NCBI GenBank assembly: GCA_043810345.1
Contig: JBDROF010000006.1
Coordinates: forward strand, 6,603-70,602
Direction: 5' to 3'
DNA: 64,000 nucleotides
DNA from: Bacteroidota bacterium
GTDB lineage: Bacteria; Bacteroidota; Bacteroidia; Bacteroidales; FEN-979
A program made the translations under genes and the position numbers. Positions 1 through 64,000 of this stretch are shown piece after piece. The notes under the pieces were generated by a model. That model did no database searches. It was not told where the DNA came from and worked only from the letters and a program-made list of their open reading frames with translations. Within the stretch, counting starts at the first letter, position 1; every line of letters begins with the position of its first letter.

Positions 1-600
1 ACAGAGCAGTACCTGCGGCAGTTCCATGTATTCACCATTGCCGATGCCAAGCGTGGCGATATTGGAAACACCTCCAAGCAATACGCCAGGGCGATGTTTG
101 ACCCCGAATCCTCGGGGCTGGATTTTGATGCGGTGACCGTTGCCCCCTATATGGGTGAAGATTCGGTTAAACCGTTCCTTGAATTTGACGACAAGTGGGT
201 GATCCTGCTGGCGCTTACGTCTAATGCAGGATCCGACGATTTCCAGATGATGACCTCGAAAGAGACCAATTTCCGCTTCTTCGAGGAGGTCATGATCAGA
301 TCCCTGAGCTGGGGCACCGAATCCAATATGATGTATGTGGTAGGAGCTACAAGGGCAGAGAAGCTCGAACAGATCCGCAACCTGGTTCCAGACCATTTCC
401 TGCTGATCCCCGGTGTGGGAGCCCAGGGAGGAACCCTGGAGGAGGTGTCGAAGTACGGGTTGAACAAAGATTGCGGATTACTGGTCAACTCCTCAAGAGG
501 AATTATCTATGCATCAAACGGGGAAGATTTTGCTGAAAAGGCCCGGGAGGAGGCGCTGAAATTGCAACAGGAAATGTCACAATACCTGACATCCCGATAA
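1..600 (+). CDS. pyrF: orotidine 5'-phosphate decarboxylase, type 2 (5' end outside window)
   Basis: Frame 1 is open from base 1. Translation ...[19 protein letters not shown]...[11 protein letters not shown]... carries the type-2 OMP decarboxylase motifs. TAA at 598-600. Confidence 0.85.
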
Positions 601-613
601 TCTCACCATCTCA

Positions 614-650
614 CTATTTCGCTATTTCGCTATTTCGCTATTTCGCTATC
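614..650. repeat. (CTATTTCG)x4.6 tandem array
   Basis: Read directly. It overlaps the last codons and stop of ilvE. Confidence 0.9.
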
Positions 651-1664
651 TAATATGGTTATCCACCCCCATTTATCCGGCTCCTCCCCCTCCTGGATGG
701 CACGCAGTTTTCTGTAGAGTTTCTCTGAAACCTTTCCTGCTTTTCCCTCCTTACAATAATGGTATCCATGCGTGGTGTCGCGATCGATGATCGAGCAGAT
801 GGGTGAGATCACTGCTGCAGTGCCGCAAGCTCCTACCTCCTCAAATTCGGCCAGTTCCTCAACCGGAACGGGACGTACCTCTACCTCCAGTCCAAGCTCT
901 TTGGCAAGCACCTGCAATGACTTGTTGGTGATGGAGGGAAGGATGGAGCTGGAGGCGGGCGTTACATAAGTGTTTCCTTTGATCCCGAAGAAGTTGGCCG
1001 GACCGGCTTCATCGATATACTTCTCCTCTGCTGCATCCAGAAAGAGGACCGATGCATACCCATCCTGGTGTGCACGGTGGGCAGGAACAAGGCTGGCTGC
1101 GTAGTTTCCGCCCACCTTGATATGGCCGGTTCCTTTGGGAGCTGCACGGTGGTAATCCCGAACGATCTCCATCTTCACCGGGTTGAATCCTTCTTTGAAG
1201 TAAGGACCCACGGGTCCGACAAACACCAGGAAAAGATATTCGGTAGCTGGTTTGACACCGACCTGGGGACCGGTACCAAGGAGGAGAGGACGGATGTAAA
1301 GGGAGGCTCCCTCTCCAAAGGGTGGCACGTATGCCTGGTTCAGCCTGACTGCCGTAAGTACAGCTTCATGAAAAAGTTCCCACGGCACCTCGGCCATCAT
1401 GATCCCCCGGGCCGAGTTGTTCATCCGTTTCCAGTTTTCATCCATCCGGAAGATACGGATCTTTCCGTCTCTTCCGCGAAATGCTTTCAGCCCCTCAAAC
1501 GCCTCCTGCCCATAATGGAGACAGGTGGCAGCCATGTGCATGGTGATCTGTTCGGAAGAGGAGATCTCCAGTTCCCCCCACCGGCCATCGCGGTAGTAAG
1601 AACGTACATTGAAGTCGGTCTTGAAATAACCGAAGGGAAGGTTTTTCCAATCAATCTGGTTCAT
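630..1664 (-). CDS. ilvE: branched-chain amino acid aminotransferase
   Basis: 344-aa ORF with a class IV aminotransferase-like sequence (EGLKAFR, GGNYAASL, CGTAAVISP). The last 6 codons and the TAG lie inside the 8-bp repeat array. Confidence 0.9.
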   Translation of the reverse strand: MNQIDWKNLPFGYFKTDFNVRSYYRDGRWGELEISSSEQITMHMAATCLHYGQEAFEGLKAFRGRDGKIRIFRMDENWKRMNNSARGIMMAEVPWELFHEAVLTAVRLNQAYVPPFGEGASLYIRPLLLGTGPQVGVKPATEYLFLVFVGPVGPYFKEGFNPVKMEIVRDYHRAAPKGTGHIKVGGNYAASLVPAHRAHQDGYASVLFLDAAEEKYIDEAGPANFFGIKGNTYVTPASSSILPSITNKSLQVLAKELGLEVEVRPVPVEELAEFEEVGACGTAAVISPICSIIDRDTTHGYHYCKEGKAGKVSEKLYRKLRAIQEGEEPDKWGWITILDSEIAK

Positions 1665-1783
1665 AGATCAGGTGTTTAGGTTATTCAGTTCAGGACAATA
1701 CTGTAAAAGTAGAAAAAAAATCACATTTACTAACAATCTGTTAACATCCGCATAGTGGAACTAAATTTTCCCTTTTTTTTTCG

Positions 1784-1791
1784 TATATTTG
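1784..1791 (+). promoter_or_regulatory. Bacteroidota-type -7 promoter box
   Basis: TATATTTG (TAnnTTTG), 26 nt before the ATG at 1817. Confidence 0.4.
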
Positions 1792-1816
1792 TTATCAACA
1801 ATCAGTTTACAATGGC

Positions 1817-2221
1817 ATGAAAAGCAGATACGCCACCGCCCTGACCATTGCGATGTTCACCCTGTTCCTGGTGTTTTCAACCGGATGCAGAAAAGAGTTC
1901 GTCATCATTGATCCCAGACCGGGTCCTGACAACCCCCTGGAACTCGTGGTGAACAACACATTCGACTGGAAGACCAGCCGGAACATCACCCTGGTGGTGA
2001 CCGGGCTTCAAGTACCTGTCAGCATCCGAAATACGCTGCAGGTAAAATCGACAAACGAAGAGAAGGTCTACCTCAGAAACCAGCTTTTTATGAACCGGAA
2101 TTATACCCTGAAATTTACGATTCCGGCTTACGATACAGCAGTAATCATCACCTACGGATCGATCAGGAAAACAGTTGACGCTACTCCTGAAGTGATCTAT
2201 TTTAATTATCATTTACAATAA
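1817..2221 (+). CDS. hypothetical lipoprotein
   Basis: 134-aa ORF with an N-terminal signal peptide and a lipobox-like VFSTGC. It sits 8 nt upstream of the LruC-domain gene, and a TAtaTTTG box lies 26 nt upstream. Confidence 0.5.
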   Translation: MKSRYATALTIAMFTLFLVFSTGCRKEFVIIDPRPGPDNPLELVVNNTFDWKTSRNITLVVTGLQVPVSIRNTLQVKSTNEEKVYLRNQLFMNRNYTLKFTIPAYDTAVIITYGSIRKTVDATPEVIYFNYHLQ

Positions 2222-2229
2222 AATCAACC

Positions 2230-3657
2230 ATGGTGAAGTATTTTCTGTTCATAATCATTTCGTTTATTTTCCTTGTGGCAACACCTTCCGCCTTCAGTCA
2301 ATATGAGGTCGACTTTAATTCAGGTAACACAAATTATTACGAAGCGCTTTGCTGGAATATTGAAGAAGCCTCGGTCAACACATCGCAACCCATTGAAGGA
2401 AGCAGGTCTATCCGGACCTCCAAACTGGACGATGACATCGGGATCATTATATCCCCCTGGGTGCTTCTTTCCGGTTCCGGTAATCTTACCTTCAAGCACC
2501 GGATCTACAATTTTGACGGCACGCGGAATCTAAAGGTCTACATTATCAGTGAGGCCAATCCAGGCGGGGATCTTCTCTTCGATTATAACTATTCGAACGG
2601 AGTCACCATCACCTCCGCCATCTCAGTTTCCCAGAGCGGGTTATATCAATTCAAGTGGCGTTTCTCCGGGTCCGGTGGAGACTCCAGGGGACAACTGGAT
2701 GTCATCTCTATCCCCGGCACCTATGCTTCGGATCCATCCAATAATTGTGCCCCCATCAACCCCAATCCGGATACCGACGGGGATGGGGTTCCCGATAGTG
2801 AGGATGACTATCCCACCGATCAGTACCGTGCTTACAACAACTTTTATCCGGCAACCGGGCAGTCGACCCTGGCGTATGAAGACCTCTGGCCATCCAGCGG
2901 GGATTACGACCTGAACGACGTAGTAATTGGATACAGTTTCAAAATTGTAACCAATGCCGACGATAATGTGGTAGATCTGATCGGCACCTTTGTGCTTCGT
3001 GCCTCCGGGGCCGGACTGCACAACGGATTCGGCTTTCAGCTTCCGGATGTAGCTCCCACCTCCGTCATTAGCACCACGGGGTATGATGTACTTCCTTCGG
3101 CCGGCTATACGTTTGGATCCAATGGCCTGGAAACCGGTCAAACCTATGCCACCGTGATCGTGTTTGACGACTTCTTCAGGTTCCTGGTCCCATCAGGCGG
3201 CGGTACCGGGGTCAACACCTCGGCCGGTCAAACTCCAGTTCCATATGATACAATAACCGTCACGATGGTCTTTATGAATAACGGCACCCCCGGAGCCGGT
3301 GGGGTAGTGAGCCTTACCACCCTGAACATCTCTGAGTTCAATCCCTTCATCATCGCCAGGATGGAACGGGGAAGAGAGGTTCATCTCCCCGATTGCGAAC
3401 CTACTGACAAAGCCGACACAACCTTATTCGGCATCGGGGACGACGACACCAACCCTGTCACCGGGAAATATTATAAAACCGACGCCAATTTACCGTGGGC
3501 ACTGAATATCTATGAAACGTTTGATTACCCGCTGGAGGAGGTCTCGATCATTGATGCCTACCTGAAATTCGGCGATTGGGTGGAAAGCAACGGAGTACAA
3601 TACCCCGACTGGTACCAGGATAATGCAGGATACAGGAATGCGGCTAATATTTATTAA
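2230..3657 (+). CDS. LruC domain-containing secreted protein
   Basis: Signal peptide, a thrombospondin-type-3-like DTDGDGVPDSEDDYPTD, then AYEDLWPSSGDYDLNDVVIGY. I recall the latter as the LruC/DUF4842 signature. Confidence 0.65.
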   Translation: MVKYFLFIIISFIFLVATPSAFSQYEVDFNSGNTNYYEALCWNIEEASVNTSQPIEGSRSIRTSKLDDDIGIIISPWVLLSGSGNLTFKHRIYNFDGTRNLKVYIISEANPGGDLLFDYNYSNGVTITSAISVSQSGLYQFKWRFSGSGGDSRGQLDVISIPGTYASDPSNNCAPINPNPDTDGDGVPDSEDDYPTDQYRAYNNFYPATGQSTLAYEDLWPSSGDYDLNDVVIGYSFKIVTNADDNVVDLIGTFVLRASGAGLHNGFGFQLPDVAPTSVISTTGYDVLPSAGYTFGSNGLETGQTYATVIVFDDFFRFLVPSGGGTGVNTSAGQTPVPYDTITVTMVFMNNGTPGAGGVVSLTTLNISEFNPFIIARMERGREVHLPDCEPTDKADTTLFGIGDDDTNPVTGKYYKTDANLPWALNIYETFDYPLEEVSIIDAYLKFGDWVESNGVQYPDWYQDNAGYRNAANIY

Positions 3658-3688
3658 CGTGGGCCGTTAGACGAGGGTAAAAATGTGT

Positions 3689-3696
3689 TATATTTG
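3689..3696 (+). promoter_or_regulatory. Bacteroidota-type -7 promoter box (Fic gene)
   Basis: TATATTTG, 53 nt before the ATG at 3749. Confidence 0.4.
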
Positions 3697-3748
3697 CCCT
3701 TGTAAATTAAACGAAGGCAACATTCACCTTTGTTGAAAAAAAGAGATT

Positions 3749-4831
3749 ATGGCATTCAATCCTGAGAATCCATATAACGAGCTCCCTTTGTTGCCCCCTT
3801 CAGCAGAGATAGAGAACGCCACTATTTTGAAAAAGACTATCGGGGCAAGCCGTGCATTGTCGGAACTTAAAGGTGTAATTACCAGCTTACCCAATCCAAC
3901 CTTGTTCATTGATACTATCAATTTACAGGAAGCACAGGCAAGTTCAGCAATTGAAAATATTATTACTACTCAGGATGAACTTTTTAAAGCATCTGTTGCC
4001 GGAAAAAAATCAGTCAGTCCGGCCACAAAGGAGGTGCTGCATTACAAGGATGCTCTTTGGTGGGGTGTGGCACGGATTAATAGAAGACCAATCCTAACAA
4101 CTAATCTCTTTGTGACTTTGATGCAAATTATCAAAGAGAATCAATCTGGAATCCGCAATGTGCCTGGTACACAGTTGAAAAATCCGGTTACTGGCCGGGT
4201 GGTTTACACCCCTCCCGAAGGGGAAAACGTAATCAGAGAGAAACTAAAAAATCTGGAGGACTTCATTCATGCGGTTGATGGCATAGATCCATTGGTAAAA
4301 ATGGCTATCCTGCATTATCAGTTTGAATCAATTCATCCGTTTTTTGATGGGAATGGCCGTACCGGCCGGATTATCCTGTTGCTTTACCTTAAACTGACCG
4401 GACTTTTAGATATTCCTGCATTATATCTGAGTGATTATATTAGTAGGCACAAAAATGACTATTACGAATTTCTCCGACGGGTTACTGAAGAAAATGACTG
4501 GCAGAGCTGGATTCTATATATGCTGGACATGATTGAACAAACCGCGATGAAGGGTCGTCAGCAAATAACCGAAATTGAACAATTGATGGGTCAAACCAGC
4601 AAAGAAATTCAGCAAAAGCTTCCAAAAGTCTATTCCAAAGACCTGATAGAAGTTCTTTTCAAATTACCTTATACCAAACGCTCACATCTGGAAATTGCCG
4701 GACTTGGAAACCTGAAAACCGTTGGCAGCTACCTTGCAGCATTGGAAAAGGCAGGTATTCTGAAAAGCGAACGGGTTGGGAAAGAAAAATTGTACCTGAA
4801 CGATAAATTATTAGCAGTGCTAAAAAAATAG
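3749..4831 (+). CDS. Fic family protein (AMPylase-type)
   Basis: Canonical Fic motif HPFFDGNGRTGR, an N-terminal Fic_N-like region and a C-terminal wHTH-like tail. Confidence 0.9.
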   Translation: MAFNPENPYNELPLLPPSAEIENATILKKTIGASRALSELKGVITSLPNPTLFIDTINLQEAQASSAIENIITTQDELFKASVAGKKSVSPATKEVLHYKDALWWGVARINRRPILTTNLFVTLMQIIKENQSGIRNVPGTQLKNPVTGRVVYTPPEGENVIREKLKNLEDFIHAVDGIDPLVKMAILHYQFESIHPFFDGNGRTGRIILLLYLKLTGLLDIPALYLSDYISRHKNDYYEFLRRVTEENDWQSWILYMLDMIEQTAMKGRQQITEIEQLMGQTSKEIQQKLPKVYSKDLIEVLFKLPYTKRSHLEIAGLGNLKTVGSYLAALEKAGILKSERVGKEKLYLNDKLLAVLKK

Positions 4832-4835
4832 AGGA

Positions 4836-4858
4836 CTGCCAACTGCCAACTGCCAACT
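4836..4858. repeat. (CTGCCAA)x3.3 heptamer array
   Basis: Read directly, starting 5 nt after the Fic stop codon. Confidence 0.9.
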
Positions 4859-5459
4859 AGCGTCCGACAGGCACCGTAAAGCTAAAGGTGCTTCCTTTCC
4901 CCTCTTCACTCTCCACCCATATCTTTCCGCCGTGTTTATCGATAAACTCCTTACACAGAATCAATCCTAAACCGGTTCCCTTCTCATCGGCTGTGCCCCT
5001 GGTGCTGTATTTGCTTTCGATCCTGAAGAGTTTCTGAATATCCTCTTTCGGAATCCCAATACCGGAATCCCTGATGGAAATCTTAACCTGATCGTCGTCC
5101 AAGCTCACGGAAACAACGATCTCACCGCCAAATGGGGTATATTTGACCGCGTTGGAGATCAGATTTCTCAGCACTGTCCGGATCATGTGCTGATCCCCAA
5201 AGGCCATGGGATCATCTTTCATCGCAATGGCTATCCGGATACCTTTATTCGAGGCGGGACCATCCATCAACGAGATGCTCTCTTCAATAAGACTTCTCAG
5301 GTTGACCGGCTGAGGGCTGAACACAATTTGACCGGTTTGGGCATTGGCCCAGACCAGAAGGTTTTCGAGCAACTCAAAGGCTTTCTCAGAAGAGTTTTTT
5401 ATGGTTGTCAGGAGGTTTTTGATTCTATTTTCATCCAAACCTGCAAAATTTTCCAACAA
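4857..5459 (-). CDS. sensor histidine kinase, C-terminal fragment (HATPase_c); 3' part of a frameshifted gene
   Basis: N-box NLISNAVKYT, plus DSGIGIP and GTGLGL. The H-box (IAHDLKSPFNAILG) is readable just upstream in this frame. Confidence 0.75.
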   Translation of the reverse strand: MLENFAGLDENRIKNLLTTIKNSSEKAFELLENLLVWANAQTGQIVFSPQPVNLRSLIEESISLMDGPASNKGIRIAIAMKDDPMAFGDQHMIRTVLRNLISNAVKYTPFGGEIVVSVSLDDDQVKISIRDSGIGIPKEDIQKLFRIESKYSTRGTADEKGTGLGLILCKEFIDKHGGKIWVESEEGKGSTFSFTVPVGR

Positions 5460-5497
5460 CGCATTTGTCAGTCCCAGGATAGCATTAAACGGGCTCT

Positions 5498-6295
5498 TCA
5501 GATCATGGGCAATGTGGAGAAGAATTTATCCTTGGTGGCATTCAGTTCCTGTAACATCCTAGTGTGCTCCTCAAGTTCCGCTTCCACCAGTTTACGATTG
5601 GTTATGTCGCGGAAAATGCCGAAGGTTCCGGTGAATGCTCCTTCACTGTTTATCTGTGGAGTGGCGGTCACAAGCAAATTTAAGACCTTGGCAAGCTGAT
5701 CCGGAAGAAGAAAGTCTTTCACCGTATGTCCCACCAAGCCTCCCGGAGGAACCCCAAAAATCCGTTCTGCTGCCGGATTGGCAAACACGAAGTGTTCATT
5801 CGGATCAACCAACCCGATCCCTTCGCCCTGGTTCTCGACAATCAGCCTGTACCGTTCTTCGCTTTCCTGTAAAGCCTTTTCCAAATTTTTACGTTCGGTG
5901 ATATCCATGGCATATTCGATGACTTGTGAAAGGTTGCCATCTTTGTCGAGTACAGGATAAGCATGTACTTCGACATTCCTCGGACAGCCGTCTTTGCCCG
6001 TATGAACATGCTCTAATACTACGGGCTTCCGGGTAGATTTAATGATGTCAACCGGGCAGGGATGATCTTCCCCTCCGCAAGGTACAGGTATGCCATGGGA
6101 TAGCGCATGGCAGGTCGTTTTATTCATCACGCCATCCCATCCACTTGCTCTATTCCCCATCTGGACAGTATAATCATCAGGGTCTATAACGCAGAAAGGA
6201 TAAGGCAAGGATTCAATTATTGTGTTAAACCATTCATTCTGTTTTATTTCTATTTTCATTATGAACCAGATATTAATTTTCTGTAATTGTTTCAT
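5498..6295 (-). CDS. PAS-domain sensor fragment; 5' part of the same frameshifted histidine kinase
   Basis: Two PAS-like modules. It ends ...NATKDKFFSTLPMI*, exactly where the H-box should begin. Confidence 0.7.
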   Translation of the reverse strand: MKQLQKINIWFIMKIEIKQNEWFNTIIESLPYPFCVIDPDDYTVQMGNRASGWDGVMNKTTCHALSHGIPVPCGGEDHPCPVDIIKSTRKPVVLEHVHTGKDGCPRNVEVHAYPVLDKDGNLSQVIEYAMDITERKNLEKALQESEERYRLIVENQGEGIGLVDPNEHFVFANPAAERIFGVPPGGLVGHTVKDFLLPDQLAKVLNLLVTATPQINSEGAFTGTFGIFRDITNRKLVEAELEEHTRMLQELNATKDKFFSTLPMI

Positions 6296-7406
6296 GCATA
6301 TATTTATCGATCATCTGATAGAGGTCAGCTTTCCGGATCGGTTTGGTCAGCAGGTCATTGCATCCCTCGGTGATGGCTGCCTCCCGGTCAGCGGGCATGG
6401 CATAGGCGGTTTGCGCAAGAATGGGGAGTTGGGGGTTGGCTTCCCGGATCAGCTGGGTCGCTTCGAATCCGTCCATCACCGGCATCTTCAGGTCCATCAG
6501 CACCAGGTCAATGTGTGGATTTTCGGTGTACAGCTCAACAGCCTCCTGGCCATTTCGTGCCCAAAGTATAGAGAGCTCCATGGCAGATACTAAGATATCC
6601 AGCAATTCAAAATTCGACTCTTCATCTTCTGCTACCAATACTGTTTTGCCCGGGTATTTCATCATTCCTGCAGGTTTGGCTGGTGGTTCAGCTTGTTCGA
6701 CAGGTTTCTTCACTTCCATGGGGATGGTAAAATAAAAAGTTGATCCCAGCCCCACTTCCGATTCCACCCAGATGGTGCCCCCTAACAGCTCTACCAGTTT
6801 TCTGGCAATCGATAATCCGATACCGGTGCCGCCGTGGGTGCGGGTATGCGATTCATCGGCCTGGCGGAACAGGTCAAAGATAATTTGCTGCATATTTTGC
6901 GGTATTCCTATCCCGGTATCCCTGACGAAAAATTTCAAAAAGGTTATATCGTCCTTTACCTCCTGTTGAACCCCATATTCAATCGACCCCTCTTCCGTAA
7001 ATTTTAACGCATTCCTTACCAGGTTCATCAGAACCTGTTTCAGTTTTTCACAGTCAGTGAAGATCAACGGATCCGGATCCTTTTCCAGAGGCGTAAACAA
7101 CATGGTTATATCCGGTTTTTGGATTTTTATCTGTTCTTTTTTGATCAACCTGTCAATCTCCTCCAGAATCGCATTCAGGGAATGATTCTCTTTGTTTAAC
7201 TCCACCTTGCCGCTTTCAATGACTGAGATATTTAAAATATCTTCGATGATTCCCAGTAAATGGTACCCCCCTTTGTGAATGTGTTCTACAAATTCCAGAA
7301 TATCTTCCATAGAAGTTTCCCTGTCAATGAGCTGTGAAAAGCCAATTACAGCATTCAACGGGGTACGCAATTCATGCGACATGGTGGCCAGGAAAGCAGA
7401 TTTCAA
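6273..7406 (-). CDS. hybrid histidine kinase module (HisKA-HATPase-REC); downstream part of a gene interrupted by an in-frame TAA
   Basis: H-box SHELRTPLNAV, then DTGIGIP, GTGIGLS, and a C-terminal receiver (VLVAEDEESN...DLVLMDLKMP). Confidence 0.8.
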   Translation of the reverse strand: MKSAFLATMSHELRTPLNAVIGFSQLIDRETSMEDILEFVEHIHKGGYHLLGIIEDILNISVIESGKVELNKENHSLNAILEEIDRLIKKEQIKIQKPDITMLFTPLEKDPDPLIFTDCEKLKQVLMNLVRNALKFTEEGSIEYGVQQEVKDDITFLKFFVRDTGIGIPQNMQQIIFDLFRQADESHTRTHGGTGIGLSIARKLVELLGGTIWVESEVGLGSTFYFTIPMEVKKPVEQAEPPAKPAGMMKYPGKTVLVAEDEESNFELLDILVSAMELSILWARNGQEAVELYTENPHIDLVLMDLKMPVMDGFEATQLIREANPQLPILAQTAYAMPADREAAITEGCNDLLTKPIRKADLYQMIDKYMHETITEN

Positions 7407-7544
7407 CCTGTCCGACTTCTGCGCTTTTTCCAGAGCGATCTGCAGTTCCTTTTCAGCTTTCTTTCGTTCAATGGAGACACTGACCTGCTGGGAAACAAAC
7501 TCCAGTTTTTCCAGATCAGTCTCATCAAAGGCGTGCTTGTCGTT

Positions 7545-8909
7545 TTAATTTTGCAGCACCAGCACCCCCACCAGTTCACCATTTGATTTTAATGGGACCC
7601 CTAACCAGTTCGCGGCAGTGGTTCCGAACAGTTCAATCTCGCCTGCCTGGTGAAGCTTCAGAATCTCCTCTTTGGTGAACAACATGGGTCGGTGATGTTT
7701 GATGATATATCCTGACAGGGAACCTTCCGCCGGCCAGGAGGTCAGGCCATCTTTTTCTTCAATGGCATAAGGAGATGAAAACAGGTCATTTTCCTTGTCA
7801 TAAAAGGCAATGAAAAAATTGGTGGTGTCAACCAGTGTCCCAATCAGGGTTCGGATAGTCCCGATCAGCTCCTCAATCGTATTCGCCGTAATGGCAGCAT
7901 TTGCAATCTGGTAGAGTATTTTTTTCATCCTTTCCGATTCCATCCGTATAAAGGCGATTCCCAGCATAGTCCCGATCTCTTCAAAAAACCGGACCATGGG
8001 AAGGGTAAACCGGTTGGGCCGTTTGTCGTTCAACTGAAGCAACCCGACCACTTCATACCGGGAACACAATGGGATCAACGCAACCGATTCATACCCGTTT
8101 TGATTGCACCGGTTTCGTGTAAGGGCCGGCCAGTCTGCTTCGGATGTGTCGGCCAATAATTTGGTGGTAGAATTGGTCCAGAAACTCCCTCCTTCAGAAT
8201 AAAATGGCAGTGATGGATCATATTGTCCCCGGAGGATATTTCCACACATACACTCCAGCACCGGGTTCCCTGTTGAATCGAGCAGGAGCTCCCCGTTTTG
8301 GGTCCGGGAACACAGGTAATTCTCGGCTTCAATAAAATCGCCCGGAAAGCCGGTATATTCAAAGTAGGGATAATGCTGACCCTCTTTAAGCCGGATGCCG
8401 ACCGCTTCCATCCCGGTGGACTCCCGGATCTCTGCAAGAATGTCCCGGAGCAGCTTTTGCCAGATATTCTGCCGGTTCAGAATGGCAAGAATCCGGTTCA
8501 TCAGTTGCCGCTGGTTCTCAGCCTGTTTGCGTTCGATCGCATAGATGACCATTCGGGACAGGATGCGTTCATCCACCTCTCCTTTTATCAGGTAATCCTG
8601 TGCTCCTTTCTGAACAGCTTCCAGCCCCAGCGTCTCATCGTTTAAGCCCGTCAGCACAATGACGGGAACCGCCGGATTTGCAGCAATCAGGTGTACCACC
8701 GTATCGATCCCCTGACTGTCGGGCAATCCCAGGTCTAAAAGCACCACATCAACCTGGTTAGTCTCCAGATGATCTGTGCCTTCCGCCAGGGAGGTTTCGC
8801 AACGGATCTCGAAATCCTTTCCGGACAACCCGGTTAACGATGCCTGAATCAGCCGGGCATCGCCCGTGTTGTCTTCGATCAGAAGGATCTTGATTGTTTC
8901 TGGTTTCAT
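7545..8909 (-). CDS. response-receiver plus GAF-domain protein; upstream part of the TAA-interrupted hybrid kinase
   Basis: N-terminal REC (ILLIEDNTGD...VVLLDLGLPD) followed by two GAF-like regions. It ends ...GVLVLQN* in the same frame as the downstream HisKA module. Confidence 0.8.
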   Translation of the reverse strand: MKPETIKILLIEDNTGDARLIQASLTGLSGKDFEIRCETSLAEGTDHLETNQVDVVLLDLGLPDSQGIDTVVHLIAANPAVPVIVLTGLNDETLGLEAVQKGAQDYLIKGEVDERILSRMVIYAIERKQAENQRQLMNRILAILNRQNIWQKLLRDILAEIRESTGMEAVGIRLKEGQHYPYFEYTGFPGDFIEAENYLCSRTQNGELLLDSTGNPVLECMCGNILRGQYDPSLPFYSEGGSFWTNSTTKLLADTSEADWPALTRNRCNQNGYESVALIPLCSRYEVVGLLQLNDKRPNRFTLPMVRFFEEIGTMLGIAFIRMESERMKKILYQIANAAITANTIEELIGTIRTLIGTLVDTTNFFIAFYDKENDLFSSPYAIEEKDGLTSWPAEGSLSGYIIKHHRPMLFTKEEILKLHQAGEIELFGTTAANWLGVPLKSNGELVGVLVLQN

Positions 8910-8948
8910 AATTCCTTATTCCTCATTTTCTTCTTTCCTCTTCCCTCT

Positions 8949-8987
8949 TACCACCCCTCCCTAAATCCCTCCCCAACAAGGGAGGGA
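8949..8987. repeat. GC-tract hairpin element (intergenic copy)
   Basis: ...CCCTCCCTAAATCCCTCCCCAACAAGGGAGGGA. The 21 nt CCCTCCCCAACAAGGGAGGGA are identical to valS 36235-36255. Confidence 0.8.
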
Positions 8988-9003
8988 CTTTCTTCCCTGT
9001 TCC

Positions 9004-9450
9004 CTACTTCTCCCCATCCGGCAGTTTGACAATGGTGAGCCAGAACTCTTCGATGGAATGAACCACATCTATAAACCGGTTGAGGTCAAGTGGCTTGGTG
9101 ATGTAACAGTTGGCATGCAGGTTATAGCTTTTAATGATATCTTCTTCCGCTTGTGACATGGTGAGGATCACCACCGGGATCCACTGCAGTTTTTCATTGG
9201 TTTTGATCTCTTTCAGCACCTCCAGGCCGTTTTTCCTTGGCAGATTCAGGTCCAGCAGGATCAGACCCGGACGTGGGACATGGGTGAAAGGAGCCTCTTT
9301 CATTAAAAATTGCATGGCCTCCACGCCATCTTCTGCCACATAAAGGTTGTTTCTCAGCTTGCTGTCTTTCAGCGCCTCTTTGGCTAATCGGACATCTCCT
9401 GGATTGTCATCCACCAGCAAAATGTCAATGGGTTTTAAATCATTACTCAT
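9004..9450 (-). CDS. single-domain response regulator (Rcp1-like receiver)
   Basis: 148 aa with ILLVDDNPGDVRLAKEAL...LILLDLNLPRKNG...TKP. There is no output domain. Confidence 0.9.
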   Translation of the reverse strand: MSNDLKPIDILLVDDNPGDVRLAKEALKDSKLRNNLYVAEDGVEAMQFLMKEAPFTHVPRPGLILLDLNLPRKNGLEVLKEIKTNEKLQWIPVVILTMSQAEEDIIKSYNLHANCYITKPLDLNRFIDVVHSIEEFWLTIVKLPDGEK

Positions 9451-9483
9451 GGCTTGTTACTTTTCTCAATTTCTATTTTCATA

Positions 9484-11013
9484 CTATTGTTTCAACGTGA
9501 AGCAGAAGGTGCTCCCCTTCCCTAACTCAGAATCAACCCAGATAGTTCCTCCGTGGCGTTCCACGATCCGCTTGCAGATGGCCAGGCCGATGCCTGTTCC
9601 GGGGTACTGCTCTTTTTTATGCAATCGCTGAAAGATCGTGAATATCCGGTCAGCGTAGATCTCATTGATCCCGATGCCGTTATCCTGGATGGAAACAGTG
9701 ACCCTCTTCCCCTCCGTTTTTGCTGCGATTGATATCCTGGGCGGGGCATCTGCCGTAAATTTGATCGCGTTTTCAATCAGGTTCTGGAATAACCGGATCA
9801 ACTGGTTCTCATCTCCTTCTACAATCGTCAGGTGATCGTAGACAATGAGGGCTCCGGTTTCATTGATTGTCTGCTCCAGGTTGACAAGGGCCTTTCCCAG
9901 CACATCTGATAATCCTAGGTTTTGGAACGGTTTCCCGCGCGTTGTCACCCGGGAATAGTCGAGCAGATCATTGATCAGCTGTTGCATGCGGTTGGCTCCG
10001 TCAACAGTAAAGTTTATAAAATCGCGGGCATCGTCATCCAGTTGTTCTTTATACCGTCTTTCCAGTAGCTGGGTGTAACTCGAAACCATTCTCAGCGGCT
10101 CCTGCAGGTCGTGGGAAGCTACGTAGGCGAACTGTTCCAGCTCTTTGTTGGAGCGTTCCAGTTCCACTACTTTTTCCGCCAGGGAATTCTCCGCCACGGT
10201 TCGGCGTTTCTCTTCCATATCCCGTTCCACCCGGGCTGAAAGGATCGGAGCAATAGATGCAGCCAGCGCTTCCAGCAGTTGGACATCCTTTATGGTATAA
10301 TCTGTCTCCTTATTCGCAACCTGGAGTAGCCCTACTACCCTGGTTTGGTGGATAACCGGTACATTTACGTGCCGTGTGATCCCGATATGACCTGCCGGGG
10401 TGTTGGTGGATGGTTCATTCGTGAAATTCGATTGCTTCTCCCGGATGGCCGTGGGCCAGGTACTCTCTCCCCAGGTCTCTTTCGGAAATACAATGTCCTT
10501 GTCAGGAATATTGCACTCCTCCCAGATATGCCGGGTCATGGATGGAACGATTAAATCTCCACGCTGGTCAATGTATCCGAAAACCCCATACGGGCTCTCC
10601 ATGGCATCCAGGATGATCTTCAGCACATCATGGAACATCTCATCATCAGAGACGATAAGGAATTTTCTGACAATCTGGTTTCTGAAAACCAGCTCCTCGG
10701 CGAACTGTTTTCGCTCGGAAATATTTACCATATCGGCAATAAAAAACAGGGGATCGCCGGCAGCATCCCTGACCAACACGATATTCAGATTAATCCAGAG
10801 GGGGGGGGCGGTTTTATGAACGAACTTGCAATCAAAAAAGACAGAATGGCTTTCGTTTTTCATCAATTTTTCAGTCATTTTAAAGCTTAGATCCAGAAAC
10901 TCCGGATGGGTAATATCCATCCATGTTTTTGTCAGCAGCTCCGACTCATCGTACCCAAGTGTCTGACATATAGCCTGGTTCACTTTGATAAAGTCCCCCT
11001 CAATATTTGTCAT
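9484..11013 (-). CDS. PAS-GAF sensor histidine kinase (phytochrome-type HisKA); 3' part of a frameshifted gene
   Basis: H-box FAYVASHDLQEPLRMV, plus NLIENAIKF, DNGIGI and GTGIGLAICK. The PAS domain is cut at the N-terminus. Confidence 0.85.
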   Translation of the reverse strand: MTNIEGDFIKVNQAICQTLGYDESELLTKTWMDITHPEFLDLSFKMTEKLMKNESHSVFFDCKFVHKTAPPLWINLNIVLVRDAAGDPLFFIADMVNISERKQFAEELVFRNQIVRKFLIVSDDEMFHDVLKIILDAMESPYGVFGYIDQRGDLIVPSMTRHIWEECNIPDKDIVFPKETWGESTWPTAIREKQSNFTNEPSTNTPAGHIGITRHVNVPVIHQTRVVGLLQVANKETDYTIKDVQLLEALAASIAPILSARVERDMEEKRRTVAENSLAEKVVELERSNKELEQFAYVASHDLQEPLRMVSSYTQLLERRYKEQLDDDARDFINFTVDGANRMQQLINDLLDYSRVTTRGKPFQNLGLSDVLGKALVNLEQTINETGALIVYDHLTIVEGDENQLIRLFQNLIENAIKFTADAPPRISIAAKTEGKRVTVSIQDNGIGINEIYADRIFTIFQRLHKKEQYPGTGIGLAICKRIVERHGGTIWVDSELGKGSTFCFTLKQ

Positions 11014-11069
11014 AGCCTTTCCAATGACGGCATTGTCGAAGGCCAGCCTGAACTTCTCTTCGCTTGTTT

Positions 11070-12059
11070 TTAACGCCTCTGTCCGTCTTCTACTTTGAGC
11101 TCTAATTCCTGATGGGCATCACGAAGCGCTTCTTCGGCTTTTTTCCTTTCAGAGATATCTGTATGAACGGAAACAAGTACCTTCCCATATTCATGATGAT
11201 CGAATATGGAAACATTTGCGTAACACCAAAACGAAATACCATCTTTCTTAACATTCTTCACCTCTCCATGCCATTCCCCTGTTTTAATGAGGACTTCCAT
11301 AATTTCCTTTGCTGTCTCTTCCGGGTCTTTTGCATCGGGTGAGTTTACGATTGAAACGTGCTTCCCAACCATTTCCCCGGAAGCATACCCGAACATCTCT
11401 TCAAATTTTGGATTGGTATAAACAATGATGCCATCACTCATACGGATCAGATAGATCCCTTCTGACAAATTCGTGGCGATTTCGCTTTGAAGACGCAACG
11501 CTTCAGCTACCCTGGTACGTTCGTTTTCTTTAACGTCCCGTTGCAATCGTGCATCAAGAATAGGAGCAATATGATTGACTAACTTTTCCAATAAATCCTG
11601 GCTATTTTTGTCATAACCAGGCTCACTGTTGGCCACCTGCACAATCCCAATTACGTTTTCCATATACATAACAGGTACCACCAGCACATTGTTGATAGGA
11701 AGATGACCTTCGGGAACATTCAAGGGATCATTTGTGAAGAGACTTTTTTTCTCCGTCAAGGCTCTGCCCCAAATTCCACCCCAACTGGTGCGAGGGAATA
11801 AAATGGCCTTCTCAGGTACCTGACAATTCTCCCATATCTCTCTTGTCATCGATGGAATTACCAGGTTTCCCTGTTCATCAATGTATCCGAATAACCCGTG
11901 TTTACTTTCCATAACTTCCAGGAGGATTTCCAACACCTCTGCATACATTTCATCGCCGGGAATCGTAAGAAAAACCTGGTTAATTTCATTTTTATGGGAC
12001 AACTCCACGTGCGATTGATTACGTGTTTGTTCCATTTGCAGATTTCGTCTGTTTTTCAT
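11070..12059 (-). CDS. GAF-PAS sensor fragment; 5' part of the same frameshifted kinase
   Basis: GAF and PAS modules paralogous to the downstream gene. The start is taken at MKNRRNL (cat at 12057-12059), just after the upstream receiver gene stop. Confidence 0.7.
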   Translation of the reverse strand: MKNRRNLQMEQTRNQSHVELSHKNEINQVFLTIPGDEMYAEVLEILLEVMESKHGLFGYIDEQGNLVIPSMTREIWENCQVPEKAILFPRTSWGGIWGRALTEKKSLFTNDPLNVPEGHLPINNVLVVPVMYMENVIGIVQVANSEPGYDKNSQDLLEKLVNHIAPILDARLQRDVKENERTRVAEALRLQSEIATNLSEGIYLIRMSDGIIVYTNPKFEEMFGYASGEMVGKHVSIVNSPDAKDPEETAKEIMEVLIKTGEWHGEVKNVKKDGISFWCYANVSIFDHHEYGKVLVSVHTDISERKKAEEALRDAHQELELKVEDGQRR

Positions 12060-12072
12060 AATCACACCGTTG

Positions 12073-12462
12073 TTACTTGTGTTCGTAAATCTTTCGCAGG
12101 ATCTCCCTGATCGATGCAAACTCACTTGTTTTATCCACAAAATAATCTGCTCCCAGCTCCATGCATTTCTTCCGGTACTGGGGATAGGGAAAATTGGTGA
12201 GGATGATGATCTTCACGATGGTGTTTTTCTTCCGGATCTTCTCCAGGATCCTGATCCCGTTTTCACCGGGGAGGTGGATATCGAGAATGATCACATCAGG
12301 GTAAACTTCGCTGCAGGAGGCATAGGCCTCTTCTGCATTGCCTGTAAGTCCGGCAATTTCTATATCATCAAGTTCATGGAGCATCGTGATCAGCCGCTGT
12401 CTGATCAAATCTGAATCGTCGACAATGAGTACCTTCATTTTTACAAGTTTTATTGTGTGCAA
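12073..12462 (-). CDS. single-domain response regulator
   Basis: 129 aa with VLIVDDSDLIRQRL...VIILDIHLPGENG. Receiver domain only. Confidence 0.85.
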   Translation of the reverse strand: MHTIKLVKMKVLIVDDSDLIRQRLITMLHELDDIEIAGLTGNAEEAYASCSEVYPDVIILDIHLPGENGIRILEKIRKKNTIVKIIILTNFPYPQYRKKCMELGADYFVDKTSEFASIREILRKIYEHK

Positions 12463-12562
12463 GGTACGGTGGTGAAGGGGGGTAATGCTATAGGGGAACT
12501 ACTGAAAATCGTGTAGGGAATTGCCTACGAGGGACGGTAGGGGTAAAAAGAAATATTGTCGC

Positions 12563-13015
12563 TCAGGTATTTTTAGCTTCCAGATTATCCAGATCCGCCA
12601 AATCCTGCAACCTGCCGGTTGCTTTTTTATTTTTTTTCAGGTTTTCCAGATCGATGAAATTAATTATGAGCCCATCCACTTCAACTACCAACCGGCTTTG
12701 ATAACATGTTGTAAAATCAACTCCATCACATGACAGAACAAGATCAATTCTATTCGGAGGGTAGCCAATTTGAATAAATTCATCAGTTTTTAAAAAATCC
12801 TCCTTTTTTAATCCTATCCCGTCCATACCGAATGCTGAAAGCGCTTTCATTATCTGGTCAGCATTTTCATCGGAAGAAAGCAACCATACGTCCAAATCCT
12901 TAGTATATCTAGGATAGCCATGCAATCCAACGGCATAACCACCTACAATCAGGTACTGGACATCATTTGTATTTAAGGATCCGATAAACTCTCTGAAATC
13001 TTTGTTCAGCACCAT
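12563..13015 (-). CDS. nucleotidyltransferase-fold protein (MNT/AbiEii-like), function unknown
   Basis: 150 aa with YLIVGGYAVGLHGYPRYTKDLDVWL, which resembles the GG/S...DxD minimal nucleotidyltransferase core. Visibly AT-richer locus. Confidence 0.5.
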   Translation of the reverse strand: MVLNKDFREFIGSLNTNDVQYLIVGGYAVGLHGYPRYTKDLDVWLLSSDENADQIMKALSAFGMDGIGLKKEDFLKTDEFIQIGYPPNRIDLVLSCDGVDFTTCYQSRLVVEVDGLIINFIDLENLKKNKKATGRLQDLADLDNLEAKNT

Positions 13016-13492
13016 ATTTCCATAAATTATATTCTTGTCTTATCTCTTCCAAAACGATAAGTCTACTCACCAATGGCTGTGACTGCCAAAATAAAAAATC
13101 ATTTCCTTGTTCAGAGATTTTACCTCTATGAACTACCGTTTTATCAATCATAGCTTCAGTCTGGGATTAATTTGTATGTCAACGTTACCACATCCATCAT
13201 GATGTTTTTCCTTCCGCTAAAGTAACATTTTTTTCAATACTTTTCAAGGTTCCACTTGCTAAAACCTTACAGACATCGTTCTTTTCCAGACATACCCCAA
13301 CTTATTCAACTCGATTTTTCTATTGATCGGGTGTACCAGTAAAAGGTAATACGTCAAGCTCAATTTTTTTTTACCGCAGAGGCAGCAGAGGAAACACAGA
13401 GGTCCTTCGTCCCACGTCATTTTGTCAGCCTGCCCTGCTTGGCACCCTCTTTGTCAATCCCACGGCAACGAATAACCAAAAACTGAACAACT

Positions 13493-15463
13493 ATGCAAAC
13501 AGGAAAGATCAACGTCCAAACGGAGAATATTTTCCCTATCATCAAGAAATTCCTCTACTCGGAACATGAGATCTTCCTCCGGGAGCTGATCTCCAATGCG
13601 GTGGATGCCACTCAGAAACTAAAGACCCTGGCCTCCCTAGGAAAATACAAGGGGAAGCTCGGTGATCTGACCATCCAGGTGAAGGTCAACAAGAAGAAGA
13701 AAACCCTTTCGGTCACCGACCGGGGAATTGGGATGACAGCCGACGAGCTGAATAAGTACATCAACCAGATCGCTTTTTCCAGCGCCGAAGAGTTTGTCAG
13801 CCAGTTCAAGACCAAGTCGGAAGCCGAGATGAATGCCATCATCGGTCATTTCGGACTGGGCTTTTATAGCTCTTTCATGGTCTCCGATAAGGTGGAGATC
13901 AATACCAGAACATACCGGAGCGGAGAGGGTACCGAAGCGGTCATGTGGGAGTGCGATGGGAGTCCGGAATACAAGATGGACACATCAAAGAAGAAAGAGA
14001 GGGGCACCGAGGTGGTCCTTCATATGGCCGACGACTCCCTGGAGTACCTGGAAGATCACCGGGTGCTTGAGATCCTGAAGAAATATTGCCGCTTCCTGCC
14101 GGTACCGATCCAGTTTGGAACGGAGAAGGTGTATGAACCTGTGAAGGACGAAGGACGAGGGACGAAGGACGAAGGACGAGGGACGAAGGACGAAGAGGTC
14201 ATTGCGAGCGAAGCGAAGCAAACCGATGGAAAAGAGCCCAAGACGAAAGAGGTAGAAAAACCCAGGATCATCAATGATACCAATCCGCTCTGGAAGCAGA
14301 AGCCGTCGGAACTTAAGGACGAAGATTATAAGAACTTTTACCGCAAACTCTATCCCTACAGCTTTGAGGAGCCGCTTTTCCATATCCACCTCAACGTGGA
14401 TTTTCCCTTCAACCTCACCGGGATCCTCTATTTTCCCAAGGTAAAGCGGACACTGGAGATCCAGAAAGACAAAATCCAGCTCTATTGCAACCAGGTGTTT
14501 GTGACCGACTCGGTGGAGGGAATTGTTCCCGACTTCCTGACGTTGTTACATGGCGTTCTCGACTCACCGGACATCCCGCTGAATGTATCCCGCAGCTTCC
14601 TGCAGAGTGATCCCAATGTGAAAAAGATCTCCAACCATATCATGAAGAAGGTGGCCGACAAGCTGGAAGAGCTATTCAAGGAGGACCGGAAGAACTTTGA
14701 AAAGAAATGGGACGACATCAAGGTCTTCATCGAATATGGCATCATCTCCGAAGCCAACTTCTACGACCGGGCAAAAAAGTTTTGCCTGCTGAAGAATACC
14801 GAAGGGAAATACTTCACCTTCGAAGAATATGAAAAGCACATTGCTCCTGCCCAGAAGGACAAACAGGGAACCCTGATCTACCTTTACTCCACCAATCCGG
14901 AAGAGCAGTACAGCTACATCCAGGCGGTCAAAGAACGCGGCTACGATGTGTTGTTGCTCGACGGCGTGATCGATTCCCATTTCATCAACACCCTGGAACA
15001 GAAGTTTGAAAAATCGCACTTTACCCGGGTGGATGCCGATACCATTGAGAAGCTGATCAAAAAGGAGGATGCCCAGCCATCCAAACTCAACGAGGATCAG
15101 CAAAAATCGCTGAAAGAGCTGATGGAGAAACAGATCGATTCAAAGAAATACACCATCACCTTTGAAAGCCTGAGTGAAAAGGAGGCCCCGTTCATGCTCA
15201 CCCAGCCGGAATTCATGCGCCGGATGAAAGATATGTCGGCCCTGGGTGGGGGGATGGGGTACATGGGCGAACTCCCCGATCACTTTAACCTCGCGGTCAA
15301 CTCCAACAACCCGGTCATCGGCAAACTGCTGCTGGAACCGGACGGAGGCAAACAGGCAGCCACCATCAAACAGCTCTTCGACCTCGCCCTCCTGGCCCAG
15401 GGTCTGCTGAAAGGAAAGGAGTTGGCGGAGTTTATCAAGCGCAGTACGGAGCTGGTGAAATGA
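13493..15463 (+). CDS. htpG: molecular chaperone HtpG (Hsp90), with repeat-derived linker insertion
   Basis: LRELISNAVDA, GIGMT, IGHFGLGFYS and the C-terminal dimerisation region identify it. Residues KDEGRGTKDEGRGTKDEEVIASEAKQ are encoded by a tandem heptamer array. Confidence 0.95.
   Translation: MQTGKINVQTENIFPIIKKFLYSEHEIFLRELISNAVDATQKLKTLASLGKYKGKLGDLTIQVKVNKKKKTLSVTDRGIGMTADELNKYINQIAFSSAEEFVSQFKTKSEAEMNAIIGHFGLGFYSSFMVSDKVEINTRTYRSGEGTEAVMWECDGSPEYKMDTSKKKERGTEVVLHMADDSLEYLEDHRVLEILKKYCRFLPVPIQFGTEKVYEPVKDEGRGTKDEGRGTKDEEVIASEAKQTDGKEPKTKEVEKPRIINDTNPLWKQKPSELKDEDYKNFYRKLYPYSFEEPLFHIHLNVDFPFNLTGILYFPKVKRTLEIQKDKIQLYCNQVFVTDSVEGIVPDFLTLLHGVLDSPDIPLNVSRSFLQSDPNVKKISNHIMKKVADKLEELFKEDRKNFEKKWDDIKVFIEYGIISEANFYDRAKKFCLLKNTEGKYFTFEEYEKHIAPAQKDKQGTLIYLYSTNPEEQYSYIQAVKERGYDVLLLDGVIDSHFINTLEQKFEKSHFTRVDADTIEKLIKKEDAQPSKLNEDQQKSLKELMEKQIDSKKYTITFESLSEKEAPFMLTQPEFMRRMKDMSALGGGMGYMGELPDHFNLAVNSNNPVIGKLLLEPDGGKQAATIKQLFDLALLAQGLLKGKELAEFIKRSTELVK
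14144..14224. repeat. (GAAGGAC/GAGGGAC)x8 heptamer array plus GTCATTGCGAGCGAAGCGAAGCAA module, inside htpG
   Basis: Read directly. Both are in frame and encode KDEGRGTKDEGRGTKDEEVIASEAKQ. Confidence 0.9.
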
Positions 15464-15547
15464 CGTAAGACGTAAGACGTGAGACGTGAGACGTGAGACG
15501 TGAGACGTGAGACGTGAGACGTGAGACGTGAGACGTGAGACGTGAGA
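15464..15547. repeat. (CGT[A/G]AGA)x12 heptamer array
   Basis: Read directly. It starts at the base after the htpG TGA and ends 2 nt before the stop of the four-helix-bundle gene. Confidence 0.95.
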
Positions 15548-15549
15548 TG

Positions 15550-15939
15550 TTAGACGGACCGGGTTCTACAGAAGAGTTCAGCCCGCTGTTCCATAGTTAT
15601 TAACTGAGCCATGATGTGATCATATTTCTCTCTTAATTGATTATACTCTTCGTCTTTGCAGTATTCGCATGAGAATATAAACTCCAGCCAGGTTTGTGTT
15701 TCAGCAGCTTCCGTTTGGCAATCGGTTACCTTATTAATAAACATCGCGATGTACCTTCGTTTGTGCCAGCTTTCGGCCAGGTTGCTGCAAACAGACCGAG
15801 ATGCTCGTCGTACCTGATCAGTTAAAGAGTATCGTTCCTCCTTTGGAAACTTCTTCGATAATTCAAAGATCTCCATGGCGGCCTGAAATGCAAGTTTATA
15901 TACATTCAGCTCCCGCACATTTTTTGCATGAGTTTTCAT
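15550..15939 (-). CDS. four-helix-bundle protein (23S rRNA intervening-sequence protein family)
   Basis: 129 aa with YKLAFQAAMEIFELSKKFPKEERYSLTDQVRRASRSVCSNLAE...ETQTWL, typical of the TIGR02436-type family as I recall it. Confidence 0.8.
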   Translation of the reverse strand: MKTHAKNVRELNVYKLAFQAAMEIFELSKKFPKEERYSLTDQVRRASRSVCSNLAESWHKRRYIAMFINKVTDCQTEAAETQTWLEFIFSCEYCKDEEYNQLREKYDHIMAQLITMEQRAELFCRTRSV

Positions 15940-16012
15940 TTTTCTGTTTTAAGTTGTTGCCTCCATTAATCCGAAAAAAGTAAAAAGGTTATACATCCTG
16001 AAAAAAAAAGTT

Positions 16013-16042
16013 CGTCTCACGTCTTACGTCTCACGTCTCACG
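16013..16042. repeat. (CGTCT[C/T]A)x4 heptamer array, inverted relative to 15464-15547
   Basis: Read directly. It is the reverse complement of the GTGAGAC family. Confidence 0.95.
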
Positions 16043-16091
16043 AATTTTATATTTGTTACCATTGTATGTAGCACAAAAAATTGTATCTTTG

Positions 16092-16207
16092 TGTACATCC
16101 AGTCCGCATGCTCGTTTCATAAAATGTAAAGTTTTAGATTATTGCGCTAATTTAATCAATTGTGCTTCGAGTACGTAAGGCGCTTGAGCAAGGGACTGGA
16201 TTTTTAT
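16092..16207 (+). ncRNA. candidate structured small RNA (unidentified class)
   Basis: A TAtcTTTG -7 box (16084-16091) lies immediately upstream. A long-range closing helix pairs ATCCAGTCC (16097-16105) with GGACTGGAT (16193-16201), and GCTCG (16110-16114) with TGAGC (16185-16189). A TTTTT run follows at 16201-16205. lemA has its own TAcaTTTG box at 16238-16245. Confidence 0.25.
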
Positions 16208-16237
16208 TAGTCTGTGTGTCAATAGCAGATTTTCATG

Positions 16238-16245
16238 TACATTTG
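16238..16245 (+). promoter_or_regulatory. Bacteroidota-type -7 promoter box (lemA)
   Basis: TACATTTG, 25 nt before the ATG at 16270. Confidence 0.45.
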
Positions 16246-16269
16246 ATAAAAATTTAAACCACCACGCAT

Positions 16270-16866
16270 ATGAAACTCTCCAAAGGCTGGATCATCCTCA
16301 TTGTGGTGATCGCTATCGTTGTCATCCTGGTGGGCTGGGCTACCGGGATTTATAACAAACTCGTCACACAGGACGAAAATGTCGGGAAAGCCTGGGCCAA
16401 CGTAGAAAACGTTTACCAGCGGCGGGCCGACCTGATCCCCAATCTGGTGGCTACCGTTAAAGGTGTGGCTGATTTTGAAAAGTCGACTCTCACCGACGTG
16501 ATTGAAGCGCGTGCCAAAGCGACTTCGGTGACCATTGACCCGAAAAACCTGAATGCTGCATCCCTGCAACAGTTCCAGGCCGCCCAGGACGGTCTCAGCT
16601 CTGCCCTCTCCCGGTTGATGGTGGTGGTGGAAAGATATCCTGAACTAAAAGCTACGCAGAACTTTATGGAGTTGCAGGCCCAACTCGAGGGAACCGAGAA
16701 CCGGATCGCCGTGGAACGGATGAAATTCAACGAAGCGGCCCAGGAGTATAATACGTATATCCGAAGATTCCCGGCTGCCATCTTTGCCGGCATGTTCGGA
16801 TTTGAGAAAAAGGCTTACTTCGAAGCCCAGGAAGGCTCAGAGGTAGCGCCAAAGGTAGAATTCTAG
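16270..16866 (+). CDS. lemA: LemA family protein
   Basis: N-terminal TM helix, then YNKLV...VENVYQRRADLIPNLV...RYPELKA...ENRIAVERMKFNEA. Confidence 0.9.
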   Translation: MKLSKGWIILIVVIAIVVILVGWATGIYNKLVTQDENVGKAWANVENVYQRRADLIPNLVATVKGVADFEKSTLTDVIEARAKATSVTIDPKNLNAASLQQFQAAQDGLSSALSRLMVVVERYPELKATQNFMELQAQLEGTENRIAVERMKFNEAAQEYNTYIRRFPAAIFAGMFGFEKKAYFEAQEGSEVAPKVEF

Positions 16867-16876
16867 ACTGAATCCA

Positions 16877-16904
16877 CGTCTTACGTCTTACGTCTCACGT
16901 CTTA
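16877..16904. repeat. (CGTCT[T/C]A)x4 heptamer array
   Basis: Read directly, between lemA and the first TPM gene. Confidence 0.95.
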
Positions 16905-16913
16905 CATCAAAAT

Positions 16914-17360
16914 ATGCCGATCCCCGCCAGACATTTTTTTACCGAACAGGAGCAACAGGAGATCACCAGGGCGATCCGGGAGGCCGAACTGAATACTTCA
17001 GGGGAGATTCGTGTACATGTGGAGAACAGCTGCAAGGGAGATGTACTCGACCGTGCCGCTTATATATTCAAACAACTCAGCATGCACCGGACACAGCTGC
17101 GTAACGGAGTGCTGTTTCACCTCTCGGTCCATGATCATAAATTTGCAATTCTGGGCGACGTAGGAATCAATCAACGGGTCCCTCCCACCTTCTGGGACGA
17201 GATCAAGGAGGAGATGGCAGCCCGGTTCCGTGAAGGCAACATGGTCTTCGGACTGGTTGATGGGATCCTGAAAGCAGGCGAACAACTCAAAACACACTTC
17301 CCCTACCAGAAGGATGGTATAAATGAACTATCCGATGAGCTATCATTTGGTGAGAGGTAA
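16914..17360 (+). CDS. TPM domain-containing protein
   Basis: 148 aa with FTEQEQQEITRAIREAELNTSGEIRVHV. Occupies the conserved position after lemA. Confidence 0.8.
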   Translation: MPIPARHFFTEQEQQEITRAIREAELNTSGEIRVHVENSCKGDVLDRAAYIFKQLSMHRTQLRNGVLFHLSVHDHKFAILGDVGINQRVPPTFWDEIKEEMAARFREGNMVFGLVDGILKAGEQLKTHFPYQKDGINELSDELSFGER

Positions 17361-17415
17361 GTTACCCCCCAACCCCCTAAAGGGGGAGTAAGTCCCCATC
17401 AGGGGATTTAGGGGC
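17361..17415. repeat. GC-tract hairpin elements (intergenic copy)
   Basis: CCCCCTAAAGGGGGAG...AAGTCCCCATCAGGGGATTTAGGGGC. The second half closely matches valS 36258-36285. Confidence 0.75.
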
Positions 17416-17428
17416 AAAAACAAACCGT

Positions 17429-18214
17429 ATGAGCAATTACAAAATTATTATACTCACCCTCCTCCTCTGTGATGGGATACTGGCGGTTTCACAGGACATT
17501 CCCCTCCGTCCGGAGCCCCCGCGCCTGGTCAATGACCTGGCCGGGATCCTGACACCGGACCAAATTCAACAGCTGGAATACAAACTGGTCAACTTCAGCG
17601 ACTCCACCTCCACCCAGATCGCAGTGGTTACTGTAAAATCCCTTAACGGCTACGACAAAGCCGATTTTGCCTTCCGGATCGGGGAGCAATGGGGGGTGGG
17701 TCAGAAAGGAAAAAACAACGGCATTGTCGTGTTGGTTAAGCCAAAATACGGGGAGGAGCGTGGAGAAGCATACATTGCTATCGGTTATGGCCTCGAAGGG
17801 GTGATCCCCGACGCCATCGGGATACGTATCGTGGAGTATGAGATGATTCCGAACTTCAAGGAGGGCAACTATTTCGGGGGGCTTGATGCCGCCGCCACCA
17901 CCCTGATGGAGCTGGCCAGCGGCGAATTCACGGCTGATCAGTACGTGAATAAGACACAACGAAACCCCTATGCGATCTTTATCCCCATTCTGGTTTTGCT
18001 GCTGATCTTTTTCCTTATCCGCTCCAGTCGTGCACGCTCCCATTCGGTGGGCAAGAGCATTCCTTTCTGGACTGCTTTCTGGTTACTGGGGAGTATGGGT
18101 GGACACAGCGGCAACTGGAAGAATTTCTCCTCCGGCGGTGGCTCTTTCGGAGGCGGAGGAGGGGGATTCGGCGGAGGTAGCTTTGGCGGAGGCGGCGCCG
18201 GGGGGAGCTGGTGA
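17429..18214 (+). CDS. TPM domain-containing membrane protein (YgcG-like)
   Basis: Signal peptide, a TPM domain (LVNDLAGILTPDQIQQLEYKL...TQIAVVTV), a TM helix and a Gly-rich tail. Confidence 0.8.
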   Translation: MSNYKIIILTLLLCDGILAVSQDIPLRPEPPRLVNDLAGILTPDQIQQLEYKLVNFSDSTSTQIAVVTVKSLNGYDKADFAFRIGEQWGVGQKGKNNGIVVLVKPKYGEERGEAYIAIGYGLEGVIPDAIGIRIVEYEMIPNFKEGNYFGGLDAAATTLMELASGEFTADQYVNKTQRNPYAIFIPILVLLLIFFLIRSSRARSHSVGKSIPFWTAFWLLGSMGGHSGNWKNFSSGGGSFGGGGGGFGGGSFGGGGAGGSW

Positions 18215-18245
18215 GACGTAAGACGTGAGACGTGAGACGTGAGAC
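18211..18245. repeat. (GT[G/A]AGAC)x5 heptamer array
   Basis: Read directly. The TGA stop of the second TPM gene lies in the first unit. Confidence 0.95.
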
Positions 18246-18274
18246 GAGGATTATTGAATTTTTAATTCCGAACT

Positions 18275-18487
18275 TTGAATTTCCTGAAAAACGTTTGGCT
18301 CCTGTACTATGACGGCTTTCGTTCCATGACCGTCGGGCGGAACCTCTGGGCCATAATCCTCATTAAGTTATTCATCATCTTTGTACTCCTGAAACTTATT
18401 TTTTTTCCTGATTTTCTGGACACGAAATTTGAGAGTGATCAGGAGAAGGGTGAATATGTCAGGGATCAGCTGATCATCCGTGAGTAG
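18275..18487 (+). CDS. DUF4492-like small membrane protein preceding cydAB
   Basis: 70 aa with a TTG start. WLLYYDGFRSMTVGRNLWAIILIKLFIIF plus the position upstream of cydA match the Bacteroidota DUF4492 context. Confidence 0.6.
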   Translation: MNFLKNVWLLYYDGFRSMTVGRNLWAIILIKLFIIFVLLKLIFFPDFLDTKFESDQEKGEYVRDQLIIRE

Positions 18488-18539
18488 TACAAGAGTTTTT
18501 TTTATTTTTGAATGCTTCATTCATAATCCTTGACCCAGT

Positions 18540-20117
18540 ATGATCGATCAAATAGACCTGAGCATGGTAGATTGGGCGCGCGCGCAGTTTGCGCTGACAG
18601 CCATCTACCACTGGTTGTTTGTGCCGCTTACGTTGGGCTTGTCGTTCATTGTGGCCATCATGGAGACGATTTACGTCAGGACAGGCAATCCGGAGTGGAA
18701 GAAGATCACCAAATTCTGGATGATCCTCTTCGGGATCAATTTTGCCATTGGCATAGCCACCGGGATCATCCTGGAGTTCCAGTTTGGCACCAACTGGTCA
18801 AACTACTCCTGGTTTGTGGGTGATATTTTCGGCGCCCCCCTGGCCATCGAAGGGATCATGGCCTTTTTCCTTGAATCGACCTTCATCGCGATCATGTTTT
18901 TCGGCTGGAATAAAGTCAGCAAAGGATTCCACCTCACTGCTTCCTGGCTGACCGCGATCGGAGCCAACCTGTCGGCGCTCTGGATCCTGGTAGCCAATGC
19001 CTGGATGCAACATCCCGTTGGGATGGAATTCAATCCGGATACAGCCCGCAACGAAATGGTCAATTTCTGGGAGATCCTCTTCTCCCCGATGGCAGTAACT
19101 AAATTCCTTCACACCATCTCCAGCGGGTATGTGATCGCTTCCATTTTTGTGATCGGCATCAGTGCCTGGTTCCTGTTGCACCAAAGGCATGTCCTGACTG
19201 CTAAACGAAGTATCCTGGTGGCCGCTATCTTCGGCATCATCTCCTCCCTCTTCCTGGCGTTCACTGGCGACGGATCAGCCTTTACCATTGCCCAGAAACA
19301 ACCGATGAAGCTGGCCGCTATGGAGGGGTTGTACGAGGGTGAATCGGGCGCCGGCCTGGTTGCATTCGGGATCCTGAATCCCTCCAAGAAACCTGGCAAT
19401 AATGAAGATCCATTTCTGACGAAGATCGAGGTCCCACAACTCCTCTCCATCCTGGGATATCGTGACGCAAATGCCTTTGTTCCCGGGGTAAACGACATCA
19501 TCAACGGAGGATACAAACCCTGGTTTGAGAACATCCCCGAAGAGGAGAGAGAGATGACCTATTCGGTGGCTCAGAAGATCGAGAAAGGGAAGCTTGCGAT
19601 CGCAGCACTGAGAGATTATAAAACGGCATCAAAGGCAGGAGATACCATCATGGCGAAAATTTCACGGAATCAGCTGAAAGAGAATTTTGCCTACTTCGGT
19701 TACGGTTACCTCAACAAGCCCGAATCGGTAGTCCCCAATATCCAGCTCACCTTTTACAGCTTCCACCTGATGGTGATCCTGGGATTCTATTTCATCCTGC
19801 TCTTCATCGTGGTGCTCTATTTCCTCAACCGGGGGACACTTGAAAAACAACGGTGGCTCCTGTGGTTGTCGTTGTGGACGATTCCCCTTGTTTACCTGGC
19901 AAGCCAGGCTGGCTGGGTGGTGGCGGAGGTCGGACGGCAACCCTGGGTCATCCAGGATCTACTGCCTACCGTTGCCGCTATTTCCATGATCGACTCCTCC
20001 TCGGTAAAAATCACCTTCTGGATCTTTGCCGGGCTCTTCACCGCATTATTGATTGCTGAAGTGATGATCATGGTCCGACAGATCAAAATAGGGCCCAGAG
20101 ATGGAGGGCAAAAGTGA
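18540..20117 (+). CDS. cydA: cytochrome bd ubiquinol oxidase subunit I
   Basis: 525 aa with multiple TM helices, a Q-loop, and conserved FHWLFVPLT, GTNWS and AGWVVAEVGRQPW. Confidence 0.95.
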   Translation: MIDQIDLSMVDWARAQFALTAIYHWLFVPLTLGLSFIVAIMETIYVRTGNPEWKKITKFWMILFGINFAIGIATGIILEFQFGTNWSNYSWFVGDIFGAPLAIEGIMAFFLESTFIAIMFFGWNKVSKGFHLTASWLTAIGANLSALWILVANAWMQHPVGMEFNPDTARNEMVNFWEILFSPMAVTKFLHTISSGYVIASIFVIGISAWFLLHQRHVLTAKRSILVAAIFGIISSLFLAFTGDGSAFTIAQKQPMKLAAMEGLYEGESGAGLVAFGILNPSKKPGNNEDPFLTKIEVPQLLSILGYRDANAFVPGVNDIINGGYKPWFENIPEEEREMTYSVAQKIEKGKLAIAALRDYKTASKAGDTIMAKISRNQLKENFAYFGYGYLNKPESVVPNIQLTFYSFHLMVILGFYFILLFIVVLYFLNRGTLEKQRWLLWLSLWTIPLVYLASQAGWVVAEVGRQPWVIQDLLPTVAAISMIDSSSVKITFWIFAGLFTALLIAEVMIMVRQIKIGPRDGGQK

Positions 20118-21283
20118 TGTTTGAAACGATGTCGCTTCTCGCCTTACAACACTACTGGTGGATCATCATCTCCATGCTGGCCAGTTTCCTGGTCTTCCTG
20201 ATGTTCGTACAGGGAGGGCAAACGCTGATCTATACTCTGGGAAAAACCAAAGCTGAACGAACGATCATTGTCAATACGCTCGGGCGAAAATGGGAGTTCA
20301 CCTTTACCACGTTGGTGACCTTTGGCGGAGCCTTTTTCGCCTCCTTCCCCCTCTTCTACGCTACCAGCTTTGGAGGAGCCTACTGGATGTGGATGGTGAT
20401 CCTCTTCGCCTTTGTGATCCAGGCTGTATCCTACGAGTTCAGGACCAAACCAAACAACTTTCTTGGACAGCGCACGTTCGAGATCTTCCTCTTCATCAAC
20501 GGAGCGCTCGGGACCATCCTGATCGGCGTCGCGGTATCCACCTTCTTTACCGGCTCGGAATTCTCCGTTAACAAGCTGAACCTGACCAACATCACCAGCC
20601 CTGTCATCTCACGCTGGGAGGGTCCTGCCCATGGCCTGGAAGCGGTGTTGAACTGGCGTAATGTCGACCTGGGGCTGGCGATCTTCTTCCTGACCCGGGT
20701 ACTGGGAATCCTCTATATTTTGAATTCTGTAGATCACGAAGCCATCGCCAGAAGAAGCCGCAAACAGTTATGGGTCAATGCGATTCCTTTCCTGGTCTTG
20801 TTCCTGGCCTATGTGACCGCCCTGATGCTGGCCAACGGTTTTGCCGTTGCGCCTAAATCCGGTAAAGTGTTCCTGGAACCATACAAATACTGGCACAACC
20901 TGCTGGAGATGCCGGTAGTAGCTATTCTGTTTATCGCAGGAGTTGTGCTGATCCTTTTCGGGATCTTCCAGCCGCTGATGAGATTCAAAACCTGTTGCTC
21001 CAGAGGAATCTGGTGTGCAGGGTTGGGAACAGTTCTGACCGTTTTTTCCCTCTTTCTGCTGGCAGGATTTAATCATACCTCCTACTATCCCTCTACCTAT
21101 GATCTTCAGAGTTCCCTGACCATCATGAACAGTTCATCCAGTCACTATACCCTCACTGCCATGAGCTATGTTTCCCTGATGGTTCCGTTTGTCCTGGCCT
21201 ATATCATCTATGCCTGGAGGTCTATCAACCGGAAGAAGATCACGGAAGAGGAGATGGAAGAAGAGGGAGGACATACCTATTAG
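20114..21283 (+). CDS. cydB: cytochrome bd ubiquinol oxidase subunit II
   Basis: A 4-nt overlap (GTGATG) with cydA. 389-aa polytopic membrane protein. Confidence 0.9.
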   Translation: MMFETMSLLALQHYWWIIISMLASFLVFLMFVQGGQTLIYTLGKTKAERTIIVNTLGRKWEFTFTTLVTFGGAFFASFPLFYATSFGGAYWMWMVILFAFVIQAVSYEFRTKPNNFLGQRTFEIFLFINGALGTILIGVAVSTFFTGSEFSVNKLNLTNITSPVISRWEGPAHGLEAVLNWRNVDLGLAIFFLTRVLGILYILNSVDHEAIARRSRKQLWVNAIPFLVLFLAYVTALMLANGFAVAPKSGKVFLEPYKYWHNLLEMPVVAILFIAGVVLILFGIFQPLMRFKTCCSRGIWCAGLGTVLTVFSLFLLAGFNHTSYYPSTYDLQSSLTIMNSSSSHYTLTAMSYVSLMVPFVLAYIIYAWRSINRKKITEEEMEEEGGHTY

Positions 21284-21302
21284 GTAGCGAGGTAGCGAAA
21301 TA

Positions 21303-21327
21303 AATTCATAATTCGTAATTCGTAATT
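21303..21327. repeat. (AATTC[A/G]T)x3.5 heptamer array (preceded by GGTAGCGAx2)
   Basis: Read directly, just after the cydB stop. Confidence 0.9.
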
Positions 21328-21330
21328 AAT

Positions 21331-21453
21331 ATGTACACCATCTCCATCCTCTGGTACCTGGCCTGTCCGGTGCTGATCACCGTTACCACGATCATCATCT
21401 TGTACGCGGTCAAACAGTTTGATTTCAAAAATCAAAAAAGAACCGAATCATGA
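21331..21453 (+). CDS. candidate 40-aa single-TM peptide downstream of cydB (possible CydX-like subunit)
   Basis: Hand translation gives ATG...TGA, MYTISILWYLACPVLITVTTIIILYAVKQFDFKNQKRTES. It has one hydrophobic helix and is on the same strand, 48 nt after the cydB stop. It is below the ORF-track size cut-off. Confidence 0.3.
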   Translation: MYTISILWYLACPVLITVTTIIILYAVKQFDFKNQKRTES

Positions 21454-21475
21454 AACGAACAACTCTGATTTTGCT

Positions 21476-22120
21476 ATGGAGGCAATCACCGATTTTTTTG
21501 ACCTGCTAATCCATTCGGACAAACTGATCCGGCTGGGTGGGCTGACGTTACTGCTGCTCATTGTTTACATGGAAACCGGTGTCTTTTTTGGGTTTATTTT
21601 TGCCGGGGATGCCCTGTTATTCAGCGCCGGCCTTTTGTGCGGGACCGACTTGCTGGACGTCAACCTCTTTGTCCTTTTATTTCTGGTCACCGCCGCTGCC
21701 ATTGCCGGCAACCTCACCGGATATTATACGGGGAAATTTCTTGGGAAGAAGCTACATACAAAACAGGATTCCTGGTTCTTTAAAAAGCGACACCTGGAGA
21801 AAACACATCTCTTTTATGAAAAATATGGTGGGATGTCACTGGTCGCCGGGCGCTTTGTCTGGATCGTAAGAACCTTTGTCCCCATCCTCGCCGGAGCTTC
21901 CGACATGAGCTTCCGGAGGTTTAATTTCTTTAACATCCTGGGAGCATTCCTGTGGGTCTGGTCCATCATCCCACTGGGCTACCTGGCTGGCCACCTGATC
22001 CCGAATGCAGAGGAGAATCTGGAATACTTTGTACTGGCAATTACGTTGATAGCAACGATGATCCTTGTGCGGGGAATCTACAATGTATCCAGGCGAAAAA
22101 ACGAAGGTAGCAATTCGTAA
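21476..22120 (+). CDS. DedA/VTT family membrane protein
   Basis: ETGVFFGFIFAGDALLFSAG...AGRFVWIVRTFVPILAG. The start is taken at the first ATG (MEAITDFF); the track ORF begins at an upstream TTG. Confidence 0.8.
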   Translation: MEAITDFFDLLIHSDKLIRLGGLTLLLLIVYMETGVFFGFIFAGDALLFSAGLLCGTDLLDVNLFVLLFLVTAAAIAGNLTGYYTGKFLGKKLHTKQDSWFFKKRHLEKTHLFYEKYGGMSLVAGRFVWIVRTFVPILAGASDMSFRRFNFFNILGAFLWVWSIIPLGYLAGHLIPNAEENLEYFVLAITLIATMILVRGIYNVSRRKNEGSNS

Positions 22121-22129
22121 TTCGTAATT
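22112..22129. repeat. (AATTCGT)x2.5 heptamer array
   Basis: Read directly. It contains the dedA TAA stop. Confidence 0.85.
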
Positions 22130-22183
22130 AATTTAGAAGTCGTACCTTTACATCGTCAACCAACCAAATCATTTCCTGAGCTT

Positions 22184-25100
22184 ATGAAAAAAGTACTCCT
22201 TATTTGTTTAGGACTAATTTTCACAACATTAGTTGCGAAGTCGCAGTCCGCTGATCCTTCATCTGCTACCTTGAACGACGCCGCAGACTATCCTTACTGG
22301 ATAGCCATGATGCAGGATCCCAATGCAAACTTCTTTGAAACACAGCAAGCTTTCAACCGATACTGGGAACACCGCCCCATCACGAAAGGGTGCGGCTGGA
22401 AAGTATTTAAACGCTGGGAATACATGATGCAAGACCGGGTTTCGGCCGACGGAGTAAAACCAGCACCGGATTTCACGTATCAGGCCTATACCGACTATAT
22501 TCAACCTGTCCGTTCCACCGGGGGCGCCTGGACCTCTCTGGGTCCTTCCCAGATCCCGTTACCCGGACCGGCCGGTTATGAGGGATTGGGACGACTGAAT
22601 AACATCGCCTTCCATCCTACGGATCACTTCAAGTGGTTTGTTGCTGCTCCCTCCGGCGGGTTGTGGATGACCAGTGACGGAGGTGGCACGTGGGAGACCC
22701 ATACAGATACCCTTCCCACCCTTGGCGTATCTGCCATTGTGCTGGACTATACCAACCCGAATATCATCTACATCGGAACCGGTGACCGGGATGCCGGGGA
22801 TGCACCCGGATTGGGTATCTTTAAAAGCACTGATGGAGGTTACACCTGGGTTCAATCGACACTGGGAATGGGTGAAAAGACCGTCGGCGAGATCCTGATG
22901 CACCCCACCAACCACCTGATCCTCATCGCTGCCGCCAATGGGGGGATCTACCGGAGTACTGATGCAGGTGCTAACTGGAGTTTATCTACCCCGGGGAACT
23001 TCAAGGATATCGATTTCAAACCCAATGATCCCAATATCGTTTACGCAGCAGCAGGAGCAAATTTCTACCGCTCTTCGGATAACGGGGTAACCTGGACCCA
23101 TATCACTTCCGGCCTGACCAGCGGACAGCGTGGAACCATTGCTGTTACCCCTGCCAATCCAAACTATGTCTATTTTGTCCAATCAGACAACAGCAGCGGT
23201 TTCAAAGGCCTGTACCGGTCGACCGATGTGGGACTCACCTTTACCACCCGCTCCACCTCGCCGAATATCCTCGACTGGTCCTGCAACGGTTCCGGATCAG
23301 GCGGACAGGGGTGGTATGACCTTTCCCTGGAAGCAGATCCGGCGAACGCAGAGGTGATCTATGTGGGGGGGGTCAATGTTTGGAAATCGACCAATGGCGG
23401 AACCACCTGGAACATCAACTCCCACTGGTACGGAGGCTGCGGTGTGATGGCAGTGCATGCCGACTGCCACATGCTGAAATACTCGCCAGTTAGTGGGAAG
23501 CTCTATGCCTGCAACGACGGCGGTGTATACAACACCAGCAATGGAGGCACTACCTGGACCGATTATACCGAGACCATGACCATCGGACAGATTTACAAGC
23601 TGGGGCAGGCACAAACAATGAAAGAGAAGGTGATCAACGGCTTCCAGGATAACGGCACCTATACTTACCTGGTGCCCGAATGGGTGACTACCGGAGGAGG
23701 CGACGGGATGGAGTGCGTCATTGACTATACCAACGCTTCCTGGACCTACCATACCATCTACTACGGGGATATCTTCCGTAAGTACAACAACGGCAATGAA
23801 AAGAAGATCGCCGGGAACGGCACCTTTGGCATCAACGAGAGTGGCGCCTGGGTCACCCCTTTTATCCTGCATGAAACCAATCCTGAAGCGATGTTTGTCG
23901 GCTTCAAGAATGTCTGGAGAAGTGAAAATATCAGAGCTGGCAGCCTTACCTGGACTAAGATCTCCGATTTGGGCCTGGGCAACAACTGTGTGGTAGTGGA
24001 ACAATCTCCCGCCAACACCGATATCCTGTATGTGGCCAGGTATGATAACCGGCTCTTTCGCTCTGATAACTGCAACGCGGCAAGTCCCTCCTGGCTCGAG
24101 CTTACTTCGTTTTTACCATCGTCGGGTTACCCAACTGATGTAGAGGCTCATCCCACCGATCCTGACGTGGTCTACATCACCATCAATAACGGTGTCTATA
24201 AATCCACGGATAAAGGACTTACCTGGACCGGGATCACAGGCAATCTACCCAATATCCATCTCAACAGCATCACCTACTATAAAAATGCCATGGAAGGGCT
24301 ATATGTGGGTACCGATGCCGGCGTCTACTACAAAGACGCTTCGATGACCGACTGGATCCCCTTCAGTGATGGGCTCCCGGTTAGTGCTATCGTCACAGAA
24401 CTGGATATTTATTACGACGATACCATTGCCAACGATGCCATCCGTGCCAGCACTTACGGAAGAGGCCTCTGGGGATCCGATATGTACCATTCCGCTCCGG
24501 ATGCCGACTTTGAAGCTGATAAGACCACCATCCCTGTGGGTTGCGGGGTCAACTTTACTGATCTCTCCTACGGCGTGCCTACTGAATGGTTGTGGAGCTT
24601 TGCAGGCGGAACCCCTTCCTCCTCTACGTTGAAACATCCGGTGGATATCGTCTACAATGCCATTGGGTCTTACGAAGTGAAGCTGGTGGTATCCAATGAA
24701 GCAGGAACCGACTCCATTACCAAATCTGCTTACATCACCGTGAGCGATAGCCTCCTTCCCGAGGTGGATTTTACAGCCGATAACAATGTGATCTGTGCAG
24801 GCGAGGTGGTACACCTGACCGATCTTACCGAATACTGTCCCTCCTCCTGGAGCTGGCAGTTCTCACCCAACCAGGTGGTCTACCTGGAGGGAACCACTTT
24901 GAACAGCCAGAACCCCATCGTGATGTTCACCCAAAACGGAGCTTTCACCGTCACCCTGACGGCCACCAATTCAGTTGGCTCCTCCAGTACAACCAAAACG
25001 AATTTCATCATGAACGGAGGGTACCAGCTTCCCTTCACAGATGATTTTGAGACCGGGTTTGGAACCCAGTACTGGACCATATATAACCCTGATAATCAGA

Positions 25101-25846
25101 TCACATGGGATACCATTTCGGTCTCCGGAATTACCTCTGACAACAAGGCTGCCTGGATGAACTTCTACGATTACGTTTACATGTATAAGCGTGATCAGCT
25201 CATCAGCCCGGTGTTTGATTTCTCCAACTTCTCCAGTATCCTGCTCACCTTCCGCCATGCATATGCACAGCGGGACGTGTTGAAAGATTCCCTGATCATC
25301 CTGGTTTCCGACGACTGTGGATCAACAAATACCCGTGTTTTTGCGGAAGGACCGGATGGTACTCCCAATAGGTTTGTGACCCATGAACCCATGATGGACG
25401 CCTTCTACCCGGAAAGCGCCGACGACTGGTGCAGCGGAAGTTACGGCGTAAGCTGTTACGAAGTGGATCTCAACGCTTACTCCGGTAAACCAGATGTGAA
25501 GATTGCCTTTGAATCTTACAACCGCCGCGGGAATAACCTCTTCCTCGACGACATCACCATTACAGGAATCGTTGGGATCTCTGCCGGAACCGATCACTCC
25601 CATTCGATCCGGGTCTATCCAAACCCGACCAAAGGAGTTGTGAATATCTCGATCGACCGGCTCTCCGGAGTTGCCACCATGAAACTATTTACGATGCAAG
25701 GTCAACATGTGTGGTCAGAACAAATCGCGGAGGCAACCGGACCAGTCACCAGGCAGTTCGACCTGAGTTCGCTGACCAGAGGGATCTACTTCCTGAAGGT
25801 GACCACCAGTCAGGCCATCCTGGTAAAAAAGATCGTGAAGGAATAA
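22184..25846 (+). CDS. T9SS-secreted multi-domain protein (BNR/Asp-box beta-propeller, 2 PKD modules, C-terminal sorting domain)
   Basis: Signal peptide and repeated SxDxGxTW Asp-boxes (TSDGGGTWET, STDGGYTWVQ, STDAGANWSL, SSDNGVTWTH, STNGGTTWNI, STDKGLTWTG). It also has PKD-like WLWSFAGGTPSSS and a C-terminal YPNPTKGVVNISI...GIYFLKVTT. Confidence 0.85.
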   Translation: MKKVLLICLGLIFTTLVAKSQSADPSSATLNDAADYPYWIAMMQDPNANFFETQQAFNRYWEHRPITKGCGWKVFKRWEYMMQDRVSADGVKPAPDFTYQAYTDYIQPVRSTGGAWTSLGPSQIPLPGPAGYEGLGRLNNIAFHPTDHFKWFVAAPSGGLWMTSDGGGTWETHTDTLPTLGVSAIVLDYTNPNIIYIGTGDRDAGDAPGLGIFKSTDGGYTWVQSTLGMGEKTVGEILMHPTNHLILIAAANGGIYRSTDAGANWSLSTPGNFKDIDFKPNDPNIVYAAAGANFYRSSDNGVTWTHITSGLTSGQRGTIAVTPANPNYVYFVQSDNSSGFKGLYRSTDVGLTFTTRSTSPNILDWSCNGSGSGGQGWYDLSLEADPANAEVIYVGGVNVWKSTNGGTTWNINSHWYGGCGVMAVHADCHMLKYSPVSGKLYACNDGGVYNTSNGGTTWTDYTETMTIGQIYKLGQAQTMKEKVINGFQDNGTYTYLVPEWVTTGGGDGMECVIDYTNASWTYHTIYYGDIFRKYNNGNEKKIAGNGTFGINESGAWVTPFILHETNPEAMFVGFKNVWRSENIRAGSLTWTKISDLGLGNNCVVVEQSPANTDILYVARYDNRLFRSDNCNAASPSWLELTSFLPSSGYPTDVEAHPTDPDVVYITINNGVYKSTDKGLTWTGITGNLPNIHLNSITYYKNAMEGLYVGTDAGVYYKDASMTDWIPFSDGLPVSAIVTELDIYYDDTIANDAIRASTYGRGLWGSDMYHSAPDADFEADKTTIPVGCGVNFTDLSYGVPTEWLWSFAGGTPSSSTLKHPVDIVYNAIGSYEVKLVVSNEAGTDSITKSAYITVSDSLLPEVDFTADNNVICAGEVVHLTDLTEYCPSSWSWQFSPNQVVYLEGTTLNSQNPIVMFTQNGAFTVTLTATNSVGSSSTTKTNFIMNGGYQLPFTDDFETGFGTQYWTIYNPDNQITWDTISVSGITSDNKAAWMNFYDYVYMYKRDQLISPVFDFSNFSSILLTFRHAYAQRDVLKDSLIILVSDDCGSTNTRVFAEGPDGTPNRFVTHEPMMDAFYPESADDWCSGSYGVSCYEVDLNAYSGKPDVKIAFESYNRRGNNLFLDDITITGIVGISAGTDHSHSIRVYPNPTKGVVNISIDRLSGVATMKLFTMQGQHVWSEQIAEATGPVTRQFDLSSLTRGIYFLKVTTSQAILVKKIVKE

Positions 25847-25865
25847 AGGAAAATTGGGTTCCTGA

Positions 25866-28379
25866 ATGAAAAGTCTGTCTGGAATAGTAATCATTCTTCT
25901 TTTTTCGGTACTCAGCCTGGGTCAAACCAGATGGCGTCCCGGCGAAATGGAGGCAAAAGTCTATCTTCATACGCCCGAGGATGTCACTACCCTCAAGAGC
26001 CTGAAACTGATGGATGAGCCGGCGCTTGAGAACGGGGTTGTCATGGCCTGGGTCTATCTGACGCCATCTGAACTGGAGAAACTGAAGGCATCCGGACTGG
26101 AATACGTGATTACCAATCCTGACCTCAACACCCACAGTCTGCATTTCTGGGATCAGGCCGTTCTGGAAAACTACCATAACTACAACCAGTTAGTTGAACT
26201 CTCGGACAGCCTGGCTACAAATTTCCCGGCCATTTGCCAGAAAACGATCCTTGGGACTTCACCCGGAGGCCGTGAGATGGGCATTTTGAAGATCAGTGAT
26301 AATGTGAATGTCAATGAGAACGAAGCGGAAGTGATGTTTGATGGGGGCATCCATGGCGACGAGATCATGGGGCCGGAGGTGGTAATCCGCTATGCCCGGG
26401 ATTTATGCCTGGGATATGGGAATGACTCCACTATAACCGATATTATCAACAACCGGGAGATCTGGTTGTACTACCTGGTCAATCCCGATGGATTTGCCAA
26501 TGGGATCCGGTACAACTCCAACGGGGTGGACCTGAACCGCGATGCCGGATTCATGTGGGGTGGAGAGGGATACAGTTCCGCTCCCTTTTCGCAACCCGAA
26601 ACAAAGATCCTGAGATCGCTGTGGCATGAACACAATTTCACGCTGTACAATAATTTCCACGGCGGCACCGAAGTGATCTCCCTGCCATGGAGTTACCGCG
26701 TTTCCCAGCCTCCCGACTGGGCCCATATCAACCAGCTGGCTTCTACCTATTCCAGTACATCGGGATACCCCAACCTGGGATATGGACAGGGGTGTATCAT
26801 CATGTACCAGATCATGGGCTCCACGAAGGACTACAATTATGGTATCCTGGGTCAGGTTGGATGGTCGATGGAGATCTCCATGCTGAAACAGCCTCCTGCC
26901 AGTTTGATTCCCATGTATTATAACTACAATAAACCGGCGATCACCGAGACGATTACCAGGATTGGCTGGGGTGTGGAGGGGATCATCACCGATTCCGTTA
27001 CGGGTAGTCCGGTCAAAGCGGCCGTGTTCGTCGGCTCATACTATCCGGTCTATACCTATCCGCAACTGGGCGATTACCATAAATATGTACTCCCGGGCAC
27101 CTACTCGGTCACTGTAAAAGCCAGCGGGTATGAGACCAGAACCATCACGGGGGTAACGGTCCCGGCACAGGGCTCTGTGGTCGCCAACATCCAGCTGGCT
27201 CCGGCTCCCGGCTGGTATGCGTACCGTACCATGGTGACCAATATTCCCTATTTCCCAAGTTCGGGATCCTATGCAGATGAGTCGTATGTCCCCGGCATCA
27301 TCGGACCGCCCGACTCGGTCAACTACAGCATCGGACGAAGCGGATACATCATCATCGACATGGGAGACACCATCTACGATGGGACTGGAGATGATTTCAA
27401 GGTCTTTGAAGGCGATTTGTCGCCCGAAGGTTACTACTGCCATGTAAGTACTGCAGTGGACGGTCCTTGGACCAGCATGGGTTCAGCTACCGGGACCACT
27501 GCATTTGATCTCTCCACCGGGTCCATTTCCGGGATCAGGTACATCAAGATTACGGATGATGGCGACGGGCAAACCAATGTCAATGATGCCGGCTTTGATC
27601 TGGACGGGATCGGGATCCTGACCCCTCCACTGATTGCCGATTTCATTGCCAGCAACAATACACCCTGTATAGGAGATAGTGTAAACTTTTACGATCAGTC
27701 TACCGGCAATCCAACGGGGTGGTTATGGGAGTTTCCCGGTGGAACCCCTTCCTCCTCCACGCAGCAGAATCCAACGGACATCTTCTACCCAACTCCCGGT
27801 TCGTACGATGTGACCCTGACCGTCATTAACAGTTACACACAGATCACCCTTACCAAAACGGATTTTATCAACGTAGTGGAGCCTCCGGAGGTATTTCTTG
27901 GCCCCGACACCCTGATCTGTTCATGGGAATCGGTTACGCTGGATGCGGGGAATCCGGGATGCACCTACGAATGGTCAACGGGTGAGACTACCCAGACCAT
28001 TACCGTTGATTCAACTGGTTTCGGGATGGGAATGCACTCCATCTGGGTACAGGTGACCAACAGTGAAAATTGCCAGGATCTCGATACCATCCTGGTCACC
28101 ATAGACGCCTGCACGGGTTTGGCCGAATCCCCTCTCCCCCCATCCGTCAGGATCTATCCAAACCCCAGTACAGGTACATTCTACCTGGTTGTGAATAATC
28201 ATCATGGGTCAGGAGTATGTGAGATCCTGACCACCCAGGGCAGGGTTGTTTACGCGACCGTACTGGAAAAACCAGCCGAAGCTAGGAAGATGTTCCTGCC
28301 GCATTTGAAAAAAGGCCTCTACCTGTTGCGTTTACGGTCTGACAATCAAACCGTTATTGAGAAAGTGATCATACAATAA
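25866..28379 (+). CDS. T9SS-secreted M14 family zinc carboxypeptidase
   Basis: GGIHGDEIMG zinc motif, a CarboxypepD_reg-like LPGTYSVTVKASGYETR, a PKD module WLWEFPGGTPSSS, and a C-terminal IYPNPSTGTFYLVV...GLYLLRLRS. Confidence 0.85.
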   Translation: MKSLSGIVIILLFSVLSLGQTRWRPGEMEAKVYLHTPEDVTTLKSLKLMDEPALENGVVMAWVYLTPSELEKLKASGLEYVITNPDLNTHSLHFWDQAVLENYHNYNQLVELSDSLATNFPAICQKTILGTSPGGREMGILKISDNVNVNENEAEVMFDGGIHGDEIMGPEVVIRYARDLCLGYGNDSTITDIINNREIWLYYLVNPDGFANGIRYNSNGVDLNRDAGFMWGGEGYSSAPFSQPETKILRSLWHEHNFTLYNNFHGGTEVISLPWSYRVSQPPDWAHINQLASTYSSTSGYPNLGYGQGCIIMYQIMGSTKDYNYGILGQVGWSMEISMLKQPPASLIPMYYNYNKPAITETITRIGWGVEGIITDSVTGSPVKAAVFVGSYYPVYTYPQLGDYHKYVLPGTYSVTVKASGYETRTITGVTVPAQGSVVANIQLAPAPGWYAYRTMVTNIPYFPSSGSYADESYVPGIIGPPDSVNYSIGRSGYIIIDMGDTIYDGTGDDFKVFEGDLSPEGYYCHVSTAVDGPWTSMGSATGTTAFDLSTGSISGIRYIKITDDGDGQTNVNDAGFDLDGIGILTPPLIADFIASNNTPCIGDSVNFYDQSTGNPTGWLWEFPGGTPSSSTQQNPTDIFYPTPGSYDVTLTVINSYTQITLTKTDFINVVEPPEVFLGPDTLICSWESVTLDAGNPGCTYEWSTGETTQTITVDSTGFGMGMHSIWVQVTNSENCQDLDTILVTIDACTGLAESPLPPSVRIYPNPSTGTFYLVVNNHHGSGVCEILTTQGRVVYATVLEKPAEARKMFLPHLKKGLYLLRLRSDNQTVIEKVIIQ

Positions 28380-28387
28380 GGAAGTCT

Positions 28388-28840
28388 ATGAAGAAACTAC
28401 TTGTTTTCATCCTGATCGGACTGGTTGCCTGTGACAACTCCGTGGATCGTCAGAAAGAGGCAAAAAAAGAGATCCTGAGTACCGATAGGGCCTTTTCTGC
28501 CCGGAGTGCTGAAGAAGGCATGAATGAAGCGTTTCTCCATTTTGCCGCTGAGGATCTGGTGAAACTGCAGGAAGGACGATTCCCGGTGATCGGGAAAGAG
28601 GCCCTGCGCGATGCGTTTACGGGTATGGCCGACAGTATGTACCGCCTTACCTGGGAGTCAGTGAAGGTGGAGGTCAGTAAATCCGGCGACCTGGGTTACA
28701 CCTTTGGGAACTACGAACTTTACGATTTTGCCCGCCGTGAGATCCGGTACGGTAACTACTTTACCGTTTGGAGGAAAGAGACTGACGGAACCTGGCGCTG
28801 GGTGCTGGACGGGGGCAACTCTACTCCCCGACCTGAATAA
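28388..28840 (+). CDS. SnoaL/DUF4440-like (NTF2 fold) lipoprotein
   Basis: Lipobox LVAC. The NTF2-like pattern ...GNYFTVWRKETDGTWRWVLD is typical of DUF4440. Confidence 0.6.
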   Translation: MKKLLVFILIGLVACDNSVDRQKEAKKEILSTDRAFSARSAEEGMNEAFLHFAAEDLVKLQEGRFPVIGKEALRDAFTGMADSMYRLTWESVKVEVSKSGDLGYTFGNYELYDFARREIRYGNYFTVWRKETDGTWRWVLDGGNSTPRPE

Positions 28841-28848
28841 CCCTCTGA

Positions 28849-30033
28849 ATGGCATTCTCTTCCCACGGTCACCTCTGGAGCCGCAGCTTTATCATGCTGG
28901 CGCTGGGAAACCTGATGATGGCCACGGGGTTCTATTTCCTCATCCCTACCCTGCCGGTCTATGTGGTGGAGGTACTGAAGGCCCGAACCAGTGATGTGGG
29001 ATACATCCTCGCTGCATACACCGTTTCAGCCCTGATCATCCGCCCCTTCACCGGAATCGCCCTCGATACCTGGGGGCGAAAATGGATTTACCTGATCTCG
29101 TTGCTGATCTTTACCCTCACCATCCTGTTCTATCCCATGATCACCTCGTTTGGCTTTTTGTTGATCCTCCGTTTTTTCCACGGTTTCTCCTGGGGAGCGA
29201 CCACCACCTCAGGCATGACGGCCGTGGTGGATGTGATCCCTCCCATGAAACGTGGTCGCGGCATCGGGTACTTCGGCATCTCGTTCACCCTCGCCATGGC
29301 AATCGCACCGGTCATCGCCCTGATGGTACTCAAATCCTGGGGGTATTACTCGATGTTCCACCTGGCTGCTGCGATCTCTATGGGCGGGTTGATCCTCGTA
29401 CTCTTCGTCCGGTATCCGGTCTTTCAACCTTCTTCGGAAAAGGTAAAAATTACCTGGAAGCGGTTCATCGAACCCATGGCTGTTCCCATTTCCATTCCGA
29501 TGGCACTATTCGGAGTATCGTATGGTGGGATCGTCTCCTTTATTACCCTCTATGACAAGGATCTGGGGTTGGCCCAGGCAGGCGCCTTTTTCATGATACT
29601 GGCCGGCGGGGTTACCGCATCCCGCCTCTTTGCCGGACAGATCTTCGACCGGTACGGCCCCAACTACCTCATGCTCTGCGGATTTCTGGCCAATATTGCG
29701 GGATTGCTGTTCCTGGCACTGATGCTGAACACCACCGGATTCCTGATCTCCGCCGGGTTGATCGGCCTGGGTGTCGGGATCCTGATGCCCACGTTGCAAA
29801 CCATGGTGAACAACGTGGTAACTGTCCACCGGAGAGGAGCTGCCAATGCAACCCTGATCACAGCCTTTGACCTCGGGATAGGTCTTGGTTCACTCGGACT
29901 GGGCTACCTTTCGGAATGGATCGGTTTCGACGGCATGTACCTGGTGTGCGTAGGGATCATGGTACTTGCCGTGATCCACTATTTCGCACACGTGAGGGAG
30001 TTCTATTCGAAGAATGTAAGACCGGAGACGTGA
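28849..30033 (+). CDS. MFS transporter
   Basis: 394 aa with about 12 TM helices and an MFS loop motif, GIALDTWGRKW. Confidence 0.85.
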   Translation: MAFSSHGHLWSRSFIMLALGNLMMATGFYFLIPTLPVYVVEVLKARTSDVGYILAAYTVSALIIRPFTGIALDTWGRKWIYLISLLIFTLTILFYPMITSFGFLLILRFFHGFSWGATTTSGMTAVVDVIPPMKRGRGIGYFGISFTLAMAIAPVIALMVLKSWGYYSMFHLAAAISMGGLILVLFVRYPVFQPSSEKVKITWKRFIEPMAVPISIPMALFGVSYGGIVSFITLYDKDLGLAQAGAFFMILAGGVTASRLFAGQIFDRYGPNYLMLCGFLANIAGLLFLALMLNTTGFLISAGLIGLGVGILMPTLQTMVNNVVTVHRRGAANATLITAFDLGIGLGSLGLGYLSEWIGFDGMYLVCVGIMVLAVIHYFAHVREFYSKNVRPET

Positions 30034-30138
30034 GATAGGGCGCAGGGCGCAGGAACCAGCAGGACAACCGGAACCGACCACTGACAACAGCCGTGAGACC
30101 CGGCAACCAGAAACAAGCAACCAGAAACCATTCCCAAA

Positions 30139-30842
30139 ATGAACCTCTTCTTTTCTCCGGCGATTACCCCTCCTTCCCACCAGTTCGACAAAGAGGAATC
30201 GGGACATATCATCCGGGTTTTACGACTGAAGGAGGGGGATGCGATTCATCTGACCGATGGAAAGGGAAATATGTTTCCCTGTGAGATCACTGTGTCAGAT
30301 CCGAAACAGTGCAAGGTCAGGATCCTTTCCACCACTCATACCCCCCCCCTACTTCACATGGCCTGCATATCGCCATAGCTCCTACGAAAAACATGAACCG
30401 GTTTGAATGGTTCCTGGAGAAAGCGACCGAGATCGGGATCGATGAGATCACCCCGTTGATTTGTGCACATGCTGAACGGGCTACGGTAAAATCCGAACGG
30501 CTGAAAAAGATCCTGATCGCAGCCATGAAACAATCGCTGAAAAGCTGTCTGCCCGTGCTTCATGAACCGCAACCGTTCGGAGAGCTGATCCGGAAAAGGT
30601 GCCCCGGACAAAAATTCATTGCCTATTGCGAAACAGGGACCGAAGCATTACTTCAAAAGGTACTGAAGAGGGGGGAATCCGCTTTGATCCTGATCGGTCC
30701 TGAAGGGGATTTCTCTCCGGAGGAGGTAGAACAGGCCAGAGAGGCTGGTTTCATCCCTGTCAGCCTCGGAAAAAGCCGGCTGCGGACGAAAACGGCGGGG
30801 GTGATGGCGTGTGTGGTGTTTCATGTAATGAACATGCAGTAG
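30139..30842 (+). pseudogene. rsmE: 16S rRNA (uracil1498-N3)-methyltransferase RsmE, frameshifted in a C9 run
   Basis: ORFs 30139-30378 and 30309-30842 are the N- and C-terminal halves of RsmE (...HLTDGKG... / ...LHIAIAPTKNMNRFEWFLEKATEIGIDEITPL...IGPEGDFS). The frames switch at CCCCCCCCC, 30341-30349. Confidence 0.8.
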
Positions 30843-30864
30843 GGGCGGGTTCTGAACCCGCCCC
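30842..30864 (+). terminator. GC-rich hairpin after rsmE
   Basis: GGGGCGGGT-tctga-ACCCGCCCC, a 9-bp perfect stem starting at the stop codon. There is no clear U-tract. Confidence 0.5.
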
Positions 30865-30909
30865 TACAAATTATTATTGATTACCTTTGTGTCCTGATTA
30901 CCGATTCCC

Positions 30910-31563
30910 ATGAAACACTTCCTCTTTCTGCTCCTTATCCTGATTACTGGCCTCTCCGCAACACAGCCCTCGTTCCAGATCGCGTTGCTGAAATACAACG
31001 GCGGGGGCGACTGGTACGCCAATCCCACCTCCCTGCCCAACCTCGTGAAGTTTGCCAACCAGCACCTGGGAACCAATATCAGTGAGGAGATCGCTACGGT
31101 GGAGGTGGGAAGCAACGAACTCTTCCACTACCCGTTCATCCATATGACCGGCCATGGGAATGTGCTCTTTTCGCAACAGGAGGCCCGGAATCTCAGGGAA
31201 TACTTACTGGCTGGAGGATTCCTGCACATCGACGACAATTACGGGCTGGATAAATATATCCGTCCGCAAATGAAACTGGTATTTCCGGAGTTGGATTTTA
31301 TCGAACTCCCGTTCTCTCACCCTATTTACCACCAGAAATTCAATTTTCCGAACGGACTTCCCAAGATCCATGAACACGACAATCAGGCTCCCCAGGGATT
31401 TGGCCTGATCTGGCAAGGGAGGCTGATTTGCTTCTACTCTTATGAATGCGACCTCGGAGATGGCTGGGAGAACCAACAGGTGCATCACGATTCTGAAGCC
31501 ACCCGGTTGAAGGCCCTGCAGATGGGAGCCAATATGCTGGAGTTTGTTTTTACCCAAGAATAG
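30910..31563 (+). CDS. DUF4159 domain-containing protein
   Basis: Signal peptide plus LLKYNGGGDWYANPTSLPNL...GGFLHIDDNYG...HPIY, which I recall as DUF4159. Confidence 0.7.
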   Translation: MKHFLFLLLILITGLSATQPSFQIALLKYNGGGDWYANPTSLPNLVKFANQHLGTNISEEIATVEVGSNELFHYPFIHMTGHGNVLFSQQEARNLREYLLAGGFLHIDDNYGLDKYIRPQMKLVFPELDFIELPFSHPIYHQKFNFPNGLPKIHEHDNQAPQGFGLIWQGRLICFYSYECDLGDGWENQQVHHDSEATRLKALQMGANMLEFVFTQE

Positions 31564-31671
31564 GAATGCAGGAATGCAGGAATGCAGTAATGTAGGAATA
31601 ACATGATGCACCTGTCTAACCTGTCTAACCTGTCTAACCTGTCTAACCTGTCCACTTGTCCGCTTGTCCGC
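31562..31671. repeat. composite micro-arrays: (AGGAATGC)x3, (CCTGTCTAA)x4, (CTTGTCCG)x2
   Basis: Read directly, between the DUF4159 gene and the hdr-like locus. Confidence 0.9.
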
Positions 31672-31678
31672 TTTTTCA

Positions 31679-31686
31679 TACATTTG
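31679..31686 (+). promoter_or_regulatory. Bacteroidota-type -7 promoter box (hdr-like locus)
   Basis: TACATTTG, 19 nt before the ATG at 31705. Confidence 0.4.
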
Positions 31687-31704
31687 CTCAAAAATTCCCC
31701 TCGT

Positions 31705-32123
31705 ATGGGCAAACTCTACGATCTTCTGGCAGCCGACGTGCGGTTCAAGGAGGGGCTGAAAGCCTGCCTTCATTGCGGTACCTGCACGGCTATTTGTCCG
31801 GCTGCCGAGTTTTACAATTACCTGCCCCGTCAGATCGTGGATATCTTCCAGATGAAAGATGACGGGAAAATCGAAGCATTGCTAAAAGGCGAGATGATCT
31901 AGTACTGCGGGGAGTGCATGTCGTGCGTCACCCGATGCACATCCTGAGCAGGGACCTGTCTGGCGGTGGGAGATCGAACATATCGAAGAGGTGATGGAAC
32001 GTCTGGGAGCCAACTACCTCAAGACCGGGCCGGGAGTTCGAAATCCCGGCGAACGTCGCTCATGCCAGCGATGTCATTTTCAGGTTCAGGAAAGAGATTA
32101 GCATCCGGGGAAAGTGGCGGCTG
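31705..32123 (+). pseudogene. HdrC-like 4Fe-4S protein, disrupted (TAG for Trp, then frame changes)
   Basis: MGKLYDLL...CLHCGTCTAICP...KGEMI-TAG-YCGECMSCVTRC. Sense continues only by hopping frames (ILSRDLSG / RWEIEHIEEVMERLGANYLKTG / REFEIPANVAHASDVIFRFRKEI). Confidence 0.55.
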
Positions 32124-32702
32124 GTGCACCATCAAACCGGGCAGCCACTGCGTGTGGTCGAACACATCGGATGTCATTACTCAAAAATGTTCCCTTCAAA
32201 AGGGGTGGGTGGTGCAGAATATCCCTATGTACTGATAGGGATGGTGGAAGAGTGGGGAGGTGAAGTGATCGACTATCCCGAGCGCAGGCATTGTTGCGGG
32301 TTTGGCTTCCGGCAGTATGTAGTCAGGGCAAACAGGGGGTACTCCCCGGCAAACTCGAAAAAGAAATTTGAGTCGATGAAGCCCTATAAACCCGATTTTA
32401 TCCTGACGAACTGTCCGGGCTGTCCGATGTTCCTGGACAGGTGGCAATATACGCTCAGCGAAATGGAGGGAGTTACGTATGGTGAAAACGGTGAGGGGAT
32501 TCCTGTACTTACTTACGAAGAGCTGGCCGGATTGATCCTGGGATACGACCCCTGGGATCTGGGATTTCAGGTACACCAGGTACCGGTCGAACCGCTGCTG
32601 GATAAGATCGGGATCCCTTATGACCCTGCTGAAAAATTTTTGGGTAAGGAGGGCAAGGATCTGGGTAAGCCGGCATCTCCGTCGGTGCTAAAGTTATTCT
32701 GA
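32124..32702 (+). CDS. HdrB-like CCG-domain protein (N-terminus probably lost in the disrupted stretch upstream)
   Basis: IGCHYSK...HCCGFGF...TNCPGCPMFLD. These are cysteine-rich CCG-type motifs. Confidence 0.65.
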   Translation: MHHQTGQPLRVVEHIGCHYSKMFPSKGVGGAEYPYVLIGMVEEWGGEVIDYPERRHCCGFGFRQYVVRANRGYSPANSKKKFESMKPYKPDFILTNCPGCPMFLDRWQYTLSEMEGVTYGENGEGIPVLTYEELAGLILGYDPWDLGFQVHQVPVEPLLDKIGIPYDPAEKFLGKEGKDLGKPASPSVLKLF

Positions 32703-32703
32703 T

Positions 32704-32970
32704 ATGGCTAAGACTACAGTTGTCATTGGAGGAGGAGTAGCCGGTATGACTGCCGCTTCCCGGCTGGCGGATCTAGGAGAGAAGGTGGGGATTGCGGTGG
32801 GGGAAGATCGCTTCCTGGAACCTGTCGATGAACACACCCGGTTCAACCTTACCAGCCAGCCTGGTGTTTTTCTGGCCGGTGCTAGCAAAGGGCCGCTCAC
32901 CATTTCAAATACCATAGCCGACGCCGGCGAGGCTGCCCTGCAAATTCATGAATACCTGAAAACCCTTTAA
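32704..32970 (+). CDS. 88-aa remnant of an HdrA-like FAD oxidoreductase (N- and C-termini fused)
   Basis: VVIGGGVAGMTAASRLADLG (Rossmann GxGxxG) is joined after about 25 aa to PGVFLAGASKGPLTISNTIADAGEAALQI, the usual C-terminal FAD motif. Confidence 0.55.
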   Translation: MAKTTVVIGGGVAGMTAASRLADLGEKVGIAVGEDRFLEPVDEHTRFNLTSQPGVFLAGASKGPLTISNTIADAGEAALQIHEYLKTL

Positions 32971-32972
32971 CA

Positions 32973-33314
32973 GTGGCTTCTGTGATAGAGTTCGGATACC
33001 AGGTTAACAAAGAGAGGCTCATCGATTATGACAAAAACGATAAACGGATCCTGGAGCATCTGAAAAAGCATGAACCATCCGTTCTGACCTGCATCGCGTG
33101 TGGAAGCTGCACAGCCACCTGTAGTGCGGGGCAGTTTGTTGACTTCAACATCCGCCTGGTTCAAACCCTCCTGCGGAGAGGAGAGATCGAACCGCTGAAA
33201 AAGGAGGTTCAGAAATGCATGCTCTGCGGGAAGTGTATCCTGATATGCCCCCGTGGCGTGAATATGCGGAACCTGATCCTGGCCATCCAAACCGCAATTG
33301 ATAAACTGAAATGA
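32973..33314 (+). CDS. 4Fe-4S dicluster domain protein (HdrC-like)
   Basis: CIACGSCTATC...CMLCGKCILICP. GTG start. Confidence 0.7.
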   Translation: MASVIEFGYQVNKERLIDYDKNDKRILEHLKKHEPSVLTCIACGSCTATCSAGQFVDFNIRLVQTLLRRGEIEPLKKEVQKCMLCGKCILICPRGVNMRNLILAIQTAIDKLK

Positions 33315-33796
33315 TCTCCTTCAACCTGTTTGTGCTGCCCTTCTCCCTGGGATTGATCTACCTGCTCTATATGATCATCCGATGGTGGATCAAATGGATC
33401 AGGGGCCTGCCGGCAGAGGGTCATAAGAGGTTCCGGCGCAATGCCCTGCTTGGGTATATGCACATGAGTTTCGCCTTTGGTTGGTTTCTGTTGATCCTGT
33501 TTGGAAACATCGAAAGCCGGATCTACAGCACTACGCATGTGAATCCTCCGTATTACCCGATCTTCCTGAAATTCTTTATCCACGACAAAACAGTCCAGTG
33601 GTTCGAGATCTATACCGTTCCCGGGTTTTTCAGGTTCCTGATGGATTTTCTGCTGCTGTTTGTGCTTTCTGGATTGGTCCTGGCCATGGTGAAAAGAGGA
33701 AGGTCAAGGTGGTTTGGCATGAAACGGACCACCCATTATCAGCTAACTGATAAGGTAGCGTTAATCTGCCTCTGGCTTTGGGGATCTTTTTCGTAA
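33311..33796 (+). CDS. membrane domain of an (Fe-S)-binding protein, probably split from the next ORF
   Basis: 161 aa with about 4 TM helices. It ends 19 nt after the next ORF starts, and a TM helix appears to continue across the junction in another frame. Confidence 0.55.
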   Translation: MISFNLFVLPFSLGLIYLLYMIIRWWIKWIRGLPAEGHKRFRRNALLGYMHMSFAFGWFLLILFGNIESRIYSTTHVNPPYYPIFLKFFIHDKTVQWFEIYTVPGFFRFLMDFLLLFVLSGLVLAMVKRGRSRWFGMKRTTHYQLTDKVALICLWLWGSFS

Positions 33797-34611
33797 CGCT
33801 CCCATTCTCCCGTTACTGGCATATCCCCACCGAGGTGCTGCTGATTTTCTTCCGGCACTTCGGAATCACTCCGCAAAAAGTCACTACCTCATTCACGGAG
33901 GTGGAGATCGGAGCGTGTTCACGATGTGGGGTCTGTATCGATGTCTGCCAACTTGGATCCGCTGCCCATATTCATGATATCCAGGCTGTTAATTTTCTCA
34001 GGTCGGTGAGGGATGAGCAGGTCAACCGCGATATTGTGTTGAGGTGCCTGGTATGCGGACGCTGTCAGGAAACGTGTCCGGTTGGCATCAACGCCGACAA
34101 CATCCGTTTGATTGAACGAAACAAGTTCTCCGGATCTCATGACTCTGATTTCTCCTATCTCACGGCCGATATTCCCCGTCAGGCGTCCGTGCTCTATTTC
34201 GCCGGATGCATGACACATCTTACTCCGGCCATCATCCGGGCCATGGAAGGGATCCTGAAACATGCCGGTGTGGACTACCTTTTTATAGATAAGAAAGGTA
34301 CCGTTTGTTGTGGCAGACCGATGATGCTTTCAGGAAAATATGAACAGACAGAGAAGCTGGTTCTCTTCAACCGGGAGCTTATCCTCCGGTCAGGAGCTCA
34401 TACCCTGGTCACCTCCTGCCCGATCTGTTTCAGGGTTTTCATGGAAGAGTATAAACTGCCTGTCCGAGTGATGCACCACTCCCAGTTTTTGCTGGAACTG
34501 ATCAAAACTGGTAAAATCCCGCTGCAGGCCTACCATCGGAAAGTGGCCTACCATGCCCCTGCGACCTGGGGAGAGGAGGTCGGGAATGCAACGCACCCAG
34601 GGAGTTGCTAG
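33778..34611 (+). CDS. (Fe-S)-binding protein with CCG domain (HdrD/DsrK-like), 3'-frameshifted
   Basis: CSRCGVCIDVC...CLVCGRCQETCP...YFAGCM...VCCG...TSCPICF. It ends VAYHAPATWG... where the +2 frame reads PCDLGRGG... Confidence 0.7.
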   Translation: MGIFFVTLPFSRYWHIPTEVLLIFFRHFGITPQKVTTSFTEVEIGACSRCGVCIDVCQLGSAAHIHDIQAVNFLRSVRDEQVNRDIVLRCLVCGRCQETCPVGINADNIRLIERNKFSGSHDSDFSYLTADIPRQASVLYFAGCMTHLTPAIIRAMEGILKHAGVDYLFIDKKGTVCCGRPMMLSGKYEQTEKLVLFNRELILRSGAHTLVTSCPICFRVFMEEYKLPVRVMHHSQFLLELIKTGKIPLQAYHRKVAYHAPATWGEEVGNATHPGSC

Positions 34612-34865
34612 CCAATGTCGCCGACCTGGTGGAGGTGCCGCAGGATGGTGAGGACTCATTATGCTGTGGCGGCAGCCTGGGAATCTTTACGATCTCCTCC
34701 CGGAAGCGTGACCTGATCACCCGTGATGCACTGAAACAACTCACCACCGCTCAACCGGAAGCAATCGCCACAGCGTGCCCCCTCTGCAAGAAAACCTTTT
34801 CGAAACATGCCGCAGTGAAGGTCCTTGATATCGCAGAGATGGTGTATGATGCTATACCTGAATAA
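34605..34865 (+). CDS. C-terminal CCG-domain fragment of the preceding gene
   Basis: LANVADLVEVPQDGEDSLCCGGSLG...ATACPLCKKTF. Confidence 0.6.
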   Translation: MLANVADLVEVPQDGEDSLCCGGSLGIFTISSRKRDLITRDALKQLTTAQPEAIATACPLCKKTFSKHAAVKVLDIAEMVYDAIPE

Positions 34866-34933
34866 TTTTTTAGTTAATTTGATGGTTCCATCGCAGAGAG
34901 CATTCAAATGACTTTTATATAGCTTAAACCGAT

Positions 34934-35779
34934 ATGACATTCACTGAGCTTCTTGAATACCACCTCGCCGACATCGGGAACTTCTCCCTCACGGTTTCCG
35001 AATTGTTACTCATCGTGGTGATCTTTATCGCAACGTGGTTCCTCCTTTTTTTGATCAAAAGAGTGGTAGTCAGAACCATGTCAAAAGACAAATATGTAGC
35101 CGGACGACAATACTCCGTCTTCCTGCTGATAAGATACCTGGTCTGGATCATTGCCATCGTACTGATCATCGAAACGATCGGGGTGAAGGTCACGTTCCTG
35201 ATCGCCAGCTCTGCTGCTCTTCTGGTCGGACTTGGCCTGGGTTTGCAACAGATCTTTCAGGACATCGTCTCGGGAATTTTTATCCTTTTTGAGGGGACTA
35301 TCAAGGTAGACGACATCCTGGATGTAGGAGGGATAGTTGGAAAAATCAAAGAGATCCACCTCCGTACTTCTACCCTCCTGACCCGGGACGGAACGGTGCT
35401 GATCATCCCTAACCATAAGTTCATCAACGAGAATGTGATCAACTGGAGCCATAACCTCGAACCCACCCGTTTCCGGGTGCAGGTTGGCGTCTCTTATAGT
35501 TCAGATGAGACACAGGTGCGGGATATCCTCTATCAGTGTGCGGCCGAACATCCAGAGGTGATCAACGACCAGCCGGAGATCAAACCCATCGTACGAATTA
35601 TCGATTTCGGCGACAGCTCCGTGGTTTTTGAGATCCTCTTCTGGAGTCACGACATGTTCTGGATCGAAAACATCAAAAGCGATATCCGCTTCAAGATCCG
35701 GGAGAAATTCAGGAAAGAGGGAGTTGTTATTCCATTCCCGCAGAGAGATGTGCACGTAATTGCTCCTCCAGCACCCTGA
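34934..35779 (+). CDS. mechanosensitive ion channel (MscS family) protein
   Basis: Three TM helices, then [22 protein letters not shown]...[20 protein letters not shown]. Confidence 0.85.
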
Positions 35780-38465
35780 TCCTCGCTTTCGCGTCGGCTT
35801 TTTTCTTTCGTTCGTTCTCGACCACGTTTGACGGCGCGTTGCTGACAAACCGTTCGTTGCACAGCTTCTTCTCTACCGAGGCCAGAAATCCCCGGGTATA
35901 GGCCAGCTCCTCCTGCAGCTTGCGAAGCTCCTCTTCGCGATCCACCTGTGCGGAGAGAGGAATGTAGAATTCAGTGGTCCGCACCACAAACGAAACCGTG
36001 CCGGCCTGCTTCTCATCCACATAAGCCAGTTCGTCGATCCCGCAGAGCTTCATCACCACCTCATCAAAGGTGACATCCACCGGTTCGGAGTGGTTCTTTT
36101 TGATCATCATCCGGATCTTCTCCTTCTGGGCGATGTTTTTCTCTTTCCTGACCGTCCGGATAGCGGTGACAACCTCCTTTGCAAATTCGAATGATTTAAG
36201 TAATCCGGGATCCGGTAAATACCCCTCCCCCAGCCCCTCCCCAACAAGGGAGGGAGATAAGCCCCCTTCAGGGGATTTGGGGGTACAATCCGGGATCGGC
36301 GCTATCATTATCGAGGCTCCCTGTTCCCTTTCAGCCAGCCGCTGCCAGATCTCTTCGGTAATAAAAGGGAGGAAAGGATGAAGCACCCGCAGGAGTTCAT
36401 CAAAAAAACCGACCGTTGCCTGGAAGGTCATGGAATCGATGGGCTGCCGGAAACCAGGTTTGATCATCTCCAGGTACCACGAACAGAAATCATCCCAGAA
36501 GAGCTTATAGATTGCCATCAGGACTTCTGACAACCGGTAGGCCACAAACAACTCTTCGATCTCCTTCAACGATTGGGCAAACTGACTCTCAAACCAGGCT
36601 GCGGAAACCTGACATGCCTGTGTTTGCCCCTGAGATGCATCCACCTCCCACCCCTTTACCAACCGGAATGCGTTCCATAACTTATTGCAGAAGTTCCTTC
36701 CCTGTTCAATCAATCCTTCATCAAAGAGCAGATCGTTGCCTGCCGGGGAACATAAAAGCATCCCCATCCTGACTGCATCGGCTCCGTGCTGATCAATCAG
36801 CCGAAGGGGTTCAGGCGAATTTCCCATCGACTTGGACATCTTTCGCCCCGTTTTATCCCGCACAATACCCGTAAAATAGACGTTGTGAAAAGGGATCTCG
36901 TTCCGGTATTCCAGTCCGGCCATGATCATCCGGGCCACCCAGAAAAAGATGATCTCGGGAGCGGTAACCAGGTCATGGGTCGGGTAGTAGTAATTGATAT
37001 CCGGGTTATCCGGCTTCCTGATGCCATCAAACACCGAGATCGGCCACAACCAGCTGGAGAACCAGGTGTCCATGACATCAGGATCCTGGGTAAGATCGTG
37101 AATCGTGAGACGTGAGACGTGAGACGTGATTGCGGACTGCGGACTGTGGACTGCAGACTTGGCTTTTTCAAAGGCCTCTTCTTTGCTCTTCGCCACGATC
37201 ACCGTCCCATCGGGGAGGTACCAGGCCGGGATCCGCTGTCCCCACCAGAGCTGGCGGGAGATGCACCAATCCTGGACGTGTTCCATCCAGTGACGGTACA
37301 TGTTCTTGTATTTGGAAGGGTGGAAACGAACCGTATCGTTCTCAACCACCTCCAATGCCGGGCCTGCCAGCTCTTTCATCCGGAGGAACCACTGCACGGA
37401 GATCCTCGGTTCGATCACTTCATCGGTGCGTTCGGAGTAGCCAATCTTATTTGCGTAATCTTCAATTTTTACAATGTGCCCGGCGGCATCAAGGTCGGTC
37501 ACGATCTTTTTCCGCACGGCAAACCGCTCCTCACCAATGTAAAGTTGGGCAGCTTCACTCATGGTGCCATCGGGGTTGAAGGTATCCACCACCTCCAGGT
37601 TGTGTTTGAGTCCCAGGTTGTAATCGTTGATATCATGGGCCGGCGTGACTTTCAGTGCGCCAGTTCCAAACGCTATATCTACATAGTCATCAAAGATGAC
37701 CGGCACCGACCGGTTGATCAGCGGAATGAGAATACGTTTGCCTTTCAGATGGGCATACTTGTCATCATCCGGGTGGACGCAAATGGCTGTGTCGCCCAGG
37801 ATCGTTTCGGGCCGGGTGGTAGCAATCGTCACATGCTCATCAACCGTATCCTCTATCTTGTACCGGAGGTAATATAACTTCGATTGCACCTCTTTGTAGA
37901 TTACCTCCTCATCGGAAACAACTGTCAGCGCCAAGGGGTCCCAGTTCACCATACGGGCTCCACGATAGATTAATCCCTTGTTATACAGATCGATAAATAC
38001 ATCGATAACCGAATCGTACCTGGCTTCATCCATGGTAAAACAGGTCCGATCCCAGTCGCACGAAGCTCCCAGCTTCTTCAACTGTTCCAGGATGATCCCC
38101 CCATGTTTCTCTTTCCACGTCCAGGCATGCTCCAAAAACTGCTCCCGGTTAAGTTCCGATTTATCGATCCCCTCCTCTTTGAGTTTCGCCACTACCTTGG
38201 CCTCTGTGGCAATGGATGCATGATCGGTGCCGGGAACCCAGCAGGCATTTTTGCCGCTCATCCGGGCTTTCCTGACCAGGATATCCTGGATCGTATTGTT
38301 GAGCATGTGCCCCATGTGGAGGACACCGGTTACATTCGGAGGGGGAATTACAATGCAGTAAGGTTTGCGGTTGTCGGGTTCAGAATGAAAATATCCCTGT
38401 TTCATCCAGTAGTCGTACCATTTGCTCTCAACTAATGCAGGGTTATATCTTGAAGGAATCTCCAT
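35727..38465 (-). CDS. valS: valine--tRNA ligase, with two repeat-derived in-frame insertions
   Basis: [13 protein letters not shown] (HIGH), KMSKSMGN (KMSKS), the editing domain and a C-terminal coiled coil. Insertions are at about 37097-37159 and 36211-36296. Confidence 0.95.
36211..36296. repeat. two GC-tract hairpin modules inserted in frame in valS
   Basis: Encodes ...[27 protein letters not shown]... Matches the intergenic copies at 8967-8987 and 17388-17415. Confidence 0.8.
37097..37159. repeat. 9 heptamer units (5x CGTGA[G/A/T][A/T] plus 4x G[C/T][G/A]GACT) in frame in valS
   Basis: Read directly. 63 bp = 21 codons, encoding [20 protein letters not shown]. Confidence 0.9.
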
Positions 38466-38544
38466 CGTGTATCAGTCAATTTAGAAGCTGCAAAATTACG
38501 AAAACCGGGATAAATACTTCCTCCCAGCCCCACATAACAGGGCT

Positions 38545-38576
38545 AATTCATAATTCGTAATTCGTAATTCGTAATT
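38545..38576. repeat. (AATTC[A/G]T)x4.5 heptamer array
   Basis: Read directly, in the valS upstream / DUF58 downstream intergenic region. Confidence 0.9.
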
Positions 38577-38612
38577 GGCTCCGCCGAACTCCGCTTCGCT
38601 CCGGTTCGTAAT

Positions 38613-39569
38613 TCAATACAGTTTGCTCCTCTTGACCAGGTAAGGCAGCAGCACCTGTTCAAACCCTCTTTTAATATCGGCCTCCACCAGGTCAATGCGG
38701 TACTGTCCGCACCGGAGCTTCAGCTCCTCCCTGAACCGGCCAACCGCCTCCATGTATTGTTGCTTCACCTCCGAAGGGAAAAGTTTGACCTGCTGTCCGG
38801 TCTCCATGTCGATGAAGCGGTAGGGACGGTTCTCAAAGGAAAAATCAACCTCTTTGGATTGATCCGTGACGTGAAAGAGGACGACTTCATGCCTGTTATG
38901 CTTCAGGTGCTGGAGCGAGGCAAAGAGTTCATCGGGATCCCGGGTATTTTCAAACATATCGCTGAAGATGACGACCAGGGAGCGTTTATGGATCCGTTCT
39001 GCCAGTTCATGGATGGTATCTGCCACAGCCGTTCTCTTCCTGGTGCCCGGTGATATGGGATGAATCAGCTTCTCCAGCTCCGAAAAGAGGTATTTGTGAT
39101 GGACGTTACTGGATTTGGATGGGGTGTGGAGTTCAATCATGTCTGAAAAAATACTGACCCCGGCAGCATCCCGTTGCTTGCGGAAGAGATAGATCAATGC
39201 AGCACTGACATAGATGGAAAAGGTGATCTTATTGGGATGGTCAATATCGGGTTTCTCCAGCACGGGGTAGTACATGGAAGAAGAGTTATCGATCAGGATC
39301 TGGCAGCGCAGGTTAGTCTCTTCCTCATACCTTTTTACATAGAGTCTGTCAGTGCGGCCATAGAGTTTCCAGTCTATGTTGCGGATCGACTCTCCGGAGT
39401 TGTACAACCGGTGTTCGGCAAACTCGACGGAGAATCCATGAAAGGGGCTTTTATGCAATCCTGTGATAAATCCCTCTACCACCTGGCGGGCAAGGAATTC
39501 CAAGGAGCTGAACTGTTCCAGGCGGGATTGGTCAATGGGGGGAGGAGGCAATTTATAAATGTTTTTCAA
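38613..39569 (-). CDS. DUF58 domain-containing protein (MoxR-associated, vWA-like)
   Basis: HKSPFHGFSVEFAEHRLYNSGESIRNIDWKLYGRTDRLYVKRYEEE is the DUF58 signature as I recall it. Confidence 0.8.
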   Translation of the reverse strand: MKNIYKLPPPPIDQSRLEQFSSLEFLARQVVEGFITGLHKSPFHGFSVEFAEHRLYNSGESIRNIDWKLYGRTDRLYVKRYEEETNLRCQILIDNSSSMYYPVLEKPDIDHPNKITFSIYVSAALIYLFRKQRDAAGVSIFSDMIELHTPSKSSNVHHKYLFSELEKLIHPISPGTRKRTAVADTIHELAERIHKRSLVVIFSDMFENTRDPDELFASLQHLKHNRHEVVLFHVTDQSKEVDFSFENRPYRFIDMETGQQVKLFPSEVKQQYMEAVGRFREELKLRCGQYRIDLVEADIKRGFEQVLLPYLVKRSKLY

Positions 39570-39870
39570 TTATCCCCTTATACGTAGCCTTGGGGACAGC
39601 TCCCACCTGTTTGTCAACAATCTCTCCATTCTTAAAAAAGAGTACAGTAGGAATATTCCGGACATGGTAAGTAGCTGTGGTAGAGGGGTTTTCGTCAACA
39701 TTTAGCTCTCCGGCCACAATACGGCCTACGTATTCATCTGCCAGTTCATGGATGATGGGGCCTACCATCCGGCATGGTCCGCACCATTCAGCGCTCAGGT
39801 CGACTACGGCGAGCTTGTCAGCTTTGATGACTTTCTCATCAAAATTGGCATCGGTGAAAGATTCAAACAT
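39553..39870 (-). CDS. trxA: thioredoxin
   Basis: 105 aa with the WCGPC active site. Confidence 0.95.
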   Translation of the reverse strand: MFESFTDANFDEKVIKADKLAVVDLSAEWCGPCRMVGPIIHELADEYVGRIVAGELNVDENPSTTATYHVRNIPTVLFFKNGEIVDKQVGAVPKATYKGIIEKHL

Positions 39871-39909
39871 AGGTTATTCAATTAAGAATTAAGCATTACA
39901 AAGATAGGG

Positions 39910-42900
39910 TTATTCCTGAGATACACGTACTTCAAGTTCATCAGAATCGGCAAGCTGGTCGATCATCTCTCTTGGGTTCACTTTAAATTTTCTGGAGGGC
40001 AAATCGATCGCCAGTTCAGCATCCTTATCGTAGACGCGGACCCTCAGGCTGCATTTCCCTTTTTTACTTTTTGCCAGTGCATAGGTCTTTTCTATCAACT
40101 CCGCGTTCAGGTCGCTGAGCTTCACGGTAACTGAGAGATTCTTTGCGTATTTCTCCATCACCTCCGTCAACAGAGTCATGTTCGTGACTTTCACCCGGAG
40201 CTGGTCAGGTGCATCATAGCGGGTCTCTACACGAGCTTTCACGTAAACATACATACCCTCCTCCAGCAGGTGCTTCCATTTCAGGTAATCCTCCGAATAG
40301 AGAAAGAGGTTCATGGAGTCGAGGTAATCTTCGAGGGTGAATGAGCCATATGGTTTCCCGTTTTTCCCTATCTTATGAGCAGAGGCGATCACAATTCCGG
40401 CAAACGAAACATCCCTATTCCGGAACTCCTTCATATCGGCCTTCAGCTTTTCGAGGGTAACTGTACAGAAACTCTTCATCTCCATGTTGAAATCGTCCAG
40501 CGGATGACCGGTCATATAGAACCCTGTAATCTCTTTTTCATGCTTTAATTGTTCAATCCTCGTCCAGGGATGGCATTCAGGAAGCTGCAATTCGGTCATT
40601 TCGATCTCCTCATCCTCTCCGAACAGCGACTGCTGAGAGGAGTTCTTCCGGGCTGCGTAATCGGCAGCATGACGGATGACCTTCTCCAGGAAGGTGTTCT
40701 CTTCACCCGGTTCCTGGAAAAAGTACTGGGCACGGTGGGTATGTTCAAACCCATCGAACGCCCCGGCTTTGGCAAGCGCTTCAAGGCAACGTTTGTTGAC
40801 GGTATGGGCATTGACGCGGGTGGTGAGGTCGAAGATGCTGGAGAAGGGTCCGTTTTTCGTTCGTTCCTCTATGATGCTCATCACGGCCGACTCCCCTACA
40901 TTTTTAATTCCTGCCATGCCAAACCGGATCTCCCCTTTTTTATTGACAGTGAATTTCAGCTCGCTCTCATTGACATCCGGTCCCAGCACAGAAAGATGCA
41001 TCCGTTTACACTCCTCGATGAAAAGGGTGATCTCCTTCAGGTCAGTGAGGTTACGGCTCAACACTGCAGCCATGAATTCGGCCGGATAGTGTGCTTTTAG
41101 GTAAGCCATCCGGTAGGCTACATAGGCATAACAGGTGCTGTGAGATTTGTTAAAGGCATAATTGGCAAAAGCTTCCCAATCTTTCCAGATCTTGATGACG
41201 ATCTTTTCATCATGCCCGTTTTGTTTACACCCTGCGATGAATTTGGGTTTCAGCTCGTTCATCATCGACTCGATCTTTTTTCCCATGGCCTTACGCAGCG
41301 AGTCGGCCTCCCCTTTGGTAAACCCTGCCAGCAACTGGCTCAGAAGCATCACCTGTTCCTGATACACGGTGATTCCATAGGTGTCCTTCAGGTACTTCTC
41401 CATTTCAGGAATGTCGTAAGAGATCTTCTCCCGGCCATGTTTCCGGTTGATGAACCTGGGGATGTAGTCCATTGGCCCGGGCCGGTAGAGGGCGTTCATG
41501 GCAATCAGGTCCTCGATCTTATTCGGCTTCAGGTCCCGAAGGTACTTTTTCATCCCGTCCGACTCAAACTGAAAGATCCCGGTGGTTTTTCCCTGGCTGA
41601 ATAACTGGTATGTCAGTTCATCATCCAATGGAATGGATTCGATATCAATCGTAATCCCTTTGGAGTTTTTCACATTCCTGACCGCATCGTTGATGATAGC
41701 CAGGGTTTTCAGTCCCAGGAAATCCATCTTCAGCATCCCCACTTTCTCGATATGGTCTCCATCATACTGGGTGACCAGGAGGTCTGACTCTTTCGAAACG
41801 GTAATCGGGACATGTTCGATCAGGCTGTTTTTCCCGATGATGATTCCACAGGCATGCAGTCCGGTTTGCCGGATGGACCCTTCGAGTGTCTCCGCATACT
41901 TCAGTGTTTCGGAGACCAGTTTGTTGGCTGACATCCGCAACGCTTTCAACTCAGGAACCTCTTCGTAGGCCTGTCTCAGGGTGATCCCCGGCCTGGAGGG
42001 AACCAGTTTGGTGATGCGGTTGACTTCATCCAGTGGCATCTCGTGTACCCTGGCCACATCGCGGATCGCACCTTTAGCTGCCATCGTTCCGAAGGTGATG
42101 ATCTGGGCTACCTTGTCTTTCCCATACTTCTCCACCACCCATTTGAGCACCTTCTCTCGGCCGTCTTCATCGAAATCGATATCGATATCCGGCATCGAGA
42201 TCCGGTCGGGATTAAGGAACCGCTCAAATAGCAGGTGGTACTGCAATGGATCTATATCGGTGATCCGGGTGGCGTAAGCCACCACCGATCCGGCAGCGGA
42301 GCCACGACCCGGGCCTACGGATACGCCCATTTCCCGGGCAGCGTCCAGCAGATCCTGAACGATCAGAAAATAGCCCGGGTAACCCATTTTTTTAATCGTA
42401 TCCAGCTCGAAATCGATCCGTTCCCTGATCTCCCCGGTAATCTCCGGATAGCGCCTGGCTGCTCCCTCATAGGTTTGATGCCTCAGGTAAGCGTCGGCAT
42501 CCTCGAAGCCTTCAGGGATGGAAAAATCCGGCATGACCGGATCCCTGTCCAGGGAAAATTTCTCAACCTTCTCCGCGATCTCCAGGGTATGATCAAGTGC
42601 TTCCGGGATATCAGCGAAAAGTTCATTCATCTGCTTGCGCGACTTAAACCACTCCTGACCCGTGTATCGAAGCCTGTTTGTCTCAGTCATCACCTTGCCG
42701 GTATTGATACACAGCAACCGGTCATGTGCTTCAGCATCCTCTTCATGGAGAAAGTGAACATCATTGGTGGCGATCAGTTTGACCCCTGTCGTTCTGGAGA
42801 GTTCAATCAAGGCATTGTTGACCAGCGTTTGCCGCTGAAACACACTCGCATCGCGGGTGGAGTCTGTCACCTGATGGCGAATGAGCTCCAGGTAGAAATC

Positions 42901-43407
42901 CTCTCCAAATATCTCTTTAAATTCAAGAATGTTTCGTTCTGCCCGCTCCGGATCATCCGCCAGGATAGCTCGTGGGATCTGTCCGGCCAAACAGGCGGAA
43001 GAGGCGATCAGACCCTCGTGAACCTGCTTCAGTAACTCTTTGTCGATCCTGGGTTTGTAATAGTGTCCCTTTGTCCATGCCAGCGAGATCAGCTTCACCA
43101 GGTTGTAATAACCTGTCCTATTTTTAACCAGCAGGATAAGATGATCTCCCTTTCTGTCAACCACATCCACCTTATCCACCATCCCACGCCTGGCAACATA
43201 GGTTTCACACCCGATGATCGGAGTGAAATCAGTAAATGCTTTGCAAGTCTGCGTGAACTCCTTCACCCCGAAGAGATTTCCATGATCGGTAACGGCCACG
43301 CCCCGCATCCCGTCATCGACGGCCTTCTGTACCAAACTCTTGATATGACAGGCTCCATCGAGGATGGAGTAGGGTGAATGCACATGCAAATGGACGAAAT
43401 CCCTCAT
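39910..43407 (-). CDS. dnaE: DNA polymerase III subunit alpha
   Basis: The PHP domain starts FVHLHVHSPYSILDG, followed by the polymerase core, HhH and OB regions. The start is taken at MRDFVHL (cat at 43405-43407) rather than the longest ORF. Confidence 0.95.
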   Translation of the reverse strand: MRDFVHLHVHSPYSILDGACHIKSLVQKAVDDGMRGVAVTDHGNLFGVKEFTQTCKAFTDFTPIIGCETYVARRGMVDKVDVVDRKGDHLILLVKNRTGYYNLVKLISLAWTKGHYYKPRIDKELLKQVHEGLIASSACLAGQIPRAILADDPERAERNILEFKEIFGEDFYLELIRHQVTDSTRDASVFQRQTLVNNALIELSRTTGVKLIATNDVHFLHEEDAEAHDRLLCINTGKVMTETNRLRYTGQEWFKSRKQMNELFADIPEALDHTLEIAEKVEKFSLDRDPVMPDFSIPEGFEDADAYLRHQTYEGAARRYPEITGEIRERIDFELDTIKKMGYPGYFLIVQDLLDAAREMGVSVGPGRGSAAGSVVAYATRITDIDPLQYHLLFERFLNPDRISMPDIDIDFDEDGREKVLKWVVEKYGKDKVAQIITFGTMAAKGAIRDVARVHEMPLDEVNRITKLVPSRPGITLRQAYEEVPELKALRMSANKLVSETLKYAETLEGSIRQTGLHACGIIIGKNSLIEHVPITVSKESDLLVTQYDGDHIEKVGMLKMDFLGLKTLAIINDAVRNVKNSKGITIDIESIPLDDELTYQLFSQGKTTGIFQFESDGMKKYLRDLKPNKIEDLIAMNALYRPGPMDYIPRFINRKHGREKISYDIPEMEKYLKDTYGITVYQEQVMLLSQLLAGFTKGEADSLRKAMGKKIESMMNELKPKFIAGCKQNGHDEKIVIKIWKDWEAFANYAFNKSHSTCYAYVAYRMAYLKAHYPAEFMAAVLSRNLTDLKEITLFIEECKRMHLSVLGPDVNESELKFTVNKKGEIRFGMAGIKNVGESAVMSIIEERTKNGPFSSIFDLTTRVNAHTVNKRCLEALAKAGAFDGFEHTHRAQYFFQEPGEENTFLEKVIRHAADYAARKNSSQQSLFGEDEEIEMTELQLPECHPWTRIEQLKHEKEITGFYMTGHPLDDFNMEMKSFCTVTLEKLKADMKEFRNRDVSFAGIVIASAHKIGKNGKPYGSFTLEDYLDSMNLFLYSEDYLKWKHLLEEGMYVYVKARVETRYDAPDQLRVKVTNMTLLTEVMEKYAKNLSVTVKLSDLNAELIEKTYALAKSKKGKCSLRVRVYDKDAELAIDLPSRKFKVNPREMIDQLADSDELEVRVSQE

Positions 43408-43572
43408 GGCTGTAAAAGTACTTAAAATCCTTCCGGCGATCGGGCAATGTTGATAAAAATGTACTATCTTTGTTAACAACTATAAAACACCTCCGCATCC
43501 TTTTTCAACTCCTGATCCTGGTACTATGCTAGTCAGCCTGGCCACACCTGAACCTTGAAGGGTATCATCATA

Positions 43573-43604
43573 TTTGTTTCTTATAATTTAAAGTGCTACT
43601 TTTG
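43573..43604 (+). promoter_or_regulatory. Bacteroidota-type promoter (-33 TTTG / -7 TAnnTTTG) of rpsP-rimM
   Basis: TTTG at 43573-43576 and TACTTTTG at 43597-43604, separated by 20 nt. The ATG is at 43649. Confidence 0.5.
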
Positions 43605-43648
43605 CACCCCAATTTCATACACCTAATTTTGCAATTCATTGAAGTAAC

Positions 43649-44374
43649 ATGCCAGCAAAGATCAGATTACAGAGAAGGGGTAAAAAGGGACAACCTTTTT
43701 ATCACATTATGATTGCGGATGGTCGTGCACCACGTGACGGAAGATTCATTGAAAAAATTGGCTATTACAATCCTCTGACCAAACCTGCAGAGATTGAGAT
43801 CAATTTTGAGAGCGCCCTTTACTGGTTGCAGAAGGGAGCACAACCCACGGATACGGTCAGAGCCATCCTCTCCTACAAAGGAGTTATGTACAAAAACCAC
43901 CTGCTGAAAGGAGTTCAGAAGGGAGCGTTGACACCCGAACAGGTTGAAGAGAAGTTCCAGGTATGGCTCTCGGAAAAGGAGGCCAGGATCAACTCGAAAA
44001 AGAATGAACAGGAGCTGAGTCTCAAAGAGGCGCACAAAGCTGCCCTCGACCATGAGAAAAAGGTAAACGAAACCAAAGCCCAGGCTCTGGCAAAGAAATA
44101 TGCCAAGGCAAAGAAAGCAGCTGAAGGAGAAGCCGAAGAAGAGGGTCCTGCTGCGAAAGAGGGAGCCACGGAGGTGACCGGGTCTGTAGCGGAACCTGCG
44201 GCCGGAGAGGTGACTGAGGAGGGTGCAAAAGCTGAAGAACCAGCTCCAGAAGAGGAACCAACCCAAGAAGAACCGACCGAAGAAGAACCAACCGGGGAAG
44301 AACCAACCGTGGAAGAACCAACCGTAGAAGAACCAACCGTGGAAGAACCAAAGAAAGAGGAACCGTTGCCGTAA
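43649..44374 (+). CDS. rpsP: 30S ribosomal protein S16 with acidic repeat tail
   Basis: [42 protein letters not shown]. The C-terminal half is Lys/Ala/Glu-rich and ends in EEPTx pentapeptide repeats. Confidence 0.9.
44252..44356 (+). repeat. 7 x 15-bp coding repeat (GAAGAACCAACCnnn; EEPTx) in the rpsP tail
   Basis: Read directly. In frame. Confidence 0.9.
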
Positions 44375-44392
44375 CCCTTGAACTTTGGAGAT

Positions 44393-44917
44393 ATGAATCC
44401 GGATGATTTCTACTACCTGGGGAAGATACTGAAAAGACATGGGAATCATGGTCATTTGATGGCACTCCTCGAAGTGGACGACGCCAGGGATTACCAACAT
44501 CTGAAATCCGTTTATGTCGATGTGTCACATGAACGGATTCCTTTTTTTATTGAATCGGTGGAATTGTTGGAAAAGAAAAAGATACTCCTGAAAATTCAGG
44601 ATGTGTCCACCCCTGATCACGCCGATGCCTTTGCAGGACGTGAGTTGTATCTGCCCCTCTCCTCCCTCCCTGAACTGGAGGGAAACCGATTCTATTACCA
44701 TGAAGTGAAAGGATTCCTCATCATCGACGAGGTGTTTGGTGAATTGGGGATCATCGAAGATATCCTGGAACTGCCCCGGCAGTCCCTGTTTCAGATCAGA
44801 TATCAACATAAAGAGATCCTCATCCCGGTGGTTGATGAAGTGATCCGGGAGGTCAGCCGGGCTAACCAGACCATTTACATCCGTGCACCGGAGGGATTAA
44901 TTGACCTTTATCTTTAG
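44393..44917 (+). CDS. rimM: ribosome maturation factor RimM
   Basis: Directly follows rpsP. YLGKILKRHGNHGHL...FYYHEVKGF... has the RimM/PRC-barrel pattern. The first ATG is chosen over the upstream TTG. Confidence 0.85.
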   Translation: MNPDDFYYLGKILKRHGNHGHLMALLEVDDARDYQHLKSVYVDVSHERIPFFIESVELLEKKKILLKIQDVSTPDHADAFAGRELYLPLSSLPELEGNRFYYHEVKGFLIIDEVFGELGIIEDILELPRQSLFQIRYQHKEILIPVVDEVIREVSRANQTIYIRAPEGLIDLYL

Positions 44918-44936
44918 GAAATAAACAGAATCCATG

Positions 44937-44944
44937 TAACTTTG
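44937..44944 (+). promoter_or_regulatory. Bacteroidota-type -7 promoter box (gdhA)
   Basis: TAACTTTG, 42 nt before the ATG at 44986. Confidence 0.45.
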
Positions 44945-44985
44945 CACACGATTTGTTAATTAATTCACAATATAATCGAAGTAAC

Positions 44986-46323
44986 ATGAACATTGAAAAG
45001 ATCATGCACGACCTGGAGAAGAAGAATCCGGGTGAAGTGGAGTACTTACAAGCTGTCAGAGAGGTATTGGAGTCCATCGAGGAGATCTATAACGAAAATC
45101 CCCAGTTTGAATCCGGCAACATCATCGATCGGATCATTGATCCTGACCGGATCTATACGTTCAAGGTAAGCTGGGTTGGCGATAACGGGAAAGTGCATGT
45201 GAATCGAGGCTATCGCATACAGTTCAACAACGCAATTGGACCGTATAAAGGGGGATTGCGGTTTCACCCAAGTGTGAACCTGAGCATCCTGAAGTTTCTT
45301 GGCTTCGAACAGGTCTTCAAGAACAGTCTGACCACCCTTCCGATGGGCGGAGCCAAAGGGGGTTCAGATTTTGATCCCAAAGGGAAATCCAACGGGGAGA
45401 TCATGCGTTTCTGCCAGGGATTCATGCTGGAACTCTGGAAGATCATTGGCCCTGAGACTGATGTCCCTGCCGGAGATATTGGTGTGGGTGGCAGAGAGAT
45501 CGGCTTCCTCTACGGAATGTATAAAAAACTGGCCAGAGAGAACTCCGGTGTGCTGACGGGCAAAGGGCTGAATTGGGGTGGAAGCCTGATCCGTCCGGAA
45601 GCAACCGGTTTCGGAACCGTCTACTTTGCCAATGAGATGCTGAATACCAAAGGAGACTCCCTTACAGGCAAAATCGTGGCCCTCTCGGGGTTCGGAAACG
45701 TGGCGTGGGGTGCTGCAATAAAAGCAACCGAACTGGGAGCAAATGTTGTAACGATCTCCGGCCCTGACGGATATGTCTATGATCCCGATGGCATCACCGG
45801 TGAGAAGATCGATTACCTCCTGGATCTGAGAGCCTCCAACGAGGATATCGTGAAACCCTATACCTACGAATTCCCCACCGCCCAGTTCCACCAGGGAAAA
45901 CATCCCTGGGAAGTGCAGTGCGATATCGCCCTTCCCTGTGCCACACAGAATGAGTTGAACAAAGAGGATGCCCAGCATTTGATCAACAATGGAGTTTTGT
46001 GTGTTGCTGAGGGAGCAAATATGCCCAGTACGCCGGAAGCCGTTGAGCTGTTCCTTGAGAATAAGGTGCTGTTTGCGCCCGGGAAAGCAGTCAACGCCGG
46101 TGGCGTGTCTACATCGGGACTCGAAATGTCACAAAATGCGATGAAGCTCAGTTGGCCGTTAACCGAGGTTGACAGCCGCCTGCAGCAAATTATGAGCAGC
46201 ATCCACGAGCAGTGTGTGAAGCATGGAACCGACCCCGACGGCTATGTAAATTATGTCAAAGGAGCCAACGTAGCCGGATTCCTAAAGGTGGCAAACGCGA
46301 TGCTGGACCAGGGAATCATCTGA
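44986..46323 (+). CDS. gdhA: NADP-specific glutamate dehydrogenase
   Basis: KGGLRFHPSVNLSILKFLGFEQVFKNSLTTLPMGGAKGGSDFDPKGKS. The start is at MNIEKIM, and a TAacTTTG box lies about 42 nt upstream. Confidence 0.95.
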   Translation: MNIEKIMHDLEKKNPGEVEYLQAVREVLESIEEIYNENPQFESGNIIDRIIDPDRIYTFKVSWVGDNGKVHVNRGYRIQFNNAIGPYKGGLRFHPSVNLSILKFLGFEQVFKNSLTTLPMGGAKGGSDFDPKGKSNGEIMRFCQGFMLELWKIIGPETDVPAGDIGVGGREIGFLYGMYKKLARENSGVLTGKGLNWGGSLIRPEATGFGTVYFANEMLNTKGDSLTGKIVALSGFGNVAWGAAIKATELGANVVTISGPDGYVYDPDGITGEKIDYLLDLRASNEDIVKPYTYEFPTAQFHQGKHPWEVQCDIALPCATQNELNKEDAQHLINNGVLCVAEGANMPSTPEAVELFLENKVLFAPGKAVNAGGVSTSGLEMSQNAMKLSWPLTEVDSRLQQIMSSIHEQCVKHGTDPDGYVNYVKGANVAGFLKVANAMLDQGII

Positions 46324-48395
46324 TGGCCTTCGTCTCTCCATTATTCCTCTATGGCCTCTTTGCCCTGGCGATCCCGATCCTGATCCACCTGATCAACTTC
46401 AGGCGGTACAGGAAGATCTGGTTTACCAATGTCAGGTTCCTGGCGGAGATTAAACAGGAGAGCCGGAAACGGTCCCGGCTCAAGCAATGGATCCTGCTGG
46501 CAACCAGGTTGCTGACCATCACCTCCCTGGTCATTGCGTTCGCCCAACCCTACATTCCCTCTCCCCTGCAACCCGAAAAACCACAACAACAACAGGGGGT
46601 CAGCATTTTCGTGGATAATTCGTTCAGCATGGATGCCGTGGGAAGTGAAGGAAAACTTATGGAGACAGCCAAAGCAAAAGCCAGGGAAATTGTGGAGGCT
46701 TACAAACCCTCTGACCGCTTCCAGTTACTCACCAATGATTTTGAAGGAGCCCATCAGCACCTTGTTTCCCGCGATGAGTTTCTGAAATTGCTGGAAGAGG
46801 TCCGGATCTCGCCAGCCTCCCGGAAAATCTCCCAGGTGGTATCGAGACAACAGGACCTTCTTGCAACCTCCCCCCACCTCTCCCGGAATATCTTCCTTAT
46901 TTCGGATTTCCAGGAGGTGACGAGTGATTTCGATCACCTCACTCCCGATACCTCCGCATCCTTTTTTATCCTGCCGCTTGCAGCCAATCGTACCGGGAAC
47001 CTGTACATTGACACGGCCTACTTTGAGTCGGCCGTGCAGCAGCCCGATCAACTTTCGCACCTGCGGGTTCGCATCAGAAATACGGGGTCAGACCGGCTGG
47101 AGAAGATCCCGGTGAAACTGGTGATCAATAACCGGCAAAAGGCGCTAGCCAGCGCCGGAATCGATCCCGGATCGGAAACGGAACTGATCCTTCCCTTTAC
47201 CAACAACAGGAGCGGGATCCAGTCAGGGTACCTGGAGCTCCCTGATTATCCGATTGTTTATGACGACCGGTGTTACCTCAGTTACCCACTTGTTACCACC
47301 GTTTCAATCCTCTGCATCAACCAGGAGGGCGAGAATCCTTACCTGAATGCCCTCTTTGGGAGCGATTCGGCGTTCCATTTTGTAAACGCCGGGGTGAACC
47401 GGCTCAACTACTCTTCTTTCGGTGGCTATTCCCTGATCATCCTGAACCAGGTAAACCGTATTTCATCCGGACTGGCCCAGGAACTTACGCGGTTTACCCT
47501 CAACGGAGGAAGTCTGCTGGTCATTCTGCCGGTGGAGATCGACCAGGCTGATTACAGGGGGTTTTTCCATGCCCTTGGAATCCCGGAACCAGAGGATGCA
47601 GATACAGCTCTGCTCCGGGTTTCGCAAATCCGCGTGGAAAGCCAGGTCTACAAGGACGTATTTGAACCAAATGCATCGGGCAGGATTGAACTACCCGCTA
47701 ACGCCGATCTTCCCGTGGTCAGCCTGCACTACCCGCTACATCTGACTACCGCCTCCAGGATAGAGCCTTTGCTGCTATTGCAAAACGGTGATGTGCTGCT
47801 GGCCAGGGCGCCCCACGGAAAAGGGGAGGTGTACCTGTTGACCTCTCCTCTTGAACTACGTAATTCAAGCCTGCCGGGACATCTCCTGTTTGTCCCCACC
47901 TTTTATAAAATCGCTTTACTAAGCCAGCCACGCAGCGATCTCTATTATTTTACCGCAACGAACAAGCCGGTTGAAGTACCTGCTGATACGCTTCAGCATG
48001 ACCTGGTGTTCCGGATCGTAAAGCAGGATTCCGAATTGGTGATCATTCCCGAACTGAGATTCGTGGAGGGAAGAATGCTTCTCTATCCCCATGACCAGAT
48101 CCGGGAAGCCGGCCTCTTCACCCTCTATCTCGGGGAGAAGCCCCTGACCGGTCTTGCCTTCAACTTTCCGCGTACTGAATCTGATCTTCACTGCCTGGAT
48201 CCGGTATCTATCCGGGAGATCCTGGAACGTAAAGAAATCAGATCCTTTGTCCTGCTGCAGGCCGACCACCCTTCGCTGACGAAGGAGATCCGGGAGGCCG
48301 GGCGGGGAAAACCACTCTGGAAACTTTTCATCCTGATCGCCCTCTTCCTTCTCGCTCTGGAGATAGTCATTATTAGACTGTTTCCGAAACAATAG
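46323..48395 (+). CDS. BatA-domain / vWA-like membrane protein
   Basis: MAFVSPLFLYGLFALAIPILIHLINFRR is the N-terminal double-TM 'aerotolerance' BatA motif. A C-terminal TM helix is present. The ATG overlaps the gdhA TGA (TGATG). Confidence 0.75.
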   Translation: MAFVSPLFLYGLFALAIPILIHLINFRRYRKIWFTNVRFLAEIKQESRKRSRLKQWILLATRLLTITSLVIAFAQPYIPSPLQPEKPQQQQGVSIFVDNSFSMDAVGSEGKLMETAKAKAREIVEAYKPSDRFQLLTNDFEGAHQHLVSRDEFLKLLEEVRISPASRKISQVVSRQQDLLATSPHLSRNIFLISDFQEVTSDFDHLTPDTSASFFILPLAANRTGNLYIDTAYFESAVQQPDQLSHLRVRIRNTGSDRLEKIPVKLVINNRQKALASAGIDPGSETELILPFTNNRSGIQSGYLELPDYPIVYDDRCYLSYPLVTTVSILCINQEGENPYLNALFGSDSAFHFVNAGVNRLNYSSFGGYSLIILNQVNRISSGLAQELTRFTLNGGSLLVILPVEIDQADYRGFFHALGIPEPEDADTALLRVSQIRVESQVYKDVFEPNASGRIELPANADLPVVSLHYPLHLTTASRIEPLLLLQNGDVLLARAPHGKGEVYLLTSPLELRNSSLPGHLLFVPTFYKIALLSQPRSDLYYFTATNKPVEVPADTLQHDLVFRIVKQDSELVIIPELRFVEGRMLLYPHDQIREAGLFTLYLGEKPLTGLAFNFPRTESDLHCLDPVSIREILERKEIRSFVLLQADHPSLTKEIREAGRGKPLWKLFILIALFLLALEIVIIRLFPKQ

Positions 48396-48412
48396 TGTCA
48401 AAAAAACGTACA
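48396..48412. promoter_or_regulatory. second, imperfect activator site
   Basis: TGTC-AAAAAAACG-TACA (TGTC-N9-TACA). Its centre is 21 bp from the perfect site. Confidence 0.45.
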
Positions 48413-48415
48413 CTA

Positions 48416-48434
48416 GTGTCAAAATATTTGACAC
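48416..48434. promoter_or_regulatory. palindromic upstream activator site (putative EBP binding site)
   Basis: GTGTCAAA-ATA-TTTGACAC has perfect 8-bp arms. The reverse-complement copy lies at 60164-60182. Confidence 0.6.
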
Positions 48435-48454
48435 CTTTAGGTGCTTCCTAAAGG
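48434..48454 (+). terminator. hairpin after the BatA-like gene
   Basis: CCTTTAGG-tgctt-CCTAAAGG, an 8-bp stem 39 nt after the stop, followed by A/T-rich sequence. It lies between the activator sites and the -24/-12 element. Confidence 0.35.
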
Positions 48455-48497
48455 GAAATTATTTTATATCTATCTGTTATACAGATATTTATAATTT

Positions 48498-48513
48498 TGG
48501 TACAATATTTGCA
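48498..48513 (+). promoter_or_regulatory. sigma-54 (-24/-12) promoter of the RiPP operon
   Basis: TGGTAC-aatat-TTGCA compared with the consensus TGGCAC-N5-TTGCW. GG-to-GC spacing is exact, and the precursor ATG is 58 nt downstream. Confidence 0.7.
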
Positions 48514-48570
48514 GTATGGCTAAGTCCATAAGGAAGCAAATAAAAAATATCAATATTAAATTCTAACGCC

Positions 48571-48780
48571 ATGAAAACGTTAAGCATCATCAACCTGCAC
48601 AAAGCCGAGATCAAGAAGAATCTGTTAGCAAAAATCAGAGGTGGAGAAGAAATTAAATGTTTTTGCACGGCGACTAATCCTTACGTCGTCATAAAAAAGC
48701 AGGGCGGTAGCACCAAGCTTTGCTATTGTGATGAAGTAACCACCAGCACTGCAGGCGTTTACAGCAGCACACCGGATTAA
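48571..48780 (+). CDS. RiPP precursor peptide, double-glycine leader, Cys-rich core (GG-Bacteroidales-type)
   Basis: 69 aa. The 25-aa leader MKTLSIINLHKAEIKKNLLAKIRGG is followed by a 44-aa core with CFC and CYC motifs. It sits immediately upstream of the rSAM maturase and downstream of a -24/-12 promoter. Confidence 0.8.
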   Translation: MKTLSIINLHKAEIKKNLLAKIRGGEEIKCFCTATNPYVVIKKQGGSTKLCYCDEVTTSTAGVYSSTPD

Positions 48781-48847
48781 TTCCTAAAAGTGTTACCTTT
48801 GCCACTACCCGAAATGGGCAGGTGTGTAACATGATGTCCAAAGACTG

Positions 48848-50362
48848 ATGAAAAATGCGGTTTTCTTTACATCAGGCAAAGGTAACTGTTATCTGTACAG
48901 CCCGTACAGAAACCAGCTCCGGCTTTGTCATCCTCTGATTCATCACTTTTTTTCTCTCGAAAAAAAAGGCACGAACCTCGGCCGGTGGATCACAACCATT
49001 CAGAAAAATAGAAATCTTACCATTCAGGGAATGGGGACATTCTCCCACTCAGAAGTCAATTATCAGCTGGAAAAATACCGGTTCCTGAAACGAAATGGGT
49101 TCCTGAAACAGGCCAGGGATATCAACATTGAAGGAAGGCTGAAGGCCTCCGATGTGAAGAAAAATATAACCTCCGTCAAGCAGCTCATTTTTGAAGTGAC
49201 GGAAGATTGCAACCTAAACTGCACCTACTGCACCTACAGCAAATATTACATCAACAAAGAGAGACACAACAGCTATTTGTCATTCGGAAATGTCCGGCAT
49301 ACGTTAACGGAGCTGATCTCCAAACGCACCACCTCCCCATCAAACCACCTCATCGTCAGTTTCTACGGAGGCGAACCACTGAAAAATTTCGAACTCATCA
49401 AATCGGTGGTGGAATTTACCGGCAGCTATCCGAAAGATCAGATCTCCTTTACCTACTCCCTCTCCAGCAATGGTCTTTTATTGAAAAAATACATCGCTTT
49501 TCTGGTCGAACATGCCTTTGAGCTCTCCGTTAGCCTCGATGGAGATGAAATAGCCAATTCGTTCCGGGTAACGAAGAACAATAAACCATCGTTTGACATG
49601 GTAACCAAAAACCTCGACTACGTCAGGACACACTATCCCGAATATTTCGAAAAAAACATCAGTTTCCTGACCGTGTTGCATAACCGGAACTCGATCAAAT
49701 CCGTGTTCGAATTCTTCCAGGAACGGTATGGAAAGGTGCCGCAAATGTCGGATGTCAATCCAATCAATCTTAACCCATTGCACGAAAGAGAGTTCCGGGA
49801 GAAGTTGCGATCAAAACCGATCACACCGCAGGAAGAGAAAGAGACCATCAAACAGATGGAGAACAGGCATCCGAAGGTCAGGGAGCTGGCCAAGGTCCTG
49901 GAATATTACTCTGGTTTCGTGTTTAAGAACTACCTGGAGATGATCTCTCCAAAACGGGGAAAGGTCTCTTCCAAAAAGTATATACCAACGGCCACCTGTA
50001 CCCCCTTCTCCATCCGGGCCTATTTTTCGGCCGACGGTACCGTTCTTCCCTGTGAGCATATCAGTCCGTTTTATGGGATCGGCTCCTATTCCGACCACCG
50101 TCTATCCCTTGATCCCGCAGGTATGGCCAGCCTCTACAACAACTATTACGATAAGATCTCCCGGTACTGCAGAAAATGTTATTTCATCGATAACTGCCAG
50201 GAATGTCTCTTCAATACCGGGGTGGAGACAGACCATCCATCCTGCTCATTCTACACCACAGAGACCGGATTCAAGGAGTACCTGAAGAAGCATTACTCCA
50301 ACATTGAGAACGATTATAAGTTTTACCGGAAAACCGCTCAAACCACTTTCTATGAAGGATAA
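48848..50362 (+). CDS. radical SAM/SPASM peptide maturase
   Basis: CNLNCTYC (CX3CX2C) within EVTEDCNLNCTYCTYSKYY. The C-terminal auxiliary-cluster motifs are CTPFSIRAYFSADGTVLPC and CRKCYFIDNCQEC. Confidence 0.9.
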   Translation: MKNAVFFTSGKGNCYLYSPYRNQLRLCHPLIHHFFSLEKKGTNLGRWITTIQKNRNLTIQGMGTFSHSEVNYQLEKYRFLKRNGFLKQARDINIEGRLKASDVKKNITSVKQLIFEVTEDCNLNCTYCTYSKYYINKERHNSYLSFGNVRHTLTELISKRTTSPSNHLIVSFYGGEPLKNFELIKSVVEFTGSYPKDQISFTYSLSSNGLLLKKYIAFLVEHAFELSVSLDGDEIANSFRVTKNNKPSFDMVTKNLDYVRTHYPEYFEKNISFLTVLHNRNSIKSVFEFFQERYGKVPQMSDVNPINLNPLHEREFREKLRSKPITPQEEKETIKQMENRHPKVRELAKVLEYYSGFVFKNYLEMISPKRGKVSSKKYIPTATCTPFSIRAYFSADGTVLPCEHISPFYGIGSYSDHRLSLDPAGMASLYNNYYDKISRYCRKCYFIDNCQECLFNTGVETDHPSCSFYTTETGFKEYLKKHYSNIENDYKFYRKTAQTTFYEG

Positions 50363-51632
50363 TCCTCCATGGCTGTTTCTGGAACCTTATGTACATATGC
50401 TTCACCGGGAGGGAGCCCTTCTTCTATACAATACCATCAGTAAAACCGTGTTGGAGTTCAGCAACTCCCGGGAGCTATCCAAACTTGCAGACGAACTGCT
50501 GGACCCTGACAATGGATATGTGGTCCCCCTGTCTGCCAGTCAGCTTCAGGATCCAGAAGTCCAGGATTTCCTCCACCAGGTCAGGCAACACTTCATGGGA
50601 GATCTCCTCGATCCCTCCTGGTCGGAGTGCAAACCGGTCAACATTGTTCCTGAGCCCTTTGTCAAGCATGGTCTCAGGCCTGTTCCCATACAGAAATCCC
50701 CCCTGAAACCCGGCCTGGAGGTCCGCAATTATTTACAGGAACTCACCCTCTTTTTGAATGCCGGAACCGAACCATCATCCGGTCCATCCGCCAGCGCATA
50801 CCTTCAGTTCTCATACCCCTCCTTAGTTTCAGATAAAGAGGAACAGATGGAGCTTCCCCTCTTCCGTGCGATGATCGATGATGTCAATCTTTATACGCCA
50901 ACGCTGATCCACATCTCCGGTATGAACCTGCTTGCCTATCCCCATTTGGAAGAGGTGATCAGAAAACTGGCATCCAGCCCTTTTCAAAAGAAATATCACC
51001 TCCTTATCGATCACTGGGAGGAACGGATCATCCCTTTTATCCTGGCTCAGAAACAGACTACCCTCGCCCTCTACATCACGTTCCCCTCCCATCCGGAACC
51101 CATCGCCGGGTATCTGCAGAGCCTCCCGGCTCGGAAACTCCTGAAGAGACTGGAGTTCAACTTATTGGTCAGCAACCAGGAGGAGCTGCAGATGGCGCAG
51201 GAAACCGTCAGGATGCTCGACCTTACCAACGTCTATTTCAAGCCTGTCTATAACGGGGAAAATCTTGATTTCTTCAGGCAGCATGTGTTTGTTTCCAGGG
51301 AGGAGATTCTGGCTTCACAACCAGATCAACGGGAGGTGTTCTCCAGGATCTCGATCAACGAAAACGATTTCGGAAAACTCTCTGTTTTCCCCGCAGGGGA
51401 AGCCTATGCCAATTTGAATGATCCCATGATCGGAGAGGCGACAAAGAGCTCCCTGGTTCAGCTGGTCACCCAGGAACTGGACAGGGGAATCAGCTGGCGA
51501 CGAACCCGCGCCGGCGTCACTCCTTGCAACGGGTGTCTCTATCAGTTCCTGTGTCCTCCCATCAGCTCCTATGAGATTTTTCTGAAGCGGTTTAATTTCT
51601 GCGATGTCCATCCAAACGGGAAAGAGTCATGA
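50352..51632 (+). CDS. pseudo-radical-SAM partner protein (no CX3CX2C; SPASM-like C-terminus)
   Basis: The ATG overlaps the maturase by 11 nt. Length and layout resemble the maturase, but the Cys triad position reads ELTLFLNAGTEPSS. C-terminal PCNGCLYQFLCPP...FNFC. Confidence 0.75.
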   Translation: MKDNPPWLFLEPYVHMLHREGALLLYNTISKTVLEFSNSRELSKLADELLDPDNGYVVPLSASQLQDPEVQDFLHQVRQHFMGDLLDPSWSECKPVNIVPEPFVKHGLRPVPIQKSPLKPGLEVRNYLQELTLFLNAGTEPSSGPSASAYLQFSYPSLVSDKEEQMELPLFRAMIDDVNLYTPTLIHISGMNLLAYPHLEEVIRKLASSPFQKKYHLLIDHWEERIIPFILAQKQTTLALYITFPSHPEPIAGYLQSLPARKLLKRLEFNLLVSNQEELQMAQETVRMLDLTNVYFKPVYNGENLDFFRQHVFVSREEILASQPDQREVFSRISINENDFGKLSVFPAGEAYANLNDPMIGEATKSSLVQLVTQELDRGISWRRTRAGVTPCNGCLYQFLCPPISSYEIFLKRFNFCDVHPNGKES

Positions 51633-54016
51633 ACTGGAACTCATTGGTAACCTCTTACCGATTCATGATGAAGAGTAGAATCTTCACCGCCATCAACCTG
51701 ATCGGGCTGACGGCCGGGTTGACGGTCTCCTTTTTCCTGCTGATCTACATCATCAATGAATTAAGTTACAACTCCTTTCATGCCAGAAGCGACCGGATCT
51801 ACCGCATCATCACGCAAACCGAAAAGAATACCATCCCCTTGTCCCCTTCCCTTCTTCCGGCCAGGCTTCAGGAGCAATCCGAGGGTATTTTACAGGCAGG
51901 TGGCATGGTTGAAGTCCAATTCTTAACGGGTCCGGTAAGGGTTAAAAAAGGGCAAAATTACCACGAGGAACCTGGATTTTTCTGTGCCGATCCGGCGGTT
52001 CTGGATATCCTCAGCTTCAACATTGCCGGCGGTGAAGGAGGTGCAGGATTACACAAGGCAGGATCCGTCATGCTTTCACGACCTGTTGCCCTGAAATATT
52101 TTGACCAGGCGGATCCAATCGGGCAGAAGTTGGAGATTAAATCCGGTGGAGTCCCCGTTTCCTTAACCGTTTCCGGTATTTTTGAAAAGCTGCCCTGGAA
52201 CTCCACCATGGAAGTTGACTTTATTGCCGGGATGGATCTTTTCCATTTCCTGCTGAATGAGTTTGGCATTGACCTGGAAACAGAGACGGTGAATTATGCG
52301 GATTTTTATGCAGAAAACTATATTCTGGTTGACCGTCGTGGGAGAATACCTGAACTGATGGATCAGCTCCCATCGCTTCTGGATACCCTGGGACTCACCG
52401 CGCGGAAGATTGCTTTTTCTTTTCAGAACATCCAGGACATTCATCTCGATTCGGAGGAGATTACAAACGATTTCCACCAGAAGGGAACCCGGTCGGCTCT
52501 CTTCTATTATGGCTCACTGGCCTTTGCCATCTTACTGCTTGCCGGCATCAACTACTCTATCCTCAGTACCGCCCGTTCGGCCTTGCGATTTAAGGAGATC
52601 GGGGTCAGGAAGGTCCTGGGAGCTACCAAACGGGAATTACGGATTCAGGTACTCGCCGAATCGATGTTGCTGACCTTTTTGGCCCTGCCCCTCGCTTTTC
52701 TGGTGCTGGGGTTCATTGAGCCCTTTGCCGACCGGTTATATGGGTATGAGATCCAGCTATACACCTGGAACATGCTGATTTACATTCCCCTCTTCGCTGT
52801 CATCACCCTGCTTATCGGATTGACCTCCGGAGGCTATCTTGCCTTTTACCTTTCGGCCCTGAATCCATTGAAAGCTATTAAAAACCAGGTATTTACACGT
52901 CAGCGCTTCAGCCTGAGCAAAGGGTTCATTGTGCTTCAACTGCTGATCACCCTGTTCCTGCTGGGGTGTGTGCTGATCATCTTTGCCCAGCTCGATTATT
53001 GCCTGAATACAAACAGTGGCATACAGAAGAGAGAGCTGTTGATCGTTTCATTCGATCCGGCAGAGTTTCATTTCTACCCCGAGCTTCGTGACCGGATTCA
53101 GGAAGAAGAGGCCGTCGTGTCTGTCTCGGGCAGTTCCATCATTCCTCCCACCAACGCCAGTTCGTTCATCTCGTTTACCATCTCATCCCCCGGTTCATTG
53201 TCAGAAACAGTCCTACTGGAGAATTATTATGTGGACAGAGACTTTTTCACCACCCTTGGTATCGGGATGGTATCAGGTGAAGATATCAGACCGGCAGGGG
53301 GTACCCAATCCGAAGTACCCGTTATTCTCAACCAGGAGGCCAAAGCGCTGCTGGGTCTCGAGCAACCGGTGGGGACCTCTCTTGGTAAAAGCATCGTCAC
53401 GGGAGTGGTCAGGGATTTCAACATCCACTCTTTTCATTCGAAAATTTTACCGGCAGTATTCACCTACAATCCCTCCGAGTGCAGTTACCTGGTGGTCAGA
53501 TGCCAGCCGGGAGCTTTAAAAAAGGCACGTCAACTAGTAGAGAAACACTGGCTTGCGCTGGCACCTGATCTTCCGTTTGCCAGTGCCACATTCGATGATG
53601 AACTGAATCTGATGTACTCCACGGAGCAGAAATTTGGTCAGGTGGTAGCCTCCTTCTCCTTTCTGGCCTTCATCATCACGGGGATGGGTCTTTTTGGTCT
53701 TGCCCTCCTGATGATCGAGCGCCGGTTGAAAGAGATTGCCGTCAGGAAGATCTTCGGCGCCTCGAACCACGACATCCTGTTCCGGGTGCAAAAAGAGTTT
53801 CTGCTGTATATCCTGCTGGCATCAGTGGTTGCCATCCCGGTAACCTGGTATATCATGAACAGCTGGTTATCTTCTTTCTACTATAAAGTTCCGGTACACT
53901 GGTACCTCTTTTTGATTGCCGTCCTGTCCATCACTATTTTTGTATCCTCGATCATCATGATCAGGACCTGGGCTGTTCTGCGTAAGAACCTGATCAACGT
54001 GTTGAGATATGAGTAG
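51629..54016 (+). CDS. ABC transporter permease, FtsX/MacB type (duplicated)
   Basis: 795 aa with a 4-nt overlap upstream. The N-terminal TM helix and periplasmic domain are repeated twice, with FtsX-like TM bundles (...RKVLGATKRELR..., ...RKIFGASNHDIL...). Confidence 0.85.
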   Translation: MNWNSLVTSYRFMMKSRIFTAINLIGLTAGLTVSFFLLIYIINELSYNSFHARSDRIYRIITQTEKNTIPLSPSLLPARLQEQSEGILQAGGMVEVQFLTGPVRVKKGQNYHEEPGFFCADPAVLDILSFNIAGGEGGAGLHKAGSVMLSRPVALKYFDQADPIGQKLEIKSGGVPVSLTVSGIFEKLPWNSTMEVDFIAGMDLFHFLLNEFGIDLETETVNYADFYAENYILVDRRGRIPELMDQLPSLLDTLGLTARKIAFSFQNIQDIHLDSEEITNDFHQKGTRSALFYYGSLAFAILLLAGINYSILSTARSALRFKEIGVRKVLGATKRELRIQVLAESMLLTFLALPLAFLVLGFIEPFADRLYGYEIQLYTWNMLIYIPLFAVITLLIGLTSGGYLAFYLSALNPLKAIKNQVFTRQRFSLSKGFIVLQLLITLFLLGCVLIIFAQLDYCLNTNSGIQKRELLIVSFDPAEFHFYPELRDRIQEEEAVVSVSGSSIIPPTNASSFISFTISSPGSLSETVLLENYYVDRDFFTTLGIGMVSGEDIRPAGGTQSEVPVILNQEAKALLGLEQPVGTSLGKSIVTGVVRDFNIHSFHSKILPAVFTYNPSECSYLVVRCQPGALKKARQLVEKHWLALAPDLPFASATFDDELNLMYSTEQKFGQVVASFSFLAFIITGMGLFGLALLMIERRLKEIAVRKIFGASNHDILFRVQKEFLLYILLASVVAIPVTWYIMNSWLSSFYYKVPVHWYLFLIAVLSITIFVSSIIMIRTWAVLRKNLINVLRYE

Positions 54017-56213
54017 GTTCCCATTTTCACGGCAACTCGATTCCATGGATTGCGGTCCTGCCTGCCTCCAGATGGTCGCCCGTTTTCATGGGAAGAACTA
54101 CTCCCTCTCCACCCTCCGCGACCTCTGTCATATCACCCGCGATGGGGTCACCATGCTGGGGATCAGTGATGCTGCTGAAGCCACCGGATACCATACCCTC
54201 GGTGTAAAGATCAGTTTCGGCGAGCTCCTCGCGGAAGCTCCCCTCCCCTGCATCCTTCACTGGCAACAGAATCACTTCGTGGTGTTGTACCGGGTGAAAG
54301 AAAAGCATGGGAAGAAAAAGCTCTTCATCGCAGATCCGGCCATCGGGAGAGTGAAATACAGTGAGGAGGAGTTTTTGAAAAGATGGCTCTCGGAGGTGAA
54401 ACCGGAGGAAGAACAGAAAGGGATATGCCTGCTTCTGGAACCCACGGAAGCGTTTCATTCAAAGAGGGATGAAGAGACCGGGATGTCGCGCCTCCGGTTC
54501 ATCTTCAGCTACCTGAAACCCCACCGGAAACTCTTCTCACAGCTGGTGCTGGGCATGCTGCTCGGAAGCCTCTTCATGCTGATCTTCCCCTTCCTCACAC
54601 AGTCGATCATCGATGTGGGGATCCAGAACCAGGACCTGAGCTTCATCTTCCTGGTACTGCTGGCCATGATGGCTCTCTTTCTCGGCCAGATCTCAGTGGA
54701 GTTCATCCGGGGGTGGATCCTCCTGCACATCAGTACCCGGATCAACATCTCATTGATCTCCGACTTCCTGATCAAGATCATGAGGCTGCCCATCGGTTTC
54801 TTTGACACCAAACGAACCGGCGACCTGATCCAGCGCATTCTCGACCACGACCGGATACAGTCCTTTCTCACTGTCAGTTCACTCAGCATTCTCTTTTCCA
54901 TCGTGAACTTCATCATCTTCGGACTGGTTCTCCTGGCTTACAACTCCACAATCTTTCTGGTTTTTATAGCGGGCAGCATGCTCTATGGCCTCTGGGTTTA
55001 CCTGTTCATGAACCGCAGGAAAGAGCTCGATTACGCCCGTTTCTCCTACATGGCTGAAAATCAGGGGAACCTCTTTCAACTGGTAACCGCCATGCAGGAG
55101 ATCAAACTGAACAATTGTGAAAGGGAGAAACGATGGGATTGGGAACGGATCCAGGCCAAACTCTTCCGGGTGAGTTTAAGGAGCCTCTCCCTGACACAGT
55201 ACCAGAATGTGGGAGCCCTGTTTTTCATTCGTACCAAAGACATTGTGATCATTTTCTTATCTGCCTCACTGGTATTGAAAGGGGAACTTACCCTGGGGAT
55301 GATGCTGGCTATCCAGTACATCCTCGGACAGGTCAACAACCCGGTGGAACAGATGGTCAACTTCATCCGGGAAGCACAGGATGCCACCATCAGCATGTCC
55401 CGTCTGGATGAGGTAAGCTCCCTGAAAGAGGAAGAGGGGCCGGACGACCATCTTGTGAAGAGCATCCCGCCGGATCATGGTATCCGCATCTGCCAGCTCT
55501 CTTTTCAGTACGAGGGACCTCATTCCCCCTTCGTTTTGAAAGATCTGAATCTGGTCATCCCCGATCAGAAAATCACCGCCATTGTCGGGCCAAGCGGTAG
55601 CGGGAAGACCACGCTGATCAAGCTGATGCTGGGCTTCTATCCACCTGTAAGGGGAACGATCTCTGTGGGAGACCTGCCTCTGCAACACATCTCTCCGCAG
55701 TACTGGCGTACCCTTTGCGGTGCGGTCATGCAGGAGGGATTTATCTTTTCCGACTCCATTGCCAGCAACATTGCCATGAGCCTGGAACAGGTGGAGCCGG
55801 AAAAGTTTTCCCGGGCGATCAGGATCGCCAACCTGACTGAATTCGTAGATTCGCTGCCTACCGGCCTCCGGACCAAGATCGGATCCGAGGGACACGGGAT
55901 CAGCGAAGGGCAAAAACAACGGGTCCTGATCGCCCGGGCGGTCTATAAAGATCCTGAATTCATCTTCTTCGACGAAGCTACTAACTCCCTGGATGCCAAT
56001 AATGAGATGATGATCATCGAAAATCTGAAGGAATTTTTTGCCGGGAAAACGGTGGTGGTGGTAGCGCACCGGCTAAGCACAGTGAAAAATGCCGACCAGA
56101 TTGTAGTGCTCGATCAGGGCTGTATCCTGGAGCAGGGCACTCACCACGAGCTCACCAGTCTCCGTGGGGCTTATTATGAATTGGTTAAAAATCAACTTGA
56201 ACTTGGATATTAA
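54009..56213 (+). CDS. peptidase C39 domain-containing ABC exporter (double-glycine leader cleavage/export)
   Basis: QLDSMDCGPACLQMV (catalytic Cys), HWQQNHFVVLY (His), 6-TM ABC domain, Walker A GPSGSGKTT, signature SEGQKQR, and Walker B IFFDEAT. Confidence 0.9.
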   Translation: MSRFPFSRQLDSMDCGPACLQMVARFHGKNYSLSTLRDLCHITRDGVTMLGISDAAEATGYHTLGVKISFGELLAEAPLPCILHWQQNHFVVLYRVKEKHGKKKLFIADPAIGRVKYSEEEFLKRWLSEVKPEEEQKGICLLLEPTEAFHSKRDEETGMSRLRFIFSYLKPHRKLFSQLVLGMLLGSLFMLIFPFLTQSIIDVGIQNQDLSFIFLVLLAMMALFLGQISVEFIRGWILLHISTRINISLISDFLIKIMRLPIGFFDTKRTGDLIQRILDHDRIQSFLTVSSLSILFSIVNFIIFGLVLLAYNSTIFLVFIAGSMLYGLWVYLFMNRRKELDYARFSYMAENQGNLFQLVTAMQEIKLNNCEREKRWDWERIQAKLFRVSLRSLSLTQYQNVGALFFIRTKDIVIIFLSASLVLKGELTLGMMLAIQYILGQVNNPVEQMVNFIREAQDATISMSRLDEVSSLKEEEGPDDHLVKSIPPDHGIRICQLSFQYEGPHSPFVLKDLNLVIPDQKITAIVGPSGSGKTTLIKLMLGFYPPVRGTISVGDLPLQHISPQYWRTLCGAVMQEGFIFSDSIASNIAMSLEQVEPEKFSRAIRIANLTEFVDSLPTGLRTKIGSEGHGISEGQKQRVLIARAVYKDPEFIFFDEATNSLDANNEMMIIENLKEFFAGKTVVVVAHRLSTVKNADQIVVLDQGCILEQGTHHELTSLRGAYYELVKNQLELGY

Positions 56214-56214
56214 C

Positions 56215-56718
56215 ATGACCCAACAACCAACCGATCAGGAAAAATACAGCCGGGAAGTGGAAGAGATATTGCACAAACGACCTGCCTTGCTGGTTCGCAA
56301 GGGAATCCTCCTGCTCACCATCCTTGTCATCCTCCTCCTGGTGGGTTCCCATTTCATTAAGTACCCCGAGAAACTGACTGCCTCGGTCACGTTCGACACC
56401 GTTGCCGTCCACGATTCGATCCTCCTTCAGGGCCGGATCATCCTGACCTCGGCAGCGGCCTCCATCGTGAAGCCGGGACAACCGGTTGTGATGCTCCTGC
56501 GTACGACTCCAGAAAGCACGCCCGTTGACGTAACCGGAACCATAGAAGCCCTGCTTCCTATGGGCCGGGGCGACTATTACACTGTGCTGGTTCAGCCCGA
56601 TACCCAGACTGAGCTTTTAGGGCATGAAGGTACGGCCAGCATTTTGATAGGTGAAACAAATCTGCTGACCCAAATATTAAATCCGGTTTTTGCAGTATTC
56701 CGATCTGCTGACCAATAG
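56215..56718 (+). CDS. truncated HlyD-family adaptor-like protein (167 aa)
   Basis: The N-terminus SREVEEILHKRPALLVRKGILLLTILVILLLVGSHFIKYPEKLTASV matches the HlyD-type anchor. The C-terminal beta-domain-like part is present, but there is no room for the coiled-coil hairpin. Confidence 0.55.
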   Translation: MTQQPTDQEKYSREVEEILHKRPALLVRKGILLLTILVILLLVGSHFIKYPEKLTASVTFDTVAVHDSILLQGRIILTSAAASIVKPGQPVVMLLRTTPESTPVDVTGTIEALLPMGRGDYYTVLVQPDTQTELLGHEGTASILIGETNLLTQILNPVFAVFRSADQ

Positions 56719-56730
56719 AGGAAGAACGTT

Positions 56731-57402
56731 ATGATAATAATCAAAGAATTGACGAAAGTGTTCCAGGCGGAGGATGTCCAGACGATGGCCCTGAACCAGG
56801 TGGATTTTGAGGTCGCGGAAGGCGAGTTCGTAGCGATCATGGGCCCGTCAGGATGTGGAAAATCTACCCTGCTCAACATCATAGGGATGTTGGACGAGCC
56901 CAACAGCGGCCAATATGAATTCCTGAACCATAACATCTTCGAGCTGCCAGAAAAAGAGCGAACCGCCATACGGAAAAAGAACATCGGTTTTGTTTTTCAG
57001 AATTTCAACCTGATCGACGAATTGACCATATTCGAGAATGTTGAGCTGCCACTGATCTACCTGGGAGTACCTGCACCCGAACGCAAAGTGAAGGTGATTG
57101 AAATGCTGGAAGAACTGGAGATGGCTCACCGGAAAAAATATTTCCCCATGCAACTTTCGGGAGGGCAGCAGCAACGGATTGCTGTGGCCCGGGCGCTGGT
57201 TGTGAACCCCGCTCTCCTGCTCGCAGATGAACCCACGGGTAACCTCGACTCCCTCCATGGAGATGAGGTGATGAACCTCTTCATCAAGCTCAATGATGCC
57301 GGTACCACCATTGTGATGGTAACCCACTCGGCTCGGGATGCCGAATACAGCACACGCATCGTTAACCTGTTCGACGGGCAGATCGTATCGGAGAGGTATT
57401 AA
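56731..57402 (+). CDS. ABC transporter ATP-binding protein (MacB/LolD type)
   Basis: Walker A GPSGCGKST, LSGGQQQR, Walker B LLADEPTGNLD. Confidence 0.9.
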   Translation: MIIIKELTKVFQAEDVQTMALNQVDFEVAEGEFVAIMGPSGCGKSTLLNIIGMLDEPNSGQYEFLNHNIFELPEKERTAIRKKNIGFVFQNFNLIDELTIFENVELPLIYLGVPAPERKVKVIEMLEELEMAHRKKYFPMQLSGGQQQRIAVARALVVNPALLLADEPTGNLDSLHGDEVMNLFIKLNDAGTTIVMVTHSARDAEYSTRIVNLFDGQIVSERY

Positions 57403-58748
57403 ATCCTGATCGTAAACACCGTATTTCCTGGCGACGACTGCACCGTCATGCTGCCGCCGTGGAGCCTGATGATCTGGCGGGAGAGGCTGAGGCCTATGCC
57501 TGAACCCGACTGTTTGGTGGTGAAGAAAGGAACAAAGATATCATCTATCAACTCCGGGGGAATCCCGTTCCCGTTATCGGAGACCTGGATTATCAGTTGA
57601 TCCTGTGCCGAGTGTGCAGCCAGTTCTACCACCGGGGATTCTGCCTCGTCAAGGGCCTCTGATGCATTTTTAACGAGATTGATCAGTACCTGCTCCAGCA
57701 ACGAGCCATCGGCATTGATAAAAATGGAAGGATGGCAGTTGATCCGGAGGTCAATTCCACCGACTGCAAGTTGAGATTCGAAGAGGTGTAATACCCGTTG
57801 CAGAAGGTCCTTGACATTGACAATCTTGAAGTCGGGTTTAGGTAAACGGGTAATGCTGCGGTAGTTCTGCACGAAACTGATCAACCCTTTCCCACGGGAA
57901 TCAATCAGGTCCAGCCCTTTTACTGTCCGGGCCATTATATCATGGGTGACCTCAGCAGGCTCTATCAACTCCGGTTTGTCTCTGCGCCGGAGTTTCTTCA
58001 CGATGCTTCCTACCAGGGTGACGATCGGAGTCATTGAATTCATGATCTCATGGGTCAATACCCGGATCAGACGTTGCCACGATTCGATCTCCTTCTCTTC
58101 CAATTCAGGCTTGATATTCTGAAAAGAGACCAGGTGCAACTCTTCATTCATCGTCCGGAACTTGACCTTTTTGGTAGCCAGCTGGATCAGCTCACCTTCC
58201 AGGATCAGGGAGATCAGTTTCCGGTCGTTCGATGCCAGGTTGATCAGCATCTCGCTGAATCCATCCTTGATGTTGTTCAACTTCCTGAGGTTTCGCAATA
58301 CCTGCATCCCAAATATCTTTTTGGCTGCCTCGTTGAAGAGTTCCACCGAACCATCTGCCTTGAACGAAATCAATCCGACAGCCGTTTCGTCGACGATGGT
58401 TTTGAAGTAGTTGTTCTGTATCTCATTTTTCAGTCTCGCCTGCTCCAGTTTGTCGTTGATCAGGTCGAAATACATATAGAGCGGACTGAATTCATCCTTT
58501 TTGTTCCGGCGCACATTGGATGAGGTAACCTCACCACTGAGGTAAAAGAGAAAAAAGTTCTCGAGCTTCTTGTTGATGGAGTTCAGGTACCGGGTAAGCA
58601 TGACCACCTGGTAAATGAAGAGGGCTCCGAGGGCTATGATGACGGAATAGTTAGGATGGATAAAGAAAGAAAGGCACAGCAGGAAACAGGACAGTGAGAT
58701 AAGTACCAAACGGATGATCAGATGATAGAAATACCTTTTAGAGACCAT
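57399..58748 (-). CDS. membrane sensor histidine kinase (NtrB/ZraS-like), partner of the sigma-54 regulator
   Basis: Two N-terminal TM helices, a PAS-like region, H-box LTHEIMNSMTPI, then NLVKNASEA, DNGNGIP and GSGIGLSLSRQI. Confidence 0.85.
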   Translation of the reverse strand: MVSKRYFYHLIIRLVLISLSCFLLCLSFFIHPNYSVIIALGALFIYQVVMLTRYLNSINKKLENFFLFYLSGEVTSSNVRRNKKDEFSPLYMYFDLINDKLEQARLKNEIQNNYFKTIVDETAVGLISFKADGSVELFNEAAKKIFGMQVLRNLRKLNNIKDGFSEMLINLASNDRKLISLILEGELIQLATKKVKFRTMNEELHLVSFQNIKPELEEKEIESWQRLIRVLTHEIMNSMTPIVTLVGSIVKKLRRRDKPELIEPAEVTHDIMARTVKGLDLIDSRGKGLISFVQNYRSITRLPKPDFKIVNVKDLLQRVLHLFESQLAVGGIDLRINCHPSIFINADGSLLEQVLINLVKNASEALDEAESPVVELAAHSAQDQLIIQVSDNGNGIPPELIDDIFVPFFTTKQSGSGIGLSLSRQIIRLHGGSMTVQSSPGNTVFTIRI

Positions 58749-60120
58749 ACCGTTTCATTTTGTTATAAATGGTCTGCCTCGAGATACCCAGTTCCCGGGC
58801 AGCACTGGTCATGTTACCCATGTGCCGGAGGAGTGCTTTCCGTATGATCTCCTTTTCAAAATCACCGTAGGATCCGTTCATTTCGGCTGGTTGCATCGGT
58901 TGCCCGGGCATTTTCTTCAGGTAAAGGTCCTCCGGCCTCACTGTATTCCCTTCAGCCAGGATGACCGCCTTCTCAATGGAGTGCTCCAGCTCACGAATAT
59001 TTCCGGGCCAAACATAGGTTCTCATGGCCATCAGGGCATCCTTGGAAAATGCCAGTTTACCCCGGTCGTATTTGGCAGTGCACCGGTGCAGAAAATGGTT
59101 AGCCATCAGCTCGATATCACTTCCCCTTTCACGCAATGGGGGAAGATCGATCTGAATGGTATTGATCCGGAAGAGAAGATCCTGCCGGAACAATCCTTCC
59201 ATTACCAGTTTGTCGAGGTTTTTATTTGTGGCACAGATCAGGCGGATGTCGATGGGAATAATTTTATTGGATCCCAGCGGAATGATTTGCCGTTCCTGCA
59301 GAACGTTCATGACCTTCGCCTGCATATTCAAAGAAAAATTTCCAATCTCATCCAGGAAGAGGGTTCCTCCGGAGGCGGTTTCAAAGCGACCGATCCGGTC
59401 CTGCTTGGCATCAGTAAATGCCCCTTTCTTGTGGCCGAACATCTCACTTTCAAAGAGTGTCAGAGGAATGGAGGCCATATCAACGGTGATCATCGCTTCA
59501 TTTGAGCGGGATGAGCGTTTATGGATCTCCCTGGCAATCAACCCCTTGCCGGTCCCATTCTCTCCTGTGATCAGGATATTGACATCGGTTTTACTTACCT
59601 TCTCCACGATCTCCATCACCCGGCTCATCTGGGGGCACTGAACGATGATCTCGGAATACTGCTGATCCAGTTCGGCGGTCAGCTGATCCTGCCGGTTGCG
59701 GAGTTTCTCGATCTCCTTGGTCGACTCCCGGAGCTTTAAGGCTGTACGCAATGTTGCCAGGAGTTTATCATTATCCCATGGCTTGATGATGAAATCAACG
59801 GCACCATTCTTCATGGCCTTCACAGCAAGCTCTACATCTCCGTAAGCTGTCATCATGATGACACTCAAAGAAGGATCCACCTTCAGGATCTCTTTCAACC
59901 AGTAAAGACCTTCGTTTCCCGTCACCACCCCCGCCGAGAAATTCATATCCAGCAAAACCAGGTCAAAGGATTCATTCTTCAGGGTGCTGACGATCATGTT
60001 TGGTGTCTTCAATCCGGTAACCAGGGAAAACTCATCTTCCAGAAACAACTCCAGCGCTTCCAGGATCTCTTTGTTATCTTCAACGATGAGCAGGTTTCCA
60101 TTTTTCGACATATGGTACAA
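58738..60120 (-). CDS. sigma-54-dependent response regulator (NtrC-family enhancer-binding protein)
   Basis: REC (LLIVEDNKEIL...LVLLDMNF), AAA+ domain with GENGTGKG and the sigma-54 contact loop GAFTDA, and a C-terminal Fis-type HTH AARELGISRQTIYNKMKRYG. The start may instead be the ATG at 60111. Confidence 0.9.
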   Translation of the reverse strand: MYHMSKNGNLLIVEDNKEILEALELFLEDEFSLVTGLKTPNMIVSTLKNESFDLVLLDMNFSAGVVTGNEGLYWLKEILKVDPSLSVIMMTAYGDVELAVKAMKNGAVDFIIKPWDNDKLLATLRTALKLRESTKEIEKLRNRQDQLTAELDQQYSEIIVQCPQMSRVMEIVEKVSKTDVNILITGENGTGKGLIAREIHKRSSRSNEAMITVDMASIPLTLFESEMFGHKKGAFTDAKQDRIGRFETASGGTLFLDEIGNFSLNMQAKVMNVLQERQIIPLGSNKIIPIDIRLICATNKNLDKLVMEGLFRQDLLFRINTIQIDLPPLRERGSDIELMANHFLHRCTAKYDRGKLAFSKDALMAMRTYVWPGNIRELEHSIEKAVILAEGNTVRPEDLYLKKMPGQPMQPAEMNGSYGDFEKEIIRKALLRHMGNMTSAARELGISRQTIYNKMKRYGL

Positions 60121-60142
60121 TTTTACACTTTTTTACTACGAG

Positions 60143-60159
60143 TGTCCAAATTTAATACA
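60143..60159. promoter_or_regulatory. second, imperfect activator site (copy 2)
   Basis: TGTC-CAAATTTAA-TACA. Its centre is 22 bp from the perfect site. Confidence 0.45.
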
Positions 60160-60163
60160 ATTA

Positions 60164-60182
60164 TTGTCAAATATTTTGACAC
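60164..60182. promoter_or_regulatory. palindromic upstream activator site (copy 2)
   Basis: TTGTCAAA-TAT-TTTGACAC, in the divergent intergenic region between the EBP gene and the hybrid kinase gene. Confidence 0.6.
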
Positions 60183-60243
60183 TTTTAAAACTTTTTTTTT
60201 ACCCTTCGTAAATAACATATTGATTATCAATAAAATAATTTTA

Positions 60244-60259
60244 TGGCCTGATTTTTGCT
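60244..60259 (+). promoter_or_regulatory. sigma-54 (-24/-12)-like promoter upstream of the hybrid kinase gene
   Basis: TGGCCT-gattt-TTGCT with exact GG-to-GC spacing, about 100 nt upstream of the ATG at 60362. Confidence 0.5.
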
Positions 60260-60361
60260 ATCTTCCTGTGCTACATGGTTAATTTTGCTCCGTTACACCC
60301 TGACTGGCTAGTTGTGTAATTTTTTAGTTAAAACCAGCACTAAAGTGAACTCTTAAGATGT

Positions 60362-62416
60362 ATGAAAAGACGGGATGAGGCAACGCGGAATGTATTAGAG
60401 GTGATCCCTGATATCCTCCTGTGGTTTGATGACCATGGGCAGTTACTCGATTTTCACCCGAACAACCACGCTTTCTTATTCGACAGGGAAGGAGGAGTTG
60501 TTGGCTGTTCACTGGAAGAGATCTTCAACCGGGAGGTCAGCACACAGATGCTGGAACTGGCCGGGATCTGCAGGGAGCAGAACAAACTACAATCGGGACA
60601 GGTTATTTACAGAATCAATGGATCGGTTTCCATGTTCGAGTGCAGGATCGCTCCGGCGGATGCCAATTCCTTTATTACAGGATGGAGAAAGATCACGCAT
60701 CTGAGTGAATCACGAAAAGTCGATCTGATCAACGGCAACAGCCAGGTTACGCTGGTGCTGCTGACCGAGAGTTCACTTGATGAAGCGATCAATCGCTCCT
60801 TAAAGATCCTTGGGGAGACCTATGAGGCCGACCGTATCATCTTATTCCAGAATCATCTCGATCCTGAATCAGGGGAGGCATCCATGACCCTCCAGCAAGA
60901 GTGGTCCCATCCCGATATGGTTCACAGTCTGGGGAACCTGAACTTATCCCATATCTCTTATCATCCTGACCATACCCAGTTATATGAGACGCTGGAAAAC
61001 GACACCCCGGTGATTGCGATCACGGAGGATCTGAACCAGGAGGCCCAGGGGTTTTTAAACCGGATGGACATCCTGTCGGTGGTCATCATGCCGGTCTGCG
61101 TGAGAAAAACCTTCTGGGGTTTCCTGGGCATCGGTGATTGCCGTTTGCCACGTGCCTGGAAAGAAGAGGAGGTTGGCGCTTTCAGGGCAATTTCCATGGT
61201 GCTTGGGGCAGTGATACAAAAACACCAGGATCAGGATGAGCTGACGATTGCCAGGTTACGAGCTGAGGAGTCGGACCGCCTGAAAAGTTCCATCCTGGCC
61301 AACATCAACCATGAGTTACGTACTCCCATGACTGGCATCCTCGGATTTTCAGAGATCCTTTGTGAACAACTGGGAAATGCAGAGGCTCGCCAGATGGCTG
61401 AAAACATCCAGGTTAGTGGCCGCAGACTGTTATCCACCCTGAACAGTATGATTGAGTTATCCCAGTTTGAAGCCAAAAAGGCGCTCTTCAAACTGAGGGA
61501 GACCAAACTCAACGAGTTGATCCTGCTTACATGTGAGCCGCATCTCGCGGGAGCCAAGCAAAAGAAACTTGGTTTTGAGATCTATATGAATGAATCGATA
61601 TTCTCCTATATCGACGAAAAACTTTTCACACAGCTCCTGAACCATATCCTGGAGAACGCAGTGAAGTTCACCCATTCAGGCAGGATTATCGTGGAAACCT
61701 GTAACGAATGGGAGGAAGGGAGACCGTGGTCCTGCATTCGTATTACTGATACAGGCCCTGGTATTCCCGCCGAGTTCCATGAGCTGATTTTTGAAGAGTT
61801 CCGGCAGGTCAGTGAAGGATACAATCGCAGTTTTGAAGGAAGCGGACTCGGACTTACACTTGCTAAAAAGATCGTCGAACTGATGAATGGCAAACTTACC
61901 CTTACCAGCCATAAAGAAAAAGGCAGCACCTTCTCCATCTGGCTCCCCTCCAGTCAGTTGAGTACATCCGAATTCCAATTCTTTGTTAAGGAACCGGTGT
62001 CCTTTCCTGAAACAGTCGAGTGCCCCGTTCCGGAGACGAAAAAGGACCTTCCCACCGTCCTCATCGTGGAAGACAACCGGTTAAACAGTGATCTGATCCT
62101 CATATACCTCAGTGCCCAATACAATTGCGATGTGGCCCGCGATGGCGAATCGGCAGTGGAGATGGCCCTGAACACAAAGTATGACACCATCCTGATGGAT
62201 ATCCACCTGGGATCAGGAATCGATGGCATGGAGGCTACCCGCCGGATCCGATCTCTCAGCGGCTACCAACTCACTCCCATCATCGCTGTCACCGGTTATA
62301 CCATGGAGTCAGACAAAGAAGAGATCATGGATTCAGGGTGTTCCCACTACCTTCCCAAACCAATCGATAAAACAGAGCTGTCCAACCTCATCGCCAGCCT
62401 GGTGGGCAAGAAGTAG
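60362..62416 (+). CDS. PAS-GAF hybrid sensor histidine kinase with C-terminal receiver
   Basis: H-box NHELRTPMTGILGF, plus NAVKFT, DTGPGIP, GSGLGLTLAKK and REC VLIVEDNRLN...ILMDIHLGSGIDG...KP. Confidence 0.9.
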   Translation: MKRRDEATRNVLEVIPDILLWFDDHGQLLDFHPNNHAFLFDREGGVVGCSLEEIFNREVSTQMLELAGICREQNKLQSGQVIYRINGSVSMFECRIAPADANSFITGWRKITHLSESRKVDLINGNSQVTLVLLTESSLDEAINRSLKILGETYEADRIILFQNHLDPESGEASMTLQQEWSHPDMVHSLGNLNLSHISYHPDHTQLYETLENDTPVIAITEDLNQEAQGFLNRMDILSVVIMPVCVRKTFWGFLGIGDCRLPRAWKEEEVGAFRAISMVLGAVIQKHQDQDELTIARLRAEESDRLKSSILANINHELRTPMTGILGFSEILCEQLGNAEARQMAENIQVSGRRLLSTLNSMIELSQFEAKKALFKLRETKLNELILLTCEPHLAGAKQKKLGFEIYMNESIFSYIDEKLFTQLLNHILENAVKFTHSGRIIVETCNEWEEGRPWSCIRITDTGPGIPAEFHELIFEEFRQVSEGYNRSFEGSGLGLTLAKKIVELMNGKLTLTSHKEKGSTFSIWLPSSQLSTSEFQFFVKEPVSFPETVECPVPETKKDLPTVLIVEDNRLNSDLILIYLSAQYNCDVARDGESAVEMALNTKYDTILMDIHLGSGIDGMEATRRIRSLSGYQLTPIIAVTGYTMESDKEEIMDSGCSHYLPKPIDKTELSNLIASLVGKK

Positions 62417-62471
62417 CGCCTGTTTTTAATCCCCGGATAATTTTCTATTTTTACATGGTCAAAACCGCACC

Positions 62472-63683
62472 ATGAAAAAATTCCCGTTACACTGGCAGAT
62501 CCTGGTTGCGCTTATCCTGGGGATCCTTTATGGCGCTTTCCTGGGTGAATATACCGGCTACGTGGAATGGATGGGGGATATCTTCCTGCGGGCGCTCAAG
62601 ATGATCATTATTCCGCTCATCCTGAGTTCTATTATCTCCGGGGTCACCAATATCGGAACCGCAGAGAACCTGGGGCGGTTGGGGCTCAAGACCATCGTTT
62701 ATTACCTCTCTACCAGCATCTTGGCCATTGTTACCGGCTTGTTGTTTGTAAACCTGTTGCAACCTGGTGTAGGGGCCGACCTGGGGTTCAGCAAAGAGAT
62801 AAAAGAGCTGGGCATCATGCAGCAGTCGTTCGGACAGATCCTCATCAACATCATTCCGACTAATATCTTTGAATCCTTCACCCAGGCAAGCATGCTCTCC
62901 ATCATCTTTTTTGCCATCCTGTTTGGATTCTTCATCAATTTAACAAGCGTGAAGTCGAGGACGTTCCTGACGACCTTCTTTGATGCGACCTTTGAAGTGA
63001 TGATGAAGATCACCATGTTCATCATCCGTTTTGCACCCTTCGGCGTGTTCGGGATCGTAGCTTACCAGGTCAGCCAATCGGAGAGCATTTCGGTGCTAGC
63101 CCAAAGCATGGGTCTTTACATGCTGACGGTTTTACTGGGGCTTGCGGTTCACACATTGATCACCCTGCCATTGATCACCCGGTTTGTCGGGCATGTGAAC
63201 CCGTTAAAACATTTCAAGGCAGTGACCACTCCACTGCTCACCGCCTTCTCCACCTCCTCCTCCTCAGCCACCCTCCCACTTACCATCCAGGCAGTGGAAA
63301 ACAACAGCGGAGTCTCCAACAAGATCTCCTCCTTCACTCTCCCCCTGGGAGCCACCATCAACATGGATGGGACAGCACTCTACGAATGTGTAGCCGCGAT
63401 GTTCATTGCGCAAGCCTACGGAATTGAACTTGACTTTGTTCAACAGCTTATCGTGGTGGTTACAGCCCTCCTGGCTTCCATTGGCGCAGCAGGGATCCCG
63501 ATGGCCGGACTGGTGATGATCTCGATCATACTGACAGCCGTGGGACTGCCGCTGGAAGGATTGGGGCTGATCCTGGCAGTGGACCGGATCCTGGATATGT
63601 TCCGCACTGCCACCAATGTGTGGAGTGATACCTGTGGTGCCGTAGTCATTGCAAAATCAGAAGGGGAAACCCTGGTGGTATGA
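62472..63683 (+). CDS. dicarboxylate/amino acid:cation symporter (DAACS/GltP family)
   Basis: FSTSSSSATLPL, GATINMDGTALYE and DRILDMFRTATNVWSD. Confidence 0.9.
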   Translation: MKKFPLHWQILVALILGILYGAFLGEYTGYVEWMGDIFLRALKMIIIPLILSSIISGVTNIGTAENLGRLGLKTIVYYLSTSILAIVTGLLFVNLLQPGVGADLGFSKEIKELGIMQQSFGQILINIIPTNIFESFTQASMLSIIFFAILFGFFINLTSVKSRTFLTTFFDATFEVMMKITMFIIRFAPFGVFGIVAYQVSQSESISVLAQSMGLYMLTVLLGLAVHTLITLPLITRFVGHVNPLKHFKAVTTPLLTAFSTSSSSATLPLTIQAVENNSGVSNKISSFTLPLGATINMDGTALYECVAAMFIAQAYGIELDFVQQLIVVVTALLASIGAAGIPMAGLVMISIILTAVGLPLEGLGLILAVDRILDMFRTATNVWSDTCGAVVIAKSEGETLVV

Positions 63684-63768
63684 TTCACATACTTCCCTGC
63701 CACTTTTCTTGATAAAATCCATCCATTTTCCGAAAATAAGTGGTACCTTGCAGATAAACTTTCACAAA

Positions 63769-63966
63769 ATGAAGCTCGATAAATTTGAAAACAGGCACTA
63801 TCTGTTTAACTATCAGAAGGCTATTCCCAAAGAGAAGCAGGAGAATGGGTCAACCAAGGATAAGTTTCCCGTGGTTCTTGACGACGGGAAGACAATCATC
63901 TTTATATCCGACAAAAAGAAGAAACAAGAGGTCATCGAAAGGTATAAAAACAGGTTGAACCATTAG
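63769..63966 (+). CDS. hypothetical small protein
   Basis: 65 aa from the first ATG (MKLDKFENRHY...). The longer track ORF overlaps the symporter gene. I recognise no motif. Confidence 0.35.
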   Translation: MKLDKFENRHYLFNYQKAIPKEKQENGSTKDKFPVVLDDGKTIIFISDKKKKQEVIERYKNRLNH

Positions 63967-64000
63967 ATTCTGCCGAACACTTTTCAACCAATACTTTTCT

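Follow-up and report, generated by a model that had tools for sequence, protein, structure and literature searches.

Gene content and inheritance of the locus

The window analysed here, i.e. the whole 64-kb stretch of DNA, contains a compact block of genes and regulatory elements next to batA, whose stop codon adjoins the first feature listed below.

48395..48413, no strand assigned: upstream activator site 1, GTGTCAAAAAAACGTACAC (GTGT-N11-ACAC), from a pattern search
48416..48434, no strand assigned: upstream activator site 2, the perfect palindrome GTGTCAAAATATTTGACAC, from a pattern search
48498..48513, + strand: sigma-54-type promoter TGGTAC-AATAT-TTGCA, with -24 GG and -12 GC at canonical spacing
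48571..48780, + strand: precursor peptide, 69 aa, from ORF reading
48848..50362, + strand: radical SAM/SPASM (rSAM) peptide maturase, 504 aa (TIGR04148, PF04055)
50352..51632, + strand: pseudo-rSAM, 426 aa from ATG (TIGR04150)
51629..54016, + strand: duplicated FtsX/MacB-type ABC permease, 795 aa (PF02687 in two stretches, PF12704)
54009..56213, + strand: peptidase-containing ABC exporter, PCAT (PF03412, PF00664, PF00005)
56215..56718, + strand: truncated membrane-fusion protein, 167 aa, from alignment to a HlyD_3 protein
56731..57402, + strand: ABC ATPase of the MacB/FtsE/LolD type (PF00005)
57399..58748, - strand: histidine kinase (HATPase_c)
58738..60111, - strand: NtrC-type sigma-54 enhancer-binding response regulator, EBP (PF00072, PF00158, PF25601, PF02954)
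60142..60182 (60142-60160 and 60164-60182), no strand assigned: second operator pair, GTGTCAAAATATTTGACAA on the - strand, from a pattern search
60244..60259, + strand: second sigma-54-type promoter TGGCCT-GATTT-TTGCT, from sequence reading
60362..62416, + strand: hybrid sensor kinase with GAF, HisKA, HATPase_c and receiver domains (Pfam)

The seven genes from precursor to ATPase are tightly packed, with a 67-nt gap followed by overlaps of 11, 4 and 8 nt and gaps of 1 and 12 nt in the ORF reading, just as a sequence-only reading of this DNA had described the operon (overlaps of 4-11 nt, gaps of at most 67 nt); the 3' end of the kinase gene overlaps the ATPase gene by 4 nt. When the translations were read directly, the ten genes of that reading and all motifs quoted in it were found, namely CNLNCTYC, CRKCYFIDNCQEC (CX2CX5CX2C), DCGPAC, GPSGSGKTT, GENGTGKG, GAFTDA and the leader end LLAKIRGG. 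Matches to TIGR04148, TIGR04150 and Pfam models bore out its combination of a GG leader, Cys-rich core, rSAM/SPASM maturase, pseudo-rSAM and C39 exporter in one operon, and matches to HATPase_c, Response_reg, Sigma54_activat and HTH_8 its adjoining, dedicated NtrC-type two-component system. Judged from sequence, the locus is a seven-gene RiPP operon predicted to yield a small Cys-rich modified peptide, and it belongs to a known, never-characterised Bacteroidota family; like the earlier reading, which knew of no characterised product, our literature search found none for the TIGR04148/04150 family.

For comparison we used 89 related loci, within which those with a maturase at least 40 % identical to that of the window form a subclade of about 36 species-level MAGs, all from uncultured Bacteroidales/Prolixibacteraceae. 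In every locus above this threshold whose contig reaches far enough, the whole block of precursor, rSAM, pseudo-rSAM, FtsX permease, C39 exporter, ATPase, histidine kinase and EBP is kept, so that the expected co-occurrence of the seven operon genes holds for all but the 167-aa ORF, which was restricted to loci with a maturase identity of 63 % or more. Kinase and EBP were present in 29/29 distinct subclade loci extending far enough, whereas the distant loci have no such pair after the maturase genes in that arrangement, three of them carrying weak, unrelated matches elsewhere. The block had been called an island, a label that does not fit: in most relatives it occupies the same chromosomal place after gdh-batA, and is therefore vertically inherited and chromosomally fixed, with batA identity tracking rSAM identity across relatives (Spearman 0.81). 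Some distant family members lie on plasmids.

Maturation enzymes and precursor

The maturase scored 370.7 bits against NCBIfam TIGR04148 (cutoff 300). Its presumed place among rSAM/SPASM proteins was upheld by this model and PF04055 and not by PF13186 (SPASM), which did not reach E<=0.01 although the seven SPASM cysteines are present and invariant. Together with the three SAM-cluster cysteines, they make up ten residues invariant in 60 homologues (C121/C125/C128, C384, C402, C441, C444, C450, C453 and C466). The N-terminal domain resembles a leader-binding RiPP recognition element (RRE). An AlphaFold model (pLDDT 90.2) found its best PDB match, over the full length, in CteB (5WGG, E=1.6e-19), followed by anSME. 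The nearest named NCBIfam models were CcpM, lachnocin maturase, RumMC (90 bits, cutoff 720), anSME, PapB and SCIFF maturase; from their names we take the RumMC, PapB and SCIFF models to stand for sactipeptide, ranthipeptide and thioether maturases, and anSME for a sulfatase maturase.

The pseudo-rSAM, 100 % identical to database protein P0121, reached 312.3 bits against TIGR04150 (cutoff 250). As previously read from the sequence, it lacks the CX3CX2C triad; it keeps a C-terminal CX2CX5CX15C, with C392, C395, C401 and C417 nearly invariant. Its proposed paralogy to the maturase, invisible to BLASTP (E=0.18), was recovered at the level of profile and fold: hhalign aligned it with the rSAM profile in register over the rSAM core (E=2.6e-4), and its model (pLDDT 89.8), with CteB (E=7.5e-10), SuiB, TigE, SkfB and anSME as top PDB matches, resembles CteB/SuiB-type peptide maturases in overall fold.

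The precursor consists of a leader, residues 1-25 (MKTLSIINLHKAEIKKNLLAKIRGG), and a 44-aa core, in which positions 5, 7, 26 and 28 are Cys. Small ORFs had been expected beside homologous maturases, and 38 distinct orthologues could indeed be aligned, with a mean pairwise identity of 67 % in the leader and 37 % in the core; all of them share two CxC pairs and one Pro. CxC motifs also occur in precursors adjoining distant family members, and Cys is the sole residue class conserved across these and the subclade precursors. The assignment of the genes to the TIGRFAMs 'GG-Bacteroidales' trio was correct for maturase and pseudo-rSAM, whereas the window precursor failed it, showing no TIGR04149 or Pfam match even at E<=10. 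One sibling precursor scored 19.3 bits against TIGR04149 (cutoff 25) and another carries the TIGR04149 annotation from its source; the window precursor itself is 100 % identical to database protein P0191, labelled 'hypothetical protein'.

Transport genes

Model searches placed the exporter and permease as anticipated, with PF03412 matching the former and PF02687 the latter. The exporter comprises a C39 domain (DCGPAC), a transmembrane domain and a nucleotide-binding domain (GPSGSGKTT), and its top models are bacteriocin and NHLP exporters, below their cutoffs. By a hydropathy scan, the permease contains about 8 transmembrane helices plus two large domains on the periplasmic side, and it matches the ADOP and DarB models below cutoff; it is present in every subclade locus reaching that far and absent from distant loci, except for weak (21-28 % identical) FtsX-like matches in L055, L061, L063 and L069. 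The ABC ATPase, its presumed partner, has its best NCBIfam matches in DarD (271 bits, cutoff 375) and lactococcin-972 ABC (214 bits, cutoff 254.85).

The 167-aa ORF matched no family in NCBIfam and Pfam searches and has one transmembrane helix (residues 25-43), an N-terminal anchor. Its description as a HlyD-like stub proved apt, as a full-length, 432-aa HlyD_3 protein of locus L059 could be aligned with its N-terminus and with a stretch of its C-terminal half (stub residues 7-59 with 8-60, E=2e-13; residues 47-124 with 301-381, E=0.006). By this alignment it is a membrane-fusion protein minus the central ~270 aa, with a barrel-like C-terminal part. MacB pumps ordinarily depend on TolC and a membrane-fusion protein. 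No gene for an intact membrane-fusion protein or outer-membrane channel is linked to the locus, which makes the role of the second ABC system less certain.

Two-component system, promoters and operators

In the kinase, a loop of ~5 residues separates the transmembrane helices at residues 10-28 and 34-52, and a PAS-like region and the DHp (phospho-acceptor) and CA (ATP-binding) domains follow; the domain and topology reading gave no periplasmic sensor domain, and NtrB, PhoR and AtoS models align from about residue 112. The same N-terminal pattern occurs in 27/27 other distinct subclade kinases (28 with that of the window), the loop carrying a conserved Pro-Asn (Arg-Asn in L016). The cytoplasmic PAS-like region could sense a cue unrelated to the peptide. 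We set the EBP start at the ATG that yields 457 aa, matching the gene calls in relatives. It consists of receiver, AAA+ and Fis-type HTH domains and is the most conserved protein of the block (63-97 % identity), and no curated EBP model was reached at cutoff (best TIGR02915, 409 bits versus 502.6). GAFTDA and GENGTGK are found in 25/26 EBP orthologues, the loop motif reading GAFTDA versus the canonical GAFTGA.

The main promoter lies 73 nt before the precursor ATG. Activator site 2, centred ~75 bp upstream of the -24 GG, begins 21 bp after site 1, a spacing that would put both on the same helix side; GTGTCAAAATATTTGACAC recurs identically and in the same relative position in L001, L011, L012, L013, L014, L024 and L045. 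Across the window the operator pattern gave 6 matches (0.99 expected), all within two intergenic regions, those ahead of the precursor and of the EBP gene. The promoter and operator already noticed in the DNA were supported by phylogenetic footprinting on 38 precursor upstream regions: TGGYAY-N5-TTG occurs in 37 of them (shuffles: mean 0.2, maximum 3), in 36 of these 37 at 52-85 nt before the precursor ATG, and GTGT-N11-ACAC palindromes occur in 30 (0.6 expected by chance). At -12, TTGC is replaced by TTGT or TTGA in roughly one in four orthologous promoters. In nine more distant family members, neither promoter nor operator turned up ahead of the precursor gene. This conservation makes sigma-54 control of the operon credible.

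The second operator pair lies 31-71 bp upstream of the EBP ATG, and in most subclade loci operator sites are found at +20 to +45 from the EBP start. The promoter at 60244-60259, which was not part of the operon description in the sequence-only reading, is directed away from the EBP gene and toward the hybrid kinase gene; counted from the EBP start, 21/24 subclade loci have such a second -24/-12 element at +121 to +138. A homologue of the hybrid kinase follows the EBP in L003 and L047, and other lineages have in this position a ~293-aa membrane protein or a ~178-aa soluble protein, both without a family match. In the lineage of the window, the hybrid kinase is the predicted cargo of the second promoter. 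By sequence comparison, the sigma-54 two-component switch and the extra ABC transporter appear as a new addition to the family, found only in one uncultured lineage, and the literature searched contained no description of a RiPP operon as a target of NtrB/NtrC-type sigma-54 control.

Proposed mechanism and alternatives

We consider it probable that the locus is a chromosomally fixed regulon of two sigma-54-dependent promoters, whose main output is a cysteine cross-linked RiPP. In our model, the kinase, with its two transmembrane helices and PAS-like region, would phosphorylate the EBP, which would bind the 19-bp GTGTMAAA-N3-TTTKACAC palindromes and activate sigma-54 RNA polymerase at 48498-48513 for the seven-gene operon, and also at 60244-60259 for the hybrid kinase here and other genes in sister lineages. 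RRE-like domains at the N-terminus of the rSAM, the pseudo-rSAM or both would bind the 25-residue leader. The rSAM, predicted from its ten invariant cysteines to hold three [4Fe-4S] clusters, would abstract hydrogen from acceptor residues and join them to the four invariant Cys of the core, for a total of up to four thioether bridges, arranged as two pairs and thus possibly as a ruminococcin C-like double hairpin. The pseudo-rSAM, a putatively catalytically dead maturase homologue, may act as a non-catalytic partner and may still hold a metal or Fe-S site. The C39 exporter would then cut after Gly24-Gly25 and move the 44-residue core across the inner membrane, probably into the periplasm, as neither an intact membrane-fusion protein nor an outer-membrane channel is encoded nearby. 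Either expelling the peptide or protecting the producer could fall to the duplicated MacB-type permease with its ATPase, which may in addition signal peptide flux to the kinase, itself devoid of a periplasmic sensor domain. The most likely product has 44 residues and up to four thioethers; since the precursor fails TIGR04149 and the RumMC score is far below its cutoff, the thioether and double-hairpin prediction is an analogy.

The peptide might instead act mainly as a self-signal, a pheromone re-activating the kinase in an autoinducing quorum-type circuit like NisRK/nisin, with killing not its main function. Such a role would suit the fixed core-genome position and vertical inheritance in every subclade genome examined, unlike strain-variable bacteriocin islands, and also the fact that conservation is highest in the regulator and its operator, that operator sites also cover the region upstream of the EBP gene itself, where they would permit feedback, and that the same control extends to a second, variable output gene. 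However, the ~5-residue loop between two transmembrane helices in 28/28 kinases offers no obvious outside peptide-binding surface, and the core is hypervariable while the kinase N-terminus stays similar, so that we regard this role as possible, if unlikely. It is compatible with our main explanation if the ABC transporter does the sensing.

Somewhat more doubtful is that the rSAM installs a modification other than a thioether (a C-C or C-O cross-link, epimerisation, or conversion of Cys to formylglycine) and that the four Cys form disulfides or bind metal in a redox or metal-binding peptide. Products of rSAM/SPASM enzymes also include C-C and ether links, epimers and formylglycine, and paired CxC motifs, as present in the core, are common metal ligands. 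The family is without a characterised member in the literature searched, the second-best structural match, anSME, is a Cys/Ser oxidase, and cyclophane- and ether-forming SPASM models also match the maturase. Against this, the thioether-forming RumMC, PapB and SCIFF maturase are among the top named models and CteB is the best structure match, Cys is the only residue class conserved from the subclade to distant precursors, and the precursor alignment revealed no conserved aromatic or Lys/Arg motif typical of cyclophane substrates in the core.

That kinase, EBP and sigma-54-like motifs are mere chance neighbours without control of the peptide operon seems highly improbable: TGGYAY-N5-TTGC does occur only once in the 64-kb window (48498-48512), a single match that is not significant alone, as 31/100 shuffles give at least one, and rpoN, the sigma-54 gene, is absent from the window, but motif and position are kept in 37/38 loci down to 40 % maturase identity, operator palindromes are common to the precursor promoter and the EBP upstream region, and the kinase/EBP pair is a constant neighbour throughout the subclade, whereas distant members lack both that arrangement and the motifs.

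Comparison with known systems

The closest relatives of our proposed regulon are the 'GG-Bacteroidales' sets of Bacteroides and Parabacteroides, which share the order precursor, rSAM, pseudo-rSAM (both enzymes of the window passing the curated cutoffs), the GG leader, CxC-rich cores and, often, an adjacent C39 exporter; the product is uncharacterised there and here. Apart from the failure of the window precursor against TIGR04149, the subclade differs from members at most 34 % identical by the addition of the duplicated FtsX permease and ATPase, the kinase/EBP pair and two sigma-54-type promoters with operators, apart from the weak FtsX-like matches in four of those members, by a truncated or lost membrane-fusion protein, and by a fixed chromosomal position, in contrast to the plasmid location of some distant members.

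A second likeness is to ruminococcin C (RumC1-5, with RumMC sactisynthases). RumC1 of Ruminococcus gnavus is a 44-aa peptide with Cys at 3, 5, 22 and 26; its four Cys-to-C(alpha) thioethers shape a double hairpin, and a two-component system controls it (PMC6760926). The window precursor shares the 44-residue core, the N-terminal CxC, a mid-peptide Cys pair and a conserved Gly-containing linker between the halves, and RumMC is among the top named models for its maturase. However, at the score given above the maturase is not a RumMC member, the second Cys pair is CxC rather than the CxxxC of RumC1, the bridges are predicted only, and RumC belongs to a Gram-positive host, without pseudo-rSAM, sigma-54 or MacB-type transporter. 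In structure, full-length matches to CteB, the SCIFF/thermocellin maturase (PDB 5WGG/5WHY), were obtained for the rSAM and pseudo-rSAM models alike, and the rSAM has the seven-Cys SPASM pattern of the CteB, SuiB and anSME class, at a sequence identity of only 10-16 %. The pseudo-rSAM, in contrast, lost the CX3CX2C triad and most SPASM cysteines, and CteB works alone, without a dead paralogue.

The second transporter is reminiscent of peptide-linked MacB-type (type VII) ABC systems, namely DarBCD (the darobactin exporter), lactococcin-972 ABC and the flux-sensing BceAB-BceS modules, in its pairing of FtsX plus MacB periplasmic domains with an ATPase encoded apart. Its ATPase scores best against DarD and lactococcin-972 ABC, all of these models staying below cutoff, and the kinase resembles BceS in its two transmembrane helices and minimal loop. 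MacB is a 4-helix and BceB a 10-helix protein, whereas the window permease appears to be an 8-helix tandem duplication with two periplasmic domains. Moreover, a full membrane-fusion protein is missing, the regulator is NtrC-type and not OmpR-type, and the kinase adds a PAS-like region. Finally, the regulatory part shares with NtrB/NtrC-type systems such as AtoSC, ZraSR and the PEP-CTERM PrsK/PrsR the receiver, AAA+ and Fis-type HTH domains, tandem palindromes 64-103 bp ahead of a GG-N10-GC promoter, and an operator overlapping the regulator's own upstream region. The EBP departs from these in scoring below all curated cutoffs and in its GAFTDA loop, and, unlike in AtoSC, ZraSR or PrsK/PrsR, the target that we infer here is a RiPP operon.

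Gene content and order of the locus

The region holds exactly the genes that the sequence-only reading had listed, and every motif which that reading quoted can be read in the translations:

48571-48780, +, precursor ORF (69 aa)
48848-50362, +, radical SAM (rSAM) maturase (504 aa; TIGR04148 and PF04055)
50352-51632, +, pseudo-rSAM (426 aa; TIGR04150)
51629-54016, +, FtsX/MacB-type permease (795 aa; FtsX, PF02687, and MacB_PCD, PF12704)
54009-56213, +, C39 exporter (734 aa; Peptidase_C39, ABC_membrane and ABC_tran)
56215-56718, +, truncated membrane-fusion protein ORF (167 aa)
56731-57402, +, ABC ATPase (223 aa; PF00005)
57399-58748, -, histidine kinase (449 aa; HATPase_c), convergent to the operon
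58738-60111 (from the ATG), -, NtrC-type enhancer-binding protein (EBP; Response_reg, Sigma54_activat and HTH_8), convergent to the operon
60362-62416, beyond the genes listed by that reading, hybrid GAF-kinase-receiver gene, toward which a second promoter points

Along the operon, the first two genes lie 67 nt apart, the next three junctions overlap by 11, 4 and 8 nt, and the last two leave 1 and 12 nt; the 11-nt overlap joins the maturase gene to the pseudo-rSAM gene directly behind it. At 57399-57402 the ATPase gene (+) and the kinase gene (-) overlap convergently by 4 nt, leaving no space for terminators, so that operon and regulator transcripts would collide or overlap. An Rfam scan of 46000-64000 gave no match, and simple sigma-70 and terminator scans returned counts at background level. 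Elsewhere, the window encodes type IX secretion cargo as well as core functions (dnaE, htpG, cytochrome bd). Signalling genes form a cluster of their own at 4740-11013, to part of which the hybrid kinase is 32% identical:

6273-7406, -, HisKA-HATPase-receiver hybrid
7545-8909, -, receiver-GAF-GAF protein
9484-11013, -, PAS-GAF kinase
3749-4831, Fic-domain protein, near this cluster

The two maturase-like proteins

Judged by profile matches, the locus is at the enzyme level a member of the TIGR04148/TIGR04150 system, clusters of which were reported in Bacteroides in 2015 (PMC4573289). The maturase scores 370.7 bits (E=1.1e-110, residues 97-495; cutoff 300) against TIGR04148, the GG_samocin_CFB radical SAM peptide maturase, and also matches PF04055; the SPASM model PF13186 has no match at E<=0.01. 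Ten Cys are invariant in 60 homologues (C121/C125/C128; C384, C402, C441, C444, C450, C453 and C466), forming the CX3CX2C triad and a seven-Cys SPASM set that includes G397-x4-C402 and CX2CX5CX2C. In the AlphaFold model (pLDDT 90.2), strands and helices at the N-terminus form a domain of the RiPP recognition element type, and the whole resembles the thioether-forming maturase CteB over its full length (E=1.6e-19), followed by anSME and ChlB, and the nearest named sequence models are CcpM, lachnocin maturase, RumMC, anSME, PapB and SCIFF maturase. Since the nearest models and the fold are those of thioether-forming enzymes, there is indirect support, by analogy, for a thioether from Cys sulfur to C(alpha) or C(beta/gamma), of the sactipeptide or ranthipeptide type, installed by this protein. 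Membership in the RumMC family of sactisynthases (NF035951) is rejected, at 90 bits against a cutoff of 720. A literature search for CcpM or lachnocin returned nothing relevant.

The pseudo-rSAM had been described as a paralogue of the maturase lacking the Cys triad. The loss of the triad stands: a conserved CX3CX2C is absent, and the sole conserved Cys are C392, C395, C401 and C417 (CX2CX5CX15C, nearly invariant). Kinship with the maturase does not emerge from BLASTP (E=0.18, uninformative), but likeness in fold and profile does hold. The protein scores 312.3 bits against TIGR04150 over residues 23-435 of the long ORF (cutoff 250); its model (pLDDT 89.8) has CteB as the top Foldseek match (E=7.5e-10), then SuiB, TigE, SkfB and anSME; and a profile-profile comparison of the hhalign type places it in register with the rSAM core (E=2.6e-4, probability 43%). 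A sequence search against the PDB gave noise only. With a predicted maturase fold, no triad and four C-terminal Cys, the protein is thus a dead maturase homologue, one in which binding of a cluster or metal, and likewise of the leader, may persist. A 2023 survey states that the pseudo-rSAM family has no assigned function (PMC10352776), and the literature that we searched holds no characterised product, cross-link, target or regulation for the TIGR04148/TIGR04150 family.

The precursor peptide

The 38 distinct orthologues of the precursor align without difficulty. Their leader of 25 residues, MKxLSLxNLxKAEIKKNxLAxIKGG, has a mean pairwise identity of 67% and their core one of 37%; the core invariants are [K/R/H]-C-x-C, a Pro five residues after it and a second C-x-C, and nothing else, a GG(P/S/T) linker between the two C-x-C motifs being common. 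In the window, the core has 44 residues with Cys at 5, 7, 26 and 28. The pseudo-rSAM and the precursor of the window are identical to proteins of a metagenome-assembled 'Bacteroidota bacterium' at NCBI (76.7-kb contig), in which the precursor is annotated as 'hypothetical protein'. Three relatives (loci L011, L020 and L036) carry tandem precursor pairs about 250-550 nt upstream of the maturase, and the second copy in L036 has no sigma-54 promoter of its own. Downstream of the precursor gene, a search for an attenuator or terminator hairpin was negative, the fold energy being no better than in shuffles (z=-0.94).

The TIGR04148/04149/04150 trio proposed by the sequence-only reading did not extend to the precursor. 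Against TIGR04149/PF14406, and any Pfam model, the peptide of the window has no match even at E<=10, which rules out that membership, the GG leader and the CxC core still being present. Bacteroides-type precursors used as a positive control reached 52.7 and 48 bits (cutoff 25), one subclade sibling (from a locus whose maturase is at least 40% identical to that of the window) reached 19.3 bits, and another is labelled TIGR04149 by its source. The precursor family is small: at 90% identity it comprises 21 clusters, and at 50% identity a profile search with the precursor alignment among 1.84 billion proteins recovered only about nine genuine ones, plus two artefacts. The database protein P0217 (807 aa) was set aside as a false positive, a eukaryotic-looking low-complexity repeat protein, and P0218 (207 aa) as the other artefact, since it carries a complete precursor core C-terminal to an unrelated 160-residue sequence and is probably a mis-called or chimeric metagenomic gene.

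Precursors of distant members (maturase at most 34% identical) combine a GG leader with repeated CxC motifs, e.g. GGNCCSCSCYY or SCACYCP...CGCS:

L052:8923-9189, distant precursor
L053:1705-1866, distant precursor
L054:9580-9771, distant precursor
L055:8942-9395, distant precursor
L062:150-332, distant precursor

As all five share these features, the CxC pair looks like a family-wide recognition or reaction motif.

Two sigma-54-type promoters and their operators

Upstream of the precursor and of the hybrid kinase lie the following elements:

48395-48413, operator site 1, GTGTCAAAAAAACGTACAC, 19 bp
48416-48434, operator site 2, GTGTCAAAATATTTGACAC, 19 bp, perfect palindrome
48498-48513, sigma-54-type promoter, TGGTACAATATTTGCA, 73 nt before the precursor ATG
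60244-60259, second sigma-54-type promoter, TGGCCTGATTTTTGCT, pointing toward the hybrid GAF-kinase-receiver gene

The first promoter has its -24 GG and -12 GC at canonical spacing, and the palindromes, whose starts are 21 bp apart, lie 64-103 bp upstream. Taken by itself, one such promoter match within 64 kb falls short of significance. TGGYAY-N5-TTG is nevertheless found in 37 of the 38 distinct orthologous upstream regions (shuffles: mean 0.2, maximum 3), and its distance to the ATG downstream is 52-85 nt in 36 cases; the sole region without it belongs to the second gene of a tandem pair. GTGT-N11-ACAC operator sites are present in 30/38 precursor upstream regions against 0.6 expected. Elsewhere in the window the operator pattern occurs only at 60142-60182, 31-71 bp upstream of the EBP ATG, and upstream of nine distant family members neither element was found. 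That the regulators adjoin the operon by chance is rejected on these grounds, namely the conservation of promoter and operator, their repetition beside the EBP gene and their absence in distant members. Between the operator sites and the promoter, a terminator-like hairpin at 48434-48454 (CCTTTAGG-loop-CCTAAAGG, then a T-rich run) is probably the terminator of the upstream gene batA.

The second promoter/operator unit keeps a fixed geometry in 21/24 subclade loci and varies in its cargo. This is the hybrid kinase in the close group of the window, in another group a membrane protein of roughly 293 aa with an N-terminal transmembrane helix, and in a third a soluble protein of roughly 178 aa starting MAEQTxxIHIxGYWR... 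Sister lineages carry alternative cargo at:

L006:20951-21517
L038:19296-20174
L021:15220-15753
L029:20875-21408

Neither the 293-aa nor the 178-aa type has a Pfam or NCBIfam match, and both could be immunity or effector proteins. The -7 box of the Bacteroidetes primary sigma factor is TAnnTTTG. The stretch TAAATTTG at 60147-60154 (-), about 36-43 nt upstream of the EBP ATG, fits it and lies inside the operator at 60142-60160; the EBP, when bound there, could switch on the divergent promoter and at the same time repress the operon to which its gene belongs.

Among the proteins of the block, the EBP is the best conserved (63-97% identity). It scores 213.9 bits against PF00158 and carries GAFTDA, a variant of the GAFTGA loop, in 25/26 orthologues; an RpoN box is absent from the 64-kb window. 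In 28 kinase orthologues including that of the window, two transmembrane helices (10-28 and 34-52 in that of the window) flank a loop of about five residues, in which Pro-Asn is conserved (Arg-Asn in the related locus L016), and the kinase therefore has no periplasmic sensing domain. No sigma-54-controlled RiPP was found in the literature searched.

Inheritance of the block

Among 90%-identity clusters, the maturase has 435 relatives at E<=1e-20, and a scan of one genome per species yielded 80 loci. All ten proteins and the flanking gdh and batA were compared with 89 loci. The order precursor, rSAM, pseudo-rSAM, FtsX permease, C39 exporter, ATPase, kinase (-) and EBP (-) is kept, wherever the contig reaches, at every locus with a maturase at least 40% identical; these represent about 36 species-level MAGs, every one of which carries a label such as uncultured Bacteroidales or Prolixibacteraceae, and in most of them gdh-batA lies upstream of the block. 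In distant loci (at most 34%; Bacteroides, Parabacteroides, Prevotella, Aminicenantes and others), what is kept is limited to the precursor and the two maturase-like genes, with a C39 exporter and a full HlyD protein added in some, and none of those compared holds the set of permease, ATPase, kinase and EBP.

The term island, used in the sequence-only reading, had to be given up. A genomic island is rejected by the fixed place after gdh-batA in most relatives, by batA identity tracking rSAM identity (Spearman 0.81), by an unremarkable GC of 0.45-0.53, inside the range of the window, and by the lack of a close plasmid copy of the maturase, the best plasmid match being 32% identical and on a distant branch. 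Together with the shared gene order, these points argue that the block is an ancestral, vertically inherited locus of one lineage. Distant maturase members (30-32% identity) do reside on plasmids, NZ_OY725758.1 of Parabacteroides distasonis and OY726044.1 of Phocaeicola massiliensis, so the wider family is mobile, although the subclade of the window is chromosomally fixed.

Transport

The C39 exporter is complete, with PF03412 (120 bits), PF00664, PF00005 and DCGPAC, and scores 406.8 bits against TIGR01193, the bacteriocin peptidase-containing ABC transporter (PCAT), below its cutoff of 523.85. A single transmembrane helix lies at the N-terminus of the 167-aa protein, whose residues 7-59 and 47-124 align with residues 8-60 (E=2e-13) and 301-381 (E=0.006) of a 432-aa HlyD_3 protein that adjoins the exporter in a Bacteroides locus. 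By this alignment it is a membrane-fusion protein minus its central roughly 270 residues, and in the subgroup of 40-49% identity it is absent altogether. Within the locus there is no outer-membrane channel gene, nor is a full-length membrane-fusion protein linked. Given this decay or loss and the missing linked channel, the peptide is unlikely to leave in one step through PCAT, fusion protein and TolC; that it is delivered to the periplasm would be the simplest reading.

The FtsX permease has about 8 helices and two large periplasmic domains, and the best models of the ATPase are DarD and the lactococcin-972 ABC protein, both below cutoff. A darobactin exporter is rejected, DarB and DarD scoring 78.8 and 271.1 bits against cutoffs of 700 and 375. 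Peptide expulsion, producer protection and signalling are all candidate roles for the permease/ATPase pair.

Proposed mechanism and significance

We propose that the kinase passes phosphate to the EBP, which would bind the palindromes and drive sigma-54-dependent transcription of both units. The N-terminal domains would then bind the leader, up to four Cys thioethers would be formed in two pairs, the C39 domain would cleave after Gly25, and the peptide would be delivered to the periplasm.

Bolder, and in our estimation rather unlikely, is that the locus forms a closed signalling device instead of a plain bacteriocin cluster. Here the kinase, which lacks an external domain, would sense together with the duplicated MacB-type ABC transporter, as in flux sensing of the Bce type, and the signal would pass to the sigma-54 EBP, a coupling for which the literature searched holds no description. 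Peptide traffic would thereby control how strongly the operon and a second, lineage-variable output gene are expressed, and the pseudo-rSAM, not catalytic itself, would be an obligatory partner, binding the leader and carrying an Fe-S cluster; this last point, if true, would define how the whole TIGR04148/TIGR04150 family works.

The core-genome site and vertical inheritance suggest a physiological or signalling role beyond strain-level warfare alone. The locus is no categorical surprise, two-component systems and ABC transporters being frequent in RiPP clusters. What appears new is a lineage-specific two-promoter sigma-54 regulon with a defined operator and a sensor-less kinase, as well as the duplicated MacB-type ABC system, the decaying fusion protein and the fixed chromosomal inheritance in one lineage. 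We see in it a well-defined, testable entry into the enzyme pair and its unusual control logic: a clean test case with one 69-aa substrate, four invariant Cys, two adjacent maturase genes and models confident enough for construct design, and a testable regulatory map of a 19-bp operator, two sigma-54 promoters, a sensor-less kinase and a variable second output. Such control would be unusual for a RiPP and specific to one uncultured Bacteroidales/Prolixibacteraceae clade. Since all members found come from uncultured organisms, tests must be heterologous, and there is no practical use until the product is made.

Comparison with known systems

For the peptide, ruminococcin C1 (RumC1) offers an analogy: it is 44 residues long, and its Cys at positions 3, 5, 22 and 26 form bridges to A12, N16, R34 and K42 (PMC6760926). 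This likeness and the thioether bias of the nearest enzymes led us to the idea of a double-hairpin thioether peptide, which, given the low RumMC score, is no claim of membership. With the MacB/FtsX type VII pumps, the window shares an FtsX permease with periplasmic domain and its cognate ATPase, and it differs from the tripartite pump in having no linked full-length fusion protein or outer-membrane channel. Finally, the kinase is reminiscent of the BceS type in that its two transmembrane helices enclose a minimal external loop, whereas BceAB-BceS combines a 10-helix BceB with an OmpR-type regulator, in place of which the window has a permease of about 8 helices with two periplasmic domains and a regulator of the NtrC type.

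What the first reader, a model, noticed from the sequence alone, without database searches (positions are those of the whole stretch)
48396..48513. Complete enhancer-plus-sigma-54 promoter architecture in front of the precursor gene
Readable in order:
- TGTC-AAAAAAACG-TACA (48396-48412).
- GTGTCAAA-ATA-TTTGACAC (48416-48434), with perfect 8-bp arms and its centre 21 bp from the first site, i.e. two helical turns.
- An 8-bp-stem hairpin (48434-48454).
- An A/T-rich spacer containing the palindrome TATCTGT-TAT-ACAGATA (48471-48487).
- TGGTAC-N5-TTGCA (48498-48513), which has the exact -24 GG / -12 GC spacing of sigma-54 promoters.
- The precursor ATG, 58 nt later.

The centre of the perfect palindrome is about 75 bp upstream of the -24 GG. 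That is a normal distance for NtrC-type activators, and such an activator is encoded in the cluster. No TAnnTTTG housekeeping box is present here.
Basis: partly seen in the sequence, partly recalled or inferred. Interest (0 to 1): 0.7.

Follow-up and report, generated by a model that had tools for sequence, protein, structure and literature searches.

The report
Sigma-54 enhancer promoter driving peptide precursor
The DNA in front of a small antibiotic-like peptide gene in an uncultured Bacteroidales bacterium is very probably a sigma-54 promoter switched on from two upstream activator-binding sites, a layout kept in 33 related genomes, so it is a well-supported new example of a well-known kind of switch.

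Summary
The sigma-54 reading holds up under comparative analysis.

- **Promoter.** TGGTAC-N5-TTGCA (48498-48513) is the only exact TGGYAC-N5-TTGCW in the window. A TGGYAY-N5-TTG element sits at the same place before the precursor gene in all 33 related loci.
- **Enhancer sites.** The perfect palindrome TGTCAAA-N3-TTTGACA occurs twice in the window (none expected). One copy is here. The other (60165-60181) lies between the cluster's NtrC-type activator gene and a second -24/-12 element (60244-60259).
- **Phasing.** Sites follow TGT-N11-ACA, lie 21 bp apart, and sit at about 63, 74, 84, 95 or 105 bp from the -24 GG, which keeps them on one face of the helix.

Corrections:
- A TAnnTTTG box is present (48492-48499), but only 6 of 33 loci have one near this promoter.
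- The hairpin (48434-48454) is specific to this lineage.
- The palindrome 48471-48487 overlaps a real element at a fixed position.
- The radical SAM maturase gene has its own conserved TAnnTTTG box (48794-48801, 33 of 33 loci). Only the precursor therefore appears to be under sigma-54 control.

This is a new member of a known kind. Nothing has been tested experimentally.

The parts
48396..48412 (.). Distal activator site at the precursor promoter (P1): TGTCAAAAAAACGTACA, an imperfect TGT-N11-ACA. Its centre is 95 bp from the -24 GG.
   Evidence: Sequence. Conserved in 6 close orthologs. Belongs to the quantised distance series 63/74/84/95/105.
48416..48434 (.). Proximal activator site at P1: GTGTCAAA-ATA-TTTGACAC, a perfect palindrome. 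Its centre (48425) is 74 bp from the -24 GG.
   Evidence: 2 exact copies in the window, 0 expected. 18 of its 19 positions are invariant in 7 orthologs.
48434..48454 (+). Stem-loop with an 8-bp stem. It is specific to this lineage and is probably the terminator of the upstream BatA-like gene, or incidental. It is not a conserved part of the promoter.
   Evidence: -11.4 kcal/mol and z = -2.7 here; no comparable fold in 5 orthologs.
48467..48487 (+). A/T-rich element at a fixed position, TAT-N5-yTGATwT.CA. It is a candidate site for a DNA-bending protein (inferred).
   Evidence: Profile of 33 loci anchored on the TGG: TA at -31/-30 and TG at -23/-22 carry the most information outside the -24/-12 element. 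The same element occurs at the second promoter.
48492..48499 (+). TAATTTTG, an exact Bacteroidota housekeeping -7 box (TAnnTTTG) overlapping the -24 element. Judged non-functional or incidental.
   Evidence: A TAnnTTTG box lies near P1 in only 6 of 33 loci, at varying positions.
48498..48513 (+). Sigma-54 -24/-12 element TGGTAC-AATAT-TTGCA. The predicted transcription start is near 48524 (inferred).
   Evidence: An equivalent element is present in 33 of 33 loci.
48571..48780 (+). Precursor peptide gene (69 aa). It has a double-glycine leader (...KIRGG) and a Cys-rich core.
   Evidence: Homologous precursors follow the promoter in the related loci.
48794..48801 (+). TACCTTTG, a conserved housekeeping -7 box 47 nt before the maturase ATG. 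It points to a separate promoter for the maturation and export genes.
   Evidence: An exact TAnnTTTG lies 42-50 nt upstream of the maturase start in 33 of 33 loci, with the two middle bases variable.
48848..57402 (+). Maturation and export genes:
- radical SAM maturase, 48848-50362
- pseudo-radical-SAM protein, 50304-51632
- FtsX/MacB-type permease, 51629-54016
- C39 peptidase ABC exporter, 54009-56213
- unknown single-pass membrane protein, 56164-56718
- ABC ATPase, 56731-57402
   Evidence: TIGR04148 scores 370.7 bits against a cutoff of 300; TIGR04150 scores 312.3 against 250. for the membrane protein.
57399..58748 (-). Sensor histidine kinase. It has two N-terminal membrane helices with almost no external loop, and it is co-transcribed with the activator gene.
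58738..60111 (-). NtrC-type enhancer-binding response regulator: receiver domain, AAA+ sigma-54 interaction domain with a GAFTDA loop, and HTH_8. The likely start is the ATG at 60111, not the TTG at 60120.
   Evidence: Orthologs at 62-96% identity occur in every related locus that extends far enough.
60143..60159 (.). Distal site at the second promoter (P2): TGTCCAAATTTAATACA, 94 bp from the P2 GG. On the minus strand it contains TAAATTTG (60154-60147), the likely housekeeping -7 box of the activator gene.
60165..60181 (.). Proximal site at P2: TGTCAAATATTTTGACA, a perfect palindrome whose centre is 72 bp from the P2 GG.
60244..60259 (+). Second -24/-12 element, TGGCCT-GATTT-TTGCT, pointing at the hybrid histidine kinase gene (60362-62416). 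An ATTGATTATCAA element precedes it at the same fixed offset as at P1.
   Evidence: An equivalent element is present in the related loci.

Best explanation
The segment 48396-48513 is a sigma-54-dependent promoter (P1) for the precursor gene of a radical-SAM-modified, double-glycine-leader peptide.

Proposed mechanism:
1. RNA polymerase carrying sigma-54 binds TGGTAC-N5-TTGCA as a closed complex.
2. The NtrC-type response regulator encoded 10 kb downstream (58738-60111) is phosphorylated by its partner kinase (57399-58748).
3. It binds as dimers to two TGT-N11-ACA sites centred 74 and 95 bp upstream of the -24 GG. Both sites face the same side of the helix.
4. It oligomerises, loops the DNA, and opens the promoter by ATP hydrolysis. 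An A/T-rich element at a fixed position near -50 probably helps the looping.

Wider circuit:
- The same regulator serves a second module of identical design (sites at 60143-60181, promoter at 60244-60259) that drives a hybrid kinase gene.
- Its sites overlap the housekeeping -7 box of its own gene, which suggests negative autoregulation.
- The maturase and export genes have their own housekeeping promoter (48794-48801). The regulated step is therefore supply of the precursor.

Shown here: the motifs, their statistics, their conservation and phasing, and their co-occurrence with the regulator gene.
Inferred: sigma-54 dependence, binding by this particular regulator, the transcription start, looping, autoregulation and the inducing signal.
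For: **Promoter**
- One exact promoter consensus occurs in the window against 0.08 expected.
- The GG and the TTG of the -24/-12 element are kept in 33 of 33 loci, while the flanks diverge. The background rate is 0.067 per 900 nt.
- As an internal control, the same loci keep a TAnnTTTG box before the maturase gene in 33 of 33 cases, but near P1 in only 6 of 33.

**Enhancer sites**
- The palindrome occurs twice exactly against 0 expected, and the second copy sits in front of the regulator gene.
- Only two tandem TGT-N11-ACA pairs occur in the window, at P1 and P2.
- Site-to-GG distances are quantised at 63/64, 73/74, 84, 94/95 and 105 at P1, and at 63, 72/73, 84, 94/95, 105 and 114 at P2. This is integral helical turns, kept even though the number of sites differs between loci.

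**Regulator**
- It has Sigma54_activat at E = 1.5e-63 plus HTH_8. Its best solved relatives are full-length NtrC-family proteins.
- Its GAFTDA loop is a variant reported as compatible with activation (PMC4641369).
- The regulator ortholog is present in every locus of the clade whose contig reaches that far, and absent from loci with maturase identity below 38%. Those distant loci show no promoter enrichment: 3 of 47 have a hit, no more than background.
- The site variant tracks the recognition helix: RQTIYNK goes with TGTC/GACA-containing sites, RPT[ML]YKK with TGTAAA only, and RPTMYRK with TGTAAC.

**Sigma-54 use in this group**
- It is documented in Bacteroidota (PMC12316311).
- A second canonical element precedes htpG in this window.
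Against: - There are no expression or binding data of any kind.
- rpoN is not in the window, and its presence in this genome could not be checked.
- An exact housekeeping -7 box (TAATTTTG, 48492-48499) overlaps the -24 element in this particular genome, so some sigma-A transcription here cannot be excluded.
- Eight of 33 loci have TTGT or TTGA instead of TTGC at -12, which departs from the classical consensus.
- The link between recognition helix and site variant is confounded by clade structure.
- The same composite motif occurs in metagenomes upstream of FtsX-type ABC permease genes with no regulator nearby. A paralogous regulator with the same specificity could therefore act here.
- The regulator has GAFTDA rather than GAFTGA. 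One paper leaves the effect of this change open (PMC10714721).
Confidence: 0.8

Rival explanations
1. The -24/-12 promoter is real, but the TGT-N11-ACA sites are bound by a different protein. This could be a paralogous enhancer-binding protein encoded elsewhere, or a repressor. The regulator in the cluster would then control something else.
For: - The composite palindrome-plus-promoter motif is found in metagenomes upstream of FtsX/MacB-type permease arrays and TolC-like genes, mostly with no regulator gene within the fetched DNA. The site type is therefore not unique to this cluster.
- The link between recognition helix and site variant follows clades and could reflect shared ancestry.
Against: - The regulator gene co-occurs with the sites in every locus that is long enough.
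- The sites lie directly in front of the regulator's own gene.
- The site variant changes together with the regulator's recognition helix at both promoters of the same genome.
- Helical phasing with the -24 element is what an activator acting on sigma-54 needs, not what a repressor needs.
Confidence: 0.12
2. P1 is an ordinary Bacteroidota housekeeping promoter that uses the -7 box TAATTTTG (48492-48499). The palindromes are operators for a classical activator or repressor, and the GG-N10-GC match is coincidental.
For: - An exact TAnnTTTG is present.
- The motif is enriched in the window (45 found, 28.6 expected), so this organism uses that promoter type.
- The sigma-70-type scan also finds a weak hit at 48478-48506.
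Against: - The TA of the box is lost in 5 of the 6 close orthologs. A TAnnTTTG lies near P1 in only 6 of 33 loci, whereas the TGG and TTG of the sigma-54 element are kept in 33 of 33.
- The same loci do keep a TAnnTTTG box where a housekeeping promoter is expected, before the maturase gene (33 of 33). The contrast is therefore meaningful.
- No TTTG -33 element lies at a suitable distance.
Confidence: 0.05
3. The palindrome and the adjacent hairpin mainly act as the transcription terminator or 3'-end structure of the upstream BatA-like gene (stop codon at 48393-48395) and have no role in precursor expression.
For: The terminator scan flags 48434-48454 followed by a T-rich tail. The stem is stable, at -11.4 kcal/mol with z = -2.7.
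Against: - The hairpin is absent from five orthologs, while the palindromes beside it are invariant.
- The identical palindrome recurs at 60165-60181, where no gene ends.
- A terminator role for the hairpin is compatible with the main explanation and does not compete with it.
Confidence: 0.03

Closest known systems
NtrC-activated glnAp2 promoter of enteric bacteria (established knowledge, recalled from memory)
   Same: - A two-component response regulator with receiver, AAA+ and Fis-type HTH domains.
- 17-bp inverted-repeat sites in tandem on one helical face, upstream of a TGGCAC-N5-TTGCA promoter.
- Regulator sites that overlap housekeeping promoters of the regulatory operon, as NtrC does at glnAp1 and glnLp. 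Here this is the -7 box at 60154-60147.
   Different: - The half-site sequence is TGTCAAA, not TGCACC.
- The sites lie closer to the promoter (about -100 and -120 from the start) than the NtrC sites at -108 and -140.
- The target is a peptide natural-product precursor, not a nitrogen assimilation gene.
- The regulator scores below the NtrC equivalog cutoff (353 bits against 558.6).
NifA upstream activator sequence TGT-N10-ACA (established knowledge, recalled from memory)
   Same: A TGT...ACA core palindrome with an A/T-rich interior, about 80-150 bp upstream of a -24/-12 promoter. In many nif promoters an IHF site lies in between.
   Different: - The spacer is N11, not N10, in every site catalogued here.
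- The regulator is a phosphorylation-controlled response regulator, not a GAF-domain NifA (NifA model 304.7 bits against a cutoff of 528.85).
PrsK/PrsR (PEP-CTERM-box response regulator, TIGR02915)
   Same: It is the best-scoring NCBIfam model for the regulator (409.2 bits). It is a kinase plus enhancer-binding protein pair associated with genes for small secreted or processed proteins.
   Different: The score is below the curated cutoff (502.6), so this regulator is not a member. There is no PEP-CTERM or exosortase context; the targets here are a double-glycine-leader peptide and a hybrid kinase.
Predicted sigma-54 promoters before FtsX-type (COG0577) ABC permease genes in Bacteroidia (PMC12316311)
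   Same: The metagenome scan with the composite motif found the same palindrome-plus-promoter module in front of FtsX/MacB-type permease and ABC ATPase genes. The cluster here also encodes such a permease and ATPase.
   Different: In the window the module precedes the precursor gene, not the permease. The permease lies downstream of the separate housekeeping promoter. That paper does not describe the enhancer sites or any peptide precursor target.
Peptide-controlled two-component circuits of Gram-positive bacteriocins (NisRK autoinduction; BceRS-BceAB flux sensing), as functional analogues only (established knowledge, recalled from memory)
   Same: A kinase and regulator pair is encoded in a modified-peptide cluster and controls the structural-gene promoter. 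The kinase has two membrane helices and almost no external loop, and sits next to an FtsX-type ABC transporter, as in Bce modules.
   Different: Those systems use OmpR- or LytTR-type regulators and sigma-A promoters. Here the regulator is an AAA+ enhancer-binding protein acting on sigma-54. Sensing of the peptide is pure conjecture here.

Membership tests
Sigma-54-dependent (-24/-12) promoter | GG and GC doublets exactly 10 nt apart, within TGGCAC-N5-TTGCW | tested here: met
   TGGTAC-AATAT-TTGCA at 48498-48513 has one mismatch to TGGCAC-N5-TTGCA. It is the only exact TGGYAC-N5-TTGCW in the window, against 0.08 expected.
Sigma-54-dependent (-24/-12) promoter | The element is conserved at the same position in orthologous loci while the flanks diverge | tested here: met
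   33 of 33 loci carry [TC]GG[CT]A[CT]-N5-TTG, usually 45-70 nt before the precursor ATG. In 25 the -12 is TTGC and in 8 it is TTGT or TTGA. Background is 0.067 per 900 nt.
Sigma-54-dependent (-24/-12) promoter | A cognate enhancer-binding protein with an AAA+ sigma-54 interaction domain and a GAFTGA loop | tested here: met
   Sigma54_activat scores E = 1.5e-63. The loop is the variant GAFTDA, listed among variants that keep activation (PMC4641369).
Sigma-54-dependent (-24/-12) promoter | rpoN is present in the genome | not testable with these tools
   None of the window ORFs scanned against Pfam is sigma-54; the remaining ORFs of at least 150 aa were not scanned and are much shorter than a typical sigma-54. 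Indirect support comes from a second canonical element before htpG and published sigma-54 use in Bacteroidota (PMC12316311).
Sigma-54-dependent (-24/-12) promoter | Transcription starts about 12 nt after the GC and depends on rpoN and on the enhancer-binding protein | not testable with these tools
   No transcript data exist for this uncultured organism.
Enhancer (UAS) of an NtrC-type response regulator | Inverted-repeat sites well upstream of the -24 element, in tandem and on one helical face | tested here: met
   Sites are 21 bp apart. Their centres lie 74 and 95 bp from the GG here, and at 63/74/84/95/105 bp across the loci.
Enhancer (UAS) of an NtrC-type response regulator | The regulator carries a C-terminal Fis-type helix-turn-helix, and the site variant tracks it | tested here: inconclusive
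   HTH_8 is present. Recognition-helix variants match site variants perfectly across 23 regulators, but the groups coincide with clades.
Enhancer (UAS) of an NtrC-type response regulator | Physical binding of the regulator to the sites | not testable with these tools
   This needs EMSA or footprinting.
Enhancer (UAS) of an NtrC-type response regulator | An IHF-type bending site between the enhancer and the promoter (common, not obligatory) | tested here: inconclusive
   A conserved fixed-position element TAT-N5-yTGATw resembles the reversed IHF consensus YAANNNNTTGATW with one or two deviations. No HU or IHF gene is in the window. The binding protein is unknown.
Bacteroidota housekeeping promoter (-7 TAnnTTTG), considered for P1 | A TAnnTTTG box is present | tested here: met
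   TAATTTTG at 48492-48499.
Bacteroidota housekeeping promoter (-7 TAnnTTTG), considered for P1 | The box is conserved in orthologous loci | tested here: not met
   Only 6 of 33 loci have any TAnnTTTG within -60 to +70 of the TGG. This compares with 33 of 33 before the maturase gene.
TIGR04148/TIGR04149/TIGR04150 radical SAM peptide system of Bacteroidota (context of the promoter) | The maturase and the pseudo-radical-SAM partner score above curated cutoffs | tested here: met
   TIGR04148 scores 370.7 bits against 300, and TIGR04150 scores 312.3 against 250.
TIGR04148/TIGR04149/TIGR04150 radical SAM peptide system of Bacteroidota (context of the promoter) | The precursor matches a curated precursor model | tested here: not met
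   No NCBIfam or Pfam hit at E <= 0.01. The peptide nevertheless has a double-glycine leader and a Cys-rich core, and a C39 peptidase exporter is present.

The most novel reading that the evidence does not exclude
The module is the core of a peptide-autoinduced sigma-54 circuit. In this reading, the exported radical-SAM-modified peptide is sensed through the cluster's FtsX-type ABC transporter by the loop-less, two-helix kinase, in the manner of Bce-type flux sensing. The kinase phosphorylates the enhancer-binding protein, which turns on only the precursor gene while the maturation and export machinery is made constitutively from its own housekeeping promoter.

This would be a sigma-54-based quorum or bacteriocin-induction loop in Bacteroidota. 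The same enhancer type would be reused across the class for peptide-export ABC systems.
Probability: 0.2. Interest if true: 0.7.

Novelty: new member of a known kind. Interest (0 to 1): 0.45.

Why it matters
Regulation of ribosomal peptide natural products in Bacteroidota is essentially uncharted, and most such clusters are silent or come from uncultured organisms. This module offers several practical handles.

- **A defined switch.** It has a 17-bp site consensus (TGT-N11-ACA), strict helical phasing, a canonical -24/-12 element and a named regulator gene, all conserved across more than 30 genomes.
- **A way to activate the cluster.** A constitutively active regulator, or one lacking its receiver domain, could be tried in a heterologous host that has sigma-54.
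- **A design principle.** Only the precursor is under the tight, zero-background sigma-54 switch, while the enzymes and exporters have a housekeeping promoter.
- **Data on sigma-54 in this phylum.** It adds comparative evidence that Bacteroidota sigma-54 promoters tolerate TTGT or TTGA at -12, and that they carry a fixed-position element near -50 in a phylum where IHF-like bending factors are not characterised.

Tried and rejected
- **Housekeeping promoter at P1.** Rejected on conservation: 6 of 33 loci have a box near P1, against 33 of 33 before the maturase gene.
- **Hairpin 48434-48454 as part of the architecture.** Rejected: it is stable here but absent from five orthologs.
- **The TATCTGT-TAT-ACAGATA palindrome as a regulator site.** It is not conserved as a palindrome. 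Only a TAT-N5-yTGAT core at a fixed offset is conserved.
- **Canonical IHF site.** The match is only approximate.
- **RNAalifold on the precursor-maturase spacer.** It gave no consensus structure. Single-sequence folds do show a tendency to form a stem just after the -7 box (mean z = -2.0).
- **Sigma-54 control as a general feature of all TIGR04148 systems.** Rejected. Loci with maturase identity below 38% (Bacteroides, Prevotella, Alistipes, Clostridia and others) lack the regulator and show no promoter enrichment: 3 of 47 have a hit, no more than background.
- **Curated precursor family.** No hit.
- **Literature.** No paper was found linking these clusters, or any sactipeptide, ranthipeptide or lanthipeptide precursor, to a sigma-54 promoter.
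- **A run of identical metagenome hits.** Eight matches upstream of a 62-aa ORF (MDKYGINIRNAN..., with TGGCATCCGGMTTGAC) look unrelated to this system and were set aside.
Full report
**1. Observation**

- TGTC-AAAAAAACG-TACA at 48396-48412.
- GTGTCAAA-ATA-TTTGACAC at 48416-48434, with perfect 8-bp arms. The two site centres are 21 bp apart.
- An 8-bp-stem hairpin at 48434-48454.
- TATCTGT-TAT-ACAGATA at 48471-48487.
- TGGTAC-N5-TTGCA at 48498-48513.
- The ATG of a 69-aa ORF at 48571, which is 58 nt after the promoter element.

The palindrome centre lies 74 bp from the first G of the GG.

These motifs exceed chance:
- The exact pattern TGGYAC-N5-TTGCW occurs once in the window against 0.08 expected.
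- The exact TGTCAAA-N3-TTTGACA occurs twice against 0.00 expected.

One statement is wrong. TAATTTTG at 48492-48499 is an exact TAnnTTTG, the Bacteroidota housekeeping -7 box, and it overlaps the TGG.

**2. Gene context**

Downstream of the promoter lie:
- the precursor, MKTLSIINLHKAEIKKNLLAKIRGG followed by a Cys-rich core
- a radical SAM peptide maturase (TIGR04148, 370.7 bits against a cutoff of 300)
- a pseudo-radical-SAM protein (TIGR04150, 312.3 against 250)
- an FtsX/MacB-type permease
- a C39 peptidase ABC exporter
- a small membrane protein
- an ABC ATPase

Convergent with these, on the minus strand, are a histidine kinase (57399-58748) and an NtrC-type enhancer-binding response regulator (58738-60111). 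The regulator has a receiver domain, Sigma54_activat at E = 1.5e-63, and HTH_8. Its closest solved relatives are full-length NtrC-family proteins.

The regulator's sigma-54 contact loop reads GAFTDA. PMC4641369 lists this variant among those that retain activation. PMC10714721 leaves the effect of the G-to-D change open.

**3. A second copy of the module**

The second perfect palindrome (60165-60181) lies in the divergent region between the regulator gene and a hybrid kinase gene (60362-62416). This region repeats the design of the first module:
- An imperfect TGT-N11-ACA site (60143-60159) lies 22 bp from the perfect one.
- On the plus strand, TGGCCT-GATTT-TTGCT (60244-60259) has correct GG-N10-GC spacing.
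- The site centres are 94 and 72 bp from its GG, compared with 95 and 74 bp at the precursor promoter.

These are the only two tandem TGT-N11-ACA pairs spaced 20-23 bp in the 64 kb.

On the minus strand the distal site contains TAAATTTG (60154-60147), 36 nt before the regulator's ATG. The regulator gene thus appears to have a housekeeping promoter embedded in its own binding sites.

**4. Comparative evidence**

*Data set.* Homologs of the maturase form a graded series from 88% identity downward. A genome scan returned 80 loci. Of these, 32 have maturase identity of 40-88%, all from Bacteroidales or Prolixibacteraceae genome bins. Every one whose contig extends about 10 kb downstream encodes the regulator ortholog (62-96% identity) on the opposite strand. 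The remaining loci (<38% identity; Bacteroides, Prevotella, Alistipes, Clostridia and others) lack it.

*Footprinting.* In an alignment of the window with its six closest orthologs, three blocks stand out as invariant between the upstream stop codon and the precursor ATG: the distal site, the proximal palindrome (18 of 19 positions) and TTTGG.A...TTGCA.

*Promoter element.*
- All 33 loci carry [TC]GG[CT]A[CT]-N5-TTG at the same place, usually 45-70 nt before the precursor ATG.
- The background rate is 0.067 per 900 nt.
- The -12 element is TTGC in 25 loci and TTGT or TTGA in 8.
- Among the 47 distant loci, only 3 have any such element within 1.8 kb, which is no more than background.

*Site spacing.* Site centres fall at 63/64, 73/74, 84, 94/95 or 105 bp from the GG at the precursor promoter. 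They fall at 63, 72/73, 84, 94/95, 105 or 114 bp at the second promoter. These are whole numbers of helical turns. The pattern holds although the loci differ in the number of sites (one to three or four) and in which turn the proximal site occupies.

**5. Sigma-54 or housekeeping sigma?**

The same loci provide an internal control.
- An exact TAnnTTTG box, with its two middle bases varying, lies 42-50 nt before the maturase start in 33 of 33 loci. In the window it is TACCTTTG at 48794-48801.
- Near the precursor promoter a TAnnTTTG box is found in only 6 of 33 loci, at inconsistent positions.
- Among the six close orthologs, five have lost the TA.

These organisms therefore keep housekeeping boxes where they use them, and they do not keep one at P1. 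The window's TAATTTTG is best read as incidental, although a minor contribution in this one genome cannot be excluded.

The practical consequence is a split design. The precursor gene is behind the sigma-54 switch, and the maturation and export genes have their own housekeeping promoter.

**6. Other elements in the spacer**

*Hairpin.* The hairpin at 48434-48454 is stable (-11.4 kcal/mol, z = -2.7), but five orthologs have nothing comparable. It is specific to this lineage. It may be the terminator of the upstream BatA-like gene.

*Fixed-position element.* Anchoring all 33 sequences on the TGG reveals a conserved element, TAT-N5-yTGATwT.CA. TA at -31/-30 and TG at -23/-22 are its most informative positions. 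The second promoter carries it too, as ATTGATTATCAA at 60219-60230.

It lies near -50 relative to the predicted start, where bending-protein sites sit in many sigma-54 promoters. It resembles the reversed IHF consensus with one or two deviations. What binds it is unknown.

**7. Does the cluster's own regulator bind the sites?**

Evidence for:
- The regulator gene and the sites co-occur.
- The sites lie in front of the regulator's own gene.
- The recognition helix matches the site variant across 23 regulators: RQTIYNK with TGTC/GACA-containing sites, RPT[ML]YKK with TGTAAA-only sites, and RPTMYRK with TGTAAC sites.
- The same variant appears at both promoters of a genome.

Caveats:
- The helix and site groups coincide with clades.
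- A metagenome scan with the composite pattern gave 78 loci. About 20 are precursor promoters of this family. About 16 lie upstream of FtsX/MacB-type permease or ABC ATPase genes, often arrays of paralogs. Three lie upstream of TolC-like genes. Most have no regulator gene in the fetched DNA.

The enhancer type is therefore shared more widely in Bacteroidia. This fits the in-silico enrichment of sigma-54 promoters before COG0577 permeases reported in PMC12316311. It also leaves room for a paralogous regulator.

**8. Mechanism proposed**

1. Sigma-54 holoenzyme sits at 48498-48513.
2. The phosphorylated regulator binds the two phased sites and oligomerises.
3. It contacts the closed complex by looping, probably helped by the element near -50.
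4. It opens the promoter, with transcription starting near 48524 (inferred).

The same regulator would activate the hybrid kinase gene from the second promoter, and it probably represses its own housekeeping promoter.

The kinase has two N-terminal membrane helices with almost no external loop, and it sits beside an FtsX-type ABC system. This suggests sensing through the transporter, but that is conjecture.

**9. Comparison with known systems and novelty**

- This is a textbook sigma-54 and enhancer architecture, closest in logic to NtrC at glnAp2.
- The TGT...ACA core recalls the NifA site, but with an N11 spacer.
- The regulator scores below the cutoffs of all named equivalogs. PrsR is the best at 409 bits against 502.6.
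- Sigma-54 use in Bacteroidota is documented (PMC12316311).
- A second canonical element (TTGGCACCCTCTTTGTC, 13439-13455) precedes htpG in this window. HSP90 is one of the gene families that paper found enriched for such promoters in Bacteroidia.
- No paper was found that links this peptide family, or related radical SAM peptides, to sigma-54.

It is a new member of a known kind. The split-promoter design and the wide reuse of the enhancer type are its most notable features.

**10. Limits**

There are no transcript, binding or genetic data. The phylogenetic non-independence of the 33 loci inflates the simple counts. The divergence of the flanking sequence and the contrast with the maturase promoter make the conclusion robust nonetheless.

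Noticed in passing
window 13439-13455 (+), upstream of ORF 13493-15463: TTGGCAC-CCTCT-TTGTC, a second canonical -24/-12 element, lies about 38 nt before an HSP90/HtpG gene. PMC12316311 reports predicted sigma-54 promoters enriched before HSP90 genes in Bacteroidia. This is indirect evidence that the organism uses sigma-54.
   Followed up: partly
window 48794-48801 (+); the equivalent position in L001-L030, L032 and L037: An exact TAnnTTTG box lies 42-50 nt before the radical SAM maturase start in 33 of 33 loci, with the two middle bases variable. It points to an independent housekeeping promoter for the maturation and export genes, inside the precursor-maturase spacer.
   Followed up: yes
window 48801-48847 (+) and orthologous spacers: The 40-50 nt between that -7 box and the maturase ATG tends to fold into a stem-loop that starts right after TTTG (mean z = -2.0; 18 of 32 loci below -1.5). 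By eye, the stems differ in sequence between close orthologs (TACCC/GGGTA, GTGCC/GGCAC, GTATC/GGTAC). RNAalifold found no consensus. It could be a 5' stabiliser of the maturase mRNA or a 3' structure of the precursor mRNA.
   Followed up: partly
L082, L083, L089, L090, L093, L100, L111, L122, L125, L127, L134, L138, L148, L154, L155; also L098, L119, L140: In metagenomes, the same composite module (TGTCAAA-N3-TTTGACA, then 48-70 nt, then TGGYAY-N5-TTG) precedes FtsX/MacB-type ABC permease or ATPase genes, often arrays of paralogs, and TolC-like genes. The enhancer type is thus reused for export systems across Bacteroidia.
   Followed up: partly
L008, L010, L011, L012, L015, L016, L017, L021 (precursor promoters); several second promoters: The -12 element reads TTGT or TTGA instead of TTGC, while the -24 TGGCAY stays intact. 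This suggests a relaxed requirement at the -12 C in these Bacteroidales.
   Followed up: partly
window 60147-60154 (-), inside site 60143-60159; 16 of 23 related loci: The regulator gene's likely housekeeping -7 box (TAAATTTG) is embedded in, or abuts, a regulator-type binding site. This arrangement suggests negative autoregulation.
   Followed up: partly
window 57399-58748 (-), 51629-54016 (+) and 56731-57402 (+): The kinase has two N-terminal membrane helices with almost no external loop, and it lies next to an FtsX-type permease and an ABC ATPase. This is reminiscent of Bce-type modules, in which the transporter does the sensing.
   Followed up: no
whole window: TAnnTTTG is enriched (45 found, 28.6 expected; 0 of 100 shuffles reach 45). 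Many copies lie just upstream of ORF starts, for example at 3689, 16238, 18503, 30882, 43624 and 44937. This fits a Bacteroidota genome.
   Followed up: partly
L002 9421-10000: Two tandem precursor genes, with start codons about 230 nt apart, follow a single enhancer-plus-promoter module. L024 and L009 also have the promoter about 600 nt from the maturase gene, which suggests extra precursor copies there too.
   Followed up: no
L034 (Clostridia genome bin), about 750 nt upstream of its maturase gene: TGGCATCATTTTTGCT occurs in a distant locus that also encodes an enhancer-binding protein 38% identical to the window's regulator. This may be an independent case of sigma-54 control outside Bacteroidota.
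   Followed up: no
window 48530-48537 (+) and close orthologs: A conserved purine-rich motif (AAGGAAGC here, AGGGAAG in orthologs) lies about 7-14 nt after the predicted transcription start, in the precursor 5' leader. Its function is unknown.
   Followed up: no
window 46212-48395 (+) and the precursor-promoter loci: A BatA/VWA-domain gene ends immediately upstream of the enhancer in most related loci (38-80% identity). The cluster therefore occupies a conserved chromosomal position, which argues for vertical inheritance rather than recent transfer.
   Followed up: no

Follow-up and report, generated by a model that had tools for sequence, protein, structure and literature searches.

A double-glycine-leader precursor with two invariant CxC pairs in a radical-SAM operon of the GG-Bacteroidales type, and a candidate route to a double-hairpin thioether peptide

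Results and discussion

The precursor gene and its operon

The window, that is, the whole 64-kb stretch of DNA that was analysed, carries an operon whose first gene is a short ORF (48571..48780, +) encoding a precursor peptide with a leader of 25 aa and a core of 44 aa. Its translation, MKTLSIINLHKAEIKKNLLAKIRGG for the leader followed by EEIKCFCTATNPYVVIKKQGGSTKLCYCDEVTTSTAGVYSSTPD for the core, matches exactly the one given in a preliminary description of this DNA. The leader (residues 1-25; 48571..48645, +) ends in a Gly24-Gly25 cleavage motif, and the core (residues 26-69, coded by 48646-48777; 48646..48780, +, with the stop codon) contains the sole four cysteines of the peptide, arranged as C30-F-C32 (48658..48666, +) and C51-Y-C53 (48721..48729, +) with 21 residues from C30 to C51. 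An internal Gly45-Gly46 (48703..48708, +), which closes a KKQGG stretch, is located between the two CxC motifs, and Ser or Thr occupies seven of the 13 final residues; the cysteine arrangement, the place of KKQGG and the Ser/Thr-rich tail had all been read in the same way before. If four Cys are placed at random in 44 positions, two CxC pairs arise with a probability of 0.6%, and the chance probability of an adjacent GG from three Gly in 44 positions is 13%.

Codon comparison with five relatives revealed more synonymous (4-9) than non-synonymous (2-4) changes in the leader, and fewer synonymous (3-12) than non-synonymous (15-24) changes in the core. Such a leader-constrained, core-variable substitution pattern is usual for the precursor of a modified peptide. 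The ORF encodes the precursor of a peptide that is made on the ribosome and modified after translation. AlphaFold modelled this precursor with low confidence (pLDDT 53.8), and the model is uninformative on Cys pairing.

Downstream of the precursor gene lie a radical-SAM/SPASM peptide maturase (48848..50362, +), which matches TIGR04148 above cutoff, and a pseudo-rSAM partner protein (50352..51632, +), which matches TIGR04150 above cutoff and overlaps the maturase stop codon. They are followed by a MacB/FtsX-type ABC permease (51629..54016, +; Pfam MacB_PCD and FtsX) and by a C39-peptidase ABC exporter (54009..56213, +; Peptidase_C39 at 120 bits, ABC_membrane and ABC_tran), which is predicted to remove the leader and to export the peptide. 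The C39 domain of this exporter aligns with LahT150 (6MPZ) and keeps the catalytic Cys, His and Asp motifs. The gene content bears out the proposal that a double-glycine-leader precursor adjoins a radical-SAM/SPASM enzyme and a C39 exporter here.

The next ORF (167 aa; 56215..56718, +) has no Pfam or NCBIfam match and is not a conserved component of the operon, its equivalent being 165 aa long in locus L081, 55 aa long in L083 and absent in L084. An ABC ATPase (56731..57402, +; ABC_tran), which among NCBIfam models matches the DarD-type ATPase best (271 bits, below the cutoff of 375), is likely the partner of the MacB-type permease. A histidine kinase (57399-58748; HATPase_c) and a sigma-54-dependent response regulator (58738-60120; GAFTDA and a C-terminal HTH) lie next to the operon on the minus strand (57399..60120, -), and this pair also adjoins it in L081/L082, L083 and L084, with differing genes beyond it.

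Promoter region

A sigma-54-type -24/-12 promoter element, TGGTAC-N5-TTGC (48498..48512, +), ends 58 nt before the precursor ATG. It is the sole match to this pattern in the window, where 0.34 would be expected by chance, and in 19 related loci the pattern TGG[CT]A[CT]-N5-TTGC precedes the first precursor gene by 52-85 nt. Further upstream we found a perfect palindrome, GTGTCAAA-ATA-TTTGACAC (48415..48433), as a candidate binding site of a sigma-54 activator, together with an extra GTGTCAA half-site 21 nt upstream of it (direct repeat 48389-48403 / 48410-48424). L001-L004, L029 and L044 have the palindrome at an unchanged distance, and half-sites were observed in more distant loci. The neighbouring kinase and sigma-54-dependent regulator are candidates for controlling the operon; generic sigma-70 and terminator scans of the DNA stayed at chance level.

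Relation to the GG-Bacteroidales cassette

The profile scores of the maturase and the pseudo-rSAM, together with the gene order, place the operon in the bioinformatically known GG-Bacteroidales radical-SAM cassette (TIGR04149/TIGR04148/TIGR04150). The maturase scores 370.7 bits against TIGR04148 (cutoff 300, E 1.1e-110), and the pseudo-rSAM 312.3 bits against TIGR04150 (cutoff 250). The window's own precursor has no Pfam or NCBIfam match, TIGR04149 included, even at E <= 10, so that its tentative assignment to TIGR04149 was made through homologues: 20 of 21 close precursor homologues match this model at E <= 10 (best E 2.2e-6), those at 68-79% identity score 27.4, 27.3, 22.1 and 15.6 bits and thus straddle the cutoff of 25, and NCBI annotates one homologue (P0007) as a TIGR04149 family member. 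The gene order precursor-maturase-pseudo-rSAM-MacB/FtsX permease-C39 exporter is kept in synteny throughout L001-L029 and L044, where maturase identity drops to as low as 40%, and the permease is restricted to this clade of CxC...CxC precursors and absent from more distant loci.

The cassette has been noted in Bacteroides genomes by genome mining only (PMC4573289, PMC10352776). The family occurs widely across Bacteroidota, gut Bacteroides among them, and in the literature searched we found genome-mining mentions only, with no characterised product of any TIGR04148/04149/04150 cassette and no report of a product structure, cross-link type or bioactivity. The window's operon shares with the Bacteroides type the same three genes in the same order, the double-glycine leader, the C39 exporter and a CxC right after the leader. 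It differs from it in the core, which reads CxC-x3-NP...loop...CxC here and CxCxC-x4-GGSS...NxNAN in the Bacteroides type, in the additional MacB-type pump and ATPase, in the sigma-54-type promoter, and in an N-terminal maturase domain of ~95 residues that finds no match in the Bacteroides-type homologues. The operon of the window's clade is compact, and its one precursor gene encodes two CxC pairs whose four Cys are invariant, which makes the clade a clean test case for the family.

Conserved residues of the core

Alignment of 49 distinct homologous precursors revealed that C30, C32, P37, C51 and C53 are invariant in 49/49, while the remaining core is hypervariable; the distance from C30 to C51 ranges from 20 to 22 residues. 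The CxC pairs, whose conservation had been named as a check, are thus the conserved, family-defining residues. The first pair is followed by a conserved x3-[N/S/A]-P37, with Asn at position 36 in 38 precursors and Ser, Ala or Thr in the other 11, and apart from Pro37 and, partly, Asn36, no conserved acceptor residues were found in the 49-precursor alignment. The leader is near-invariant, with invariant G24 and G25, I/V at -4, L/M at -7 and I/L/M at -12.

The description of both motifs as Cys-aromatic-Cys is right for CFC and CYC in the window but does not extend to the family, as the middle residue is not conserved: in the first CxC it is F/Y in 29/49 precursors and otherwise I, A, N, T or V, and in the second it is mostly N, L, V or I. 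Similarly, the division of the core into two half-modules has a precedent in the two-hairpin architecture of ruminococcin C (PMC6779426), but a repeat between the halves is not detectable. An internal duplication of the core was considered and rejected, with local alignment recovering CFC/CYC alone (shuffle P = 0.096) and two of 21 in-register residues being identical.

Among 28 cores of the more distant family, CxC was seen 50 times, compared with 10.1 +/- 2.9 in shuffles, a five-fold enrichment in members that stem from several phyla and that carry one, two or three CxC units. The motif CxC-x3-[N/D/H]-P recurs in Aminicenantes/Acidobacteriota and other distant loci (L035, L036, L039, L067). 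An odd number of Cys was counted in 12 of these 28 cores, which makes obligate disulfide pairing unlikely. The cores of locus L041 are Cys-free and Pro-rich, suggesting that TIGR04148-type enzymes need not all act on Cys.

The internal Gly-Gly

The preliminary description also raised a second C39 cut at KKQGG, by which two short peptides with one CxC unit each would be released, and named conservation of this GG as a test. The GG is retained in 38/49 homologues, which speaks for such a cut, as does the fact that CxC acts as a unit with a variable copy number in distant members. In the other 11 precursors (L016, L020-L024, L026, P0016, P0018-P0020), however, it is replaced by IG, AT, AG, SP, AP, GP or a single G, and the entire L020-L026 subclade is without it although the operon is otherwise intact, so that the idea did not survive its own conservation test. 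Double-glycine leaders and C39 domains require hydrophobic residues at -4, -7 and -12. Ahead of the internal GG, position -4 is polar (Q/K/E/T) throughout, -7 and -12 are mostly polar (mostly T/S at -7, S/N/T at -12) and the invariant Pro37 stands at -10, which argues against a leader-like helix at this site. Besides, the two halves are without repeat-like similarity, and extra peptide variety comes from tandem precursor genes (L002, L009, L022). We regard the release of two peptides as highly improbable, and the second-cleavage idea can be dropped; judging from the alignment, Gly45-Gly46 belongs to a Gly/Pro-rich variable loop or hinge and does not represent a conserved cleavage site. As the C39 domain is intact and the leader GG alone is preceded by hydrophobic residues at -4/-7/-12, a single cleavage is supported.

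The maturase and its pseudo-rSAM partner

The maturase contains C121-x3-C125-x2-C128 and seven SPASM cysteines (384, 402, 441, 444, 450, 453 and 466), all of which are invariant. The seven-Cys SPASM motif is shared with enzymes of the CteB/PapB type. Seven Cys have been reported for the thioether-forming CteB, Tte1186 and QhpD (PMC10352776). By sequence, CteB is the solved structure nearest to the maturase (5WGG, E 8e-16), and the best named relatives by profile score are CcpM, lachnocin maturase, RumMC, PapB and SCIFF maturase, all of them thioether formers or acting on Cys-rich peptides; weaker matches include YhhB, DynA and AmcB. The RumMC model (NF035951) aligns nearly full-length with the maturase (E 1.3e-25). 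All scores against characterised families are nevertheless far under the cutoffs, with 90 vs 720 bits for RumMC, 83.7 vs 340 bits for PapB and 80.8 vs 425 bits for SCIFF maturase, and the assignments as a RumMC-family sactisynthase and as a PapB- or SCIFF-family ranthipeptide synthase were both rejected; the enzyme is homologous to RumMC and stands outside its family. The earlier suggestion that radical-SAM/SPASM thioether chemistry acts on the CxC pairs is consistent with the nearest characterised relatives, which form Cys thioethers. The bond type in this peptide is one that we infer, and the thioether chemistry itself is assigned by analogy, since we found no characterised product of a TIGR04148 system in the literature searched.

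The pseudo-rSAM is without CX3CX2C but keeps a conserved C392-x2-C395-x5-C401-x15-C417. The top fold matches of its structure model (pLDDT 89.7) are CteB (5WHY best), TigE, SuiB, SkfB and PqqE, and the protein is predicted to have a RiPP-maturase fold devoid of the SAM-cluster motif. Profile-profile comparison of the pseudo-rSAM with the maturase was not significant (hhalign probability 0.2%), so that the two are linked by the fold search alone, CteB being nearest to the maturase by sequence and to the pseudo-rSAM model by fold. The pseudo-rSAM gene follows the maturase gene in nearly all 80 loci. No experimentally demonstrated function is reported for pseudo-rSAMs (PMC10352776).

Comparison with known peptides

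Ruminococcin C (RumC1-5; maturases RumMC1/2) represents the type II double-hairpin sactipeptides (PMC6779426, PMC10470295), in which C22/C24 and C41/C45 build two independently processed nested hairpins via a SPASM radical-SAM enzyme (PMC6779426). The window's peptide is similar in its four-Cys core, whose N-terminal half contains a CxC and whose C-terminal half contains another pair of Cys, and the invariant C30/C32 and C51/C53 agree with the definition of type II sactipeptides in PMC10470295. On the other hand, the second pair is CX3C in RumC and CxC here, the RumC leader is removed by RumPc and then trypsin (PMC10470295) instead of a GG/C39 cut, two active radical-SAM maturases without a pseudo-rSAM are described in PMC6779426 and PMC10470295, and the producer is Gram-positive. 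Pairwise alignment of the window's core with RumC1, in the sequence that we assume for it, was not significant (P = 0.29), and where z-scores against RumC1 are higher, in some members of the clade, colinear Cys alone account for it. This assumed sequence, which we take to be 44 residues long, reproduces the residue numbers printed in PMC6779426. A PDB profile search with the precursor returned no RumC1 entry and non-significant CENP-L and GFA matches only, and the same search with a Bacteroides-type precursor found nothing.

In StsA/StsB and BlaA/BlaB, the sulfur donors are CxC or CxCxC motifs, from which nested S-C(alpha) bridges reach acceptors a few residues further along the chain (PMC10288494), namely C13-G22 and C15-G20 in BlaA, while StsA carries CxCxC-x4-GxGxG (PMC10288494), which the CxCxC-x4-GGSS of the Bacteroides-type relatives resembles. 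Unlike the present system, StsB and BlaB are MftC-like enzymes with a separate RRE protein and Gly acceptors throughout (PMC10288494), whereas the GG of the window's peptide lies 12 residues past the CxC and is dispensable in one subclade. Class II bacteriocins with double-glycine leaders, which C39 ABC transporters such as PCAT1, ComA and LahT export, share the GG at -2/-1, the hydrophobic residues at -4/-7/-12 and the intact C39 Cys/His/Asp, but are unmodified or otherwise modified, whereas a radical-SAM pair is found here between the precursor gene and the exporter.

Proposed maturation and alternative chemistries

Our best model, to which we assign a probability of about one half, is that the precursor is cut once, after Gly25, and that each CxC pair is converted to thioether cross-links within its own half. 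The gene content, the family assignments, the patterns of conservation and the loss of the internal GG are direct results of the analysis. How the Cys are cross-linked and to which partners, what the pseudo-rSAM does, by which route the peptide is exported and how the operon is regulated we infer as follows. The radical-SAM/SPASM maturase would recognise the conserved helical leader, and the catalytically dead pseudo-rSAM paralogue would probably serve as a scaffold or as a second leader-binding subunit. The four invariant Cys would be the reactive residues, each CxC most likely giving two thioether bridges to downstream residues of the same half, with S-C(alpha) bridges favoured over other thioether linkages, and the product would consist of two nested hairpins linked by the Gly/Pro-rich loop, similar to ruminococcin C. 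The C39 exporter would then cleave once after Gly25 and export a single 44-residue product, which the clade-specific MacB-type pump may carry onward, unless the pump protects the producer. Transcription probably starts from the sigma-54 promoter under the neighbouring two-component system. Should the double-hairpin model be true, the RumC-like sactipeptide architecture would also be found among Gram-negative producers, and the pseudo-rSAM could be given a function.

The two pairs can also be compared with the CxC...CxC of protegrin. After export, the core might fold as a two-disulfide beta-hairpin ladder (C30-C53, C32-C51) while the maturase introduces another modification, e.g. epimerisation, or a C-C/C-O cross-link at Asn36-Pro37 or aromatic residues. 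The hydrophobic/polar alternation around both CxC motifs and the strands that the low-confidence model puts at 38-42, 48-53 and 61-64 are in line with this, and so are the invariance of Pro37 to the same degree as Cys, the Cys-free cores of L041, and the non-thioether chemistry of other SPASM enzymes, with YhhB, DynA and AmcB among the weaker matches. The odd Cys counts of the distant cores, the thioether formers or maturases of Cys-rich peptides at the top of the named relatives, and the seven-Cys SPASM pattern of CteB, Tte1186 and QhpD argue against it, and we consider such a ladder unlikely. SCIFF precursors carry a six-Cys motif and PapB-type precursors repeated CX3D motifs, both of which are absent from the window's precursor. 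C32-x3-N36 does have the i, i+4 spacing of CX3D, and small local rings closed by ranthipeptide-type non-alpha-carbon thioethers, for example from C32 to the beta-carbon of Asn36 and from C53 or C51 to Thr57 or Glu55, could replace the long nested hairpins. PapB makes Cys-Asp/Glu links in CX3D motifs (PMC9413430). PapB and SCIFF maturase both appear among the matches that cover the full length or the core domain, and CteB is the solved structure closest to the maturase by sequence. A C32-x3-[N/D] followed by Pro is found in the window's clade (N36 in 38/49) as well as in distant phyla (L035, L036, L039). Position 36 is however Ser, Ala or Thr in 11/49 precursors, C30, C51 and C53 have no conserved acidic residue, Asn or Thr at +4, and the PapB and SCIFF-maturase scores lie far under their cutoffs, so that we think rings of this kind quite unlikely.

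A metal-binding peptide, in which the two CxC pairs provide a four-thiolate Zn, Cu or Fe site of a metallophore or sensor and not a cross-linked toxin, was suggested by weak matches between the core and the N-terminal, zinc-binding part of glutathione-dependent formaldehyde-activating enzyme (PDB profile match 1X6M, E 0.25; NCBIfam NF003829, E 0.0034 in 2/21 members), and by the fixed chromosomal position and vertical inheritance of the operon, which are unusual for a bacteriocin island. These matches fall short of significance and stem from Cys columns, relatives commonly have odd Cys counts, and a dedicated radical-SAM/SPASM maturase would be left unexplained; we see very little chance of a metal site. 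Returning to the thioether double hairpin, it is tempting to extend it to the whole clade, which might be the Gram-negative counterpart of double-hairpin sactipeptides, made by an active radical-SAM enzyme and its dead paralogue as an obligate pair, of which the pseudo-rSAM would keep an RRE-like N-terminal region and the four-Cys motif. In view of the fixed chromosomal position, the vertical inheritance and the apparent sigma-54 control, the product may perhaps be a lineage-wide physiological or signalling peptide instead of a strain-level bacteriocin. This wider reading is speculative, and we hold it to be doubtful.

RNA stem at the maturase start codon

A predicted long-range RNA stem (48792..48886, +) encloses the maturase start codon at 48848 and consists of 12 perfect pairs between the arms 48792-48803 and 48875-48886 (fold -34 kcal/mol, z = -2.8). 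An Rfam search of 48300-49000 gave nothing credible, and there were no compensatory changes in the stem across the loci compared. The stem is kept in 7 loci despite its non-coding 5' arm.

Precursor peptide and its family

Translation of the open reading frame at 48571-48780 (+) gives MKTLSIINLHKAEIKKNLLAKIRGG-EEIKCFCTATNPYVVIKKQGGSTKLCYCDEVTTSTAGVYSSTPD (leader-core), exactly as set out in the preliminary description, with four cysteines in total (residues 30, 32, 51 and 53), an internal Gly-Gly at residues 45-46, and Ser/Thr at 7 of the final 13 residues. Four cysteines placed randomly in 44 positions would form two CxC pairs with a chance of 0.6%, and three glycines in 44 positions would yield an adjacent pair with a probability of 13%. 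Relatives were collected by a protein search (21 precursor clusters, identity 60-100%; P numbers below) and by a genome scan via maturase alignment (80 loci; L numbers), which when pooled gave 49 distinct precursors; at their loci, maturase identity to the window's enzyme is 40-88%. Among these 49, the leader is nearly invariant and carries hydrophobic residues at -4 (I/V), -7 (L/M) and -12 (I/L/M) from the cleavage site. The invariant core positions are C30, C32, P37, C51 and C53 only, with [K/R/H]29, a hydrophobic residue 50 and Asn36 (38/49) being near-invariant, and the spacing from C30 to C51 is 20-22 residues. Synonymous changes outnumber non-synonymous ones in the leader codons and the reverse holds in the core codons, indicating that the peptide is translated and its core is fast-evolving.

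The precursor gene is the first of a same-strand operon, followed by genes for a radical-SAM/SPASM maturase (48848-50362, +; TIGR04148, 370.7 bits, cutoff 300), a pseudo-rSAM protein (50352-51632, +; TIGR04150, 312.3 bits, cutoff 250), a MacB/FtsX-type permease (51629-54016, +; Pfam MacB_PCD, FtsX), a C39-peptidase ABC exporter (54009-56213, +; Peptidase_C39, ABC_membrane, ABC_tran), a 167-aa product without family match (56215-56718, +) and an ABC ATPase (56731-57402, +; ABC_tran). The C39 domain of the exporter can be aligned to the LahT150 protease (6MPZ) and retains the catalytic Cys, His and Asp motifs. This cassette matches the NCBIfam definition of TIGR04149 precursor, TIGR04148 maturase and TIGR04150 pseudo-rSAM, which was spotted in Bacteroides genomes via genome mining (PMC4573289). 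The window's own precursor falls below TIGR04149 detection and its homologues score from 15.6 to 27.4 bits, straddling the 25-bit cutoff, so that the clade lies at the edge of this model. Our literature search found no characterised product for the TIGR04148/04149/04150 family. The precursor joins, as a new member, a family known from bioinformatics but uncharacterised by experiment.

Cysteine pairs as probable targets of the maturase

The preliminary interpretation holds in part: the proposal that the paired CxC motifs are radical-SAM targets is well supported, whereas repeated half-modules and a second C39 cleavage are not. In 28 GG-leader cores encoded beside more distant TIGR04148 homologues (from Bacteroides, Rikenellaceae, Tenacibaculum, Aminicenantes, Clostridia and Desulfobacterales), we counted 50 CxC motifs compared with 10.1 ± 2.9 in shuffled cores, the maximum in 2000 shuffles being 21. 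At least one CxC is found in 26 of the 28 and most contain one to three, overlaps counted, while an odd number of cysteines in 12/28 argues against obligate disulfide pairing. The maturase itself retains C121-x3-C125-x2-C128 and seven invariant SPASM cysteines, the number reported for the thioether-forming CteB, Tte1186 and QhpD (PMC10352776). Its nearest solved structure by sequence is CteB, and its top named NCBIfam relatives are CcpM, the lachnocin maturase, RumMC, the anaerobic sulfatase maturase, PapB and the SCIFF maturase, against all of which it scores far under the family cutoffs.

That CxC cysteines can act as donors has been seen experimentally in ruminococcin C, BlaA and StsA. In ruminococcin C, two hairpin domains are formed from C22/C24 and C41/C45 and processed independently (PMC6779426), and such double-hairpin peptides are now named type II sactipeptides (PMC10470295); in the hairpin sactipeptide precursor BlaA the bridges are C13-G22 and C15-G20 (PMC10288494). 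By analogy, each CxC pair would bridge within its own half of the core, and the Gly/Pro-rich segment between the pairs would act as a hinge. Direct comparison of the window's core with RumC1, using a RumC1 sequence that agrees with the residue numbering in PMC6779426, gave no significant similarity. A ranthipeptide-like linkage is suggested instead by C32-x3-[N/D]-Pro, a motif seen again even in Aminicenantes/Acidobacteriota loci, although position 36 of the precursor is not invariant. The proposed linkages may lie at alpha-carbons or at beta/gamma-carbons.

An aromatic residue (F/Y) sits inside the first CxC in 29/49 precursors and the second mostly encloses N, L, V or I; with the middle residue this variable, Cys-aromatic-Cys is no family trait. 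Nor are the two halves repeated modules at the sequence level, as their best local alignment is CFC/CYC alone (shuffle P = 0.096) and their in-register identities are just the two cysteines; they are possibly functional units.

Besides, the Marinifilaceae locus L041, where the maturase is TIGR04148-like and a pseudo-rSAM is also present, encodes two GG-leader precursors (2878-3060 and 3730-3903) whose cores are Pro-rich and free of cysteine, so that not every enzyme of the maturase family can act on cysteine. The window's core (48646-48777) and its homologues P0002 and P0009 gave weak, non-significant matches to glutathione-dependent formaldehyde-activating enzyme in its zinc-binding CxC region (PDB 1X6M, E 0.25; NF003829, E 0.0034).

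Internal Gly-Gly

We also considered whether the internal Gly-Gly could be a second C39 site. Alignment of the homologues set the two motifs apart: the CxC cysteines are invariant in 49/49, whereas the internal GG is replaced in 11/49. It appears as IG, AT, AG or a gap in clusters P0016 and P0018-P0020, as a lone G in locus L016, and as SP, AP or GP in the entire subclade L020-L024/L026, the operon being otherwise intact in every such locus. Double-glycine leaders and C39 domains need a helix with hydrophobic residues at -4, -7 and -12. Upstream of the internal GG, position -4 is Q/K/E/T, -7 and -12 are mostly polar, and the invariant Pro37 falls at -10. Given these non-leader-like residues, a second C39 cleavage is, judging from sequence, very unlikely. 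Additional peptide variety, where present, arises from tandem precursor genes (L002, L009, L022).

Bacteroides-type precursors, encoded upstream of the maturase homologue in L043, L047, L054, L055, L057, L062, L069 and L072, have in common CxCxC-x4-GG(S)S...N-x-N-A-N, the first part of which resembles the CxCxC-x4-GxGxG of StsA, a proven sactipeptide with three nested Cys-Gly sactionines in that motif (PMC10288494). The internal GG of the window peptide may be a remnant of the Bacteroides-type CxCxC-x4-GG(S)S.

Partner proteins

In nearly all of the 80 loci, the gene order places the pseudo-rSAM after the maturase. Its predicted model is confident (pLDDT 89.7), with the full-length RiPP maturases CteB, TigE, SuiB, SkfB and PqqE as top fold matches; profile-profile comparison with the maturase was not significant. 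The protein is devoid of the SAM-cluster motif CX3CX2C, 39 homologues keep its C-terminal C392-x2-C395-x5-C401-x15-C417 at a rate of 90% or more, and its N-terminal strands and helices show likeness to a leader-recognition (RRE-like) domain. We infer a role as scaffold or in leader binding, and the protein may still have a site for one Fe-S cluster or zinc.

An N-terminal stretch of ~95 residues in the maturase (residues 1-96, 48848-49135) is matched only in the CxC...CxC clade (L001-L029 and L044) and some non-Bacteroides relatives, and in Bacteroides, Rikenellaceae and Prevotella-type homologues the alignment begins only at about residue 96; this clade-specific N-terminal domain presumably serves leader binding. 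The permease is restricted to the CxC...CxC clade, the pseudo-rSAM in more distant TIGR04148 loci being followed directly by the C39 exporter. Permease and ATPase are likely partners and may serve in immunity or as a second step of export. Counterparts of the 167-aa product measure 165 aa in L081 and 55 aa in L083 and are absent in L084; its gene looks like a decaying or dispensable one, possibly a membrane-fusion protein remnant.

Genomic position and regulation

The left flank (43649-48395 in the window) is syntenic throughout (rpsP, rimM, gdh in the window and more distant loci, then a BatA-like gene), indicating that the operon was inherited vertically at a fixed chromosomal position, an arrangement uncommon among bacteriocin-like clusters. 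A BatA-like double-transmembrane protein of 690-730 aa always precedes the operon (window, L001-L029, L081-L084), with rpsP and rimM further upstream, joined by gdh in the window, L083 and L084, and the order holds even at a maturase identity of only 40-45%.

A sigma-54-type -24/-12 element, TGGTAC-N5-TTGC, lies at 48498-48512 upstream of the precursor gene and was found again in 19 related loci, 52-85 nt 5' of the precursor. On its 5' side, within 48389-48512, are a perfect palindrome, GTGTCAAA-ATA-TTTGACAC (48415-48433), and an extra half-site. Convergent genes for a histidine kinase and a sigma-54-dependent response regulator (57399-60120, -) flank the operon; this pair adjoins it in three distant relatives (within L081-L084), where the genes further out differ. 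Moreover, the maturase start codon (48848) lies between the arms of a 12-bp perfect long-range inverted repeat (48792-48803/48875-48886). The corresponding RNA folds with -34 kcal/mol (z = -2.8), the stem is retained in seven loci, its non-coding 5' arm included, and compensatory changes are seen in a small inner hairpin; the stem may set the precursor-to-enzyme expression ratio.
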